Source: Alphaproteobacteria bacterium
GTDB lineage: Bacteria > Pseudomonadota > Alphaproteobacteria > JAJTHO01 > CANGYM01
Direction: 5' to 3'
Assembly (NCBI GenBank): GCA_947458235.1
Contig: CANGYP010000003.1
Location: 1-53,358 of the forward strand
Length of the DNA: 53,358 nt
The translations under genes were made by a program, and so were the position numbers. The notes beneath the pieces were generated by a model. It saw only the letters and a program-made list of their open reading frames with translations, searched no databases and had not been told where the DNA came from. Of this stretch, positions 1-53,358 are shown piece after piece; position 1 is the first letter of the stretch, and the number at the start of each line of letters is the position of its first letter.

Positions 1-146
1 CCCCAGAAAACCTAGCAGCCATCAATGGCTTGGTCGTTCATATCCTCAATAAAACCTTCGGAAAATTCACCGAAGGCATCCAAATCTTCCAACGAAAAAC
101 CCACAAAGCCATCCAAACCTTAACGAAAGTTTATTGAATGACCCTG
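1..146 (+). mobile_element. 3' end of probable ISAs1-family insertion sequence (transposase C-terminus, stop 135-137, terminus ...CCCTG)
   Basis: Frame from nt 3 reads PENLAAINGLVVHILNKTFGKFTEGIQIFQRKTHKAIQTLTKVY*, resembling the ISAs1 C-terminal APENLA..L..L motif; followed by CCCTG (142-146), the typical ISAs1 end; at the window edge. Confidence 0.6.
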
Positions 147-225
147 CACGATAATGTCTCCATCTTTACATCCTGTTTGTTTTATGAAACTAGTTTAGGG
201 AAACAAACGACAAAGAGGTTTTGTC

Positions 226-999
226 ATGGCACATCAAAAACACCCCTATCATTTGGTGGATCCCAGTCCTTGGCCATTACTGGCGTCGCTGGCGGCGGGG
301 GCTTTGGCTGTGGGGGCCTTGTTGTTTTTTAAGGGGATAACGTCCCTTGGCCTGTGGCTGGGCCTGTTGTGTGTATTGGTATGTATGTACGGTTGGTGGC
401 GCAGCGTTATAAAAGAGGCCAACACCCCTGGCATCCATAATCCTGTGGTGCAAACGGGTCTGCGGTACGGGGTGGTTTTGTTTATTGCCTCTGAGGTGAT
501 GTTTTTTGTGGCCTTTTTTTGGGCGTATTTCAATGCTCGCTTGTTTCCAGTGGGGGGTGTTTGGCCGCCCCAAGGCATTGTGCCGCTGGATCCCATGTCT
601 TTACCATTTTTGAACACCTTGATTCTGTTGCTTTCGGGGACCACGGTGACGTGGGCTCACCATGCGTTGCTGCATGGGGACCGTCAGGGCCTGCGTCAGG
701 GGTTGCTGTATACGGTTTTGTTGGGAACATTGTTTTTGGGCTTGCAGGCCTATGAATACAGTCACGCGTCTTTTGGGTTCCGCGAGGGGATTTATGCATC
801 GAATTTTTATATGGCCACGGGGTTTCACGGGTTCCACGTATTGATTGGAACATTATTTTTGCTGGTGTGTTATCTGCGGGCGCGTTCGGGCCAGTTTACG
901 GAAAAACAGCATGTGGGGTTCGAGGCCGCCGCGTGGTACTGGCACTTTGTGGACGTGGTCTGGCTGTTTCTGTTTGCGTCGGTATATTTGGGTGGCTAA
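226..999 (+). CDS. ctaE: Cytochrome c oxidase subunit III
   Basis: [50 protein letters not shown] motifs. Confidence 0.98.
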
Positions 1000-1351
1000 G
1001 GAAGCGGCGTCTTTTTTGCGTACGGTGTGCAGGGGAACGTGTCCCCGCTGTGGTGTGGGGGCTGTGTATGAGCGGTTTTTCTCGCTAAAGCCTGCCTGTC
1101 CCGCCTGTGATCTGGATTTGCGGGGGCATGATATGGGGGATGGGCCTGTGTATGTGATTTTGTCGGTGCTCTGTCTTTTGGTGCCGTTGGGGGCCTTGTT
1201 CGTGGAGTTTCGGTATCAGCCGCCCCTGTGGATTCACGGGATTGTGTGGCCTGTGGTGGTTTTGGGCCTGATCTTGGCCCTGCTTCGGCCCGTCAAATCG
1301 GCTTATTTGCATCAACAGTACTGTCATCGCTCTTTGAAAGAAAACGATTAA
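992..1351 (+). CDS. DUF983 family protein
   Basis: CPRCG...CPACDLD...[17 protein letters not shown] motifs; conserved position between ctaE and SURF1; GTG start at 992 inferred. Confidence 0.85.
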
Positions 1352-1369
1352 ACTGAAAGGGATTCCGTC

Positions 1370-2092
1370 ATGCGCTGGGTCAAGCCCCTGTTGTTTTGGG
1401 CTGTTGTGCTTAGTATTCAGGGAACGCTGATGGGCTTAAGCCACTGGCAGTGGCAACGCTTGTCGTGGAAGGAAGACGCCATCTCCCTGAGAGACGCCAG
1501 ATGGTTTTCCTCCGTCATTCCACTAGAGCAAGCCCTTTCCCAAAGCCGTATGACCCCAGACTGGTTGAACGTCAGGGTGTGTGGCCAAGTTATACCCCAA
1601 ACGTATGCCAAGGTTTCTTATGTGGCGGGTCTGCCCAAGGCGGCATTTTCTCTGGTCGTGCCGATGAAGGCAGATTTAGGACTGTTGGGAAAGCGAAACG
1701 TTCTTTTGGATGTCGGATATATTTATTTTGATGAAGAAATGAAATCGATGCCCCACAAAGTACCAGAGAAAACCACAACAAAACAATGCTTTTCTGGCCA
1801 TATTCTGCCCGTGTCCCACGCGTGGGGCGGGGGGATGGGCGGGAAAGTGCAAGGGGACGTGTATTCTTATTTCGATATCGACACAATAGCACATCGTTGG
1901 GCGATGGAGCCTTTTATGCCGTGGGTGGTGCGGCTGGATCAGCCGGAGGTGTTGATGGAGGGGCCTATTAAGGCCTATCCCAACACCCCGCCAGAATTGC
2001 GGAATGCTCATTTGGGCTATGCATTGACGTGGATGGCTTTGGCGGTGATTTGGCCCGTGATGGTGTGGCTGCGTCTTAAAAAAAAGCGATAA
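1370..2092 (+). CDS. SURF1 family cytochrome oxidase assembly protein
   Basis: WQWQRLSWK near N-terminus, NAHLGYALTW near C-terminus, two terminal TM segments. Confidence 0.9.
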   Translation: MRWVKPLLFWAVVLSIQGTLMGLSHWQWQRLSWKEDAISLRDARWFSSVIPLEQALSQSRMTPDWLNVRVCGQVIPQTYAKVSYVAGLPKAAFSLVVPMKADLGLLGKRNVLLDVGYIYFDEEMKSMPHKVPEKTTTKQCFSGHILPVSHAWGGGMGGKVQGDVYSYFDIDTIAHRWAMEPFMPWVVRLDQPEVLMEGPIKAYPNTPPELRNAHLGYALTWMALAVIWPVMVWLRLKKKR

Positions 2093-2100
2093 ATACGGTG

Positions 2101-2149
2101 AAAATCCCTAAAAACAGGCTAAAAATACCTAAAAAAAGATTCATTGACA
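2101..2149 (+). promoter_or_regulatory. Putative tRNA promoter: phased A-tracts and -35 TTGACA
   Basis: A-tracts at 2101, 2110, 2121 and 2131, then TTGACA at 2144-2149 upstream of the tRNA; -10 box not clear. Confidence 0.5.
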
Positions 2150-2182
2150 AACGCCCCACAAAACGACACCTTAGGGACTAAA

Positions 2183-2275
2183 GGAGCGATGGGTGAGTGG
2201 CTGAAACCAACGGTTTGCTAAACCGTCGTACGGGCTTTACCCGTACCGAGGGTTCGAATCCCTCTCGCTCCGCCA
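2183..2275 (+). tRNA. tRNA-Ser(GCT)
   Basis: Acceptor GGAGCGA/TCGCTCC, anticodon arm ACGGT-TTGCTAA-ACCGT, long variable arm, GGTTCGAATCC, encoded CCA. Confidence 0.97.
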
Positions 2276-2324
2276 TGATTCTCTCCGAATGCTTTTTGAG
2301 CCGTAGTTAAGTGTTAGGTGTCTA

Positions 2325-2669
2325 ATGAGATTTAAGCATCAATTTATATTGATATTTTTGGTCCTTGTTGTTGTAGGATCGGCAACAGCAAAAACTGAAA
2401 ATAAAGCTGAGGACACCCTTGACCCGCGTTGGGTTTTGGCTGTTGCAAAAAACACTGGGTCTTGTGGCATCATGCAGGAGATGATTTCCTTTCAGCAGAA
2501 AACAAAAATGCAAGGCGGAGATGATTTTGTGACGAGGTTTTTGCAAACGGAATCTGCCCGTCGGGGTATCGCCGTTAACCAGATGTTCGATGAATGCAAC
2601 GATTCGATTGCCAAATATGGAGACTTATGGCAATTTATGGACCCACAAGCCCAACAGACAAGGCCATAA
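2325..2669 (+). CDS. Hypothetical secreted protein (114 aa)
   Basis: N-terminal signal peptide, two Cys, AT-richer than neighbours, directly after the tRNA. Confidence 0.75.
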   Translation: MRFKHQFILIFLVLVVVGSATAKTENKAEDTLDPRWVLAVAKNTGSCGIMQEMISFQQKTKMQGGDDFVTRFLQTESARRGIAVNQMFDECNDSIAKYGDLWQFMDPQAQQTRP

Positions 2670-2802
2670 GGAGGCTTTTGGTTTTTGCAGGAAAGCGTTG
2701 TCTATTTTGAGTGTTCCTGAATCCCCCCCCCCAACATTTTTGGGTTGCCAAAGAGCCCCGCTGCGCTATACCTGAGGGTGTGTTGTGTTTAAAAGGGACC
2801 TC

Positions 2803-3756
2803 ATGCTGCCCAAACCATCGTTGACCGTGCTGATGGCCAGCCCGCGCGGGTTTTGTGCGGGGGTGGATCGGGCCATTTTGATCGTGGAGCGGGCGCTGGA
2901 AAAATACGGTCCCCCCGTGTATGTGCGTCACGAAATTGTCCATAATCGCCATGTGGTTCAGTCTCTCAGAGACAAAGGCGCTGTTTTTGTGGATGATTTG
3001 CAGGACATTCCCACGGATCGCCCCGTGGTGTTTTCCGCCCATGGCGTGTCAAAGGCCGTGGTGGGGGAGGCTGAGGACAAGGCGCTGTTTACGCTGGATG
3101 CCACCTGCCCCTTGGTGTCCAAAGTCCATCACGAGGTTCTGCGGTGGCATAGCAAGGGCCATCACATCATTTTTATCGGGCACCGCGGCCATCCTGAGGT
3201 TGAGGGCACCATGGGACAGGTGCCGTCGGGGGCCATGACTTTGGTGGAAACCGTGGCGGACGTGGCGGCGCTAAAAGTATTCCAAGATACTCCTGTGGCA
3301 TACGCGACGCAAACCACGTTATCAGTGGATGAGACCACGGCCATTGTGGCCGCGCTGAAGGCCCACTATCCCCACCTGCAGGGCCCGAAAAAAGAAGATA
3401 TTTGCTATGCCACCACCAATCGGCAAGAGGCCGTGAAGCGTCTGGCCCCCCTTTGTGATATATTTCTTGTGGTGGGCTCCCCCAACTCGTCCAATTCCCG
3501 CCAACTGGTGCAGGTGGCCATGGATTACGGCTGCCCCCGCGCGGTGTTGCTGGATGCGCCGGATCCTCTGTCTCGGCTACCTTTGGCGGGGGGTATGACC
3601 GTGGGTCTAACCGCAGGGGCCTCCGCCCCCGAATCGTTGGTTCAGGACATACTGAATGCCCTGCAGGATCATTTCTCTGTGGAAACAAAAGAAGAAAACG
3701 GTATGTCTGAAGGGGTCTCTTTTCGCCTGCCGGTCATACTTGAGGGGAATGACTAA
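2803..3756 (+). CDS. ispH: 4-hydroxy-3-methylbut-2-enyl diphosphate reductase
   Basis: PRGFCAGVDRAI, HEIVHN, DATCPLV.KVH, DICYATTNRQ, TAGASAPE. Confidence 0.98.
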   Translation: MLPKPSLTVLMASPRGFCAGVDRAILIVERALEKYGPPVYVRHEIVHNRHVVQSLRDKGAVFVDDLQDIPTDRPVVFSAHGVSKAVVGEAEDKALFTLDATCPLVSKVHHEVLRWHSKGHHIIFIGHRGHPEVEGTMGQVPSGAMTLVETVADVAALKVFQDTPVAYATQTTLSVDETTAIVAALKAHYPHLQGPKKEDICYATTNRQEAVKRLAPLCDIFLVVGSPNSSNSRQLVQVAMDYGCPRAVLLDAPDPLSRLPLAGGMTVGLTAGASAPESLVQDILNALQDHFSVETKEENGMSEGVSFRLPVILEGND

Positions 3757-3758
3757 GG

Positions 3759-4724
3759 ATGGCGGTATTTACAAGTCTTTCTAGGAATGACTTTGACTTG
3801 GTATCTCAAGTATGGCCAATAGGCATTATAGAGAAATACCAAGGAATGACCTCTGGCGTTGAGAACACAACCTACCGAGTTTGCTCTAGTATGTCTAAGT
3901 ATATCCTCACATTGATTGAAAAAAGGACGCGGGCAGACGATCTAAAGTATTTCTCAGAGCTCCAAAGGTATTTCTTTTTGCGGGGCATACCGTGTCCGAC
4001 GGTTGTTTTGACGGCGCATCAGGAAAACTATCAAAACATACTTGGTCTGCCCGCTGTTTTGACGACGTTTTTATCGGGGCAGGCGTTGGATAGCCCCAAC
4101 CAAGAAGCCTGCGCCCAGATGGGGGCTTTGCTGGGCAAGATGCATGGTGTTCAGGGGGATTTCCCGCTGCGCAAAGACAATCCTGTTTCTTTGGCCGCGC
4201 TGGGGGATATCTGGCAAAAATGCACGCAGGCGTCGGAATTTGTGCCAGAGACTTGGGCAGACCTGCACGAGGAATTGCTGTTACAGCAGGGGCGAGCGGC
4301 TCACCACCCTCTGCCCCAAGGTACCATCCATGCCGATGCCTTTCCAGACAATGTCTTTTTTGATGAAAAAGGGCAGATTTGCGGCATTATCGACTGGTAT
4401 TTCGCGTGTTATGATGCTCTGCTCTATGATGTGGCTTTGACCCTTGTAGGGTGGTGTTATGATGCAGCGGGTCAGTGGCGCCCAGAGTGGGCGGGGGCTT
4501 TTCTGCGGGCCTATTTGCGGGCGTTTCCTCTGGGGGCTTTTGAGGATACCGATTTGCGTTGGATGCTGCGCCGCGCCTGTGTACGGATTGCCATCACGCG
4601 CCTTTATGATGCCCTGTATCCCCGTGCGGACGGGCTGGTGGTGCCCAAAAGTCCTGTGGATTTTTTGCGGCATTTGCACCATCATCGTTTGGGCTTGCCG
4701 TTGTATCAGGGGTCTTTGTCATGA
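3759..4724 (+). CDS. thrB: Homoserine kinase (type II, APH-like)
   Basis: MAVFT start, [25 protein letters not shown]; ispH-thrB-rnhA synteny. Confidence 0.92.
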
Positions 4725-5164
4725 CGCCCCCCCAAGTGAGCCTTTACACGGACGGCGCCTGTTCTGGTAACCCTGGGCCTGGGGGCTGGGGTGCGTTGCT
4801 GACCATGGGCCCTCACGAAAAAGAACTCTCTGGGGCCGAAGCCCACACCACCAACAACCGCATGGAAATGATGGCGGCGATTCAAGGGCTTAGGGCTTTG
4901 AAAAATCCGTGTCAGGTGGATCTTTACACCGACAGCCAGTATCTTCGGGATGGGATCACCAAATGGATTGTGGGATGGAAAAAAAATGGTTGGAAAACAG
5001 CGGACAAAAAACCTGTGAAAAACGAGGATCTGTGGCGCCTGTTGGAGGATCTTGGGCGAATTCATGACATACGCTGGCACTGGGTAAGGGGTCACAATGG
5101 CCACCCCGAAAACGAACGCGTGGATCTGTTGGCCAGATCTGCCATTTTAACTTTAAAATCATGA
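4721..5164 (+). CDS. rnhA: Ribonuclease HI
   Basis: [38 protein letters not shown]. Confidence 0.98.
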
Positions 5165-6381
5165 CGTTGCGCCATTGGATATACTTAGGAATACTCGGGT
5201 TCTCCAGTGGGTTGCCCTTTATGGTGACGGGCATGACTCTGTCGGCGCGCTTGACGGATGCGGGCCTTTCGTTGCAGACGCTGGGTCTGTTTGCTTTGGT
5301 CGGGATGCCCTACGCGCTGAAGGTTTTATGGGCCCCCTGCATTGAAAATGTCCCCTTGCCCTTTTTGGCGTCGCGGTTGGGACAACGGCGATCGTGGGCC
5401 GTTTTGGCCCAGATGGGGATTCTGTTGATGTATGCAGCCATGGCCTTTATCGGGCCTGAGTCCAACATTGTGATGTTTGCAACGCTTTGTTTTGGTTTGA
5501 CGTTTTTTTCGGCTACACAGGATGTGGCACTGGATGGTTACCGCATTGCGTGGCTGGAGACGCAACATCAGGCCTGGGGCGCCGGCATTTTTGTGAATTG
5601 TTATCGTCTGGCGTTGATGGTGTCGGGGGCTGGGGCCGTGATGACCTCGGACGTTGTGGGGTGGTTTTGGGTGATGCTGGGTTTGATGGTGTTTCAGGCT
5701 TTGGGTGTGGCGGCGATTCTGGCGCTGGGGCCCCAAGATGTTTCCCCCAATCCCCGCCAAGGCTCTTGGGTTTTTTGGGCCTTTTTGAGGCCTCTGCAGG
5801 GCCTGAAACGTCATCAACACTGGGCCGCTTTTTTGGCCATCGTGCTGACGTTTCGCCTGCCAGATGCGTACTTGGCGTCTATGAATTACCGTTTTTTGTA
5901 TGATACGGGGTTTTCTAAAACTCAGATTGCCAGTGTGGTGCAAATTTATGGTCTGTCGGCGGCGTTTGTGGGCGGTGCGTTGGGAGGGATGATGATGCAG
6001 CGATTGGGGCTTTATCGTGCTTTGGTGGTGGCGGCAGTGCTGCAAATGGTTTCTAACCTCAGTTACGCGTGGATTGATGGTCCGTTTTTGTCTCAGTTGA
6101 TGGTTGTGATGACTATAGAGGAATTGACTGGTGGCATAGCAACGGCCTCATTTCTGGGATTTTTGGCCCTATTGTGTCAAAAAGATGTGGCGGCCACGCA
6201 GTATGCGTTGCTGACGTCGTTGGTGGCGTTGACGCGGATGGTTGTGTCCTCAACCTCGGGGGTCGTGGCGGCCGCGTTGGGGTGGGATGCTTTTTTTGTG
6301 GCTTCGGCGCTGATGGGATTGGTGGGTTTGGGGCTGGTGGTGGCGGTGCGTCCTGTTTTTGCGCGCTTGATGGGGGATTGA
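5161..6381 (+). CDS. ampG: AmpG family muropeptide MFS transporter
   Basis: [40 protein letters not shown]. Confidence 0.92.
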
Positions 6382-6412
6382 CCCCTGAGAAGGGGCGGGT
6401 TACAGTGGGGAC

Positions 6413-7066
6413 ATGAGTCAGATTTACCGCCTTCTTCCTCCCACCGTTACCAAAGCCGTTCTCTTCCTGCACGGCGTTGGGGCTAATGGTCAGGACTTGC
6501 TGGGGCTTTCGTCTTTTTTGCAGCCAGCTTTGCCGTCAACCGTGGCGTATGTTGCGCCAGATGGTTTTGATCTTTATGATATGTTGCCTGTGGGGATGGT
6601 GGCGGAAAGCTATCAATGGTTTTCCCTCAAAGACCGCTCACCCCCTGTGTTATCCGTGGAGGTTGACCGCGCCGCAGTGCGTTTTCAGGACCTGTTTGAG
6701 GAGATACGCGATAGCCTTGCTTTGGACTATAGAGATATTATTTTGGTGGGGTTTTCGCAGGGCACGATGCTGGCCATAACGGCGGCCCTTCAGTTGCCAT
6801 CGCCCGTTGCGGGTGTGGTGGGGTTTTCGGGGGCGTTTATGCCCCCATCTTTGGTGCGAAGTCATCCCCCTTTTTGTCTGATTCATGGAAAGCAGGACGA
6901 AGTCATACCTAGTTATGCCACCCAAAAGGCTGCTGAAGGTCTGAAGCAACGGGGATGCCGTGTGGACTATTTTATCGATGATTATTTGGGCCATTCCATC
7001 GATGAGAAAGGCATACAAAGGATGATAAAGTATGCCTCCCAGTGGTTTCAGCCCCTTTCGGCTTAA
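6413..7066 (+). CDS. Phospholipase/carboxylesterase (alpha/beta hydrolase)
   Basis: LHG.GANG.DL, GFSQG nucleophile elbow, HG..D.VIP, GHSI. Confidence 0.93.
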   Translation: MSQIYRLLPPTVTKAVLFLHGVGANGQDLLGLSSFLQPALPSTVAYVAPDGFDLYDMLPVGMVAESYQWFSLKDRSPPVLSVEVDRAAVRFQDLFEEIRDSLALDYRDIILVGFSQGTMLAITAALQLPSPVAGVVGFSGAFMPPSLVRSHPPFCLIHGKQDEVIPSYATQKAAEGLKQRGCRVDYFIDDYLGHSIDEKGIQRMIKYASQWFQPLSA

Positions 7067-7371
7067 AGGTTAATGATGCAAAGGGATGCTAAGTGTTTCA
7101 GGGGCGTTTTTTTTTCAAAAATCCCCTCAAAAACCATTGCATTTTCTTCACATTTGCTGTGTAATTTCTTTTGTTGCCCTTGCGCGAAAGGCTTGGCGAT
7201 TCCTAGAAAAAAATATTTATTGCCGTATTTGACTATTTTTTTTCTAAAAAACAAGAATTTTTCTTCCAAAATCATAGTTTTTTTTAAGGACTTTTTAGGG
7301 TCAAGTCGGGGGTTTTTGCGCGCCCTTAACGAGTCTCCACCATTCCAACATCGAAACAAAATGGAGTTATT

Positions 7372-8769
7372 ATGCGTTATGTAAGCACGCGCGGCCTTGC
7401 TCCCACGCTTTCTTTTTCTGAGGTGGTGTTTGCTGGCCTTGCCGAGGATGGTGGACTGTATGTCCCCGAAGACTATCCCGTTATGTCTTTGCAGGAATGG
7501 CATCGTTTGCGGGGCAAGCCTTATGCCGAGGTGGCCTTTGCTATCATGCGGCCCTTTATGCATCAGGCTTTCGATGATGCCACCTTGCGGGGGATGATTG
7601 AGCGAGCATATAGCGGATTTTCCCAGCCAGACAACATCACGCCGCTGATTCAGGTGGGGCCAGAAGATTGGATTTTGGAATTATTCCACGGTCCAACATT
7701 AGCTTTTAAAGATTATGCCATGCAGATGCTGGCCCAGATTTTTGAGGGGCTTTTGGCCCAGCAGCATCGTCCCTTGACCATTGTGGGTGCGACATCAGGG
7801 GATACGGGGTCTGCAGCGTTGCATGCATGCCGAGAGATTCAGGGGGCACAGGTCTTTATTTTGCATCCTCATGGGCGGGTGTCCGAGGTCCAACGAAAAC
7901 AAATGACCACCATCATCGCCCCCCATATCCGCAACATCGCCTTGCAGGGAACCTTTGATGATTGTCAGGCCATGGTCAAGCAGCTTTTTCAGGATTCAGA
8001 GGCCCGAAAAAACTGGGGGTTGACGGCGGTAAATTCCATAAATTGGGCCCGCATTTTGCCGCAGGTGGTGTATTATGCTTACGCCGCCTTGGCGCTAGGC
8101 GCCCCAGAGCGCAAGGTGTCCTTTACTGTGCCCACGGGCAATTTTGGCAATATGTTTGCTTGTTTTGTGGCCCAAAAGATGGGCCTGCCTTTGGGGCGCT
8201 GTGTGGTGGCCAGCAACAGAAACAACATTTTAACCCGCTTTTTTCAAACGGGTGTGATGCATGCGCGGGCAGTGGAGGCCTCCGTCAGCCCCAGTATGGA
8301 CATTCAAGTCTCCAGCAATTTTGAAAGGATGCTGTTTGAAATTCAATCCAGAAGCGCAACGATAGTTAAAAATCAAATGGATAGCTTTAAAAAAACGGGA
8401 GAATTCTCTGTGGATTCGGGGGCTTTGGCGGCGTTAAGGGAACATTATGATGCTTTTGACGCAACAGACGCTCAAACGGCCGATATGATTTTGATCATGG
8501 AACAAAAAACCGGATATCTGTGCGATCCACATACAGCCGTAGGGTGCGCGGCGGTGCGTCGTTGGCGCAAATTAGGCGGGGCTGGGGTTATGGTCGCTCT
8601 AGCGTGTGCCCATCCGTCAAAGTTTGACGCGGTCGTGCAGGGTGCTACGGGTAAACCTGTTGTTGTGCCAGAGCGTTTAAAGCAAACTCTGCTCGCCCCC
8701 GAAAAGGTTAACGTTTTGGCTAATGATTTTGGTGTCGTGCGGGATTTTATCGCCGCATCCCGTCGTTGA
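7372..8769 (+). CDS. thrC: Threonine synthase
   Basis: YVSTRG, ELFHGPTLAFKD, ATSGDTG, NSINWARI, SPSMDIQVSSNFER. Confidence 0.97.
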   Translation: MRYVSTRGLAPTLSFSEVVFAGLAEDGGLYVPEDYPVMSLQEWHRLRGKPYAEVAFAIMRPFMHQAFDDATLRGMIERAYSGFSQPDNITPLIQVGPEDWILELFHGPTLAFKDYAMQMLAQIFEGLLAQQHRPLTIVGATSGDTGSAALHACREIQGAQVFILHPHGRVSEVQRKQMTTIIAPHIRNIALQGTFDDCQAMVKQLFQDSEARKNWGLTAVNSINWARILPQVVYYAYAALALGAPERKVSFTVPTGNFGNMFACFVAQKMGLPLGRCVVASNRNNILTRFFQTGVMHARAVEASVSPSMDIQVSSNFERMLFEIQSRSATIVKNQMDSFKKTGEFSVDSGALAALREHYDAFDATDAQTADMILIMEQKTGYLCDPHTAVGCAAVRRWRKLGGAGVMVALACAHPSKFDAVVQGATGKPVVVPERLKQTLLAPEKVNVLANDFGVVRDFIAASRR

Positions 8770-8902
8770 TCATGGATCAGGGGCGTCTGGTTTTTAGGGG
8801 GTGTGTTGAACAATTTTGTCTGTTGGCCTCTTGCCAAGAGAGGGGGAATGGTCTAGAGGTACAGATCCTTATCGGAACTGTTCTTTTGGAGACGAAATAC
8901 CC

Positions 8903-9325
8903 ATGGCCACGCAACGGACCCTTTCTATTATCAAGCCTGACGCTACCCGCCGCAATTTAACGGGGGAAATCAATGCCCGTATCGAAAAATCGGGTCTGCG
9001 TATTGTGGCACAAAAACGAACGGTTTTAAGCCGTGCCCAAGTAGAGACCTTTTACGCTGCCCACAAAGATCGTGCGTTTTTCCCAGATTTGTGTGCGTTT
9101 ATGGCTTCAGGTCCTGTGGTGATTCAGGTTCTGGAGGGGGCAGAAGCTGTCAAAAAATACAGGGCCTTGATGGGGGCCACCAATCCCTCTCAAGCGGACC
9201 TTGGGACCCTAAGACGGGATTTTGCTGAGTCCATCGAGGCGAATTCTGTTCATGGTAGCGATTCCGAGGAGGCTGCTCATGAAGAAATTGCCTTTTTCTT
9301 TGCCAAAATGGACATTGTTGGCTAA
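8903..9325 (+). CDS. ndk: Nucleoside diphosphate kinase
   Basis: [24 protein letters not shown]. Confidence 0.98.
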
Positions 9326-9383
9326 GGTTTTTCGGGCGACGTCGTTGCCTTGATGCTCCTCACCCCCAGTTTTGGAAGGGATT

Positions 9384-10466
9384 ATGACCCTTTACGTGCG
9401 CCTGTTTTCTAAGCGTCTGGTGTGGGTCTTTGGCGGGGTATTCTTGGCTTTGTTGGCGTTGGCGTGGATGGGCCGCATTGTTCAGTATATGGACATTTTG
9501 CAGCAGGCTTCCATTCCCTTATCTGTCTTTTTTTCGTGGGTAGCTTTGCTGTTGCCCTATGTGATGTATATGATTTTGCCCATGGTGGCAGCAGTGACCA
9601 CGTTTTTGGTCTATCATTATGGGCATCAGCATCATATTTTGACGATTTTGGCCAGTGTGGGGCTTTCGGCGGGTCCCCGTATGCGTCCTGCTTGGTATTT
9701 TGGGGCGATGTGTGGCGGTGTGGCTTTGATTATGTCGTTTATTGTCGTGCCAGCCAGTTATCATGGGTTTAAGGTGAAACAAAATGCCTTTCGTCAGCAA
9801 CAGCTCGTCAATTTGATTCAGCCCCATCAATTTTTTACGATGGACAAAAAAACTTTTTATGTCAATAATGTAGCAAAAGACGGGGGTCTGAAGGATGTTT
9901 TGATTTGGACCCATCAAGAGGCTAGCCAAACCTTCCTTTATGCCAGAGCTGGTCGTCTGGTTCAGGAAGAGGAGGGAGTTTTTTTGGTGCTAAAGCAGGG
10001 ATATCAGACGTTGTTGGATGATCGTGGGCAGGTCTCGCGATTGGATTTTGATCACTATCAGTTGCGGCTGGATCAACAAACCACTGAGGTTTACCAAAGA
10101 CGGAATATGTTGGAGTTTTCACCCATAGATCTACTGACATCGGATCGTTTTTCTAGCCCCCAGCAGGCTAAGCGTTGGGTAGGGGGGCATGTGCGGCTGT
10201 TATATCCCTTGCTGGCCGTGGTATTTGCGGTGTATCCAGCATTGGTTTTTTCAACGCTGCCTTTTTCCCGAACATCGGGCGTGATGCGTCCTTTGTTGCG
10301 GATTGTGCCCGTAGTGGTTGGGTTTTTTGGGGGGTTTTTGCTCCTTGGTCAAAGCGCTGAATCGTTTCCACCGCTGGTGTATGGGCTGTATGCGATGGTG
10401 ATGGTGGCCTTTATGCGGTTGGCTTGTCCTAGATTGACGTTCCCGCAGATCTTTAGGGGAGTATAG
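9384..10466 (+). CDS. lptF: LPS export ABC transporter permease LptF
   Basis: YjgP/YjgQ topology (3 TM, periplasmic beta domain, 3 TM); first of the pair upstream of lptD. Confidence 0.8.
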   Translation: MTLYVRLFSKRLVWVFGGVFLALLALAWMGRIVQYMDILQQASIPLSVFFSWVALLLPYVMYMILPMVAAVTTFLVYHYGHQHHILTILASVGLSAGPRMRPAWYFGAMCGGVALIMSFIVVPASYHGFKVKQNAFRQQQLVNLIQPHQFFTMDKKTFYVNNVAKDGGLKDVLIWTHQEASQTFLYARAGRLVQEEEGVFLVLKQGYQTLLDDRGQVSRLDFDHYQLRLDQQTTEVYQRRNMLEFSPIDLLTSDRFSSPQQAKRWVGGHVRLLYPLLAVVFAVYPALVFSTLPFSRTSGVMRPLLRIVPVVVGFFGGFLLLGQSAESFPPLVYGLYAMVMVAFMRLACPRLTFPQIFRGV

Positions 10467-10468
10467 TC

Positions 10469-11527
10469 ATGATTTTGGATGATTATTTGTGGTTTCGGCT
10501 ATGGCAACGGTGGTTTTTGTTGTTGGGGATTATTGCGATCATTCTTTATTCCATTGATTTTTTGGCGCAAATTCGGGAATACGATCACTGGCCAGCTGTG
10601 GATGTGGCGCAAATGGTGGTCTATCGGTTGCCCGTGCTTTTGGATACAGCGTTACCGTATTTGGTGTTTTTGACAGTGTTTTTTACGTTTTCAGGCTTTC
10701 AGAACGCCAATATCTTTGATGTGATGCGGGCGTCGGGATACTCTTGGCGGCGTATTATGGGGGTTGCGGCTTTATTTGCTGGTGTTTTAGGGATTTTTCA
10801 CACGGTGGTGTTTGATGAGATCCGTTTGCGGGCTAATACGGTCCATCATGATTTGTTGTCTGATCATGGGGATGCTCCCGAAAATCCCTTTCAGGGAAAA
10901 GATTTTTGGCTCAGCTCATCGTCCCCATCAGAGACCATTGTTTTGCAGTCAACCACCGTGCGCGAGGGAGCTTTTCAAAATGTTTCTGTCGTTGTTTTAG
11001 GGCCAGATTATACCTTAAAAAACCAAATACGCGCAGACAAAGGGCGTATCAAAGGCAACACGCTGATTTTGGAACAAGGGGAATCGTGGGCGTTTGGCGT
11101 GAAAACCCCTCTTGGGTCACAGGGGTTGACCCTGCCGTGGTGGGGAAAATCTACGGAAGAGGTGTTAAGGCCTAGCCCGCCAGAAACAACTTTTTTATCA
11201 ACCGCTCAGCAGGTTCATGCCCGTTCACAGGTTAAACCCGAAGGTCTTCGGGTGTTGTGGCAGGGGGCCGTGCGTCCCTTGTATGCGGTGGCGCTGGCGG
11301 TTTTGGCCACGGTGACGTTGTTGAGCTGTCATCATCGCACCCGCTCCTTCCTGCCTTTTTTGGTGAGTGTGGTTTTTATGTTTGTGTTGCATCTGGCAGC
11401 GAACGTGACGGTTCATTGGGCGAATCAGGGATTGTTACCGTTTTGGTATGCCTTTTTGTGGGCGTCGGTTCTCTTGCTTTTCTGCTCTTTTTTGGTTTTA
11501 ATGCGTCGCACATATGGCGCGGTATGA
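10469..11527 (+). CDS. lptG: LPS export ABC transporter permease LptG
   Basis: YjgP/YjgQ topology, MRASG.S..R motif, between lptF and lptD. Confidence 0.8.
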   Translation: MILDDYLWFRLWQRWFLLLGIIAIILYSIDFLAQIREYDHWPAVDVAQMVVYRLPVLLDTALPYLVFLTVFFTFSGFQNANIFDVMRASGYSWRRIMGVAALFAGVLGIFHTVVFDEIRLRANTVHHDLLSDHGDAPENPFQGKDFWLSSSSPSETIVLQSTTVREGAFQNVSVVVLGPDYTLKNQIRADKGRIKGNTLILEQGESWAFGVKTPLGSQGLTLPWWGKSTEEVLRPSPPETTFLSTAQQVHARSQVKPEGLRVLWQGAVRPLYAVALAVLATVTLLSCHHRTRSFLPFLVSVVFMFVLHLAANVTVHWANQGLLPFWYAFLWASVLLLFCSFLVLMRRTYGAV

Positions 11528-13643
11528 CTTTTTTTGGGGGCTGATGTTTCTCTGGCTGTTGGTGGTTCCAGCGGGGGCTGAGGCCATGAAGGTGAAAGAC
11601 GTGGACCTGAAAGCCGATGTGATCACGTTGGATTATGAGGGGCGAACAGTCCAAGGCGAAGGCAATGTTTTGCTGGAAAGTGAAAAGCATCGTCTGACTT
11701 CAGACGCCATTACCTATAATGAAAACACTGGGGAAATCACCGCCAGCGGTCATGTGGTGCTGTTTGATAAGACGCAAAACACCGCCCTGAAAACCGATCA
11801 TGTTGTGTTGGATGGTGAATTTCGCTCGGTCACCCTAGAAAAGGTGCGTTTGTTGTTTCAGGATCGCGGGACAATCACCGCCTCTTCGGGACAAAGGCGT
11901 TTGGGTAAAGAGCATGATTTGAAAGACGCGCATTTTACCCCCTGCAAAGTCTGTGAGGGCGAATCCCCGTTATGGTCTGTGGCTGCGGATGAGGTGCAGC
12001 ATGATACGGACTCCAAAGTGATTCGTTACCACAATGCCTATTTTCAAATTTTCGACGTGCCAGTTTTTTATTTGCCGTATTTTGAACAAGATGATCCCAC
12101 CGTTAAGCGCTCCAGCGGCTTTTTGCGGGGCTCTTTGGAGCAGCGTTCGGAAGAGGGTCTGTTGGTTCGCGCCCCGTATTATTACACGATGTCTCCCCAT
12201 CAAGACGTCACCCTCACCCCGATCTGGACCCAAAACGGGGGGGAGGTTTTGGGGCTAGAGCATCGTTATCTGGGTGAAACCTATGGCCTTACCTCCACAG
12301 GGTCGGTGGGCAGTGTGAATCGTGTGGAAAATAGTCAATTGCAAGATGATAAAAACGCTGCGGGGCACGTGGATGCCGCGCTGGATTGGCAGCCAGCCCC
12401 ATTTTGGCAAGTCAATGGGGATTTAGAGCGTGCCAGCCGCAAAGGGTATCTGCGCCAGTTTGATTTTGATCAGCGGGATATCCTCTCCAGTGGGGCGCGG
12501 ACGCTGTACCATGATGGGCCCACAACCTTTGTGACGGATGCCCGCACCTATCAAGATTTGCGTCCCGCAGAGGACAGCGACAGCGTGCCATGGGTGTTGC
12601 CTGATACCAGCCTGTCCCATGTTTGGGAATCCCCGTCGTGGGCGAAGGGTTCCCTGAGCAGCGGTGTTTCAGGGCGTGTTCTTGAGCGCAATCAGGGCAA
12701 CGATAATCAACGGGTTAGTGTTTTTAATGCTTGGCAACGACAATTTTTTGCCTCGGACGGCAGTGTTTTTGAAACATCCGCCCTGTTGCGGCAGGATCTG
12801 TATCATCGGGATGTGTTTTCAAAGGAACAGGAAGCCCTTGTGGCGTCGGATACCAAGGCCCGCTTTTTTCCCGCTCTTCAGGCTGGATACAAAAAACCTT
12901 TTTATAAATCCACGGATAATGGTTTTCACCAGTTGTCTCCAGTGGCACAGGTTGTGGTGATTCCCACCAACGTCAACAGTAACACCATCCAAAATGAGGA
13001 TACGCAGGCCTTTGAGCTGGATGCCGACAATTTGTTTTCTGTGAACCGGCCCACAGGGTATGACATCACCAGCGAAGGCAGTCGTGCCGATTATGGGGGA
13101 TCATATGCTTATCAGGGGGATAGCTATTTGGCGGATGTGTTTTTAGGTCAGAGTTTTCAAATAGATGCACCCACTACAGAAGAACTGTTGGCGGGCGGAG
13201 AGGGGGAAGATTTTTCGGACCCCGTAGCCCGTTGGCAGTTGGCTTTTCCGGGATTATTGTCCTTTGATCACAGCATTCGGGTGCATGAAAGTGATGGGCG
13301 CATTGCCCGAAGTTTGGCAAATCTTAGCACGGAATTTGGCGGATTCACCACAACCCTGACCCATTTTTTGCTGGATCGGGGCCAAAATGATCAGGAAACA
13401 TCTGAAAAACGCGAAGAAATTTCAGGAACCCTCAGTATTCCTTTAACTGAGGCATGGGCGTGGAGCAGCACCGCCATTCGGGACTTGCACGCGGATGAAA
13501 ATCGTCTGGCCCAAACGCAGGTGACCTATACCATGGATTGCGCCCGTTTTTCGCTGGAGTATCGCAAAGATTACACCAGTGACCCCAACGCCACGGCGGG
13601 CAATTCCATCATGTTTCGTGTTGATTTGATCGGGGCCCCGTGA
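11514..13643 (+). CDS. lptD: LPS assembly outer membrane protein LptD
   Basis: Signal peptide, FTPC..C....PLW, PVFYLPY...DPTVKR.SGFL, C-terminal DC motif. Confidence 0.93.
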   Translation: MARYDFFWGLMFLWLLVVPAGAEAMKVKDVDLKADVITLDYEGRTVQGEGNVLLESEKHRLTSDAITYNENTGEITASGHVVLFDKTQNTALKTDHVVLDGEFRSVTLEKVRLLFQDRGTITASSGQRRLGKEHDLKDAHFTPCKVCEGESPLWSVAADEVQHDTDSKVIRYHNAYFQIFDVPVFYLPYFEQDDPTVKRSSGFLRGSLEQRSEEGLLVRAPYYYTMSPHQDVTLTPIWTQNGGEVLGLEHRYLGETYGLTSTGSVGSVNRVENSQLQDDKNAAGHVDAALDWQPAPFWQVNGDLERASRKGYLRQFDFDQRDILSSGARTLYHDGPTTFVTDARTYQDLRPAEDSDSVPWVLPDTSLSHVWESPSWAKGSLSSGVSGRVLERNQGNDNQRVSVFNAWQRQFFASDGSVFETSALLRQDLYHRDVFSKEQEALVASDTKARFFPALQAGYKKPFYKSTDNGFHQLSPVAQVVVIPTNVNSNTIQNEDTQAFELDADNLFSVNRPTGYDITSEGSRADYGGSYAYQGDSYLADVFLGQSFQIDAPTTEELLAGGEGEDFSDPVARWQLAFPGLLSFDHSIRVHESDGRIARSLANLSTEFGGFTTTLTHFLLDRGQNDQETSEKREEISGTLSIPLTEAWAWSSTAIRDLHADENRLAQTQVTYTMDCARFSLEYRKDYTSDPNATAGNSIMFRVDLIGAP

Positions 13644-13650
13644 CGGAGCA

Positions 13651-15189
13651 TTAGCGGGGGGCAGGGGCCGTCTTGGGGCAAGTCCCCGCCAGTTCCGTTT
13701 GTTTTTCCTTGATTTTTGTGCTGATGGCGCAGCTAATGTTCAGGATTCTGGGATTCCATTGATAATCAGGGTTTTTGGTGTAGTACTCTAAAAATTGTTT
13801 CGCCTTGGCGGCGTAGGCCTTGGCGAAGCGGATTTCCCCCTCCAGAACGCGGGGGGTGTCGTGGGGATCATTGCCAGACAAAGGCATATAGGCGGCGGCT
13901 TTTTTTTGCAGATTGGTTTTGCGCTGGGCCAAAGAGAGCGGGGCAGGGGACAGGCCATCAAGGCCAGACTGATCCAGTGTCATGAAAAAAGTCGCCATAT
14001 CCTCGCGCTGGGCCTTAGCTTTGGCCACGGAGGGAGGCACCATGCGGTCATAGTCGGCTTTCATGGTTTGCAGATCTTTGGTGGCCTGCGCCACGGCGCG
14101 CCGCTGGCCATCAAGGGCGGACATAACAAAAGGGTTGTTTTTTAACGAAGGATTTTTTGCCAATGCCGCCTCGGCACGCGCCAAAGTCCTTTGTTGGCGG
14201 CGCAGGGCGTAATCTTGGCGTTGCATTTTGGCCTCAAACGCCATCCAGTTGCGGGTGGTGGTATCATACAGTTGGCTGTGTTGTTTGAACACGTTTTGCA
14301 CCAAAGCCACCCGATTTTCGGATTGTAACCATGCGGGGTTTTGAATCCCCGTTTGGCACCCCAGCAGATAAAAAAGGCCGCTGCTGTCAAAGGGCAGGGG
14401 GCGTTTCAGCAAAGTTTGTATCCCGCGGGAAAAGCGTTCGGAAAACACAGACGCATTGTTGGGGGTTTTGGTGGGAAAGCAAGCAGGGACCTGCGTTTGC
14501 AGGGTGTTTAGGGTTAATCCAGCATCACTCAGCTGGGTCAGGGTGTCTGTGACGCTAGAGGCTGTCATGGCCATCAAAGAGGTTAACGTGGCCCCCATGC
14601 GGGTCCGCAGAAGGCCAGCCTGTTCCGCGTCGCGCATACGGGCCAGCAGGTCATCCAAAAGTTGGGTCTCTAGGGCAAGGCCCCCGCCCTCTACGGGGGA
14701 TATTTTCAGGGGGCCTAGAAACTCTGGATTGGTTTGTAGGATTTTTTGCATGGCGGAGGCTGCCGAGAGGGGTTGGATCGCCGTCTCAGGGGCGGGCATA
14801 CCAGGCAGGGAAGGGGGGGGTAATGCGATTGGGGGGGTGCACCCCCGAATTTGCTGGTCATAGCGTTTTAAATCCCGAACAAATTTCTCATAGGCCTGAT
14901 CGGGTTTCAGGAAATAGGGTTGCAAAGTCTGAAACACCTGTTTGTGCTGTTCATTCAGGGCGATGATGGCCTCTTCATGGCGGATGGCGGCCTGAAAGGT
15001 GTTTTGAAACGTCAGGGATAGACTATCGCCCCGAATCAGGGTTTCTGTGGTTTTCCATTGGGTGGCGGCACTGGTGACTTGACGTGCCTGTGCCTGACTT
15101 TGCAAACACCGCAGGGTCCCCTGATCAAAGGGGGCAGCCCCCGCCGAGGGCCACGCAAACGCCAGAACAATCAAAATGAAAATCCCCAT
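13651..15189 (-). CDS. Hypothetical secreted helical/coiled-coil protein (512 aa), last gene of the T4SS-like operon
   Basis: Signal peptide, Gln/Ala-rich heptads, scattered Cys; co-oriented with virB4. Confidence 0.8.
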   Translation of the reverse strand: MGIFILIVLAFAWPSAGAAPFDQGTLRCLQSQAQARQVTSAATQWKTTETLIRGDSLSLTFQNTFQAAIRHEEAIIALNEQHKQVFQTLQPYFLKPDQAYEKFVRDLKRYDQQIRGCTPPIALPPPSLPGMPAPETAIQPLSAASAMQKILQTNPEFLGPLKISPVEGGGLALETQLLDDLLARMRDAEQAGLLRTRMGATLTSLMAMTASSVTDTLTQLSDAGLTLNTLQTQVPACFPTKTPNNASVFSERFSRGIQTLLKRPLPFDSSGLFYLLGCQTGIQNPAWLQSENRVALVQNVFKQHSQLYDTTTRNWMAFEAKMQRQDYALRRQQRTLARAEAALAKNPSLKNNPFVMSALDGQRRAVAQATKDLQTMKADYDRMVPPSVAKAKAQREDMATFFMTLDQSGLDGLSPAPLSLAQRKTNLQKKAAAYMPLSGNDPHDTPRVLEGEIRFAKAYAAKAKQFLEYYTKNPDYQWNPRILNISCAISTKIKEKQTELAGTCPKTAPAPR

Positions 15190-15222
15190 GCTCTACAGTC
15201 TTTCTTCGCGTCCCTGTTGCCG

Positions 15223-16398
15223 TCACTCTTGCCACACGTGGTAGTTGGGATTGTGGTAAAGGGCATGCAGCGAATCGCGCTGCAGTTTTAGGTTTTTCAG
15301 GTGGATTGTGTATTGTTCCAGCAGGCTGCGATCGGCCTCCAGCTTTTGGATCATGGCCAGACTGCGGATGATGCATCCAGAAATGGGCATATTCAGCGTT
15401 TGCAGCTTTGTGGAAAACGCGGCGCCTAGGCCAGATAAGCCACCGCCGATGAGGGGATCTTTAATGAATTGACTGGAAAATCCCGCCAATTCCCCAATAA
15501 TGGCGAGGGGGTTTTGGTTTTGAAAGACAGAAAGATCCTCCACACAGGGTTCATACAGGGTTTTGACGAGGTCTTCTGTAAACAGTTGCCGCATATGGTC
15601 ATGCACACGCCGCATCTCAGAAAAGGCATTCATGCTATAGGCCGCATGGTTGACGATGGCACTTTTGTAGGTTGCCTCCAGACATTGTTTTTGGGCCGCG
15701 AATGTTGTGTTATCACGCTGGTCTTTGTTCAAATCGATCATCTCTGCGATGGTTTTCTGGGCACACTGCATTATATATTGTGTGCGTTGGGCGTCGGTGA
15801 TTTTTTTTTCCGCTATGGCCAGATCCGCCAGTTTTTCACACTGCAAACAGCCAAAATCCGTGGGGGCGGGGTATATTTGGCGGGATTCCTCGATCAGGGC
15901 CCGCATTTTGGCATCGGGCATACCGATGGCATTTTTGATGCCTGTTAGTAAATAATACTGCTCACTGCGTTGTTTCAAAAGGTAATCGAGTTGGGCCGAT
16001 GTGGCTTTGAACTCATTAACCCGCTGGGTTTCATAAAATTGCCGACTGCCGGGCAGCATGGTCAGGTCTGTGACGCAAAACCCCGCTCCGCACCAAGTCG
16101 CATGACAGGGAATGTATCTAATGCAACCAAAACTTCCTGGGGAACATGGTTTACCAGGACATAAACAGCAACCATTAACATTAGGCGTAGGGTAACAAGC
16201 TGAATCCACGCATATATTCACCGGCATAATGGGTGGCGTGGGGATGGATGGCACATAGGCTGGCGGTGCCCCTAGCCCCAGCAGGTTGCTGCCTGCGTTG
16301 GCGGCGGTTGTGGCGGTTGAAACAATATCCGCCACGGGCACGGCCCCCGCCGTTGCCGACAGCCCTGTGATCAGCAAAAACAGGATCGCCCAGCGCAT
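15223..16398 (-). CDS. Hypothetical secreted protein with Cys-rich module (391 aa), possible VirB5-like minor pilin
   Basis: Signal peptide then AVPVAD (like VirB5 G[IV]PVxD), 10 Cys in residues 63-108, helical C-terminus; function inferred. Confidence 0.75.
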   Translation of the reverse strand: MRWAILFLLITGLSATAGAVPVADIVSTATTAANAGSNLLGLGAPPAYVPSIPTPPIMPVNICVDSACYPTPNVNGCCLCPGKPCSPGSFGCIRYIPCHATWCGAGFCVTDLTMLPGSRQFYETQRVNEFKATSAQLDYLLKQRSEQYYLLTGIKNAIGMPDAKMRALIEESRQIYPAPTDFGCLQCEKLADLAIAEKKITDAQRTQYIMQCAQKTIAEMIDLNKDQRDNTTFAAQKQCLEATYKSAIVNHAAYSMNAFSEMRRVHDHMRQLFTEDLVKTLYEPCVEDLSVFQNQNPLAIIGELAGFSSQFIKDPLIGGGLSGLGAAFSTKLQTLNMPISGCIIRSLAMIQKLEADRSLLEQYTIHLKNLKLQRDSLHALYHNPNYHVWQE

Positions 16399-16400
16399 GT

Positions 16401-18167
16401 TTATTCAAGATCTAGGGCTATCGTCTTAGGCCCAGATTCAAAAAAATCCCCCATGCTGGCACAGACATTTTGCAGAATGACCTGCTCTGCATTGACGTTG
16501 GCCATGACCAGATTGTACATGGACAGCCCGATCAGGACGTTGAGTTGGCTGGACACAGCACCATTCTCGCCAGCGCTGGACAAGGCAGCGGCCTGTAACG
16601 AGGCGATGGAGGGACACAATGTTTTTTTCCCATCTTTCCCACTCTTGGTCTTATACAAGGCTGTTTTGCATAGGTTTGAGTTGGTATTTGTTCCCAAAAA
16701 CAAGTCCTGCATCAGTTTTGCCGGTCCCTGTTGTTGCATGACGGCCATGGCGGCGCAGCGGGATTTTGACAGGCCTTGGAAATGACGGTTGACTTGATTT
16801 TCTATCTTGACACAGTTGGATGTGCTGGTCGCTATATTGCGGTTACAGTTTTTGAGGGATCGTAAAATCTCCTCCATCGCTTCGAGTTCGGACATTTTGG
16901 TCTTCGTTCTTGGCAAGGGCGCCGTATTGGGGGTGTCCATGGGTAGGATGCGGGGCGTGCCTGGGCCGCCAGGCTTCACGTCACCGGGGTTACCGCCATC
17001 TTCCCATGGCAAAGGTTTTTTTGGGTTGATGGCACTGATCTTATTCAATGTATCCACCAGTCCTGAGACTAAACCTACTTGTGCCATCCAACCGTTGATA
17101 GGACCAAGGAAGGTTGCGAGATTCGTCACAGCCTTTTGCCATTCCTTCACTTTATCTTCGTCTTTTTTTGGCATAATGAGTCCGCCTTGGATGAGAGATT
17201 CGGTGAGTTGGTTAGCTTGCAAAGCCTCGATCGTCTTTCTTATTGTGTCTGGATTCACGCCCCCACCAAATAAATCTATGATGCTGCCGATCAAGCCAAT
17301 CAGTGTGCCGAAGGCTTTGAGTTGTTCCATGATCTGCACAAATTGGGGGCCGAATGTGATACCAAAGGCTTCACCGAAGAGGTTCGCCATCTCCGTGAAC
17401 GTTGTGATACCAGAGGTCGTACAGGTAAAGATGTTTTTACAGGTTTGGAGTTTTTTGAATGATTCACTCGCGTTATCGATGTTTGTTTTCCATCTGTTAA
17501 TATCTTTCGTAAGTTGCGTAAGCTTGGCAAGGTAATCTGGTTTGTTGTCAAAATCCTTTAGTTTTGCTGTGCCCTTAAACGTAAATTGGTCTCCGTAAGG
17601 GTCGCGAGGGTCAAGATCAGGGATGGGTACGGGGGTTCCAAAATTAGGATTCGTTATAATATCAGGATCGGGGAGCGTGACATTGCCCCCACCCCCCCCC
17701 GGTTGTGGGATCACAGGGAGCGTGCCAATGTCCCCACCCCCCCCCCCCGGTGGGGGGGTCACAGGACGGGTCACAGGTTGGGTCGTTGTTGTAGATCCTG
17801 CCTCTTTTATGACATTATAGGCCATGGACAGTTCCCCCGTATAGGCCGCGTACAGGGAGCTGGAAAAGGCCAACAAAATTTTATCGCTGGTGACTGTTTC
17901 TTCGTCTTCGGGAATGTACTTAATAGCCGCCAGAATCTGATCCAGTTTGTCGTTGGTTTCGCCTTGGAGGCCGACAAGGAGCCCAAGCTGCACATTTATG
18001 GCGGTCAACAAGCCTATTTGTGTGCCCAAAAGCCCTTGGGCCACTGTATCCGACACCATCACCGTCGTGGGGGCCACGGCCGCCGAGGCCCCGTGCAGCG
18101 GCATCATCACCATCTGAATCGCGATGACAGAACACAGGATGCGTCGAAAAAGGGAAACCATAGCCAT
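16401..18167 (-). CDS. Hypothetical secreted protein (588 aa) with Pro/Gly linkers, possible VirB5/TrbJ-like adhesin
   Basis: Signal peptide, poly-Gly/Pro linkers, helical blocks, Cys pairs; directly downstream of virB4. Confidence 0.78.
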   Translation of the reverse strand: MAMVSLFRRILCSVIAIQMVMMPLHGASAAVAPTTVMVSDTVAQGLLGTQIGLLTAINVQLGLLVGLQGETNDKLDQILAAIKYIPEDEETVTSDKILLAFSSSLYAAYTGELSMAYNVIKEAGSTTTTQPVTRPVTPPPGGGGGDIGTLPVIPQPGGGGGNVTLPDPDIITNPNFGTPVPIPDLDPRDPYGDQFTFKGTAKLKDFDNKPDYLAKLTQLTKDINRWKTNIDNASESFKKLQTCKNIFTCTTSGITTFTEMANLFGEAFGITFGPQFVQIMEQLKAFGTLIGLIGSIIDLFGGGVNPDTIRKTIEALQANQLTESLIQGGLIMPKKDEDKVKEWQKAVTNLATFLGPINGWMAQVGLVSGLVDTLNKISAINPKKPLPWEDGGNPGDVKPGGPGTPRILPMDTPNTAPLPRTKTKMSELEAMEEILRSLKNCNRNIATSTSNCVKIENQVNRHFQGLSKSRCAAMAVMQQQGPAKLMQDLFLGTNTNSNLCKTALYKTKSGKDGKKTLCPSIASLQAAALSSAGENGAVSSQLNVLIGLSMYNLVMANVNAEQVILQNVCASMGDFFESGPKTIALDLE

Positions 18168-18212
18168 ACGCCCCTAAAAAAATTAAAGAGTTTAGTTAAA
18201 ATTTACCATATT

Positions 18213-20663
18213 TTAAGAATCGCTGTCAAGGTAGATGTTCAGCCATTCGGATTGGTAATTTTGCATCAACCGCTCTGCCAAGGCGCGGGAGGGTTCATCG
18301 GAATAATAAATCCGCATCAACCGCCCCAGCGCGGACAGGTCCGTGTCCAGAATGATGGATTCCCCGCTGGCCCGTTTCATCAACACAGAGCGTTTCAGTT
18401 TCTTGGCGGCGGGCAGCTTGCCGCTGATGTACAGCCATTCTCGCTCGGTTAATCCCCAGTCCTGATATTCCCGCGCTTGGCCTTGGGGGTTGGGGAAGAA
18501 AAAGGTGGTTTGCGCCTGACCACGGATGGCCTCGCCGAGGCCGGCTTGGGTGATGGCCTCTGGCCGCTGGAACGCCGAAATGACGGCGCCGCGCCGTTTT
18601 CGATATTCCTGCAACATCTGCAAAAAATAATTCCGGAAAATGGGGTGCTTGACCACGGGTTCCGTTTCATCAATAAAAATCAGGGCAGGGGCCTTCAGTT
18701 CGGAAATCGTATCCTGAATACGGTGCATCAAATACAAAATCACGGCCCGCGCCAAATCATCATGTTCGTACAGGCGCGTAAAATCCAGCGCGACAATGCG
18801 GGATGTTTTTAAATCCAGCGTGTCTTGCTTGGCGTTAAAAATTTTTCCATAAACGGCAGGATCCACCCATTTGTGAAGGTTTTTCCGCAGCATACCGCCT
18901 TTGCTGTACACCGCATCATAAATGTTGGCCAGCGACCGCCGTTCATAGGGCAGGCCGGGGGTGTCATAGGCGGCCTCAATGGAAAACCCGATTTCCTCGA
19001 TGGCATCGGCATCCTGACAATCCGACAGCGCCTGAAGAAACGCCCTGAGAAAGGATCGGTTGGACGCATTATCCTTGAGCTGGAACGGATTCATGGACGA
19101 TTGAATGCCGGGGATGTTGGACCCCTCAAACGTAATATAACTGCCCGAGGCCGCGCAGGTGAACAGATACCCCCCCCCGTGACGGTCCACCATATAATAG
19201 CGTAAATCCTCGTGCCGCATGGCCATACCCGCCAGAAAGTTGATCAGCGTGGTTTTTCCGCCCCCTGTGGGGCCAATGCTGACGGCGTGGGCGACGGCGG
19301 CCTTTTCGGGTGAGATATGAAACTGAAAGGCGTAGGGCGTTCCAGAAATGGTCCGAAAGTTGGCAATAGGTCCCTTGCCCCAGTCCGAAGAGGTCAGCCC
19401 TGGAAAGGGGCGCTCAAACGTCAAATGCGTGGCGATGTTTTTGGAAAACAGTTTGTAGGGCCGCGGCCATAATTTGAAACTGGGGAATTGTAAAAACCAG
19501 CTGGCTTGCGCCACGGCCCCCTCGCGCACCACAGAGATCCCATAAGTGCTGGCGATGCGTTTGACTTCGGCTTCGGTGGCTTCCATTTCCTCCACCGTTT
19601 TGCCATAGCAAAACACCATCATCATGTATTGTGACAATACGTTGGTGCCGCCCGTGTTGCCCTCCACCGCATCCAGTGCCGTTTCAAATTGGGCGGCGGT
19701 GCCCGGACTGAATCGCTGGGCCAGAGACAATTTGTATTGGTGGGTGATGTGGATGGCGGCTTTGGTTTTGGTCCACGGTTCGATGACGTGGGACACAATA
19801 ATTTCTCCGTGAACGCTGTTTAGGGAATTGACATAGGCTTCGTAGGTAAAATCCCCCAGCGCCCGTAACCCGACACAGCAGCAATGCAGGGTTTTGTGGC
19901 CCGATCGGAACAGGATACCCCCATCATCCCCCCCAAATTCCACCTGATCCCCGCAAATGGCATCGGATGCCCCATCCCCCACCCCCCCCGGCACGGGCTG
20001 GGAAATCGGGCTGACAATACGGGAAAACACATACAGGGGGCGCATTTTCACATCGGGATGGCCTTGTGTCATGACCATGGGGCCATATTTGTGCAAAATG
20101 TTTTGGGTGATATCGATGACAGAGTTTAGCTTTTTCTGGGACGTTTGGTCTTTGTCAGGCAAAGAAAAAACCACAAACTGGCGGTTGCTATAGGCGCGGG
20201 CAAAGGTTCCGTTCCATCGTCTGGCAATTTCCCGCAACACAGGGTTGCTGTGGGTTGTGGGGGGTGCGACATCCACTCTTTCGCGGACGGTAAAGGCCCG
20301 AATGCTGACATGATAATCTTGCAGGGCATCGATCCAGTCCTTGCGTGCCAGCAACAGCATTTCACGGTCGTGATCGCTCATGAACGTATCATCAAAGCCC
20401 ATCATTTCCACGCATTGCACCAAGTCCCCGTTTTTACAGGCAATGGTTTTGCCATCGCTTAAGACCTTTTCAAAGGGCAGAACATCCGCCAGACGGTCTT
20501 CTCTGGGATAGGGCAGCAGGACGCGGGCCGTGGTGGGTATGGCGATGACGGCAAAGGCCACACCCGCCGCAATGACACCCAGCAGGGTTAGCAGCACAGA
20601 GACCACACTGAAATGTTCAGAAAACGCAGCCAAAACCTCGGGGGATAAAGACTCAGGGGACAT
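18213..20663 (-). CDS. virB4: VirB4-family type IV secretion ATPase
   Basis: Walker A GPTGGGKTT, Walker B LIFIDE, Y.FQFH...AH motif, EYRKRRG; 816 aa; follows virB2/virB3-like genes. Confidence 0.93.
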   Translation of the reverse strand: MSPESLSPEVLAAFSEHFSVVSVLLTLLGVIAAGVAFAVIAIPTTARVLLPYPREDRLADVLPFEKVLSDGKTIACKNGDLVQCVEMMGFDDTFMSDHDREMLLLARKDWIDALQDYHVSIRAFTVRERVDVAPPTTHSNPVLREIARRWNGTFARAYSNRQFVVFSLPDKDQTSQKKLNSVIDITQNILHKYGPMVMTQGHPDVKMRPLYVFSRIVSPISQPVPGGVGDGASDAICGDQVEFGGDDGGILFRSGHKTLHCCCVGLRALGDFTYEAYVNSLNSVHGEIIVSHVIEPWTKTKAAIHITHQYKLSLAQRFSPGTAAQFETALDAVEGNTGGTNVLSQYMMMVFCYGKTVEEMEATEAEVKRIASTYGISVVREGAVAQASWFLQFPSFKLWPRPYKLFSKNIATHLTFERPFPGLTSSDWGKGPIANFRTISGTPYAFQFHISPEKAAVAHAVSIGPTGGGKTTLINFLAGMAMRHEDLRYYMVDRHGGGYLFTCAASGSYITFEGSNIPGIQSSMNPFQLKDNASNRSFLRAFLQALSDCQDADAIEEIGFSIEAAYDTPGLPYERRSLANIYDAVYSKGGMLRKNLHKWVDPAVYGKIFNAKQDTLDLKTSRIVALDFTRLYEHDDLARAVILYLMHRIQDTISELKAPALIFIDETEPVVKHPIFRNYFLQMLQEYRKRRGAVISAFQRPEAITQAGLGEAIRGQAQTTFFFPNPQGQAREYQDWGLTEREWLYISGKLPAAKKLKRSVLMKRASGESIILDTDLSALGRLMRIYYSDEPSRALAERLMQNYQSEWLNIYLDSDS

Positions 20664-20949
20664 ATTTGCGGATCCCGTGCTTTCCCTTAATCAAATTGCG
20701 TGTGGATCGTTTGCTATAGGCCCATGCGGGGACAAGGGTGGCCATATGGGGCTCCCGCGCCCCTTGGGCGGCCAAAACCATATGGAAAACAATCAGGGAA
20801 ATGATAACTAACAACGGGCTGATTTTAAATAACCCCCACGCATACACAATGCCCAAGGCATGCAAGCCCATGTTAATGATGGCAGGGATCATGGGGGCCC
20901 AAAACAGGGTGGGGGGACTGGCAACAGCACGCATGACTTTTTCTGGCAT
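20653..20949 (-). CDS. virB3: VirB3-family type IV secretion membrane protein
   Basis: RAVASPPTLFWAP (VirB3 .ltRP.l.GvP-like), two TM helices, REPH; RBS before ATG at 20949; overlaps virB4 start. Confidence 0.82.
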   Translation of the reverse strand: MPEKVMRAVASPPTLFWAPMIPAIINMGLHALGIVYAWGLFKISPLLVIISLIVFHMVLAAQGAREPHMATLVPAWAYSKRSTRNLIKGKHGIRKYVP

Positions 20950-20980
20950 GGGAGAACCTTCCTGACAATACCCCCAGAGT

Positions 20981-21550
20981 TTAGGGGCCATTGGTTAAAT
21001 AATTCACAATGGCACCAGCAGAGGTGATAATCGCCAACCCTGCCGTTAACGCAAACAACCACCGAAACGGAAATTTCCCAAACAGCCCCATAATCCCCAA
21101 GGCCGCTGCCGCAACCCCGCCCAAACCGAACAGGACATTGCGGGTATCTGTAAATAACACCTGTCCTGTGTCCCCAATGACCTTGGCTGTTTCCGCATAG
21201 GTTGTCACATTCTGGTTGGGTTGTACAACCTCTTTATAAAGCCATTCGCACATGGCGGGGACCAAGCTGGCGATGACCAGCGCGGCCATGACGGTAAACA
21301 GCCAGCCCCAAGGCATCTGTCCCCCATACATGGCCCGAATGCCAATGCCCAGCATGGCCAGCGTGCCTAGGGCATAGATGATGGGTTTGGAACTGTTGAT
21401 GATTTCGCTGCCTTTGATCACAGCCTCTGAAAATGGATTGTCGGGGCCGGCGTTAACGCTGCAGGCGGCCCCAGTGGTGGCCGCTGACGCCTGTCCCCCC
21501 AGTCCCATGAGCATCAAAACCATCGCAAAAAGGATCATCCGCGGGGCCAT
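20981..21550 (-). CDS. Tandem double TrbC/VirB2-like pilin (189 aa)
   Basis: Signal peptide plus two hydrophobic hairpins, each with a G(Q/K)(M/F)P(W/F).WL motif. Confidence 0.78.
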   Translation of the reverse strand: MAPRMILFAMVLMLMGLGGQASAATTGAACSVNAGPDNPFSEAVIKGSEIINSSKPIIYALGTLAMLGIGIRAMYGGQMPWGWLFTVMAALVIASLVPAMCEWLYKEVVQPNQNVTTYAETAKVIGDTGQVLFTDTRNVLFGLGGVAAAALGIMGLFGKFPFRWLFALTAGLAIITSAGAIVNYLTNGP

Positions 21551-21562
21551 AGAGAGGGGTTC

Positions 21563-22216
21563 CTAGTTGGTTTTGGGTATGCTGTAATCGAGAGGTTGTA
21601 AAGTGCCACTGATGTTATCGTTGGGATTGGCAAAATTATCGCCCCCGACGTTATCGCCCCCCATAACCCCCACAACATCGGCCAGTTGCGCGGTAAAGGT
21701 AAAGCCCCCCAAAATGGCCATCATCCAGCCCCACCGAAAGCGGCCCGATAAAAACGATACGGCGGCCACGCCCATGGCCCCAAAGGCCCCCACGCCGTAC
21801 AAAACCTGCTTTAAACTGACGGCCACGGTGTCGCTGAATTTTTCTGTGGTTTGGAACAGCTCAACACCGTTGGATGTATAGCCGCTGTAGGCCCTGTATT
21901 GCTCGCGGACGGATCCATAAAATTCAGGCATGATGGACAAAAACGCCAAGGATCCGATATAGGCAAAAAAGTATCCCCACGGCCAGCGCCCCAACAGGGA
22001 CATGATAATCAGGCCAATGGCCCCCAAGCCCGCCAAACCAAACGCCACCCCGCCCATGTTATCGGCCATGCTGTTGGCGGAACCCTCTAATTTCGCGATG
22101 GGGGATTTTGCAATGGCGGCCGCTGTTTGGGTGAAAACAACCATCAGGCCCAAAACCAAAACCCCCCACCACAGCCCGCCGCCCAAACGTCGGAAAAAAC
22201 GGGGGGCGGGGGACAT
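21563..22216 (-). CDS. Tandem double TrbC/VirB2-like pilin (217 aa)
   Basis: Signal peptide plus two units: GLGAIGL..LGRWPWGY and GAFGAMG..SGRFRWGW. Confidence 0.78.
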   Translation of the reverse strand: MSPAPRFFRRLGGGLWWGVLVLGLMVVFTQTAAAIAKSPIAKLEGSANSMADNMGGVAFGLAGLGAIGLIIMSLLGRWPWGYFFAYIGSLAFLSIMPEFYGSVREQYRAYSGYTSNGVELFQTTEKFSDTVAVSLKQVLYGVGAFGAMGVAAVSFLSGRFRWGWMMAILGGFTFTAQLADVVGVMGGDNVGGDNFANPNDNISGTLQPLDYSIPKTN

Positions 22217-22250
22217 GGCGGGGGACTCCTGAATTGTTGATATAATGAAA

Positions 22251-22607
22251 TTAATCGCTGGTTTCTAGGCCACCAAGATTGGTTCCACCTCCAGCGAGGT
22301 TTTCAACAGCAAGGTTGTAAAGCCCAATCAGGGCCAATCCGCCGACCAGTCCAAAAAACCACCCCCATTGAAAGCGGCCAAAGAACGCCAAGGCACCCAA
22401 GGCTACGGCCCCTAAGCCGCCGATTCCATAGGAAATGGTGCGGCTGGCCTTGGTGGCGTCCCCGACGACACCTGACACCTCGGTGGTAATGTTTTGGCCC
22501 GTCAGCTGTCCATTCCCCCATGTGACTGAATTGTTAGCGAATGCTGGGGGGGAAAAAGCCATAAAGGCAACAAACATAAGACTGAAAAGGGTGAGTAAAT
22601 GTTTCAT
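22251..22607 (-). CDS. TrbC/VirB2-like pilin (118 aa)
   Basis: Signal peptide ending AFA, hairpin GGLGAVALGALAFFGRFQWGW. Confidence 0.85.
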   Translation of the reverse strand: MKHLLTLFSLMFVAFMAFSPPAFANNSVTWGNGQLTGQNITTEVSGVVGDATKASRTISYGIGGLGAVALGALAFFGRFQWGWFFGLVGGLALIGLYNLAVENLAGGGTNLGGLETSD

Positions 22608-22661
22608 AAGGGGATCTCCTAGTGATATTTGGATTTGTTAGATTCTCTCTATCCAAGATGG

Positions 22662-23012
22662 TTAAGGTGTACTGGTTTTGAGGTCGCTAAGGTTGCCTCC
22701 CCCTAGGTTGGTAACGGCCAAGTTGTAAAGCCCAATCAGGGCTAATCCGCCAACCAGTCCGAAAAACCATCCCCATTGAAAACGGCCAAAGAACGCAAGG
22801 GCCCCCAAGGCCACAGCCCCCAATCCCCCAATCCCATAGGAGATCGTGCGGCTGGCCTTGGTGGCGTCCCCGACGACACCTGACACCTCGTCTGTTATGG
22901 GACTGCCTTTGAGGTTCCCCGGAGCCCACTCCACTGGGCCAGCGGCGGCTGGGGGGGAAAAAGCCATAAAGGCAACAAACATAAGACTGAAAAGGGTGAA
23001 TAAAGATTTCAT
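22662..23012 (-). CDS. TrbC/VirB2-like pilin (116 aa), paralog of 22251-22607
   Basis: Same core as neighbour; start MKSLFTLF at 23012 with GGAG RBS. Confidence 0.85.
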   Translation of the reverse strand: MKSLFTLFSLMFVAFMAFSPPAAAGPVEWAPGNLKGSPITDEVSGVVGDATKASRTISYGIGGLGAVALGALAFFGRFQWGWFFGLVGGLALIGLYNLAVTNLGGGNLSDLKTSTP

Positions 23013-23064
23013 AAGGGTATCTCCGTTGATGTTGGTGTTCTGAGGGTGTTGGTTATGGTGTGCA

Positions 23065-23430
23065 TCAAAAGGGATCCCCCGTAAAAGCGGTGACGCCTGT
23101 GCCATAAAGGCCCACCAGCATCAATCCCCCCATCAATCCCCATAACCAGTTCCAATTAAAGCGGCCAAAAAACGCAAAGGCTGACAGGGCCACGACCCCA
23201 AGGCCGCCCAAGCCATAGCTGATTTGCCGCCCAGAAGATGCACTTTCATCCACAAAGGTTTCCATTTTTCCAATCACTTGATCGGGGGATTTAAAAGATC
23301 CTGTGGTGGTGGTGGGCCATCCCGCTGCATCGGCAGTTGTGGCGTGACCACACAGCAAAAGGCCAGCCAAAATCACAATCCCCAAAACACGACCACAAAG
23401 ATCGGAAAACGACAGAACGGCGTTTGTCAT
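23065..23430 (-). CDS. TrbC/VirB2-like pilin (121 aa)
   Basis: Signal peptide, ISYGLGGLG..AFFGRFNWNW core. Confidence 0.82.
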   Translation of the reverse strand: MTNAVLSFSDLCGRVLGIVILAGLLLCGHATTADAAGWPTTTTGSFKSPDQVIGKMETFVDESASSGRQISYGLGGLGVVALSAFAFFGRFNWNWLWGLMGGLMLVGLYGTGVTAFTGDPF

Positions 23431-23469
23431 GGCACGGGACTCCTTCGGTGCATTTTTTTATATTCAAAG

Positions 23470-23485
23470 TGTGACATTGGTCACA
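23470..23485. promoter_or_regulatory. CRP/FNR-family-type operator TGTGA-N6-TCACA
   Basis: TGTGACATTGGTCACA, a perfect match to the CRP core consensus, upstream of the first pilin gene. Confidence 0.65.
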
Positions 23486-23491
23486 TTTTTT

Positions 23492-23520
23492 ACCTTAAGA
23501 CATTTTTAACTATCTGTCAA
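23492..23520 (-). promoter_or_regulatory. Sigma70-type promoter of the pilin/T4SS operon with overlapping CtrA box (23495-23510)
   Basis: Minus strand TTGACA-17 nt-TAAGGT; plus strand TTAA-GACATTT-TTAAC equals the full CtrA consensus. Confidence 0.7.
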
Positions 23521-23618
23521 AGCTTTTTTTAAATTATTTTGTATTTTATAGATGCCCCAGCGTGACGCGTGTGCTTGGGATTCAATGCCAAAACGAACGT
23601 CAGCGAGAACCGTTGGGT

Positions 23619-24719
23619 TTACAGCGATAGATCCCCACCAAAAACGGCCCGATGTTTGAAAGCATGGTCCAGCAGAACACACGCCACCATGGCCTCGGCC
23701 ACGGGGACGGCGCGAATGCCGACACAGGGGTCGTGGCGGCCCTTGGTCCGCATCATGACATTGTCACCCGTCATGGTCATACTGCGTCGTTCCGTCAAGA
23801 TAGAACTGGTGGGTTTGACGGCGATACGGGCGATAATGTCTTGGCCTGTGGAAAGACCGCCCAGAATGCCGCCTGCGTGATTGCTAAGAAAATGAACTTT
23901 GCCATCCTGCATCACCATTTCATCCGCCGCTAAGCGACCATCGGTGGCAACGCAGCCAAAGCCGTCCCCGATTTCCACGCCTTTGACGGCGTTAATACTC
24001 ATCAGGGCCTTGGCCAGATCGGCGTCCAGCTTGTCATACACGGGATCACCCAAACCAACAGGCACGCCCGACGCCCGAATTTCCACCAGTGCCCCCAAAG
24101 AGCTGCCGTCGCGGCGGGCCGTATCCACCACATCCTGCCACACTGGCACGATGTCAGGATCTGCGGCAAAAAAGGGATTGCCCTGAATCCATAGAGGGTC
24201 CCAGACTGCTTGTGGGGCTGCGGGCACCGTGCCGATTTGCACAACCGCGCCTTGCAAGGACAGGCGCTGGGGCCACAACACCCCCAAAACCTTTCGCGCT
24301 ACCGCCCCCGCCGCCACCCGCATGGCCGTTTCGCGGGCCGAGGAGCGTCCACCCCCCCGATAATCCCGGTGTCCGTACTTCATAAAATAGGTGTAATCGG
24401 CATGACCTGGGCGGAAACGGTCCTTAATATCCTCGTAATCCTTTGATTTTTGGTCTTGATTATGAATCAGCAGACCAATGGGCGTGCCCGTAGTCATACC
24501 CTGAAAGACACCCGAGAGAATTTCGACCTTATCCTCCTCTTGCCGCTGGGTAACGAAACGGGATGTTCCTGGGCGGCGAAAGTCCAAATAATACTGAATA
24601 TCGGATTCGGTGAGGGGAATTTTCGAAGGCACACCGTCCACAATACAGCCAATGGCGGGACCGTGGCTTTCGCCAAAGGTCGTGATTCTGAAAATGTCGC
24701 CAAAACTGTTTCCTGCCAT
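23619..24719 (-). CDS. aroC: Chorismate synthase
   Basis: [29 protein letters not shown]. Confidence 0.98.
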
Positions 24720-24724
24720 GGCGT

Positions 24725-25546
24725 TCAGGCGTCATCGCCCTTGAAATACCGCTGGGCCACGTCAACGGCGCACATGCCGATGCTGTGATAGCCCGCGTCC
24801 ACATGGTGCACAATCCCCGTCACGCCATCACTGAGGGAACTCAGGAGATACAAAGCACTGCCCCCCACCTGTTCAATGGTGACGTTGCGGCGCAAGGGGG
24901 CGTTGTGTTCATTCCATTTTAAAATATACCGAAAATCCCCAATGCCAGAGGCCGCCAATGTGCGAATAGGCCCAGCAGATACCGCATTCACCCGCACGCC
25001 GCGGGGGCCCAGATCACAGGCCAGATAGCGCACGCTGGCCTCCAGCGCGGCCTTGGCAACGCCCATGACGTTGTAATGGGGCATCATTTTTTCCGCCCCG
25101 TAGTAGGTCAGGGTCAAGCAACTGGCTGATTCCCGCAATAACGGCACTAAATGCCGCACCATGGCCGTGAAGGAATAACAGGAAATGTCCATGGTTTGAC
25201 GAAAATTGTCCCGCGTCACGTCGTAATAGGGGCCCTTGAGTTCATTTTTGTCCGAATAGGCGATGGCATGGACAAAAAAATCAATCCCCTCTGGCCAGAC
25301 TTTGCCCAGATCGGCGGCCAATGTGGCCATGCTGTCTTCATTCCCCACATCACAGGAAAAGACCAAGGATGTGTTGAGACGCTCTGCCAAGGGCATCACC
25401 CGTTTTTTCAGGGCCTCCCCCTGATAACTCAGGGCAATGTCCGCACCCGCCTGATGCAGGGCAGAGGCAATGCCCCACGCGATGGATTTGTCGTTGGCCA
25501 CCCCCATAATCAGGCCTCGTTTCCCGTGCATCAATCCCTGTGTCAC
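24725..25546 (-). CDS. fabI: Enoyl-ACP reductase FabI
   Basis: [37 protein letters not shown]; GTG start with GGAG RBS. Confidence 0.97.
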
Positions 25547-25615
25547 GTCTCTGTTCTCCGCACACTGTGTTCCCAAAAAAAGGTTTATACGACCAATTCC
25601 TGCGGTGGGCAATCC

Positions 25616-27238
25616 TTAATCGTCTGGATTTCGCTTGCCGTCCCCTGCGGCCTCTGCCGTGCCCACCAACGCGATGGAGGGCAGCCAACGATACAGGACG
25701 GAACGGGGAAAAATGTCAATGGACACCCGCGCATGGGTTCCCGGCTCCTGATGCCCCGCCGTCCCCCGCAGAGGTTTCAGATACACCGACGTTAACGATG
25801 GATCCTGCATAACCATCGGTGAGAGGCCATAACGTTCTGTGGCCGCCACGGGGCGGATATCCACCACGCGGGCGGGCATGTCCCCCGCACGGTCGCCCAG
25901 AGCGACGCCCGCTTTGTCCCCTACTTGGACACGGTTCGCAACAGAGGCGGGCAATCGGGCCTCGATCAACGAGGCTTCACCCGCATCCTCCTGCAAACGC
26001 ATCACGATGCTGCCCTGATTGACATAGGCTTGGTGGCTTTGGGCCGATACGATCCGACAATCACATGGGCTGGTCAGGGTTAAACCGTCAGTACGATCGT
26101 CCAGCAAGCGCCGCTGCCGTAACAGGATTTCGTATGCGGCCAGTTTTTCAGAGATTTCCTGATCCCAATCTTGTGGGGTCCGTCCCCCCGCCGTATCCAG
26201 AGACATGATGGCCATTTGCACGTCTGTTTTGGCTTGGTCCAAGGCGGCCTGTGCCTCATCCACGCCCGCTTGGGCCTTGGTCACGTCCACCTGAAGGTCA
26301 CCCCATTTGATCTGGCTCAGATAGCCTTTCTGGTGCAAGGGGGCCAAGCGCTTCTGACGGTCTTTGGTTTGGTCGTACTCAGCCTGCGCCGCCCGCAGCC
26401 TGTGTTCTTTCTGACGCCGTGTCTCTTGGGCCGCCTGCTGGCGAAAGGACACCCGTAGGCCCGCATCCTGTTTTTTGTCCTTCAGGCCCTCAATTTGTAT
26501 CCGCAAAAATGCCATGTCGTTTTGCAACCGCGCCTTGGCTTCTTCCAATTTTGGGGAGCTCAGGGCACCGATGATTTGGCCCTTATGCACACGGCCAGAA
26601 GGTTGTACCAATGTGTTCCAAACCAGCTGACCAGATTCAGGGGCTGTCACCATCCGCATAGGCACCGTGACGGCCGCAAAGGGTGCGGACGCATAAATCC
26701 GAAAAAACGTCTGCCACAAAGCCCAAACCGTCCCCACCAGCAGTAACACCACCAACGCGGCGAACAGGGCGTAACCCCGATGCTTACGACGTAAAAAGGC
26801 TTGTTGAAGCTGATCTTGGGGGGCGGGCGAGGGCGTAGGATGATCCGCTTGCTCTTGATCTGCCGTATGCGGGGCGTCCCTCTGATTGTCAGCGTGCAGC
26901 GGGGGTGGCGCAATCTGGGGGTGATGGGGATTCTGCCCGCCCAGCACGTCATCTAACCCGCTTTGTTGACGCATGTCCTGCCACACCAAAGTGCCGACAT
27001 AGTGATGATGACACCGCGAGACCCCCTCCACCGTGCCCCGCAGCGTGAGGGCATGGCCCTCATAAACAATATCCACCGCAACAGGGGTATCAATCACCAA
27101 AGGATAATCAAAGCGACCCACCAGACGATCTCTGGACAGATGATAAACCTCGGCTGAGAGGCGAGGCCAAGACCCTTGTCGGGCACCCTGCAAAGACTCC
27201 TGAGCGTCTAAGACTAAACTGGACTTTGGCATCATCAT
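25616..27238 (-). CDS. Alg44-like protein: degenerate PilZ-like domain, TM helix, HlyD/membrane fusion domain
   Basis: TM at about residues 155-178, long coiled coil, LTSPCDC motif typical of Alg44, N-terminal beta-rich segment. Confidence 0.72.
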   Translation of the reverse strand: MMMPKSSLVLDAQESLQGARQGSWPRLSAEVYHLSRDRLVGRFDYPLVIDTPVAVDIVYEGHALTLRGTVEGVSRCHHHYVGTLVWQDMRQQSGLDDVLGGQNPHHPQIAPPPLHADNQRDAPHTADQEQADHPTPSPAPQDQLQQAFLRRKHRGYALFAALVVLLLVGTVWALWQTFFRIYASAPFAAVTVPMRMVTAPESGQLVWNTLVQPSGRVHKGQIIGALSSPKLEEAKARLQNDMAFLRIQIEGLKDKKQDAGLRVSFRQQAAQETRRQKEHRLRAAQAEYDQTKDRQKRLAPLHQKGYLSQIKWGDLQVDVTKAQAGVDEAQAALDQAKTDVQMAIMSLDTAGGRTPQDWDQEISEKLAAYEILLRQRRLLDDRTDGLTLTSPCDCRIVSAQSHQAYVNQGSIVMRLQEDAGEASLIEARLPASVANRVQVGDKAGVALGDRAGDMPARVVDIRPVAATERYGLSPMVMQDPSLTSVYLKPLRGTAGHQEPGTHARVSIDIFPRSVLYRWLPSIALVGTAEAAGDGKRNPDD

Positions 27239-27411
27239 AAGACCACCATCCTATCATACAGCACAAACGCCAAGCTTCCCTAAAGGACTCTTTGGCCCTT
27301 AAGGAATACAATCGTAGGTTATATTGTCAAGATAAAATATACACATTGTAGGAGCAACTTGATCATGTCCTCCTTAGCTAATGAGACATGCCTGCTTTAA
27401 TCCTTTGATTT

Positions 27412-28239
27412 TTAAAAGAACTGAGGTTTAGAGATGACCGTATTGCAAAACACATCGGCTAGGGGCTGCTCTGTGCTTTGACGGCTGATCCGCCATCCTC
27501 GCTGCGCCGCAAGGGTATCGAGGGCATGCATATGCGCGGCATAACGGGTTTGATAGGATGGGCGCAAGGCCTGTGCATTCTCAACCAAACAATCCGCGCC
27601 CCCTGCCAAATCCCGAAACCGAATGGGTCCTTGATAGGGAAACGCGACCTCAACCGGATCATAAACCACAAACAGGTGCACATCATCGGTGGTTATGGTG
27701 GCAAACAGGGCAGCCAAGGTTTCCTGTGCGTATAAAAAATCCGAACACAAAACCATCATATCGGCGGGGGGTATGGGGCCTTGGGGAAAAACAACCTGTT
27801 TGTCCAGATCCCGCTCCAGAGGCACAATATCATGATAACGGTGATGGGAACCACCCTGAAGGCTGATGAGCCAATCCCCCTGCCGCGCCATGGCCCAGCC
27901 CCATGCCAAGGCCATCACGTCCGCCTGATGCTGCTTAGTGCGTTCTGCCGTGGTAAAGCCCATGGTGGGGCGGCGATCCACCCACAGGGTCAGGCTGCTG
28001 GGCACGGCATCTTCGTGCTGCTTGGTTAACGGCTGGCGATATCGGGCCGAGGCTCGCCACGCAATGCGGGCAGCATCATCTCCCGCCGTGTAGGGGCGAA
28101 ATTGCCAGAATTCCGTTCCCTGTCCCCGACGGTGGCGCGGGGCGGCCCCCTGCCAAGGGCGTGGTTGATGGCTGAGCGGCATAAACGGGGGGATCAAGAG
28201 ATCCGACAGGGCCAAAGCTTCGCCAACGCGGGTGATCAT
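27412..28239 (-). CDS. DUF58 domain protein
   Basis: G.GTEFWQFRPY..GDD..RI.WRASAR, SDFL, DPVE..FPY. Confidence 0.92.
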   Translation of the reverse strand: MITRVGEALALSDLLIPPFMPLSHQPRPWQGAAPRHRRGQGTEFWQFRPYTAGDDAARIAWRASARYRQPLTKQHEDAVPSSLTLWVDRRPTMGFTTAERTKQHQADVMALAWGWAMARQGDWLISLQGGSHHRYHDIVPLERDLDKQVVFPQGPIPPADMMVLCSDFLYAQETLAALFATITTDDVHLFVVYDPVEVAFPYQGPIRFRDLAGGADCLVENAQALRPSYQTRYAAHMHALDTLAAQRGWRISRQSTEQPLADVFCNTVISKPQFF

Positions 28240-29012
28240 GGCTTTTCAGCAGTCATGGGGCCCGTAGTTTGCCCATGCACAAACTGTTGAACGTAGGGGT
28301 TGTCCGTCGTGTCCATGGCGGTGATATCGCCCTGCCAGATAACTTTGCCCTGATGCAACATGGCCACGCGGCTGGCGATATGGCGCACCGAGGTCATATC
28401 GTGGGTGATGGTGATGGCCGTGGCCCCAACCTTTTGCACGCACGAAACAATCAGATCGTTAATGACGTTGGACATAATGGGATCTAAACCCGTTGTGGGC
28501 TCGTCAAAAAAGATCACATCGGGATTGCCCGCAATGGCTCTGGCCAAGCCTACGCGTTTTTTCATGCCCCCTGAAAGTTCCGCAGGATAAGCCTCGGCCA
28601 GACGCTCGGGCAATCCCACATCCTGCAATTTTTCCAGTGCCAAGCGGCGGGCGGCCTTGCGGTCCATTTTTTGGCCATATAGCAGACCAAAGGCCACATT
28701 TTCCCAGATCGTCAGACTGTCAAAAAGGGCAGCCCCCTGAAACAGCATACTGAAACGCCGCAGTATGGCCTGTTGTTCGCTGCGGGGCAGATGGAACAAA
28801 TCCCGATCATCCACCAAAACTGACCCCCCGTCGGGATACAGCAGGGCGCAAATGGTTTTGATCAACACGGATTTTCCCGTGCCCGACCCCCCAATGATGA
28901 CCAAAGACTCCCGCGGGGCCACATCCAAATCAATGCCCGAGAGGACAACGTTCTTGCCAAAGGCCTTGGTTAATCCCCGAAGCGTCAGGCGCGGCGGCAT
29001 TTGGGAAGCCAT
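28236..29012 (-). CDS. mlaF: MlaF-type ABC transporter ATP-binding protein
   Basis: GGSGTGKS, LFQGAALFDSL, ELSGGMKKRV, DEPTTGLDP. Confidence 0.92.
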   Translation of the reverse strand: MASQMPPRLTLRGLTKAFGKNVVLSGIDLDVAPRESLVIIGGSGTGKSVLIKTICALLYPDGGSVLVDDRDLFHLPRSEQQAILRRFSMLFQGAALFDSLTIWENVAFGLLYGQKMDRKAARRLALEKLQDVGLPERLAEAYPAELSGGMKKRVGLARAIAGNPDVIFFDEPTTGLDPIMSNVINDLIVSCVQKVGATAITITHDMTSVRHIASRVAMLHQGKVIWQGDITAMDTTDNPYVQQFVHGQTTGPMTAEKP

Positions 29013-29016
29013 TATC

Positions 29017-29784
29017 CTAAACTCCAAAAAACAGTGCTGTAATCACAAAGTTGGCCACCAGAATCAAAATGGACGCCGCCACAACGGCGTAGGTGGTGGC
29101 CGCCCCCACCCCCTGCGCCCCACCACGGGAATAATACCCGTGATAACACCCACAAATGGCAATGAGCAGGCCAAAGGTGGCGGCCTTCACCAGCCCCGAA
29201 AACACATCCATGAATTCCAGCGTTTCAAAGGTGCTTTTGAGATATGACCCCGCATTAAACCCCAACTGCGACACCCCAATCACAAAGCCGCCCATGATGC
29301 CGATAATATCGGCCACAATCACCAGCAGGGGCATCATCAGGGTCGCCGCCAACAACCGCGGGGCCACCAGATATTTCATAGGATGGGTAGAAAGCATCTG
29401 CAGGGCATCAATTTGCTCCGTCACCCTCATGGTGCCCAGCTCGGCAGCGATAGCCGCCCCCACGCGCCCCGCCACCATCAGGCCGGCCATGACGGGGCCC
29501 AGCTCCCGCGTGATGGACAACACCACAATGGCAGCAATGGTGGATTCTGAATTAAAGGACGAAAAGCCCGAATAGCTCTGCAAAGCCAGTACCATTCCCG
29601 AAAACGCCGCCGTTAAACCCACCACAGGGAGAGAATAAAACCCAATATCCAAAAACAAACGCCCCACAGTACGGGCATAAAACGGGGGCCGCACAATGTG
29701 GCTGAGCGCCACTAAGGCAAACAGGGCAAAATGACCCGCTTTTTGAAAAAACGAAAGAAGGGCCCGCCCGATGGATTGCAGCAT
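29017..29784 (-). CDS. mlaE: MlaE-type ABC transporter permease
   Basis: RELGPV, AELGTMRVTEQIDAL, GGAQGVG.ATT. Confidence 0.95.
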   Translation of the reverse strand: MLQSIGRALLSFFQKAGHFALFALVALSHIVRPPFYARTVGRLFLDIGFYSLPVVGLTAAFSGMVLALQSYSGFSSFNSESTIAAIVVLSITRELGPVMAGLMVAGRVGAAIAAELGTMRVTEQIDALQMLSTHPMKYLVAPRLLAATLMMPLLVIVADIIGIMGGFVIGVSQLGFNAGSYLKSTFETLEFMDVFSGLVKAATFGLLIAICGCYHGYYSRGGAQGVGAATTYAVVAASILILVANFVITALFFGV

Positions 29785-29807
29785 ACCTAGGGTTTGCCCT
29801 TCTTTGA

Positions 29808-31055
29808 TTAGGCGTTGTACGTGGTGTGATCCAAAGTGCCTTCGCTGGCATCCACAATTAACGTGATGGCCGCATCACCCGTGATGTTGATGGTTGTGCG
29901 CACCATATCCAGCAAACGGTCAATACCCAGTAGGATCCCAATACCCTCTAACGGCAGGCCCACAGAATTCAAAACCATCCCCATAAAAATGATGGACCCA
30001 CTGGGAATCCCCGCAGCCCCAATAGAGCCCAAGGTGCAGGTTAACATCAGAATCAAATAATCATGCAATTCCAAATGCACACCAAACACTTGCGCAAAAA
30101 AGACCGCACAAATACCCAAATAAATCGCCGTTCCATCCATGTTCATGGAGGCGCCAAGGGGCATCATGAATTTCACACTTTGCTCGGACACACCCAGTTT
30201 GGTTTCCACATTGTTCATGGCGGTGGCCAAAGTGGCCTTGCTGCTGCTGGTGGAAAAAGCCAAAAGCTGGGTTGAACCCATTTTTTTAAAAAACGGCATG
30301 GGGGAAACCCTGCCAAAAACAGCGATCAAAACCCCAAACACGAACATTTGCAGGGCACATGCGGCCAAAAAACATACGATAAGCCAGATGAGCGTGTGGA
30401 TGATATCCATGCCCTGCGTGCCCACCATCCATGCAATAAAGCCAAATACGGCAATGGGGGCCAAGCGAACGATCAATTCGATCATTTTAAAGGTGACGGT
30501 AGAAAATCCATTCAAAACATCACGAGCATGGTGTCCTTTGGGCCCCAGCATGTTAATGACAACACCCGTGAACACAGAGAAAAGAACAATTTGCAGATAA
30601 TGATCCTCAGTAAACATCCGAACAGCATTTGTGGGAACCAAGGACATAAAAAATGCGCCCAAGGTAGGAGCAGTCTGGGCATTCGGCCCAGCATCCCCAA
30701 AAATCGAAGGGTCAATGGAAATGCCGATGCCAGGATTAAAAATATTGGCCATGACAAGACCTAAAACCACCGCAAAAAAAGATGTACAGGAATAGGCCAC
30801 AACGCCCTTGAAGCCCACACGGGCAGCCCCCCCCGCCCCGCTTAAGCTGGTGATTCCTGACACCAAAGCCAGAAAAATCAACGGGGTCACGACCATTTTG
30901 ATTAAGTTGATAAAAATCTTTCCCAAAACCTTCATGGATTCGGCATACTCTTTGAAAAAAAGACCAGCCAAAACACCGAGAAAAAGTCCAGCCAAGACTT
31001 CTTTCCAGAGTGCGAAGCCAAAAATACCCCGATCAGATCCAGATGCAGCTGCCAT
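29808..31055 (-). CDS. Dicarboxylate/amino acid:cation symporter (GltP-like)
   Basis: AFSTSSSKATL, PLGASMNMDGTAIY, IDRLLDM.RT.IN..GD. Confidence 0.95.
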   Translation of the reverse strand: MAAASGSDRGIFGFALWKEVLAGLFLGVLAGLFFKEYAESMKVLGKIFINLIKMVVTPLIFLALVSGITSLSGAGGAARVGFKGVVAYSCTSFFAVVLGLVMANIFNPGIGISIDPSIFGDAGPNAQTAPTLGAFFMSLVPTNAVRMFTEDHYLQIVLFSVFTGVVINMLGPKGHHARDVLNGFSTVTFKMIELIVRLAPIAVFGFIAWMVGTQGMDIIHTLIWLIVCFLAACALQMFVFGVLIAVFGRVSPMPFFKKMGSTQLLAFSTSSSKATLATAMNNVETKLGVSEQSVKFMMPLGASMNMDGTAIYLGICAVFFAQVFGVHLELHDYLILMLTCTLGSIGAAGIPSGSIIFMGMVLNSVGLPLEGIGILLGIDRLLDMVRTTINITGDAAITLIVDASEGTLDHTTYNA

Positions 31056-31185
31056 GATGTTGGTCCTTTGTTTTTTGGTTAAAAGGGGACAAAAACCATC
31101 CACCTATAATCGTTTTTCTGCCTTGGTGCAAGATGATTTGAAGTCTTTTTGTGGTCTCGTGCTTGAAGGCAGGTGCATAACTGTT

Positions 31186-33138
31186 CTACTGATCCGACCA
31201 CCCCATCCACTGTCCAGCAATGCGTACGGGGGGCAGAACGGCCAGCGGTGCGGGTTGTTGATAGACATCCAGCATGGTGGCGTAAAGGGGCCCTTCGGCT
31301 GGTATACCCATCAGGGCGGCGTTCATCAGGGATACATGGGCTTGTGACGAGCCAAGCCCGCCCATGACAAAGCGCAGGAATCCCGTCAACACATCCTCAA
31401 TTTTTGGGTAAACCACCACGGTGACAGCGCGACGATCTAGGCGGGCTTGTTTAGCCGCTTCGTGCACGGCTTCTTCCAAGCCGCCAACGCGGTCGATCAG
31501 GCCCAAAGACAGGGCATCCAGACCCGTGAAAAACTGGCCGCCGATGGCTTGGCTGGCCTGAGCGTCCGTTAATTTTCGGCCAGCCTTCACCAAGCCCCCA
31601 AAGGTGTCGTAGGCTTCTTTCAAATTGGCGGATACGAGGGCACTTTCTGCGGGATCAAAGAGGGTTTGAGAACTCCATATCAACGCGTGGGGCTGAACCA
31701 CCACACGATCCCATTTCACATCCAGTTTTTGCGAAAGGCTCGCCGTCACAAACTTACCCCCAAAGACCCCGATGGACCCCACCAGAGATGTTTCGGGCGC
31801 AACGATGGCGTTGGCATCCATGGACAGAAAATACCCGCCAGAGGCCGCCATATCCTTGATGCTGATGATCACAGGAATGCCTTGGGTCTTTGCGGACAAC
31901 ACCGCATCCCGCAACACATGAGAGGCCGTATAAGAGCCACCTGGGCTATCTACACGCAGGACAATCGCTTTGACATCATCCTCCACAGCCTCTTGGATCT
32001 GCTGGGCCAGCGTTAGGGCATACACACGGGAGCCTGAGCCGCCAAACGGAGCATCCTCTGGATCATACCCATCCATAATGGGCCCTTCAGCGTAAATCAG
32101 GGCGATGGATTCGGGGTCCTTGTTGTCTTTGAAAGGAGCAGATTTCCCTGCCTTGGTATCGGGGGCAATCACATCGTTCGTGACCTGAGGACGGCCCCCC
32201 TCATAGTCATGAACATCGATATAGGTGCCGTCTTGGGGGGATTCGGTTTCATGCTCCCCCCGCACAACCCACGTTTTGGATGTTTCAAGGAAGGATTCAA
32301 AAGATGACGTTTCATCCACTAAACCCAACGTTTTGGCCTCCGCCGCAGGAATCAGGGCTTTTGCAAAAAAACTGTCCATGGTGGCTTTATCCCAGCCCCG
32401 TGCCGCCATGATGCGGTCTGTCATGATGCCAGAAAGCGAGGTTAGATAAGCCTGCAAGGTCGCGCGGTGCTCGGGGGTATAACCATCCTCCATCACCGTG
32501 TTGGCACCCGTTTTGTTTTCGCTGAATCGGAAAAATTGGGGCTCGACCCCCAAATGATCTTTCAAAGCGGTTTTGACAAAGGGAGCCTCAGCCGCCAAAC
32601 CCGTCAAAGACACGGTACCACTGCCATGCATCACAAGGCGATCAAAGGCCGAAGCGGTCATGTATTGCACCAACCCTCTAGCCCCAAACTCAAAGGTGTC
32701 CAAATAGGCCGTTGTTTTTTTTCCTTGATCGCGAAAGGCCTTCACGGCCCCTAGCAGGGCGTCACGATCGGCCAGCGATAGATCCTCGTCCCGCAGATCC
32801 ACCACCAAACCCCGTATGCGTTTATCCTTGGCGGCATACTGAATCCGTGTCGTCAGGGTGTGGGCATCCATAAAGGATGGACCCAGAAAACGGGCCAGAC
32901 GCTCATCCACTTTACGTTGGGCGAGGGGTTCTGAAAAATCAACAAACAAAATACCGTTATCGGGAATGCTGGCCATCTGACGATGGTCTTTGCTTGTTTT
33001 TAAGGTCTCTTCCCATCCCTCTTCGGAAAGTTTACCCACCAAAAGAGACACCCCCACCAGCAACAGCAGAAAGGTCAGACCAAAAAACATCAAAACGCCC
33101 TTAGCCGCGCGTAACATCCATTTGAATAAAGTTTTCAT
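31186..33138 (-). CDS. sppA: Signal peptide peptidase SppA (long form, S49)
   Basis: LRVDSPGGS, MAASGGY, GSIGVFGGK; tandem S49 domains. Confidence 0.93.
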   Translation of the reverse strand: MKTLFKWMLRAAKGVLMFFGLTFLLLLVGVSLLVGKLSEEGWEETLKTSKDHRQMASIPDNGILFVDFSEPLAQRKVDERLARFLGPSFMDAHTLTTRIQYAAKDKRIRGLVVDLRDEDLSLADRDALLGAVKAFRDQGKKTTAYLDTFEFGARGLVQYMTASAFDRLVMHGSGTVSLTGLAAEAPFVKTALKDHLGVEPQFFRFSENKTGANTVMEDGYTPEHRATLQAYLTSLSGIMTDRIMAARGWDKATMDSFFAKALIPAAEAKTLGLVDETSSFESFLETSKTWVVRGEHETESPQDGTYIDVHDYEGGRPQVTNDVIAPDTKAGKSAPFKDNKDPESIALIYAEGPIMDGYDPEDAPFGGSGSRVYALTLAQQIQEAVEDDVKAIVLRVDSPGGSYTASHVLRDAVLSAKTQGIPVIISIKDMAASGGYFLSMDANAIVAPETSLVGSIGVFGGKFVTASLSQKLDVKWDRVVVQPHALIWSSQTLFDPAESALVSANLKEAYDTFGGLVKAGRKLTDAQASQAIGGQFFTGLDALSLGLIDRVGGLEEAVHEAAKQARLDRRAVTVVVYPKIEDVLTGFLRFVMGGLGSSQAHVSLMNAALMGIPAEGPLYATMLDVYQQPAPLAVLPPVRIAGQWMGWSDQ

Positions 33139-33211
33139 AGGGGATCTCCTTGACTGAACACACTAGACATGCCGTGCTGCATTTCGGCATCCGAGTTAAC
33201 GGGTTTTGACA

Positions 33212-34201
33212 TTAAGAAAGACTCCCTTTGCCCTGTTCCCCCCGACTCTTCCACAAAGAGTATACAATGCCCGAGGCCAGTAGCAGCACGGTCACGCTCA
33301 AACTGATCACGGCGGGAATTTTATCGATGCCCATGATATCGGCGGCTAGAACCTTGCCCCCGATGAAAATCAACACCACGGCCAAACTGTATTTCAGATA
33401 ATGGAACCGGTGAATAATAGCCGCCAAAGCAAAATACAATGCCCGCAGTCCCAAGATAGCAAAAATATTGCTGGTATACACAATGTAGGGATCTTTGGTA
33501 ATGGCGAAAATGGCAGGAATGCTGTCCACCGCAAAAATCACATCGGCAAACTCCACCAAAATCAAGGCCAGAAATAGGGGGGTCACAAAACGCTTTTTTT
33601 TCTTTGGGTTGTCGGGATCGGGCAGTCGAACAAAAAATTTATGACCATGTAAGGTATTGGTGACAGGCAAATGATTCCTAAGCCATTTCAAAAGAACATT
33701 ATCCGCCAAATCTGGATTTTTTTCTTTGGCGAACAGCATTTTAACCCCTGTCCCCACCAAAAAGACGGCGAAAATCAGCAACACCCATTCAAACCGCGCG
33801 ACCAAGGCAGCCCCCACAGCAATCATAATCCCCCGCAGGATGATGACACCCAAAATCCCCCACACCAAAACGCGATGTTGGTACTTTCGAGGTATGGAAA
33901 AAAAGCTGAAAATCATGGAAATGACGAAAATGTTATCCAATGCTAAGGTTTTTTCGATCAAAAACCCTGTCAGATACTCTTTGCCTGCTTGGGGGCCGAA
34001 TTCAAACCATACCCAACCGCCAAAGCAGAGGGCCAAAATAATATAAAAGGCGCTCAGGCCTAAACTTTCCCGAACGCCGATATCATGATCTTTTCTGTTT
34101 AAAAACCCCAAGTCAAACACCAAGAGGCCCAAAACAACCCCAAAAAAAAGACACCAGACCCAAATGGCCTTTCCCATCCAAAGGGCAGTTAAAAAATCCA
34201 T
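33212..34201 (-). CDS. TerC family integral membrane protein
   Basis: IEKTLALDNIFV, DVIFAVDSIPA, SNIFAILGLRALYF. Confidence 0.95.
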   Translation of the reverse strand: MDFLTALWMGKAIWVWCLFFGVVLGLLVFDLGFLNRKDHDIGVRESLGLSAFYIILALCFGGWVWFEFGPQAGKEYLTGFLIEKTLALDNIFVISMIFSFFSIPRKYQHRVLVWGILGVIILRGIMIAVGAALVARFEWVLLIFAVFLVGTGVKMLFAKEKNPDLADNVLLKWLRNHLPVTNTLHGHKFFVRLPDPDNPKKKKRFVTPLFLALILVEFADVIFAVDSIPAIFAITKDPYIVYTSNIFAILGLRALYFALAAIIHRFHYLKYSLAVVLIFIGGKVLAADIMGIDKIPAVISLSVTVLLLASGIVYSLWKSRGEQGKGSLS

Positions 34202-34216
34202 GAGCCCTATTCCTTA

Positions 34217-35224
34217 TTATACGTTTGACAAACGATACACCGCCGTCGCCACCACCATGATCAGGCTGAGGGGAAGAAAAACCTTCCACCCCAAGCGCAT
34301 CAACTGGTCATAGCGATAGCGGGGAAAGGTAGCACGTACCCAGATGAAACAAAATAGGATAAACACCACCTTCAGAACAAACCAGACAATGCCTGGAATG
34401 GCAGTGAACAAGGGGATATCCAGCGGCGGTAGCCATCCGCCCATAAACAAAATTGTGGTCATGCCTGCCATCAAAATCATGTTGGCATATTCGCCTAGAA
34501 AGAACAGGGCAAAGCTCATAGAGGAGTACTCCACAAAATACCCCGCCACCAGTTCCGATTCCCCCTCGGGCAGATCAAAAGGGGCGCGGTTGGTTTCGGC
34601 CAGCGTGGAAATAAAAAACACGATGAACATAGGAAACAGGGGAATCATGAACCAGCCATCTTTTTGGGCCAGAACAATCTCCGTCACATTCATGGACCCC
34701 ACCATCAGCAGGACCGTGACAATGACAAAGCCCATGGACACTTCGTAACTGACCATCTGCGCGGCGGAGCGCATGGCCCCCAAAAACGCATATTTTGAAT
34801 TGCTGGCCCACCCCGCCACAATAATCCCATACACACCCAGCGAAGAAATGGCAAACAGGTACAAAATCCCCACATTGATGTTGGCCAGAACCAAGGGTTT
34901 ACCGTCATCCGTCATCCCCACGGGCACCACGGCCCACGCCACCAAGGCCAAAACAAACGTCAGCATGGGGGCCCCGATGAACAGCCAGCGATTGGCGCCG
35001 CTGGGGAAAATGGTTTCTTTGGTGAACAATTTTAACCCATCGGCCAAGGGTTGCAGCAACCCAAACGGCCCCACCACATTGGGCCCCTTGCGCAATTGCA
35101 TGGCCCCGATGACTTTTCTTTCGAAATAGGTCAAATACGCCACCGCCACCAACAGCGGCACCGTAATGGCCAAGGCCCCAAGGACCATATAGAGAACATC
35201 CCAGAAAAGAGGATTCTCAAACAC
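34217..35224 (-). CDS. nuoH: NADH-quinone oxidoreductase subunit H
   Basis: ERKV....[32 protein letters not shown]. Confidence 0.98.
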
Positions 35225-37278
35225 TAAGCCACCGCTTTTTTGTCATCAGGATTCTGGCCCCCATACACAAACACACGGGCACATTCTGCCATGGTTTTCG
35301 ATGCCCGCGAAATGGGATCGGTCTGGTAAAAATTGCTAATGGGGTACACCAACGGGGCTTTGTCCAGCGTTTTGGGGCTTTGGGGAAAACGGGTCCAAGA
35401 CGGTGTCGGACACTGATCCCGAACCGCCAAAGCAGGATAGTGCTGCACCATGGCCAACCGAACCTCCTCCAACGTGCGATAGGTCAGCGAGACGCCAGAG
35501 ACATGATCTGCTAAGGCACGAAAAATTTTCCAGTCCTCTTTCGCTAAGTGGGGGGGGGTGACGGCAGGCAAAGCCTCTTGGATGCGCCCCTCGGTGTTGA
35601 CGTATAGGGCTTGCTTTTCTGTATAGGCCGCCCCAGGCAAAATCACGTCGGCATAATGGGCCGCTTTGTCGCCATGGTGGCCTTGATAAATCACAAAAGC
35701 CTTTTCCAAAACATCCGTGGGCACATCGTCCGCCCCGTACAGGTACAGCGTGGTCACGGCACCGCCGCGCACAGCATCAAACAGGGCCTGTTGCCCGCCC
35801 TGTGTCACAAAGCCCAAATCCAAGGCTGCCAGCGTCCCCACGTTGTGGTGCAAAACGTTAAACCCAACACAATCGGGCGTGATTATGCCCACGGATTCGG
35901 CCAGATCAGCAGCGTAGGCATAGATGGCCTCGCCGTCAGAACGTGCCAAAACCGATGCGCCCAGAATCAAGGCAGGACGCTGGGCTTTTTTCAGGATACC
36001 CGCAAAGGGAACCGCACCCTTGGCAAGGCCGCGCAAAACCTCCGCCGTATTGCCCAAATGGTCATAGGGATAGGTCAAATCCACAGCCTCCCCCACCAAA
36101 GCCACGGGCAGGGCGTTTTGCGTATAACGTTTACGAATGCGGGCGTTGATCAGGGGTGCTTCCCAACGGGGATTCGTGCCCACCAACAACAGGGCATCCA
36201 CCGATTCCAAGCCCGCAATGGTGGTGTTAAACATATAGCGAGAGCGATTATCGCGGGGAAACACGCCCCCGCCCGCGCCGTCATAACGCGTTACACCCGA
36301 GGCATCCAAAAGGGTTTTCAGCACAAACAGCGATTCCAGATCCGCCAAAGGTCCCCCTATGGCGGCCAATGTTTCGGGCTGGTGAAAGCGCTCGGCCACC
36401 GCGCACAGGGCTTGGTCCCAAGGGGCTTCCTTCAGATCCCCCTGATACCGGATATAGGGGCGATCCAGACGTTGGTACTTCAAGCCATCACAGGCGTGGC
36501 GCGCTTTGTCGCCGATCCATTCCTCGTTAATGTCCTCGTTCAGGCGGGGCAGGATGCGGACAACCTCCGCCCCACGCCCATCAATGCGGATGTTGCTGCC
36601 CACGGCGTCCAAAACGTCAATGGATTCGGTTTTTTCCAGTTCCCACGGGCGGGCATGAAAGGCGTAGGGCTTGCTGGTTAAGGCCCCCACGGGGCACAAA
36701 TCCACAATGTTGCCAGACAGTTCGCTGGCCACGGGGCGGCCCAGTGTGGTGATTTCCATAGATTCCCCGCGTCCCACGGCCCCCAAAGCGGGAACCCCCG
36801 CAATATCCTCAGCAAAACGCACGCAGCGGGTGCAGTGGATGCACCGCGTCATAACGGTCTTGATTAGGGGACCCATCTCTTTTTCAGGGACAGCCCGTTT
36901 CTCTTCGTGATAGCGGCTTTTGTCCATGCCGTAGGCCATGGCTTGGTCCTGCAAGTCGCATTCTCCGCCTTGATCACAGATGGGGCAATCTAGGGGGTGA
37001 TTGATCAATAAAAATTCCATGGCACCGCGACGGGCTTTTTGCACGCGGTCGTTGTGGGTGTGCACCACCATCCCGTCAGCCACGGGCATAGCGCATGAGG
37101 CAATGGGCTTGGGGGCCTTTTCCAGATCCACCAGACACATGCGACAGTTGCCAGCGATTTTTAAACGATCATGGTAACAAAAACGGGGAATTTCAACACC
37201 AGCCAGTTCGCACGCCTGAAGGACAGTGATCCCTGCAGGGGCCTCTAAGGTCTGACCATCAATTATCAGGGTGGGCAT
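35224..37278 (-). CDS. nuoG: NADH-quinone oxidoreductase subunit G
   Basis: [40 protein letters not shown]. Confidence 0.98.
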
Positions 37279-37342
37279 AGAAAAACCAGACGTTGTCTCT
37301 TCCTAAAGCCCTATGTAGTCCAAAGCCACACAAAGCGCAAGG

Positions 37343-37372
37343 CTCTTTCCACCAAGGTCTCTTTCCACCAAG
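37343..37372 (+). repeat. 14-bp direct repeat CTCTTTCCACCAAG x2
   Basis: Copies at 37343-37356 and 37359-37372 in the divergent intergenic region. Confidence 0.9.
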
Positions 37373-37408
37373 AGCGCCCCATGACCTGAAGAGGGGCCTG
37401 AAAAAAGG

Positions 37409-37438
37409 TGTGACTTTTGCCACAAATTTTATTATAAT
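37409..37438 (+). promoter_or_regulatory. CRP/FNR-type site (TGTGA-N6-CCACA) and -10 TATAAT upstream of the VirB6-like locus
   Basis: TGTGACTTTTGCCACA at 37409-37424 (1 mismatch), TATAAT at 37433-37438. Confidence 0.5.
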
Positions 37439-37457
37439 CACCCTCTAGGGAGATTGC

Positions 37458-39626
37458 ATGACAGCACGATTCGGCTTTTTGCGGCGTGTGGCGGCCTTGG
37501 CGTTGTGCCTTGGCGCGATGGTGTTGATGGGCGGGCAGGGGGCGTGGGCTATGTCTTGCGTTCAGGCGGCTGAAATTGTGGATGCCCTGTATAGTACGGG
37601 GGCAGGTGCGGGTAGCAATGGGATTCCTGGGGATTACAAACCCCCGTGTCAGTTACCTGCTGGCAGGATTATTGCCATCCAAGCTACTGAAAGTGGTCCC
37701 TATGGAAATTCTGGAACAGAATCAGGAGGAGGTGCCAAAGGTTGTGGGCAGTTGATCGGGCATAAAAATCCCACTTACCCTATTGGATCCAAGACCTTGA
37801 GCTATGATCTCCTAGGCAACAATATACACAATCTCTTACGGGGCGCAGAATATCTTTGTTATTTGCAAGATTATTTAAGATTGTATGTAGATGAAGATCG
37901 CTGCGAACTCATAGCCGCTGCCTATAATGCTGGGGAAGGTGTCGTACAAGGTGGTATACGATTGAACAAATCTCGTGGAAAACCACTGACGTTGGAGAAC
38001 ATTTTGGAAGCAGGTGTGCCATTATTTCCTAGACTGTACCCTGTTCCTCAAAAAAAAATAAAAGAGGCTTTGGGCCATGCAGGATGCACCTGCGGGGGAG
38101 AATATAGAAAATATGTTGAATCTGGACGGTTTTGTCGCCCCAACGGCGGCGGCATCGGCGGCATCGGCAACGTGGCCACAGGGGTTTTGATTGTGGATCA
38201 AATCGCCGATGTGGGCACGGGTGTGATTCAGGCGTTGGCCAGTGTGGTGAAAACGGCTGTTGTGTTGTTTGACAAACATCTGGGACCTGCGTTGTTGAGT
38301 GTGGTGATGGTGATTTACAGCATCATGGCCCTGTGGGCGATTGCCAAGCTGCTGATGCCCTTTGGCCGTCCAGGGAATGCGGGCCAGACCATGAACGGTC
38401 TGTTGACCTTGACGGGTACGGTGGGGATTGTGGCGTTGATGTTGAACAATCTCAGTTTGCTGACGTCCATGGTGTTTTTTCCCATCATGAGCTTAATGAC
38501 AGAGCTGGGGGATCTGAGTGCCAGCAGTTGTCAAAGTGCCAGCACACTCTCCACCCCATGCACTGCGGCCAATGCCCAATCCCTGTCGGGGGATGTCGCC
38601 AAAGATGCCAAGCTGTTGGCCACCCGCATGACCTGTACCGTGGATCAGGCCATGCAGCCCCTGAAACAAATCCTGCGCATTTCCATGGCCAGCCTGAAAC
38701 GGCTGGAGGGGGATTTTCAGAGTCCAGAAGCGTCCTTTATCCAAAACATCACGGATAGACTCCCGGGTGCGAAGTTTTCTGTTCTGGGACTGGTGGGTGG
38801 AAAGATCGATGAAGCCAAAACACAGAGCACGCAGATTTTGGTATTGGCCAGTGCGGTCCCCTTGGCGGTGATGTCGGCGACGTCCATTTTGGGCATCGTG
38901 GCCACCACGGCGCAGGCCTTTTGGAAAATTGCCTTTGAATTTTTTAAACTGGCCCCTGCGGTGGCGGCCTTTGCCTTTCGTCCCACACGGGGTGTGTTTT
39001 CCACCAGTGTTAAGGGGTGGATCAGCCCCATCATGATCTTTGCGGTGATTTACAGCATATTGGGCCTATCGTCGGGCATTGTATGCAATCTGCCCTTGGG
39101 CAAAACGGCCGATGGGAAAGACTACACATTAGGTGAGAGTGGCGATGCGTATGTTGCGGGTATTCCTGATGCGCCTGTTATAGGGACGCTCCCTGATCTT
39201 TTTCAATGGAAGTCGGGCGAGGCCCTGTTCCCTGTTTTAACCAAAAGCGTTTGGATCACGTTGGCCTTTTTCACCATTTTTATTAACAGCTCGTTGCGGT
39301 TGGCTGCCAAGATGGATTGGGTGGGCGGCGGCGGTCTGGCCGATGGTCTGCAAAAATTGGTCAGCAATACCTTGGGCAATCTGGATCATTACAAAGCCCT
39401 GATGCAAAAAACCGTGGGCTTGGCCAGCGATGTGGCCCAAAATGCTTGGATGAAATCTGGGGATGAGAAAAAGAAGGACAAAGAAGATAAAAAAGATGAT
39501 GGTAAAGAGGGTGACAAGGACAGCAAGCCTGCGGACGGATCGTCCTCGGAAGGGGGCCAGAGCAACACCGACCAAAGCGGGGGTAGCCAATCGGCCCCAA
39601 GCCCGCAGGAAAGGACCCCCGTATGA
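37458..39626 (+). CDS. Lytic transglycosylase (SLT) domain fused to VirB6/TrbL-like polytopic membrane domain (722 aa)
   Basis: Signal peptide; SLT motifs ATES (E78), GAKGCGQL, N...GAEYL, AAYNAGEG; then multiple TM helices and a charged low-complexity tail; VirB6 identity inferred from topology. Confidence 0.72.
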   Translation: MTARFGFLRRVAALALCLGAMVLMGGQGAWAMSCVQAAEIVDALYSTGAGAGSNGIPGDYKPPCQLPAGRIIAIQATESGPYGNSGTESGGGAKGCGQLIGHKNPTYPIGSKTLSYDLLGNNIHNLLRGAEYLCYLQDYLRLYVDEDRCELIAAAYNAGEGVVQGGIRLNKSRGKPLTLENILEAGVPLFPRLYPVPQKKIKEALGHAGCTCGGEYRKYVESGRFCRPNGGGIGGIGNVATGVLIVDQIADVGTGVIQALASVVKTAVVLFDKHLGPALLSVVMVIYSIMALWAIAKLLMPFGRPGNAGQTMNGLLTLTGTVGIVALMLNNLSLLTSMVFFPIMSLMTELGDLSASSCQSASTLSTPCTAANAQSLSGDVAKDAKLLATRMTCTVDQAMQPLKQILRISMASLKRLEGDFQSPEASFIQNITDRLPGAKFSVLGLVGGKIDEAKTQSTQILVLASAVPLAVMSATSILGIVATTAQAFWKIAFEFFKLAPAVAAFAFRPTRGVFSTSVKGWISPIMIFAVIYSILGLSSGIVCNLPLGKTADGKDYTLGESGDAYVAGIPDAPVIGTLPDLFQWKSGEALFPVLTKSVWITLAFFTIFINSSLRLAAKMDWVGGGGLADGLQKLVSNTLGNLDHYKALMQKTVGLASDVAQNAWMKSGDEKKKDKEDKKDDGKEGDKDSKPADGSSSEGGQSNTDQSGGSQSAPSPQERTPV

Positions 39627-41203
39627 TCCGCATCATGATCCTGTTGATACTGCTGGGGGGGTGGGGGCAGGGGGCTTGGGCGGCAACGCTGGGGAAGTCT
39701 GATCCATTCACGCCGCCGCCAGCATCCACCCCAGCCCCTGATCCGTCGTCCGCGACCCCATCGGGAAGCTCGAATCCTCTGGATTTTGGAAAAATAAACG
39801 TTCCAAATGTGGGCACCATCGATGCGTTTGACCCTGGCGAAAAACGTCTGGCGGAAACGTGCCAGACTTACGAAAGTATGTTTGTTGTGCAGGGGGATAT
39901 TACCGCCAACAATCCAGCGGCCAGTTTGATCCAGAACTTTTTGCGGGCTTTTGCGGCCCTGCAACAGGCCTTTAATACCAAAATTGCGGATGCGGCGGTG
40001 GGGTTGGGGTTGATTTTGCTGGTGTTGTTTTCGTTGTTTTATGGGCTGCGGTTGGTGTTTCCCTTCACCCCTTACGGGCAGATTGCGGAGACCTATAACC
40101 AGATTTTCAATCTGTGGGGTGTGGCGGCCGTGGTGTTTTTGATTGTCATGAATCCGAATTTTATCCCCAACAACGTGGTGTACCCTGTGTTCAAAAGTTT
40201 GGTGAATGCCAATTTTACTTTGCTGCAGGTGTCCTCGACCTTGGCCAACGAGGCCACAGAGGGGGCGTCCAAAACCGACCCCAGTTGCCTAGGGAAATCA
40301 GGGGGCAACAACCCGTTGGAGCGCATCATTCGCGGCATCGTCGAACAAACCACCTACGCCCAAGGCGTCAGTATGAACAACCTGTGCATCAGTCTGAGCA
40401 TTATCGGCTTTGCCGATCCTGATGACGGCGACCGCTGTCTAGAAGCCAACAGGAAAAAAAGCACTATCGAGGCCTGTAAAGCTGAAAATGTGGCCAAAGG
40501 TTTATTGGAGGCGGCGTGGTGTGAGGCCGTGATAGAAGGACAATTCCTGGCTGGGGCTTTTATGGGGGCCCTGGATCTGATAGGGGGACTTTTAAATATG
40601 GCTTGGAAGGCACTTTCATCTGAGAATCCCTTTATGGTGCTCCTTAACGTCGTCATTAAAATGATTTTTGGATTTGGTTTGTTCATGATTGCATTGTATA
40701 AATACCTGATGATCGGGCTTTATATGCTAGAGGCCGCTATGCTGCCCTTTATCCTGTCCGCATTTTGGAGTTTGATTTTGATCGTTGGCATCATTCCTGC
40801 GGGGCGAGAGGTCATCAAAACCGCCTTCTTCGCCGTCTTGCAGGGCGGTGCCACCATCATTTTTCTGGGGGTTGGGCTGTCTGTGATTGCGGCGATGGAT
40901 ACTTATGTCTGGTATCAATTTACGAAGGATCCCAATATGGTCCAAACGACACTCGTCAGTTCCAAAAACTTTATGTACGCTTGGCCTTTATGGATGATTT
41001 TAATCACCAGCTTTGCGGGCATCAACGCCCTGAAGCAGGCACGGTCCATGGCGGAATCGGTCTTTAAAACGGGCCTTAGCTTACAAATCGCCGACAGCTT
41101 GTTTGGAACGTTTAAGCAGATGGTGTATTTTGCCATGGATGTTTTGGGGGATCTGGCCAGTGCTGGGGGCTTTAGCAAAATTCGCCGTGTGGTGCTGCGC
41201 TGA
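39623..41203 (+). CDS. VirB6/TrbL-like polytopic membrane protein (526 aa)
   Basis: Signal peptide, 2 TM, Cys-containing loop, 4-5 TM; similar layout to upstream gene; ATGA overlap. Confidence 0.65.
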   Translation: MIRIMILLILLGGWGQGAWAATLGKSDPFTPPPASTPAPDPSSATPSGSSNPLDFGKINVPNVGTIDAFDPGEKRLAETCQTYESMFVVQGDITANNPAASLIQNFLRAFAALQQAFNTKIADAAVGLGLILLVLFSLFYGLRLVFPFTPYGQIAETYNQIFNLWGVAAVVFLIVMNPNFIPNNVVYPVFKSLVNANFTLLQVSSTLANEATEGASKTDPSCLGKSGGNNPLERIIRGIVEQTTYAQGVSMNNLCISLSIIGFADPDDGDRCLEANRKKSTIEACKAENVAKGLLEAAWCEAVIEGQFLAGAFMGALDLIGGLLNMAWKALSSENPFMVLLNVVIKMIFGFGLFMIALYKYLMIGLYMLEAAMLPFILSAFWSLILIVGIIPAGREVIKTAFFAVLQGGATIIFLGVGLSVIAAMDTYVWYQFTKDPNMVQTTLVSSKNFMYAWPLWMILITSFAGINALKQARSMAESVFKTGLSLQIADSLFGTFKQMVYFAMDVLGDLASAGGFSKIRRVVLR

Positions 41204-41496
41204 TGCATCTGATCTATTGTCCCTGTCCCCAGTATGACGTGGCTGCGGCCTTGGCCCGCGGCCTGTTGGAACAGCGTTTGGCCGTGTGCGTGAACATCAT
41301 CCCCGCCGTCACATCCCTGTTTGTGTGGGATGGTCAGATGGTGCAGGAAACCGAAGGGGTTATGGTGGTGAAAACCCTCACCCCCCAAGAGGCAGAGGCG
41401 TATTTGAGTGCCCATCATCCCTATGACGTGCCCGCCATTATGACCATCCCTGTGCAGGCCAATGCCGCCTTTAAGGCGTGGGCCGAGGGCATATGA
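41203..41496 (+). CDS. cutA: Divalent cation tolerance protein CutA
   Basis: LAVCVNI.P..TS.F.W.G, HHPYDVPAI. Confidence 0.95.
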   Translation: MHLIYCPCPQYDVAAALARGLLEQRLAVCVNIIPAVTSLFVWDGQMVQETEGVMVVKTLTPQEAEAYLSAHHPYDVPAIMTIPVQANAAFKAWAEGI

Positions 41497-42335
41497 GTGT
41501 TGATACCTTGCCTCCTCTGCGGGATATTGTGGCCCAGCATGATCTGGTGGCGAAAAAACGGCATGGGCAAAATTTTTTGTTTGATTTTAACGTTTTAAAA
41601 AAAATCGTCCGCTTTTCGGGGGCCCCCCAGCATGACACCGTTGTGGAAATCGGCCCAGGACCTGGGGGCCTGACCCGCGCCCTGTTTTTAGAGGGCTATC
41701 AAACCGTCATCGTCATTGAAAAAGACCCCCAGTTTCTGGATGTGCTACGGGATATTCAGGCCGTGGCCCCCCTGCAGATTGTGATGCAGGATGCCTTGAC
41801 CGTGGATTTTGCCCAGTTGGGGCAGGGGCCCCGCCACATCGTGGCCAATTTGCCCTATAATATCAGCACACCCTTACTCACCCGTTTTTTGACGGCTCGC
41901 GCCGACATCGCCAGCATCACCGTTTTGTTGCAAAAGGAAGTCAGCGAACGTATGGCCGCCCCCCATGGCAGCAAGGTTTACGGCCGCCTGAGCATTCTAG
42001 CCCAAGCCCTGTGCGATGTGGCCCTTGGCCCCATTGTCTCGGGACAGGCCTTTGTTCCCCCGCCAAAGGTGACATCCCAAGTCATTCGTCTGATCCCCAA
42101 GCCCACCGCCGTCTGTGTGCAGACCTTGCAGCACGTCACGGCGGTGGCGTTTCAGGCGCGGCGAAAAATGATCCAAAGCACCTTGATGAAGGCCCTACCT
42201 CTGACGCCACAGGACTTAGAGGCCCTCAATCTCACCCCCAGCCACCGGCCAGAGCAAATTCCTGTCCCCACATTTGTGGCGTTGGCCCAACTTTTGCAAC
42301 CGCGTTTACATTTGGGCAATGTTTGTCTGCCATAA
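41493..42335 (+). CDS. rsmA: 16S rRNA adenine dimethyltransferase
   Basis: GQNFLFD, EIGPGPGGLT, VANLPYNI, QKEV.ER, F.PPPKV.S. Confidence 0.97.
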   Translation: MSVDTLPPLRDIVAQHDLVAKKRHGQNFLFDFNVLKKIVRFSGAPQHDTVVEIGPGPGGLTRALFLEGYQTVIVIEKDPQFLDVLRDIQAVAPLQIVMQDALTVDFAQLGQGPRHIVANLPYNISTPLLTRFLTARADIASITVLLQKEVSERMAAPHGSKVYGRLSILAQALCDVALGPIVSGQAFVPPPKVTSQVIRLIPKPTAVCVQTLQHVTAVAFQARRKMIQSTLMKALPLTPQDLEALNLTPSHRPEQIPVPTFVALAQLLQPRLHLGNVCLP

Positions 42336-42369
42336 ATTTTTTAAGACGGTTTAAAAAAAGCATAACACG

Positions 42370-43767
42370 ATGACGAACCTTCGCAGTAGCTTACAAACGG
42401 GCCTACAGCAATCTTTGGTGATGACACCTAAGCTGCAACAGGCCATAAAATTGTTACAGTTATCCTCCGTGGAGGTTGCGGCGGAAATCGCGCCCTATCT
42501 TTTGGAAAATCCCCTGCTGGAAATGGATGATGGATTGCTGGAGGGGCCCAAAGCACCCGCTAGCGATGCCCCCCACGATCTGGACATCAGCGATCAAGAT
42601 TTTTGGGACCCTAGTTCGGATTTATCCTGCATCGATCTGCCCCGCGCAGACGCCGATCACGATCTGTTGCTCGAGCGGGGCGAGGAAGAAAGCCTGCGGT
42701 CCTATATCAGCCGTCATATCGGCCTGTTGTTCTCGCATCCTGCGGACATTATGATTGCTTTGCGGTTGCTGGATGGGTTGGATGCTTCGGGATACTTGGT
42801 GGATAGTGTGGCGGAGATTGCCCAGCAGCTGGGAACCCAGATCGAAGAGGTAGAAAGCGTTCTTCAGGTTTTACAAACGCTGGAACCAGCGGGCCTGTTT
42901 GCCAGAACGCTGGCGGAGTGTCTTAGTTTGCAACTGCGCGACCGTAACCGTCTGGACCCCCAAATGGAAACTTTGATCGACCATCTGGAGGATCTGGGGG
43001 GCCAACACTATGACAAACTCATGTCTTGGTGCCAAGTCACGCGGGACGAGCTGAAGGCCATGGTGACAGAAATCAAAAGTTTGAACCCCCGCCCGGGCAC
43101 CCGTTTCCTCAGCGAACGCGCCGAAACCATGATCCCCGATGTGCTGGTGAAAAAAGACGCTGCGGGCCTGTGGCAGGTGCATTTGAATCCAGTGGCCTTT
43201 CCCAAAATCACCTTTCAACAGGCCGTGTATGATAATTTGAAACATCGTTTGGAGCGGAAAGAAGACAAAGCCTATCTGACCCAAAGCCGCAGCAATGCGG
43301 ACTGGTTATTGCGGGCCCTGCAACAGCGGGCCGAATCCATTTGCAAAGTTGCATCAGAAATCGTGCGCCAGCAAGAGGCCTTTTTCAACCACGGCATCGT
43401 GTATTTGAAACCCATGGTGCTGCGGGATGTGGCGGAAAAAACAGGCCTGCACGAAAGCACCATCAGCCGCGTCACCACCCAAAAATTTATGGTCACCCCG
43501 CGGGGCACCTTTGAAATGAAATACTTTTTCGGGCAGGGGATTGCGAACGCCATCGGCACGACCTATAGCGCGAAATACATCAAAGAGCGCATCGCCCATC
43601 ATATCCGTCAGGAAACCCCGCAAACGGTCCTTTCCGATGACGCGCTGGTGGAGATCCTGAAACAGGAAGGCATCGACGCCGCCCGCCGCACCGTGGCCAA
43701 GTACCGCGAGGCCATGAACATTCCCTCCTCCGCTCAGCGTCGTCGGGGACTGAGGGCCGCGCTCTAG
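42370..43767 (+). CDS. rpoN: RNA polymerase sigma-54 factor
   Basis: MTP.LQQAIKLLQLS, LHESTISR, RpoN box ARRTVAKYRE. Confidence 0.98.
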   Translation: MTNLRSSLQTGLQQSLVMTPKLQQAIKLLQLSSVEVAAEIAPYLLENPLLEMDDGLLEGPKAPASDAPHDLDISDQDFWDPSSDLSCIDLPRADADHDLLLERGEEESLRSYISRHIGLLFSHPADIMIALRLLDGLDASGYLVDSVAEIAQQLGTQIEEVESVLQVLQTLEPAGLFARTLAECLSLQLRDRNRLDPQMETLIDHLEDLGGQHYDKLMSWCQVTRDELKAMVTEIKSLNPRPGTRFLSERAETMIPDVLVKKDAAGLWQVHLNPVAFPKITFQQAVYDNLKHRLERKEDKAYLTQSRSNADWLLRALQQRAESICKVASEIVRQQEAFFNHGIVYLKPMVLRDVAEKTGLHESTISRVTTQKFMVTPRGTFEMKYFFGQGIANAIGTTYSAKYIKERIAHHIRQETPQTVLSDDALVEILKQEGIDAARRTVAKYREAMNIPSSAQRRRGLRAAL

Positions 43768-45098
43768 GGCATGGGTTTTAAAAAGCCCGTCTTGGCCAAA
43801 CTTTCCTGATATTCCATCATGGGGTCCGAATCCTCCACAATGCCGCACCCAGTATGAAGATACAGGCGGTTTTTTCCCCAGACCAAGGTGCGGATCAGCA
43901 CATTAAACTGCATCGCCCCTGTGGCACTGATATACCCCATAGACCCGCAGAAAGGCCCCCGCGCCATGGGTTCGATGCGCGTGATTTCATCAATGGCTTT
44001 GATTTTTGGGGCGCCGGTGACGGATCCGCTGGGAAACAGGGTTTTTAAAATGGTTTGGGGGGATGTGTCCTCGTAAACCTTGCCCTGTAGGGTGCTGGTC
44101 ATCTGGTGGACATAGGAATAGGATTCCACCGACCACAAATGGGGCACAGTGACACTGCCCGCGTAACATAGCTTGGCCATATCATGACGCATCAAATCCA
44201 CAATCATCAGGTTTTCGGCCCGATCTTTTGCACTGGTTTGCAGCTGGGTTTTTAATCGCTCATCATTCTGGGGGTCCTCTCTATCACGGGGCCGCGTGCC
44301 TTTCATGGGGCGCATGGTCAAATCATTTTGGGGGTTTAGGTGAAAAAACAGCTCTGGCGATAGGGACAACAACACCGCATCCCCCATATCCAAAAACCCG
44401 CCATAGGGGGCGGGGTGGTTCTGGTTTAATGCGTGATACAGGCGCGGCAGATCCTTCTGGGGATACGGTCCCTCGAACGCTTGGGCAATGTTCACCTGAT
44501 ACACGGTGCCAGCGGCAATGCTGGCGCGGGCGTCCTCTATCATGGCGGTGTAGGCCTCTGGGGATAGACATGGCCTTAAAACGGGCAGGGCAGGGCAGGG
44601 GGCTTGCAGGGCCTTTTCTTGGTCCGCAATCAAACGCCTGTAGGCTTTTTCTAGGGTCCAAAGGCGTCTTCGCGCCGTTGTTTCCCAAGCTTTATGGGTG
44701 GTTTCCGGAAATCCATTGGCCATGGCCACCGCTCGTTTCTCTTTATGATCCAGTGCCAGTACGGCGGGATAATATCCCATCCATGCGAAAGGGTAGGGGG
44801 CATAGGCGTCATGGGGTTTGACGGATTGCTGTTCCAGACCATGCAGCATCTCGTACCCCCAAAACCCCATCCAGCCCGTTTGAAAGGGGGGCAGGTCATC
44901 TTTGGCTTTTAAGGTGGGGCAGGGGGATCCCCTATCCCAAAGATCATCGGGGGATGGTAGGGTATCATGCCGAATCATCTTGTCAGGGGAAAACCCCAGA
45001 TAAGTATAGCGGGCTGTATCTTGCAGCACGCAAAGGCCACGGGACCAAGGGATGAGGGGGCCCAGATAGGGCAGACAAGACGTTACAACCGAAAACAC
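43764..45098 (-). CDS. pabB: Aminodeoxychorismate synthase component I
   Basis: SLSPELF, PMKGTRPR, KDRAENLMIVDLMR, FPSGSVTGAPK; start uncertain. Confidence 0.88.
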   Translation of the reverse strand: MFSVVTSCLPYLGPLIPWSRGLCVLQDTARYTYLGFSPDKMIRHDTLPSPDDLWDRGSPCPTLKAKDDLPPFQTGWMGFWGYEMLHGLEQQSVKPHDAYAPYPFAWMGYYPAVLALDHKEKRAVAMANGFPETTHKAWETTARRRLWTLEKAYRRLIADQEKALQAPCPALPVLRPCLSPEAYTAMIEDARASIAAGTVYQVNIAQAFEGPYPQKDLPRLYHALNQNHPAPYGGFLDMGDAVLLSLSPELFFHLNPQNDLTMRPMKGTRPRDREDPQNDERLKTQLQTSAKDRAENLMIVDLMRHDMAKLCYAGSVTVPHLWSVESYSYVHQMTSTLQGKVYEDTSPQTILKTLFPSGSVTGAPKIKAIDEITRIEPMARGPFCGSMGYISATGAMQFNVLIRTLVWGKNRLYLHTGCGIVEDSDPMMEYQESLAKTGFLKPMP

Positions 45099-45148
45099 AG
45101 GGGCAAAACCAGCGCGTGGGATAAGACACAGGCCCCCATCATATCCGA

Positions 45149-45832
45149 CTATTCAGCAAAACGAATGACTTTTAAACCGCGTTGTTGGCGTTGATTCAGG
45201 ATTTCATAACGACGGGCCCGCTCCATAAGGGCCACGCGTTCGTAAACCTTCCGCACAGCGGGGGGGTACGAGGGAGCACCACGGGTCACAGGCGCCGACG
45301 CTGTAGGCTCGCCCCGCTGTTTACGCCAAGCGGTCAGAATACGCTTTTTATAGATCATCTGCCGCTCTGGTGTTGCGGAATGGTAATAGGCGATGGCCCG
45401 CGCCCACGTAGTGTGACGGGCCTTCAGCTCTTGCAGAAACTGCGCGGCGTAGGTGACGTTGGCCATGGGGTCAAAGCCTTCTTCTAAGGAAGAAAACGCC
45501 TTAGGGTGATGTTTTAGATTGATTTGCATGCACCCGATGTCAATGCTTTTTTTGCCCTGCTTGCGGAATTTTTCAACGGCGGCAACGGCTTCTTGCTTGC
45601 TGTCGTAATAATGGCCAGCCCCTTCAACGTTCAGGGTCCATGGCCAACCTTCTGTTTTTCCATTTAAATAACGGCCTGATTCTGTGACGGAGATAGCGTC
45701 TAGCAATTGATAGGGCATACCGTATTGCCGCTCAACCTGACGGATGGCATCATAACACACGCCAGCCCACGCCCCCCCCGCCCCCATAAGGCCAAACAGA
45801 CAAAGGCAAGCCACGATCCGAACAGGTTTCAT
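45149..45832 (-). CDS. Secreted lytic transglycosylase (PleA/VirB1-like SLT)
   Basis: Signal peptide, AIS.TESG, WPWT.N..G, SIDIGCMQINL, YYHS. Confidence 0.92.
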   Translation of the reverse strand: MKPVRIVACLCLFGLMGAGGAWAGVCYDAIRQVERQYGMPYQLLDAISVTESGRYLNGKTEGWPWTLNVEGAGHYYDSKQEAVAAVEKFRKQGKKSIDIGCMQINLKHHPKAFSSLEEGFDPMANVTYAAQFLQELKARHTTWARAIAYYHSATPERQMIYKKRILTAWRKQRGEPTASAPVTRGAPSYPPAVRKVYERVALMERARRYEILNQRQQRGLKVIRFAE

Positions 45833-45969
45833 GACAAAAGAATCATTAATTTCACAGTTGAGTTTACAGCCGTAACGATGAACAAAAAGTAAAAATGCGC
45901 AATAAAATTGATGATATCATCATTTGCTTTTCATGTCGATTGTGTTTATCACAGAGGCACACTTTTTTT

Positions 45970-46059
45970 GGATGGGTGGCAGAGTGGTCGAATGCGCCGG
46001 TCTCGAAAACCGGTATGGCGGCAACGCCATCGTGGGTTCAAATCCCACCCCATCCGCCA
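45970..46059 (+). tRNA. tRNA-Ser(CGA)
   Basis: Acceptor GGATGGG/CCCATCC, anticodon arm CCGGT-CTCGAAA-ACCGG, long variable arm, GGTTCAAATCC, CCA. Confidence 0.97.
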
Positions 46060-46236
46060 TATAAAACAAGGCTTTATTGCTAAAATTTTTCAGCCAAAAA
46101 AGCCCCCTATTTTTCGCTCTGGCACACTGGCGGCACATTTTTTAAAAACAAGCCACAAGAAACCGCAGCAAAACAATGATTCAACCACAAAACGTTTTTT
46201 AACTTTTGGACGTTGCAGGATAACGGAAGATCCCCT

Positions 46237-46260
46237 CTGTCACCTGTCACCTGTCACCTG
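46237..46260 (+). repeat. Heptamer tandem repeat (CTGTCAC)x3.4
   Basis: ctgtcac ctgtcac ctgtcac ctg, overlapping the cyclase stop codon. Confidence 0.9.
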
Positions 46261-47568
46261 CTGCGGCCACACCCCATACAAAATATGATCCAGATCCTGA
46301 CAATCCTTTTTGTCGTGGTTGTTCAGGGCGGCGTAGGTGGCGCGGTCCATCAGGATGGGGCAGGCGTATTTTTTGGAAAACGCCTGTAATTTGACGGCAT
46401 AATTCACGCAGTTGCCGATGACGGTATAATCCATGCGGTCGTGAACCCCGATGTTGCCAGAAATGACCTCCCCCGTGGATAGGGTGATGCCCACCTGAAC
46501 GGGGTGCAAAAAGCGGCTTTGGTGCAGTTGCAGGCGTTCGTGAATCTGGCGGGCGGCGCGGTACGCCATGGTGGCATGTTCATGATTGGGAATGGGGGTG
46601 CCAAAAATCGCCAGCACGCCGTCCCCCATGTATTTATCGACGATGCCTTGGCAGGATCGAATGTCCTCCACAATCACTTCGTACACCATGTTCAGCAGGG
46701 ATACGGTCCGCGCCGCCCCCAAGCGCTGGGTGATGCCGGTAAAATCCCGAATGTCGGTGAACAGGACGGTGACTTGGCGCTCGGTCCCGCCCAAATCCAC
46801 GGTGGGGTTTTGCAGCATGCCCTCCAGCACCGTTTGGGGCATATAGCGGGACAGCATTTGCCGCTCCCGCAAATAATGCAGCGCATCCAGATATGATGCC
46901 AACAGCGACCCCATCAGGGTCAAACGCTGGACCTCAACCGTGCGAAAGGGCTGTTTGCGCGTCAGCACCATCATCAGGGGCGGGGCGGCTTCAACAGGTA
47001 TGGGGAAATACAATCGGGGACGGCCCCCGTCGGCAGGGGTATTGTCAATGCTGGACTGGTCATGCCACGGCACAGCCACCACCCGATCCACCCGCATGTC
47101 CCGAATGTTCGAGGCCACCACCGTCCCCATTTGGTTCACAATAAACGCATCCGTCCAATGGGCAATAAAATCAATGGCCTGCTCCAGCAGGTGATTGCGA
47201 TCCGAAATTTTGGAAAAGGTTTTGGCCGCATCCAGCAGGGTGTTCTGATCCCGATACATCTCCAGAACTTCGGATGACAGCTCGTACTGTAAGGTGGTGT
47301 GATGATCCAGCGCAGCCAAAACCGTTTGGCACAGATCCAAAACATCCTGCGGCACCGTTTGATCCGTTTGATACACCAAAGACAGGCTGCCCGAGGTCAG
47401 AAAATGGGTGGGGGTGGCGGGGTCTAGGGATTCATCCTGCTCCCACGTATAAACCACGGTATCCTGAAGCAAAATAGAAAGACTGGAGGCCATCAACGTG
47501 CGAATCAGAGACGCGAGCAGGCCCGAATCCTTTAACGTTCGCAGCAGTTTACGCCCTTTGGCGTGCAT
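46240..47568 (-). CDS. Class III adenylate cyclase with N-terminal GAF-like region
   Basis: VLFTDIRDFT, DKYMGDGVLAIFG, DYTVIGNCVNYA; the K/D pair indicates ATP specificity. Confidence 0.92.
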   Translation of the reverse strand: MHAKGRKLLRTLKDSGLLASLIRTLMASSLSILLQDTVVYTWEQDESLDPATPTHFLTSGSLSLVYQTDQTVPQDVLDLCQTVLAALDHHTTLQYELSSEVLEMYRDQNTLLDAAKTFSKISDRNHLLEQAIDFIAHWTDAFIVNQMGTVVASNIRDMRVDRVVAVPWHDQSSIDNTPADGGRPRLYFPIPVEAAPPLMMVLTRKQPFRTVEVQRLTLMGSLLASYLDALHYLRERQMLSRYMPQTVLEGMLQNPTVDLGGTERQVTVLFTDIRDFTGITQRLGAARTVSLLNMVYEVIVEDIRSCQGIVDKYMGDGVLAIFGTPIPNHEHATMAYRAARQIHERLQLHQSRFLHPVQVGITLSTGEVISGNIGVHDRMDYTVIGNCVNYAVKLQAFSKKYACPILMDRATYAALNNHDKKDCQDLDHILYGVWPQQVTGDR

Positions 47569-47574
47569 AGGGCC

Positions 47575-47973
47575 TCACGATACCGTCACGGATAAAACAG
47601 AGGCCACTTTGCCCAACAAAGCATCCGGATCAAAGGGTTTGGTCACATAATCATCCGCCCCGACATCGTGACCATGGGCGCGATCGGCGCTTTGCCCCCG
47701 AGCCGTCAGCAAAATGATATACGGATTATAGTTTGCCGATAAATGTTTAATTTTTTGACACGCATCAAAGCCATCCATTTCGGGCATCATAACATCCATC
47801 ACGATGACGTCGGGATGCTGGCGGTCCGCCAGATCCACAGCCTGCACCCCGTTGGTGCCCATCAATAGGTCCACGTTATGCTCCTCCAGATCCTCCAGCG
47901 TTTGTTCCAGAAGGATGCGGATGTAGGCTTCGTCATCAACGATCAGGACTTTTTTGGTGCTCATAGGCATCAT
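47575..47973 (-). CDS. Single-domain response regulator (REC)
   Basis: LIVDDE, MDVMMP, LTA, KPF. Confidence 0.95.
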   Translation of the reverse strand: MMPMSTKKVLIVDDEAYIRILLEQTLEDLEEHNVDLLMGTNGVQAVDLADRQHPDVIVMDVMMPEMDGFDACQKIKHLSANYNPYIILLTARGQSADRAHGHDVGADDYVTKPFDPDALLGKVASVLSVTVS

Positions 47974-48041
47974 GATAACAGAATCAAGCCGCTAAGTCCA
48001 GACTCTCAAAGCTCTTAGCGGCCCAACCCCCACAGCCTCCC

Positions 48042-48785
48042 TTAAAAAGGCAGGATAATGTCCAGCATTTCCGATCCATAGCGGGCACCCTGAATGTCGC
48101 TGATGTGGCCACGGCCGCCGTAGGAAATGCGGGCCTCAGCAATTTGGTCATAGGAGATGGTGTTTTTGTTGGTGATATCTTCCTGCCGAATGATGCCGGC
48201 GATTTGCAGCTCGCGCACTTCGTAATTCACCCGCACCTCTTGCCGTCCCAGAATCACCAGGTTTCCGTTGGGCAGTTTTTGGGTCACTACGGCGGCGACT
48301 TTCAGGTTGATTTGTTCTTTGCGATCGATGGTGCCGTCGCTTTTGTTGCTTAACTCGCTGCTGGTGTCCACCAACTTTGTGGGATCCACCCCATCGGGCA
48401 AAATTTTCCCTAGATAATTTTCCAGTCCCAAAACGTTGGGGGCGGCCACGGAATCGCTGTTTTGGCGGGAGCGCTCCGATGTGTTGTCCAGTTTGGCGTC
48501 ATCATCAATGGTGACGGTGACGGTCAACAGGTCCCCCACATCATGGGCCCGCAAATCTTTAAAAAACGACTTGCTGCCTTGGCGCCACAGGGATCCTGTG
48601 GCCGCGGGTGCCTCCACCATGGGCGGCGGCACGGGAATGGATACTGGACGGTATCCGGCGGCTTGTATGGGGTTTTCAATGGCGGTCAGTTCTGGCGGCT
48701 CCCCCACGCGGGAAGCGCGATCCAAAAACGACGCGCATGCCCCCAACGATAAACACAGGCACGTTAACAACAGATGACGGATCAT
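48042..48785 (-). CDS. flgH: Flagellar L-ring protein
   Basis: Lipobox LGAC, FFKDLRA..VGD, LPNGNL.I.G, AEARISYGGRG. Confidence 0.96.
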   Translation of the reverse strand: MIRHLLLTCLCLSLGACASFLDRASRVGEPPELTAIENPIQAAGYRPVSIPVPPPMVEAPAATGSLWRQGSKSFFKDLRAHDVGDLLTVTVTIDDDAKLDNTSERSRQNSDSVAAPNVLGLENYLGKILPDGVDPTKLVDTSSELSNKSDGTIDRKEQINLKVAAVVTQKLPNGNLVILGRQEVRVNYEVRELQIAGIIRQEDITNKNTISYDQIAEARISYGGRGHISDIQGARYGSEMLDIILPF

Positions 48786-49255
48786 GGCACGGCTCCTTCG
48801 CTGGCCACCACGACCGTGGCCGATTGTTTGCCGCTGACCACAGCGGATATGACTTTTTTGCTGGTTAAATTCATCACGCGAATGACATCACCCATGGCCC
48901 CATCGTCCATGGCTTGGCCTTGGGCGGTTAGACGCATTTGGTTGGTTTCCACTGTCAGGGTAACCAGTTCCTTTTTGTACACAAGGATCGGGGCGGCGAT
49001 GGCATTTTTGCGAATGATGGTCCCTTCCTTCAGGGTGCGCTTGACCTCCATCCCCACCAGAGATTTCAGATCCACCACGGCGTTGCTGGACAGGTCCCGC
49101 GCGGGCACGGACAGGATCTGCAAGTCTGCCTCTGCAATCATCTCCCCTGTGGACAGAGTGCGGGCGGGGACGTAAACCTCTACCATGTCTTCCTCGGCCA
49201 TGGCCATGGGGGCCAAGGTTATCAGAAAAAACACAACGCTAAACAGATGTTTCAT
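48782..49255 (-). CDS. flgA: Flagellar P-ring chaperone
   Basis: SAF-like domain, G.AM.DGA.GD.IRV.N..S; between flgG and flgH. Confidence 0.92.
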   Translation of the reverse strand: MKHLFSVVFFLITLAPMAMAEEDMVEVYVPARTLSTGEMIAEADLQILSVPARDLSSNAVVDLKSLVGMEVKRTLKEGTIIRKNAIAAPILVYKKELVTLTVETNQMRLTAQGQAMDDGAMGDVIRVMNLTSKKVISAVVSGKQSATVVVASEGAVP

Positions 49256-49260
49256 GGGAT

Positions 49261-50043
49261 TTAGGCCTGATTGCGGGTTTGCATCATTTCATCGGTGGTT
49301 TTAATCACCTTGGAATTCAATTCATAGGACCGCTGGGCCTTGATCAAATTGGTCAATTCTGTCACAGGATTAACGTTAGAGCTTTCCAAAAACCCCTGAT
49401 TAACCTTTCCAAACCCATCCGCCCGCGCCACATCCACCGTGGGGGCGCCAGAGGCTGGGGTTTCCAGAAAGTATCCATCCCCCGTGGCCTCTAATCCTGC
49501 GGCGTTGACAAATTTGGCTAATTCGATTTGGCCCACAACGGTGGGCGCGATTTGACCATCTTGCTTAACAGACACCTCGCCAGATTCATTAACGGTGATA
49601 TCAATGGCATCGTTGGGGATGCTGATGGTGGGCTCGATTTTGTATCCATCCTTGGTGACGATTTCCCCCGCATCGTTTAACTGCAAAGACCCAGACCGGC
49701 TATAGGCGATATCCCCATTTGGCAATGTCACCTGAAAATACCCATCCCCCGTAATGGCCAGATCCAAGGGATTGCCCGTTTGTTCCAGCGTCCCCTGCTC
49801 CAGAATCCGGTAAACCGCGCCAGTTTTCACCCCCAAACCGATTTGAATCCCTGTGGGGACCAACGTATCGGCATCGCTGGAGGTTGTGCCAACCCGTCGG
49901 AATTGTTCATACATCAAATCCTGAAATTCCGCACGCTGGCGTTTAAAGCCCGTGGTGGTCATGTTGGCGATGTTGTTGGAAATCACAGAAACGTTGGTTT
50001 CCTGGGCCGACATACCTGTGGCGGCGATGTTGAGAGCTTGCAT
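49261..50043 (-). CDS. flgG: Flagellar basal body rod protein FlgG
   Basis: ISNNIAN.TTTGFKR.RAEFQDL.Y, LESSNV.PV.E, AQRSYE.NSK. Confidence 0.97.
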   Translation of the reverse strand: MQALNIAATGMSAQETNVSVISNNIANMTTTGFKRQRAEFQDLMYEQFRRVGTTSSDADTLVPTGIQIGLGVKTGAVYRILEQGTLEQTGNPLDLAITGDGYFQVTLPNGDIAYSRSGSLQLNDAGEIVTKDGYKIEPTISIPNDAIDITVNESGEVSVKQDGQIAPTVVGQIELAKFVNAAGLEATGDGYFLETPASGAPTVDVARADGFGKVNQGFLESSNVNPVTELTNLIKAQRSYELNSKVIKTTDEMMQTRNQA

Positions 50044-50060
50044 GGTTATGTTCCTAAGGT

Positions 50061-50795
50061 TTAGTTGCGACCACTTAATTTCCGGATGGCATCACGGATA
50101 CGTTCGTCTTCGTTGCTGACAATGCGCTCGGCCCTTTCATAGCCCCGCGCAATGTCCACCATTTCGGTCAAGGCCACCACGGGATTGACGTTGGATCCCT
50201 CGATCATGCCTTGCATGACCTGAACATTCTCCCGCTTGCCGTTGGGTTGCACAGCGGCGGGGGCTTCGTAGAGGCCATCCTCTCTTTTTTTCAGCAGCAG
50301 TTCATTGTCAAATTGGGCCACCTGCAGTTGGCCCACGTTGGCGGCATCCGCCAAAATGGTCCCGTCGCTGGTGACAACCACCTGACGCGCCGTAGGGGGA
50401 ATGGACAAAGGTGCCCCCCCCTGTCCCAACACCGACAGGCCTTGCGTGTTCACCAGCTGGCCCGTAGTGTTAACGCGAAATCGTCCATCACGGGTATAGG
50501 TGACCTCCCCCGTGGTGGGATGTTTCACGGCAAAAAAGCCAGCCCCCTGCAGGGCAAAGTCATATGTATGACCCGTTTCTTCCATCGGTCCATTGTTCAC
50601 ATTCCGCACTGTCCGCGCATCTTGAACATAGGACACGCCTTGGCTGCGAAAATCTTTTTGCAGAACTTCCTGAAACAAGGGCTTTTCTTCGCGGTAGCCA
50701 TGGGTGGTCATGTTGGCCACATTGTTGGCCGTCATATCCATACGCCGCCGCATGGCATTCATATGGGACAGTGCAACATAAAGGGTTGAGTCCAT
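50061..50795 (-). CDS. flgF: Flagellar basal body rod protein FlgF
   Basis: MDSTLYVALS, ANNVAN.TT.GY, YTRDG.F, EGSNVNPV. Confidence 0.95.
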   Translation of the reverse strand: MDSTLYVALSHMNAMRRRMDMTANNVANMTTHGYREEKPLFQEVLQKDFRSQGVSYVQDARTVRNVNNGPMEETGHTYDFALQGAGFFAVKHPTTGEVTYTRDGRFRVNTTGQLVNTQGLSVLGQGGAPLSIPPTARQVVVTSDGTILADAANVGQLQVAQFDNELLLKKREDGLYEAPAAVQPNGKRENVQVMQGMIEGSNVNPVVALTEMVDIARGYERAERIVSNEDERIRDAIRKLSGRN

Positions 50796-50841
50796 AAAAA
50801 AAACCTTTCGATGATGGTTTTGTTTTTTTTCTAGGGACTGT

Positions 50842-50857
50842 TGCAAAGGGTGTGCCA
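50842..50857 (-). promoter_or_regulatory. Sigma-54 (-24/-12) promoter of flgFGAH
   Basis: Minus strand TGGCAC-ACCCT-TTGCA, perfect consensus, about 46 nt upstream of flgF. Confidence 0.85.
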
Positions 50858-51040
50858 AGATCTCGGGCTTGCTGTGTGCGCGTTGCCCGCTCCCAAAGAC
50901 TCGGCACAACCTCCCCAAGGCAGCCGTCTTCGCTTCGTGATCTTCGCTGTGGGCGCAGCCGCTTAGAAAGCCCACGCGGCATCTTGCGTTTCGGATGCTT
51001 TGGGGATAAAAAGATAGAATCTACCGAATTATGCTGTTTC

Positions 51041-51481
51041 ATGTCCAACTCTGCCTTTGACTTTGATTTCGAAGCCTTATGCCAAAAAAAGGGCCTGAAA
51101 ATGACGGACCAGCGCCGCATTGTTGCGCAGGTTTTGTTAGGGGCCCAAGGACATCCAGATGTTGAGGAGGTCTACGCCATGGCCTCTAAGCTGGATGCCA
51201 AGGTTAGTTTGGCAACGGTTTATCGGACCGTCAGAATTCTTGAAGATGCTGGGATCATCCAAAAACATTCCTTTGGTGACGGACGCGCCCGTTATGAGGC
51301 CGTTTCGGATGATCATCACGATCATCTGATTGATATTGATACACGCGAAGTGATTGAATTTTATAACCCCAAACTAGAGGCTTTGAAACAAGAAATCGCT
51401 GCCAAGTATGGATACACCCTAATAGACCATCGATTGGACTTGTATGGACGAAGAAAAAAACACACCGATCCTGAGTGCTAA
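51041..51481 (+). CDS. fur: Fur family transcriptional regulator
   Basis: GLKMT.QR, HPDVEE, SLATVYRT, HHDHLID. Confidence 0.93.
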   Translation: MSNSAFDFDFEALCQKKGLKMTDQRRIVAQVLLGAQGHPDVEEVYAMASKLDAKVSLATVYRTVRILEDAGIIQKHSFGDGRARYEAVSDDHHDHLIDIDTREVIEFYNPKLEALKQEIAAKYGYTLIDHRLDLYGRRKKHTDPEC

Positions 51482-52322
51482 GGCCCCCTTTGTCACCACG
51501 CCCGCTCAGCCTCTGAGTCATCTATGCCTAGATGTTGGGGATATGCAGGTCCGTCTAGCCACCACACCAGAGGAAATCGAGGCCGCTCAACGCCTGCGCT
51601 ATCATGTCTTTTATGAAGAAATGAAAGCCAAAGCCGACCCTGGCACGCGTCGGATGAAACGGGATGCGGATTTGTTGGATGGGTTTTGTGATCATCTATT
51701 GGTCTGTGACATGCGGGCCCCATCTTTGGAACGTTCTGTGGTGGGGACCTATCGTCTGGTCACACGCGCCGCAGCTGAGCGTCATGGCCGCTTTTATACG
51801 GCATCTGAATATCATATTGAAAAATTACTGAAGCATCCTGGTGAGATTTTAGAGCTGGGACGATCCTGTGTCCATCAAGACTTTCGTAACGGTCGCACCA
51901 TGAACCTGCTGTGGCGGGGATTGGCAACCTATGTGTTTCTGGCAGAGATTGAACTGATGTTTGGCTGCGCCAGTTTGCACGGCACCGATGTGGATGCCTT
52001 GCGCTTGCCCTTATCCTATTTGCACCATTACCATTTAGCAGAAGAATCCCTGCGCACTCGCGCCCTAGAGGAACGCTATGTTCCCATGAACATCGTGCCT
52101 AAGGAAGACATTGATATCACAGAAGCCTTAAATGCTCTCCCCCCCCTCCTAAAAGGCTATCTGCGGGTGGGTTGTACTGTGGGGGATGGCGCTGTTATTG
52201 ATCACCCCTTTAACACCATCGATGTGTGTATTATCCAAAAAACAAACCTGATCACAGATAAATACCTGCGCCACTATCAACAAAATTACCAAAAATCCTG
52301 TGGAGAACTGCCTCTGGTGTAG
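51444..52322 (+). CDS. olsB: GNAT ornithine-lipid N-acyltransferase (OlsB-like)
   Basis: AQRLRYHVFYEE, D.FCDHLLV, VGTYRL, ELGRSCV, LPPLLKGYLRVG, D..FNT.D. Confidence 0.85.
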   Translation: MDEEKNTPILSAKAPFVTTPAQPLSHLCLDVGDMQVRLATTPEEIEAAQRLRYHVFYEEMKAKADPGTRRMKRDADLLDGFCDHLLVCDMRAPSLERSVVGTYRLVTRAAAERHGRFYTASEYHIEKLLKHPGEILELGRSCVHQDFRNGRTMNLLWRGLATYVFLAEIELMFGCASLHGTDVDALRLPLSYLHHYHLAEESLRTRALEERYVPMNIVPKEDIDITEALNALPPLLKGYLRVGCTVGDGAVIDHPFNTIDVCIIQKTNLITDKYLRHYQQNYQKSCGELPLV

Positions 52323-52556
52323 GACGTGTCATCATCGATAATCGGATATGGTCGTTTATACCCATTCACAATCAAGGTCATACTAAAATGATCTAATCCC
52401 AGGAGACGAGGGCGTGTATGACTTTGGGTTTATCTTCATAAAAAATCTTTCCTCGCCGCCGTCCACATCCGATGCATCATTATGTGGGCAAAATTCTCGT
52501 GACGACACTCTCTATGTCCCGGCCACACCCCATACAAAATGTGATCCAGATCGCGG

Positions 52557-52793
52557 CAGCGCGTGGTGTTGAACACCGAACGCGCCGCCTACTGGCTGAA
52601 ATCCGGTGCCCAGCCCACGGACCGCGTTATAACGTTCCTTGCCAACGCTGGCCTGATGGACAAACCCGCCCCCCGCAACAACCCACAAAAGGCTCTGCCT
52701 GGTAAAAAAGCCCAGGAACGCGCCGAACAACGCGCTGAAAAAGCCGCCAAACGCGCCGAAGCCGCCGCAGGGGGATCCAACGCCGAGGCGTAA
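52557..52793 (+). pseudogene. rpsP: 5'-truncated 30S ribosomal protein S16 (C-terminal half only)
   Basis: [25 protein letters not shown]...G....[14 protein letters not shown] matches the alphaproteobacterial S16 C-terminus; in-frame TGA at 52542-52544; no S16 N-terminus in any plus frame upstream. Confidence 0.8.
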
Positions 52794-52857
52794 ATTGTCT
52801 CTCTTTCATGCCCACAAAAACGACCCTAACGGGCCGAGCCTCCCCCTCTAAAACCCA

Positions 52858-52885
52858 TGTCATCGCCGCGAAAGCGGGGATGACA
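52858..52885. repeat. Palindromic REP/RPE-like hairpin (possible terminator)
   Basis: TGTCATC-G-CCGC-GAAA-GCGG-G-GATGACA stem-loop. Confidence 0.7.
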
Positions 52886-52937
52886 CTTGGGTAATAAATA
52901 TTTGCACCAGTCCTTTTTAATAGGACTTACGCACACA

Positions 52938-53020
52938 ATTGCGAGCCTCCGGAGGAGGTGTGGCAATCCAGTTTTTTTGCTGCTGGCATTTCTGGATTGC
53001 TTCGCTGCGCTCGCAATGAC
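52938..53020. repeat. RPE-like palindromic element
   Basis: Outer ATTGCGAGC/GCTCGCAAT and inner GCAATCCAG/CTGGATTGC inverted repeats; translates as LDCFA.LAMT / CHCERSEAIQ. Confidence 0.8.
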
Positions 53021-53212
53021 AAAGGTTCTGCGGAAGCCAAATTATTTTATTGATTTTAAAATTAATAAACCATATAATGGTTGAAGTTTTTTTATGCAAA
53101 TAGCCCGATTCTTATGAGTGATTCTGATAATATTTACGATACCATAAAAACGCTAATCCAGGATGAAAACACGACCGTAGAATATTTGACAACACAACAG
53201 TCGTTATTTTTA

Positions 53213-53358
53213 GGGCCTGTCATCATTTAGGTTCTTGACAATGGTGTAGGTTTAGGGGAGAACGTCATCTATCCAAAAATAACAATAAGATAGGATAGGT
53301 ATGCATCGTTATGCTCTTCGGGATGATCAATGGGAAAAGATCAAAGATATGCTTCCGG
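53213..53358 (+). mobile_element. 5' end of IS5-family insertion sequence (transposase start 53301, truncated by window end)
   Basis: MHRYALRDDQWEKIKDMLP is a typical IS5/IS427-group N-terminus; probable left end GGGCCTGTCATCA after TA. Confidence 0.85.

Follow-up and report, generated by a model that had tools for sequence, protein, structure and literature searches.

The best-known examples of scattered and domesticated VirB/VirD4 type IV secretion systems (T4SS) with expanded sets of VirB6 and VirB2 come from the obligately intracellular Rickettsiales. The rvh system is described as chromosomal and vertically inherited, lying in several islets, with five extended VirB6-like paralogues, with VirB4, VirB8 and VirB9 each duplicated, and without a recognisable VirB5 or a relaxase (Gillespie et al. 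2009, PMC2653234). Multiple virB2 paralogues are described for Anaplasmataceae. Bartonella Trw, as presented in PMC12857230, has several variable copies of VirB2 and VirB5 with a proposed role in adhesion, and is described there as being without a VirD4-like coupling protein. In Agrobacterium pTi, VirB1 is encoded by a separate gene, and there is a single VirB2 and a single VirB6. The nearest named relatives of the VirB4 studied here were found on plasmids of Microvirga sp. VF16 (pMVF16-3, 36% identity) and Erythrobacter aureus (32% identity). In these plasmid modules the genes follow the order B2-B3-B4-(one or two small secreted proteins)-B6-B7-B8-B9-B10-B11-D4 in a single block, with one pilin gene, one gene of VirB6 size, a MobA/MobL relaxase and a DnaB-like helicase.

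We analyzed a window of 53,358 nucleotides (the whole stretch of DNA under study) from an alphaproteobacterial genome of 1.40 Mb, which was assembled in 97 contigs with a completeness of 94.7%. The window contains two T4SS loci: an operon of pilin genes, virB3, virB4 and a trio of genes for secreted proteins (p588, p391 and p512), and, 14 kb away, the genes for a fusion of a lytic transglycosylase (SLT) with VirB6 and for a second VirB6-like protein (Table 1). We consider it probable that both loci belong, as islets, to a single complete P-type VirB/VirD4 T4SS on the chromosome, domesticated, non-conjugative and delivering effectors, with the orphan trio as its exposed tip or adhesin module.

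Table 1. Positions of the T4SS features in the window and the evidence for their assignment.
Feature	Position	Strand	Evidence
VirB2-like pilin gene 1, 121 aa, at the head of the operon	23065..23430	-	BLASTP 48-51% to other pilins; weak TrbC match; shared core
VirB2-like pilin gene 2, ORF of 147 aa	22662..23105	-	PF04956 E 4.1e-7, 30.6 bits, above cut-off
VirB2-like pilin gene 3, 118 aa	22251..22607	-	PF04956 E 7.8e-5
Tandem double pilin, 217 aa	21563..22216	-	Each half matches single-domain pilins (BLASTP) and the pilin core; no Pfam match
Tandem double pilin, 189 aa, immediately before virB3	20981..21550	-	PF04956 E 5.4e-9, two matched stretches
VirB3, ORF of 112 aa	20653..20991	-	PF05101 E 3e-4, 21.5 bits, below the 23.9-bit cut-off; assigned by profile and position
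VirB4 ATPase, 816 aa, N-terminal hydrophobic segment	18213..20663	-	TIGR00929 E 3.3e-100; PF03135 30.4 bits, cut-off 21
p588, secreted orphan, 588 aa	16401..18167	-	No family found
p391, secreted orphan, 391 aa	15223..16398	-	No family found; Cys-rich N-terminal part, helical remainder
p512, secreted orphan, 512 aa, last gene of the operon	13651..15189	-	No family found; all-helical; convergent with lptD
SLT(VirB1-like)-VirB6 fusion, 722 aa	37458..39626	+	PF01464 at residues 70-174; hhalign to TrbL/VirB6 alignment 98.1%, E 8e-14
Second VirB6-like protein, 526 aa	39623..41203	+	hhalign to TrbL/VirB6 alignment 96.5%, E 1e-9

The likeness to the rvh and Trw expansions, which the first-pass annotation had pointed out, was apt. 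As in rvh, the islets are scattered, inheritance is vertical, there are five VirB6-like paralogues, and neither a recognisable VirB5 nor a relaxase was found in the searches of the genome described below; the multiple virB2 paralogues resemble those described for Anaplasmataceae. Unlike in rvh, VirB4, VirB8 and VirB9 are single-copy (PF03135, PF04335 and PF03524 each matched once in the genome, which is 94.7% complete), one VirB6 is fused to SLT and another to YkuD and M23 domains, two of the pilins are tandem doubles, three orphan secreted proteins stand behind virB4, and the tlc nucleotide translocase was detected in none of the 14 genomes of the order, compared with 15 of 121 genomes sampled across the class. 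With Trw the system shares several sequence-variable copies of surface-exposed pilus components; unlike Trw as described in PMC12857230, it has VirD4, and whereas Trw amplifies a true VirB5 as well as VirB2, here the VirB5 slot is occupied by three unrelated orphans. As in pTi, there is a counterpart for every VirB function but VirB5, and virB2, virB3 and virB4 are followed by the VirB5 slot, but VirB1 is fused to VirB6 and VirB4 falls in a different major clade. The plasmid modules have the same gene order; unlike in those modules, the pilins and VirB6s are expanded, orphans fill the VirB5 slot, no relaxase was found and the genes are dispersed among housekeeping genes.

We observed that the T4SS is not truncated and that its gene set is complete save for a recognisable VirB5. 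Its parts lie on four contigs, with two islets on C3, the contig of the window, and others on C32, C41 and C1. The first-pass annotation had recognised no VirB7-11, VirD4 or relaxase. For the window this was correct, but genome-wide a VirB7-like protein and VirB8-11 are encoded on C41, and VirD4 is encoded on C1 (PF02534, E 2.6e-65). The genes on C41 encode the VirB7-like lipoprotein, VirB8 (E 9.7e-23), VirB9 (CagX, E 1.9e-28), a 388-aa lipoprotein, VirB10 (TrbI, E 2.3e-33) and VirB11 (T2SSE, E 1.6e-23). The candidate VirB7 is an ORF of 68 aa upstream of virB8, proposed from its lipobox and its position. The only solved structures that matched VirB8 were Bartonella VirB8s (best E 6e-6). The absence of components from one contig is not evidence for an atypical system, and the components could largely be assigned to canonical families, the exception being the three secreted proteins.

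The five pilin-like genes, virB3, virB4 and the three genes for signal-peptide proteins were all present as the first-pass annotation had listed them, and its placement of the loci on the chromosome among housekeeping genes was borne out by the gene content on either side and in the 14-kb spacer (cox3, surf1, ispH, thrC, lptFGD, aroC, fabI, mlaEF, nuoGH, cutA, ksgA, rpoN and flgFGH). The composition of the T4SS loci was not anomalous (GC of 0.51-0.55 compared with 0.525 for the genome). No integrase or tRNA was found beside either locus of the window, and the T4SS reading frames were all open, with no stop in any match. The proposal that the system is non-conjugative is supported as probable. 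There were no matches to the relaxase families PF03432, PF08751 and PF03389 in the genome, although at 94.7% completeness and in 97 contigs one could sit in unassembled sequence; the search covered those three families. PF03389 was likewise found in none of the 14 genomes of the order.

The five pilin genes encode seven pilin domains, as two of them are tandem fusions. All five ORFs matched one another in BLASTP, and the alignment of the seven domains revealed a shared core, [YF]G[LIV]G..G...L......GR[FW].WGW. PF04956 was matched above the cut-off by two of the five genes and more weakly by a third. The probable start of pilin gene 2 is M32 (position 23012), which would give a protein of about 116 aa (orthologues have 114-121 aa). 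Genes 2 and 3 are 82% identical (BLASTP), and gene 3 is a recent paralogue of gene 2. The 189-aa double pilin gave two separate TrbC matches on DNA and has a full-length orthologue in the related genome G009 (32% identity over residues 1-183). Identity of the pilins within the genus was 46-83%. For VirB3, orthologues of 98 aa suggest M15 as the start; orthologues with 35-60% identity adjoin VirB4 in five of the six relatives' loci examined, while in the sixth, that of G010, no VirB3 was found beside VirB4. The nearest and only solved relative of VirB4 was R388 TrwK (E 3e-31).

The claim that two VirB6-like genes lie 14 kb from the operon was borne out by hhalign comparison of the family profiles to the TrbL/VirB6 alignment. 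The 722-aa fusion consists of a signal peptide, the lytic transglycosylase domain, a polytopic VirB6-like domain and an acidic and basic tail, with six hydrophobic segments beyond the signal peptide. Its SLT domain carries the motifs ES (76-79), GxGQ (95-99) and AYNxGEG (155-161). The last 4 nt of the fusion gene are also the first of the 526-aa gene, and the two families matched each other in hhalign at 99.8%. Both proteins have 5 or more hydrophobic segments. For the 526-aa protein, the nearest Atlas feature clusters carry TrbL (scores of 0.91-0.92). PF04610 matched no protein of the window; the VirB6 assignments lie below Pfam cut-offs and come from profile comparison and position. Three further VirB6-like proteins (1463, 512 and 514 aa) are encoded on C32, one of them fused to YkuD and M23 domains. 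All five proteins were linked by BLAST to proteins of relatives with weak TrbL matches (16-25 bits), and the genome encodes five VirB6-like paralogues in all.

The trio directly follows virB4. At this place the records of Ti, IncN, Xanthomonas and Erythrobacter carry genes annotated as VirB5 or as a 'type IV secretion system protein'. VirB5 (PF07996) had no match in the genome at E<=1. Neither Pfam nor NCBIfam held a family matching p588, p391 or p512, and the comparison with solved structures gave no significant match. Each of the three proteins has one N-terminal hydrophobic segment (signal peptide) and no other clear transmembrane segment, and the numbers of Cys in the mature proteins are even (8 in p588, 16 in p391 and 6 in p512). 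Within the genus, identity was 35-39% for p588, 52-62% for p391 and 64-73% for p512, compared with 94-98% for VirB4 and 92% for AroC; the trio evolves much faster than housekeeping genes. In alignment, the ends of p588 are conserved (about 1-125 and about 440-588), while between them lies a hypervariable stretch with a high content of Gly, Thr and Pro. The p588 family aligned to the post-VirB4 proteins of plasmids and relatives with a probability of 2.4% in hhalign, though a shared N-terminal VPVxD region was aligned. The gene for p391 begins 2 nt past the stop codon of p588; p391 has 31 relatives at 55-100% identity, and its AF2 model was unusable (pLDDT 41). Among 1.84 billion representatives, p512 had no more than 11 relatives. 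Six Cys are conserved in p512, and its AF2 model (pLDDT 80.6, pTM 0.70) matched no fold in the PDB, VirB5/TraC included (best TMq 0.17). Of the three proteins, p512 alone had a homologue that could be detected among the post-virB4 proteins in the loci of other families that were examined, and therefore the trio as such is genus- or family-specific.

Complex prediction hints that p391 may bind the C-domain of p588. The median score was 0.55 (runs 0.45, 0.55 and 0.64), while the best of 3 controls, among them one in which the p588 C-domain was replaced, gave 0.00. In these runs at least 27% of contacts agreed and partner pLDDT was at least 46. Of 80 solved complexes, 58 attained the mark used for such predictions, as did 2 of 110 mismatched pairs; at scores of 0.60 or less, only 7 of the 80 attained it, together with both of the mismatched pairs that passed. 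From their place in the VirB5 slot, their signal peptides, their even Cys counts and their fast divergence we infer that the three proteins form an exposed tip or adhesin module.

All 14 genomes of the order contain both VirB4 and VirD4, and VirB11 is 70% identical between families. In the VirB4 tree the order forms one clade (SH-aLRT 95), within which the two f2 genomes group together, as do the three from the genus of the window, while f4 is unresolved. The VirB4s of the Microvirga and Erythrobacter plasmids fall in the sister group of the clade of the order and G034 (SH-aLRT 92). The second major clade (SH-aLRT 99) contains a Xanthomonas plasmid VirB4. Genome G009 has one unbroken operon, pilins-B3-B4-536aa-340aa-B8-B9-415aa-B10-B11-D4, and this gene order suggests that the contiguous operon is ancestral. 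The T4SS is vertically inherited across this order of uncultured freshwater Alphaproteobacteria with small genomes, which retain flagellar and biosynthetic genes. Five tlc-positive small genomes were picked as likely stand-ins for Rickettsiales, and none of them had a VirB4 match.

The loci of the window supply the pilus and the inner-membrane front end (five VirB2, VirB3 and VirB4) together with part of the VirB6 platform, and a VirB1-type lytic transglycosylase is built into one VirB6 paralogue. In the machine that we propose, the T4SS would no longer conjugate. VirD4 would recruit protein effectors, and the T4SS would move them into the touched cell, which may be a eukaryotic host or bacterial prey. 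The trio would sit in the VirB5 slot as the distal, exposed end of the machine, docked on a stalk of VirB6 and VirB2. The conserved ends of its proteins may hold them in the machine, while the middle part of p588, which is hypervariable, and the variable set of pilins may carry target specificity or evade recognition. The most likely job of the system is effector delivery into a contacted cell, a function read from the retention of VirD4 and VirB11 and from analogy.

The first-pass annotation had read the loci as a contact or adhesion device lacking VirB7-11 and VirD4, which is not supported, as the genome encodes a VirB7-like protein, VirB8-11 and VirD4. A machine like Bartonella Trw, whose variable pili would bind the surface of host or prey without transfer of a substrate, fits the five divergent pilin genes, the hypervariable secreted proteins and the adhesion role proposed for the variable VirB2 and VirB5 copies of Trw. 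However, Trw is described as lacking a VirD4-like coupling protein (PMC12857230), whereas here VirD4 is found throughout the order and VirB11 is well kept between families, and we regard adhesion alone as quite unlikely. The peptidoglycan-active domains on the machine (SLT on one VirB6, YkuD and M23 on another) could instead point to a T4SS with which an epibiont or predator kills bacteria, passing toxins into its bacterial neighbours in analogy to the X-T4SS of Xanthomonadales, and the lack of tlc with retention of flagellar and biosynthetic genes fits a life outside the host cytoplasm. These hydrolase domains are, however, fused to polytopic membrane proteins and are therefore not free effectors. 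The tree puts the VirB4 of the Xanthomonas plasmid into the other of the two major clades, and the whole operon is covered by a DNA run whose label names a single coded organism, a hint at association with a host. A killing function is in our opinion unlikely.

The spread of the genes over four contigs and the relaxase-linked modules of the same gene order around the nearest plasmid VirB4s would agree with the decay of an integrated conjugative element, its remnant being broken up and lost. We find this very improbable, given the open frames, the complete gene set, the conservation of VirB4 within the genus and its presence across the order, and the absence of an integrase, a tRNA or a compositional difference at either locus. 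A system for release of DNA like the gonococcal GGI, or for its uptake like ComB, is hardly credible. Release of DNA generally needs a relaxase, and none of the three families searched was found in the genome. T4SSs with VirB2-4 and VirB6-10 can import DNA according to PMC12857230, but ComB is described there as lacking VirD4 and VirB11, both of which are present here.

If the system is the domesticated, effector-delivering T4SS that we favour, a further and more tentative possibility concerns its distal end. A flagellated, tlc-less freshwater order may have reached the rvh-style layout, independently or by shared ancestry, and rebuilt the end of the machine: a tip of p588, p391 and p512 might replace VirB5, with the middle of p588 setting the target range, the pilus might mix single and covalently doubled VirB2, and SLT, M23 and YkuD might be built into VirB6 subunits. 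If true, the three-protein tip, the doubled pilins and the enzyme-bearing VirB6 would each be a structural solution that is new among T4SSs. Nucleation of the pilus without VirB5 and the role of extended VirB6 are named as open questions in PMC12857230. The tandem pilins, the fusions of VirB6 with peptidoglycan enzymes and the orphan trio bear on both and are concrete and testable.

In summary, the layout known from Rickettsiales is found in abundant lake bacteria that lack tlc and keep flagella and biosynthetic genes. It hints at lake bacteria that live attached to other cells, and the order offers a second lineage for studying how a conjugation machine becomes an organ of interaction with host or prey.

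We found that this organism has a complete, vertically inherited VirB/VirD4 system, and its genome contained no relaxase of the three families searched (PF03432, PF08751 and PF03389). The genome (1,403,721 bp in 97 contigs, estimated 94.7% complete) includes the window as one entire contig. The first-pass annotation had recognised no VirB7 to VirB11 or VirD4 in the window. The apparent absence was due to examination of a single contig (C3), and the family search of the genome corrected it. Contig C41 carries, in order, a 68-aa ORF with a lipobox, VirB8, VirB9, a 388-aa lipoprotein, VirB10 and VirB11, while VirD4 is a lone gene on contig C1. VirB4, VirB8, VirB9 and VirB10 are single-copy in this 94.7% complete genome, and VirB5 (PF07996) was not found in it.

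A third islet lies on contig C32. It begins with a 1463-aa protein in which L,D-transpeptidase (YkuD) and M23 peptidase domains are joined to a VirB6-like polytopic region (weak TrbL match), with a weak DnaJ match as well; 148-, 512- and 514-aa ORFs follow. The 1463-, 512- and 514-aa proteins are polytopic and are linked by BLAST to one another, to the VirB6-like protein p526 of the window and to proteins of relatives with 16-25-bit TrbL matches. Together with p526 and SLT722, the SLT-VirB6 fusion of the window, they make five VirB6-like paralogues in the genome. A 644-aa pentapeptide-repeat protein adjoins this islet. On C41, the N-terminal part of VirB10 is Ig-like (weak HYDIN/VesB-like match, E 4e-5), and the protein has an apparent lipobox. 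The 388-aa lipoprotein belongs to no known family and has no BLAST similarity to its 415-aa positional counterpart in G009, a relative.

Coordinates of the features (window positions unless another contig is named)
Feature	Location	Strand	Basis or remark
Five pilin genes	23430 down to 20981	-	Pfam TrbC/VirB2 in three; mutual BLASTP matches
virB3	20653-20991	-	weak Pfam match
virB4	18213-20663	-	Pfam; NCBIfam VirB4_CagE E 3.3e-100
ORFs of 588, 391 and 512 aa (trio)	18167 down to 13651	-	no Pfam or NCBIfam family
540-aa ORF and neighbourhood	25616-27238, 27412-28239	-	between fabI and DUF58 gene
rpoN (sigma-54), membrane adenylate/guanylate cyclase, flgH, flgG, flgF	42370-43767, 46240-47568, 48042-50975	+, -, -	
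Third T4SS islet	C32 (L038) 2626-10423	-	1463-aa, 148-aa, 512-aa, 514-aa ORFs
VirB10	C41 (L003) 3613-5316		
VirB8 paralogues of G036	L037 1159-2894		

In the window, the T4SS operon consists of ten head-to-tail genes between aroC on one side and the convergent lptD on the other. Locus 2 is located 14 kb away on the plus strand, where the end of the 722-aa ORF (SLT722) is overlapped by the polytopic 526-aa ORF (p526). The genes between and around both loci are housekeeping or flagellar, in agreement with the earlier description of the flanks. Neither of the two tRNA genes in the window adjoins the operon or locus 2, and GC is even throughout. The number of promoter-like sites in the operon was 11, against 8.9 +/- 3.0 in shuffles, and that of terminator-like sites 16, against 16.1 +/- 4.2. 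Upstream of the operon and on the same strand, the 540-aa ORF had no family match and contains one hydrophobic segment. The sigma-54, cyclase and flagellar genes indicate that the organism is probably motile, with sigma-54-dependent regulation.

The first-pass annotation had regarded the locus-2 proteins as VirB6-like, and profile comparison bore this out. Neither SLT722 nor p526 matched Pfam TrbL directly. Profiles were built from their orthologues in the window's order, a group of uncultured small-genome freshwater Alphaproteobacteria, and compared by hhalign with 14 bona fide TrbL proteins of other Alphaproteobacteria. The p526 family aligned to TrbL with 96.5% probability (E 1e-9, 262 columns), the SLT722 family with 98.1% (E 8e-14, 266 columns), and the two families matched each other with 99.8%. 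TrbL clusters also ranked first in the ESM Atlas feature search (scores 0.91-0.92, 192-199 features in common), and the best match of the p526 profile to PDB sequences had E 0.46. In SLT722 the SLT domain occupies residues 70-174 and a polytopic region follows. The SLT part keeps the motifs ES (residues 76-79), GxGQ (95-99) and AYNxGEG (155-161). The same motifs are visible in the orthologues of a second family of the order (f2), so that the fusion is real and older than the genus.

All five pilin genes matched one another by BLASTP. The 217-aa and 189-aa genes encode two pilin domains apiece, hence the five genes encode seven VirB2 domains, which align on a single conserved core. The double pilin adjoining virB3 was found in G009 too, and probably in the comparison genome G034. 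The sole solved relative of VirB4 was TrwK of R388. Its best plasmid matches were distant, with only 36% identity for Microvirga pMVF16-3 and 32% for Erythrobacter and Sphingosinicella; the Microvirga and Erythrobacter plasmid modules have canonical gene order and are linked to a relaxase.

We compared the operon with those of relatives. Six MAGs had a VirB4 94-98% identical to that of the window, with conserved neighbours. VirB4 (62-66% identity outside the genus) and VirD4 were present in all 14 genomes of the order, which comprises four families with genome sizes of 1.3-1.9 Mb; MobA/MobL was found in none of the 14. In G009, the pilins, VirB3, VirB4, two orphan secreted proteins, VirB8, VirB9, a lipoprotein, VirB10, VirB11 and VirD4 form a single block, so the scattering in the window's genome is secondary. 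Further, an M23-VirB6 fusion occurs in G034. In a quick IQ-TREE analysis of 20 VirB4 sequences (SH-aLRT support only, several long branches, named Rickettsiales not included), the order formed a clade (95) joined by G034 (100). This group was sister (92) to Microvirga, Erythrobacter and the comparison genomes G031 and G036, and the whole was split (99) from Ti VirB4, IncN TraB, Xanthomonas plasmid VirB4 and TrbE. The complete 1.87 Mb genome G008 of the same order has four VirD4-family matches, vs one or two in the remaining 13 genomes, a hint of a further T4SS or of a mobile element; its virB3-virB4 locus has no pilin genes directly upstream.

The three secreted proteins encoded downstream of virB4 (p588, p391 and p512) are orphans. 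When the 7 p588 orthologues were all searched against Pfam (E<=10), the only matches were chance ones, each confined to a single member. Against PDB sequences the p588 and p391 profiles had 0 matches and that of p512 had 4 (all E>=0.5). The ESM Atlas gave no usable match for p588. We identified 31 relatives of p391 (55-100% identity), and a search of 1.84 billion representatives with the p512 profile yielded only 11 proteins. When the trio families were compared by hhalign with 20 post-virB4 proteins of relatives, p512 matched a 489-aa protein of G008 (95.5%) and no other pair exceeded 30% probability. Within the genus, identity declines along the operon: 46-83% for the pilins, 85-94% for VirB3, 94-98% for VirB4, 35-39% for p588, 52-62% for p391 and 64-73% for p512, with the housekeeping AroC at 92% and LptD at 81-89%. 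SLT722 (65-72%) and p526 (72-82%) are likewise fast-evolving. Both ends of p588 (~125 residues at the start, ~150 at the finish) are conserved, and the middle is Gly/Thr/Pro-rich and variable in sequence and length. Each mature protein has an even cysteine count, and all six cysteines of p512 are conserved. The AF2 model of p512 was all-helical and confident (pLDDT 80.6, pTM 0.70), with no PDB counterpart in the fold search; that of p391, built from 23 sequences, was unusable for such a search (pLDDT 41, pTM 0.25).

The p391 gene starts 2 nt past the p588 stop codon. Complex prediction for p391 and the p588 C-domain gave a score of 0.55 (best control 0.00), with at least 27% of contacts in common between runs and partner pLDDT of at least 46. 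Of the 80 solved complexes, 58 reached the mark used, as did 2 of the 110 mismatched pairs; at scores of 0.60 or lower only 7 of the 80 did so, along with both mismatches that passed. The model thus weakly suggests that p391 binds the p588 C-domain.

PF07996 (VirB5) gave 3 matches in 121 genomes of the class, 1 above cut-off; a search seeded with this sequence returned only itself, and plasmid tblastn found one enterobacterial lineage only. VPVxD directly follows the signal peptide in p391 and some p588 orthologues, and also begins post-virB4 proteins of Erythrobacter and Microvirga plasmids and of G036. As a VirB5-type motif it is a lead only, as the hhalign alignment covering this region had a probability of 2.4%, not significant. 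From where the trio lies, its export signals, its disulfide content, how fast it evolves and the weak score of the predicted complex, we infer that it would form a distal exposed module in place of VirB5.

Gillespie et al. 2009 (PMC2653234) define the Rickettsiales vir homolog (rvh) system by its layout in islets, its five VirB6, its duplicated VirB4/8/9, the lack of VirB5 and vertical descent. The system of the window shares the islets, five VirB6, lack of VirB5 and vertical descent, but its genome lacks the VirB4/8/9 duplication; its VirB4 clade may be rvh or may only resemble it. G036, a more distant small-genome relative (VirB4 ~40% identical), has an rvh-like doubling of VirB8, its paralogues being 31% and 25% identical to the single VirB8 of the window's genome. 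No VirB4 match was found in the five tlc-positive genomes picked as Rickettsiales stand-ins. According to Castelli et al. 2024, the T4SS is a hallmark of Rickettsiales, and 'basal' flagellated members keep nucleotide biosynthesis, almost perfectly inversely to the presence of the nucleotide translocase gene tlc; the order resembles the members so described. It has tlc in 0 of 14 genomes, whereas among 121 genomes sampled from the class 15 carry it. Missing tlc but having flagella and complete biosynthesis, the organism does not look like a classical energy parasite.

Runs bearing the operon are recorded as freshwater, lake-water and aquaculture metagenomes. Among the 24 runs listed, part of the operon was present in 20 and at least half in 13, from 10 studies; one may be the source sample, and operon bins without contig cover are uninformative. 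Run X13, recorded as a single organism (coded 'organism A'), covers window positions 13651-23600 in 41 pieces (30/30 bins, 90-99+% identity), and may point to a host or co-culture partner. All three RNA libraries (2 studies) yielded short contigs, 90-99% identical, overlapping pilin gene 1, other pilins, virB3, virB4, p588 and p391; these are contigs only, without a silent control stretch.

Title searches of the literature found no description of the SLT-VirB6 fusion or of the tandem VirB2/TrbC pilin, both of which may nonetheless be published. Likewise, the T4SS literature searched by title and passage gave none of the orphan trio, and the literature so searched none of peptidoglycan-enzyme fusions to VirB6. 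These fusions, the tandem pilins and the trio may be undescribed features. The retention of VirD4 and VirB11 and the parallel with rvh and further T4SSs that deliver effectors suggest that the system would translocate effectors, possibly into a eukaryotic host or bacterial prey.

Follow-up and report, generated by a model that had tools for sequence, protein, structure and literature searches.

Cell-wall cutting and the VirB6 role normally belong to two separate proteins, and in the locus described here a single gene from an uncultured freshwater bacterium (genome of 1.4 Mb, 94.7% complete) joins them in one chain. The gene lies within a window of 53,358 nucleotides, which is the whole stretch of DNA analysed, and encodes 722 amino acids without an internal stop codon; the product consists, in order, of a signal peptide, an SLT (lytic transglycosylase) domain, a membrane domain and a disordered, charged tail (Table 1). 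We favour, with a probability of roughly 0.6, the reading that this one polypeptide is both a VirB1-type lytic transglycosylase and a VirB6 subunit of a chromosomal rvh-like type IV system, and that it makes an opening in the wall of its own cell at the site of assembly.

Table 1. Features of the window discussed in the text, with the evidence for each.
Feature	Position	Strand	Evidence
SLT-VirB6 fusion protein (P0001), whole gene	37458..39626	+	ORF, Pfam, family alignment, AlphaFold model, structural matches
Signal peptide, residues 1-31	37458..37550	+	RR n-region, hydrophobic core, AWA end; read by eye from the translation
Periplasmic SLT lysozyme-like domain, residues 32-228	37551..38141	+	Pfam PF01464; MltC/MltE matches
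Presumed catalytic Glu78 codon, motif A-T-E-S	37689..37691	+	Glu in 17/17 relatives covering the column
VirB6-like domain, residues 247-628	38196..39341	+	TrwI/VirB6 structure, HMM, hhalign, ESM Atlas
Disordered K/D/E/S-rich tail, residues 668-722	39459..39623	+	pLDDT <50 at 670-722
Second VirB6-like paralogue (P0034), 526 aa	39623..41203	+	Profile matches, ESM Atlas, synteny
Stand-alone secreted SLT protein, 227 aa	45149..45832	-	Pfam SLT, 28.7 bits
Promoter-like site GTGACT, 17 nt, TATAAT	37410..37438	+	Consensus scan, 10/12 matches
Ribosome-binding site GGGAG	37449-37453	+	Read from sequence
Five VirB2-like pilin paralogues	20981-23430	-	TrbC/VirB2: 36.6 and 30.6 bits, over cut-off; 23.3, 15.3 and 14.1 bits, under
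VirB3-like	20653-20991	-	21.5 bits, under cut-off of 23.9
VirB4	18213-20663	-	PF03135, 30.4 bits, over cut-off

The fusion gene is real and under selection, because 31 close relatives sharing 52-72% identity are found in metagenomes and because it is present in all 13 of the same-genus or same-order genomes searched. An alignment of 21 of the 33 proteins found by homologue search shows that conservation is higher in the VirB6-like membrane domain than in the enzyme domain, that the N-terminal domain is the most variable part, and that the tail ends in a conserved R-T-P-V, of which R719, T720 and V722 are each at least 90% conserved. An earlier note had described a signal peptide, SLT motifs including E78 in ATES, a polytopic membrane region and a charged tail; all of these are seen in the translation, the leader being read by eye, and the K/D/E/S-rich segment at residues 668-722 is disordered in the model.

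A Kyte-Doolittle plot (window 19) places five hydrophobic segments at about residues 275-297, 316-345, 460-480, 522-545 and 591-612, and a 110-residue loop (346-458) after the second helix holds the invariant residues C368 and C393. At least five hydrophobic helices with a large loop following the second is a feature of VirB6. The Pfam TrbL scan of the C-terminal part that the earlier note had proposed came up empty: PF04610 does not match the fusion protein even at E ≤ 10, NCBIfam gives no TrbL/VirB6 match to it at E ≤ 1, and the genome as a whole gives zero TrbL matches at E ≤ 0.001. In the absence of a direct Pfam or NCBIfam match, the protein is connected to TrbL through intermediate profiles and by structure. 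The close-family profile finds only 10 proteins among 1.84 billion, of which four (P0040-43) are distant, with E-values of 1.0e-6 to 2.8e-5, and these are order-level orthologues of the fusion protein (336-520 bits). An HMM made from the order-level orthologues alone, with the close family left out, scores 78.6 bits on the fusion protein and reaches 143 bits on VirB6 paralogues encoded in other alphaproteobacterial genomes of small size; Pfam TrbL is detected at E < 0.01 in 11 of 13 such paralogue ORFs and exceeds its cut-off in six of them. Alignment of the close family with TrbL-positive proteins by hhalign gives a probability of 83% (E 8.6e-6, 228 columns). The close-family HMM alone scores at most 13.4 bits against 133 ORFs of TrbL-positive loci, and this direct link is weak enough that intermediates are needed. 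When the wider alignments A3 and A5 were used for word-indexed searches, nothing beyond the close family came back, and among PDB sequences the family profile had no VirB6 row, all of its rows being weak SLT matches (E 0.23-0.85).

Structural comparison leads to the same family. The AlphaFold model has a pLDDT of 80-93 over residues 250-620; a model from the shallow 21-sequence alignment, with a mean pLDDT of 39.2, was left out. Places one to six in the Foldseek results are all TrwI/VirB6, with probabilities of 0.91-1.00, and the next row is at 0.18 or below. The TrwI/VirB6 chain 7o3v_J aligns with model residues 247-628 over 260 of 260 residues (Z 14.7, rmsd 3.9), and 8rt9_F and 8rtd_I follow with Z 14.4 and 13.8, values to be read in the knowledge that helical proteins can reach about 13-14 through arrangement alone; the best unrelated helical protein in the same list, a designed repeat protein, reaches 11.7. 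TrbL is also carried by 16 of the 30 ESM Atlas clusters nearest to the VirB6-like domain (score 0.93). Like TrwI/VirB6 of R388 (PDB 7O3V, 8RT9, 8RTD), whose fold it shares over the whole solved chain, the model has two N-proximal membrane helices and then a helical body. It differs in having only 11-12% identity, in lacking a Pfam TrbL match and in being larger, through the Cys-bearing insertion of 110 residues, the enzyme domain at the N-terminus and the charged tail. The earlier assignment of the C-terminal half to VirB6 is thus upheld by the transitive profiles, the hhalign result and the full-length structural match. By predicted fold and remote homology the membrane domain is VirB6-like, and we file it as such and not as a member of Pfam TrbL because there is no direct match to the TrbL profile.

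The genome also contains a type IV system into which such a subunit could fit. A gene block on the minus strand (18213..23430) lies 14 kb upstream of the fusion gene on the same contig (Table 1), VirB8, VirB9, VirB10 and VirB11 are on contig C41, and VirD4 is on contig C1. This inventory covers VirB2, VirB3, VirB4, VirB8-VirB11 and VirD4. The vir genes are thus scattered over three contigs, with a single VirB4 found and five VirB6-like paralogues. PMC2653234 likewise gives five paralogues, RvhB6a-e, for the majority of Rickettsia genomes. The rvh type is marked by vir genes dispersed over the chromosome and by several copies of VirB6, and the genome's type IV system is Rickettsiales-like (rvh-like) and chromosomal. 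The likeness to RvhB6a-e extends to long flanking extensions, and the profile link of up to 143 bits is to Rickettsiales-type extended paralogues. No canonical TrbL gene is present in the 94.7% complete genome, which offers no candidate for the essential VirB6 beyond this set of paralogues; Pfam TrbL misses every one of them, and automatic annotation would therefore call the system VirB6-less.

The gene immediately downstream, P0034, begins within the fusion gene, its start overlapping the stop by 4 nt (ATGA), and is a second VirB6-like paralogue by profile matches (29.2 bits, E 7.7e-8; E 6e-7 in a second search) and by ESM Atlas, where 10 of its 30 nearest clusters carry TrbL; Pfam gives no match to it. 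Its orthologues (93-114 bits) adjoin the fusion gene in the relatives, where the two genes are kept together. A promoter-like site and a ribosome-binding site precede the fusion gene, and the former is only a hint because such sites occur in the region at chance level (six found, 5.5 expected). In four RNA libraries from two studies, the two genes are covered in part, and only by short contigs (150-423 nt, with 0-17 differences); since such libraries can contain DNA, these contigs show neither transcription nor an operon.

The wider neighbourhood gives some encouragement to a different reading, in which the protein is a housekeeping membrane-bound lytic transglycosylase that has co-opted a VirB6-like part as an anchor and serves wall turnover, division or insertion of the flagellum. 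The fusion gene is flanked by nuoG on one side and cutA-ksgA-rpoN on the other, flagellar rod and ring genes are 8 kb away, and there are no adjoining type IV genes apart from the VirB6-like pair itself. However, the type IV genes of this genome are scattered in any case, the membrane domain is better conserved than the enzyme domain, the fusion gene always travels with the second VirB6 paralogue, and the essential VirB6 has no candidate outside this set. We consider a housekeeping role unlikely, and return to the reading of a VirB6 subunit that carries its own transglycosylase.

The enzyme half is divergent but recognisable, and it keeps the catalytic glutamate. Pfam SLT (PF01464) matches residues 70-174 over profile positions 16-112 of 117 with 23.0 bits (E 6.3e-5), a small margin above the curated cut-off of 21.3 bits. 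The SLT/family-1 enzymes are marked by a catalytic Glu (E-S) at the end of a helix and by G-L-M-Q-like and A-Y-N-x-G motifs. The first is present as A76-T77-E78-S79, with E78-S79 at the C-terminal end of a predicted helix (70-79), and glutamate occupies the E78 column in each of the 17 sequences of the 21-sequence alignment that cover it. Further motifs are G95-C96-G97-Q98-L99, which is degenerate in having G-C-G-Q-L where G-L-M-Q is usual, G129-A130-E131-Y132-L133 and A155-Y156-N157-A158-G159; Y156, N157 and G159 are invariant across the family, as are Cys 134, 149 and 226 of the domain. The earlier note had staked its N-terminal lytic transglycosylase on a lysozyme-like fold for residues 60-200, and the best structural matches of residues 31-242 are E. 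coli MltE and MltC (Z 8.1-9.3, 151-155 residues, 19-22% identity), MltC 4cfo_A aligning 155 residues with model residues 31-239 at Z 9.3 and rmsd 3.9 and MltE reaching Z 8.1-8.4; the model of this domain is of moderate quality (pLDDT about 45-83). A profile score over the cut-off, the glutamate with its motif set and the predicted lysozyme-like fold agree in placing the domain among the SLT enzymes, as that note had said. A phmmer search of PDB with the N-terminal domain gave no match at E ≤ 1. MltE and MltC are outer-membrane lipoproteins of general wall turnover, unlike the SLT domain here, which is tethered to a putative inner-membrane secretion subunit.

The N-terminal domain varies beyond the close family. 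In hhalign comparisons the close-family domain matches that of P0033 at 98% probability and shows no similarity to two further types of N-domain found in the order (1.3% and 40.9%, the latter through the leader only). Elsewhere in the order, families have at their N-terminus a coiled coil (P0043) or a Cys-rich domain without detectable SLT similarity (P0040-42); the N-terminal parts of L052 and L053 have sub-threshold SLT scores of 17.0 and 14.1 bits, and those of three other order-level orthologues have no SLT match. The enzyme is therefore not indispensable to the VirB6 orthologue. This replacement and variability, the marginal Pfam score and the degenerate second motif are what might be expected if the SLT domain were catalytically weak or dead and only bound peptidoglycan, positioning or anchoring the stalk in the wall. 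We think that quite unlikely, since the catalytic Glu is retained in 17 of 17 relatives, Y-N-x-G is invariant and the structural alignment with MltE has 20-22% identity; an active transglycosylase joined to VirB6 remains the preferred reading.

Another of the five VirB6-like paralogues, of 1463 residues, carries wall-active domains of its own, YkuD (31.2 bits) and M23 (38.6 bits), each of which exceeds its cut-off, and its YkuD domain gives a weak Tlde1-like signal (E 0.013). M23 is found in all six long paralogues examined in relatives (44-105 bits), one of which is also TrbL-positive (29.5 bits, over cut-off), and such enzyme domains occur in none of the 29 VirB6-like ORFs of nine other class-level genomes. 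Wall-active domains on two of the five paralogues, together with the small genomes of the relatives (1.3-1.9 Mb), which would fit dependence on other cells, and the Rickettsiales VirB6 extensions, to which PMC12857230 gives no known role, could suggest that the SLT and its sister M23/YkuD are exposed or released and act on the wall of another cell, be it a bacterial target or a host, in the manner of bacteria-killing type IV effectors. This is very unlikely given an SLT domain that is N-terminal behind a Sec leader some 20-45 residues before the first membrane helix, a homology to TrwI that puts it at the stalk base far from any target, and the absence of any immunity-type small gene noted beside the fusion gene.

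This anatomy is easier to reconcile with an attack on the cell's own wall than on that of a target cell, and we infer that the wall is opened at the secretion site. In the favoured reading the leader would take the N-terminus through Sec, and the SLT domain would therefore fold in the periplasm, an oxidising compartment that its conserved cysteines would fit. The two N-proximal hydrophobic helices would serve as inner-membrane anchors, like those of R388 TrwI, and the remainder would become part of the central stalk of VirB6, in which the four other paralogues may also take a place. At the very point that the channel must cross, the tethered enzyme would then cut glycan strands in the peptidoglycan of its own cell, thereby replacing a free VirB1, and the M23/YkuD sister paralogue may cut or remodel peptide cross-links at the same place. 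A more speculative extension, to which we give little credence, is that the multiplied VirB6 paralogues of this order of freshwater Alphaproteobacteria with small genomes carry a full cutting kit on the stalk, with SLT for the glycan strands, M23 as an endopeptidase for the cross-links and YkuD as an L,D-transpeptidase-like domain, and that this kit may also breach the wall of a bacterial partner.

A 2025 review (PMC12857230) describes the VirB1 of Gram-negative systems as a soluble periplasmic protein. The fusion protein resembles VirB1 and other specialised lytic transglycosylases in its SLT domain with a catalytic Glu and in the presumed local opening of the wall for a channel, but its SLT domain is covalently joined to VirB6 and there is no VirB1*-type C-terminal part. 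NCBIfam VirB1 (NF010438) does not match it at E ≤ 1; for this reason, and because its SLT domain is part of a larger membrane protein, the fusion protein may work like VirB1 but stands outside the VirB1 family. A figure legend in PMC12857230 lists PrgK, TraG of pIP501 and Orf14 of Tn916 as VirB1-class, with the VirB6 homologues PrgH and Orf15 separate. These multi-domain Gram-positive hydrolases, as presented in that legend, likewise hold wall-cutting domains (SLT, CHAP) within a membrane-anchored conjugation protein, but here SLT and VirB6 are one chain. The Rickettsiales extensions are described, in the sections of PMC2653234 and PMC12857230 available, as hydrophilic, central or C-proximal and of unknown function, and not as enzyme domains, unlike the SLT on one paralogue and the YkuD and M23 on another in this genome. 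The partial literature on VirB6 with a lytic transglycosylase, M23 or peptidoglycan hydrolase yielded no such fusion, which leaves its absence from print unproven.

If the favoured reading is correct, the conserved SLT-VirB6 fusion and its M23/YkuD-VirB6 sister would supply one concrete function for VirB6 extensions, and the former argues for wall opening at the VirB6 stalk. The enzyme domains, which lie before and after the VirB6 core, must be periplasmic to meet their substrate, and this sets a testable constraint on VirB6 topology. If the paralogues do carry the full kit, the fusions would also be a natural reporter of topology, indicating that neither end of an extended VirB6 protein lies in the cytoplasm, in line with the R388 structure. 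The fusion further offers a way to approach type IV secretion in an uncultured freshwater lineage with small genomes.

The window holds one more SLT protein, which is secreted and stands alone 5.5 kb downstream of the fusion gene, and has a leader and a TESG motif in common with it. Its match to NCBIfam VirB1 is weak, at 17.7 bits (E 0.0019) where the cut-off is 212. It is possibly a second VirB1-type or a flagellar enzyme, and could be the real VirB1 of this system.

The open reading frame of the fusion gene comprises 722 open codons, and its product begins with a Sec-leader-like segment (residues 1-31, with RR in its n-region, then a hydrophobic core, and AWA at the end, as judged by eye and by hydropathy). 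The earlier note had placed a polytopic region and then a charged tail after the enzyme domain, and both are present: hydropathy delineates five hydrophobic segments (275-297, 316-345, 460-480, 522-545 and 591-612), and residues 668-722 are high in K, D, E and S. Of 21 aligned sequences, at least 90% conserve the R-T-P-V at the tail end (residues 719-722), with the rest of the disordered tail variable. Upstream of the start codon are a GGGAG ribosome-binding site and a promoter-like site (10/12 matches), although shuffled sequence yields such sites no less often.

Positions of the genes and segments discussed. C3 is the contig of the window; C1, C32 and C41 are other contigs of the same genome, and L059 is a locus of another genome, G122
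Feature	Contig or locus	Coordinates	Strand	Remark
Three ORFs (588, 391 and 512 aa)	C3	13651-18167	-	directly downstream of virB4
Five tandem VirB2-like pilin paralogues	C3	20981-23430	-	upstream of virB3-like gene and virB4
VirB2-like genes, VirB3-like gene, VirB4	C3			14 kb upstream of fusion gene
nuoG, nuoH, TerC-family and S49 genes	C3	33212-37278	-
Fusion gene	C3	37458-39626	+
R-T-P-V of fusion protein	C3	39611-39623	+
P0034 gene	C3	39623-41203	+	526 aa
Stand-alone secreted SLT protein	C3	45149-45832	-	227 aa; between pabB-like and flagellar genes
VirB8, VirB9, VirB10, VirB11	C41
VirB10 homologue	C41 (L011)	3613-5316		567 aa
VirD4	C1
1463-aa VirB6-like paralogue	C32 (L054)	6032-10423	-
G122 orthologue of 1463-aa paralogue	L059	5260-9798

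The motifs of an SLT lytic transglycosylase that the earlier note had read from the sequence are all in place in the translation, within residues 32-228 (A76-T77-E78-S79, G95-C96-G97-Q98-L99, G129-A130-E131-Y132-L133 and A155-Y156-N157-A158-G159), and the Pfam SLT scan that it proposed matches residues 70-174 with 23.0 bits, above the curated cut-off of 21.3. Metagenomes contain 31 close relatives (52-72% identity) and one distant one. Of the 33 proteins found, 21 form the family alignment, which shows no variation at Y156, N157, G159 or three cysteines, and glutamate occupies position 78 in all 17 sequences covering that column. In the AlphaFold model from the deeper alignment E78 lies at the end of helix 70-79, and residues 31-242 match the structures of E. 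coli MltC, at Z 9.3 (rmsd 3.9 over 155 residues), and MltE, at Z 8.1-8.4 (20-22% identity), in agreement with a lysozyme-like fold in a model that is only moderately confident. The domain is divergent; a PDB sequence search with the family profile gave nothing significant, with SLT rows only at E values of 0.23-0.85, and phmmer found no PDB match.

Three independent lines of evidence, a chain of profiles, a protein language model and the modelled fold, identify the membrane half as VirB6. The similarity claimed earlier for this part of the protein is thus borne out, but not by the Pfam TrbL (PF04610) scan suggested for it, which gave no match to the fusion protein even at E <= 10 and none across its genome; NCBIfam likewise gave no match to the membrane half. 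A close-family HMM (residues 231-670 of five family members) finds only ten proteins among 1.84 billion representative proteins, six of them family members or fragments and four distant (639-720 aa, E values of 1.0e-6 to 2.8e-5). These four and a fifth protein, P0033, are orthologues from other families of the same order (336-520 bits). An order-level HMM built solely from these five, and so free of members of the window's family, matches the fusion protein with 78.6 bits over residues 265-549, and reaches up to 143 bits on VirB6 paralogues that lie in tandem in other small genomes of Alphaproteobacteria; 11 of 13 such paralogue ORFs match Pfam TrbL at E < 0.01, six of them above the cut-off. 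On these ORFs the close-family HMM alone reaches 13.4 bits at most, and hhalign of the close family with 11 TrbL-positive ORFs yields a probability of 83% over 228 columns (E 8.6e-6).

In the ESM Atlas, 16 of the 30 nearest clusters carry TrbL (score 0.93, 206 of 256 features in common). The AlphaFold model has a pLDDT of 39 from a shallow alignment and of 69.4 overall from 42 sequences, with 80-93 over residues 250-620. A Foldseek search of 350,542 PDB chains places TrwI, the VirB6 of plasmid R388, at ranks 1-6 with probabilities of 0.91-1.00, a best E value of only 0.012, and at most 0.18 probability in later rows. VIA-align of 7o3v_J with residues 247-628 gives Z 14.7 (rmsd 3.9, 260/260 residues aligned), and two further TrwI/VirB6 entries give 14.4 and 13.8, although similar values can arise in helical proteins simply from how the helices are arranged; in the same list, a designed repeat protein scores 11.7.

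The fusion gene is present in all six same-genus and all seven same-order genomes searched, with any match in four of 27 more distant members of the class. It overlaps by 4 nt the gene of a second VirB6-like paralogue, P0034 (29 bits with the order-level HMM; its orthologues, 93-114 bits), and in relatives too ksgA and rpoN come after this pair. The order-level HMM finds five VirB6-like paralogues in the genome: the fusion protein, P0034 and three in tandem on C32. Orthologues within the order differ in their N-terminal domain. That of P0033 is clearly SLT (43 bits; hhalign 98% to the window's family), and two orthologues of another family have SLT-like motifs with sub-threshold SLT matches (17.0 and 14.1 bits). 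The orthologues P0040-P0042 and their kin instead carry a Cys-rich domain, which in three loci (L045, L049 and L051) forms the N-terminal 250-280 residues, has a conserved A-E-G-N-C motif, and shows neither a Pfam match nor hhalign similarity to SLT. In another orthologue, P0043, the N-terminal region is a coiled coil.

The 1463-aa paralogue has a YkuD domain before its VirB6 core (residues 80-207, 31.2 bits against a cut-off of 23.4), a Peptidase_M23 domain after it (residues 664-765, 38.6 against 28.7) and a weak DnaJ signal near residue 1133; its G122 orthologue has a clear J domain (63.8 bits). Of six long paralogues examined, five belong to genomes of the order and one to the nearest outgroup, G021; all six have M23 (44-105 bits), and four match TrbL at E < 0.01, one above the cut-off (29.5 bits). 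Because such domains occur in paralogues of the order and G021 but SLT, M23 and YkuD are absent at E <= 0.001 from all 29 VirB6-like ORFs of nine other class-level genomes (18 of these ORFs match TrbL), wall-active domains on VirB6 paralogues are a trait of the fusion gene's clade among the genomes searched.

Although the component families are known, a search of the literature for a fusion of VirB6 with a wall-cutting enzyme found none, and the SLT-VirB6 combination is not described there. In a 2009 Rickettsia paper, RvhB1 and five RvhB6 proteins are handled separately (PMC2653234), whereas here SLT and VirB6 share one chain. VirB1 of Gram-negative systems is soluble according to a 2025 review, which knows of no role yet for extended VirB6 domains (PMC12857230), whereas this SLT domain is joined to VirB6.

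The mechanism that we propose starts from the observed domain composition, conservation and genomic company of the fusion protein. The N-terminus of VirB6 is periplasmic in Agrobacterium, and the N-domain of the fusion protein would likewise be exported. In R388 VirB6, according to the same review, the membrane is crossed by just two N-proximal helices and most of the protein builds a pentameric stalk in the periplasm (PMC12857230), so the SLT domain would sit tethered at the stalk foot. There it would cleave glycan strands of the cell's own wall at the site of channel assembly, and the M23/YkuD paralogue would handle the peptide cross-links. Alternatively, the SLT domain might act on the wall of a target cell, the fusion protein might have a housekeeping or flagellar role, or the domain might bind the wall without catalysis.

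The assembly (1.40 Mb, 97 contigs, 94.7% complete) is related to contigs of freshwater Alphaproteobacteria MAGs, and its remaining type IV genes are dispersed over three contigs. Two of the VirB2-like paralogues score above the Pfam TrbC cut-off and three below. The three ORFs after virB4, the site of VirB6 paralogues in Rickettsia, each have a signal-peptide-like start, with no Pfam family and no further membrane helices except one weak segment in the first. The VirB10 homologue is extended at its N-terminus by an Ig-like segment (HYDIN/VesB-like, 24.1 bits, slightly below the cut-off), and a 388-aa ORF lies between virB9 and virB10. The stand-alone SLT protein has a leader and a TESG motif like those of the fusion protein, with weak VirB1 and IagB signals, and its role may lie with the type IV system or with the flagellum. 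After nuoG and nuoH, the place of nuoI is taken by genes for a TerC-family protein and a signal peptide peptidase (S49), and the complex I operon is thus interrupted.
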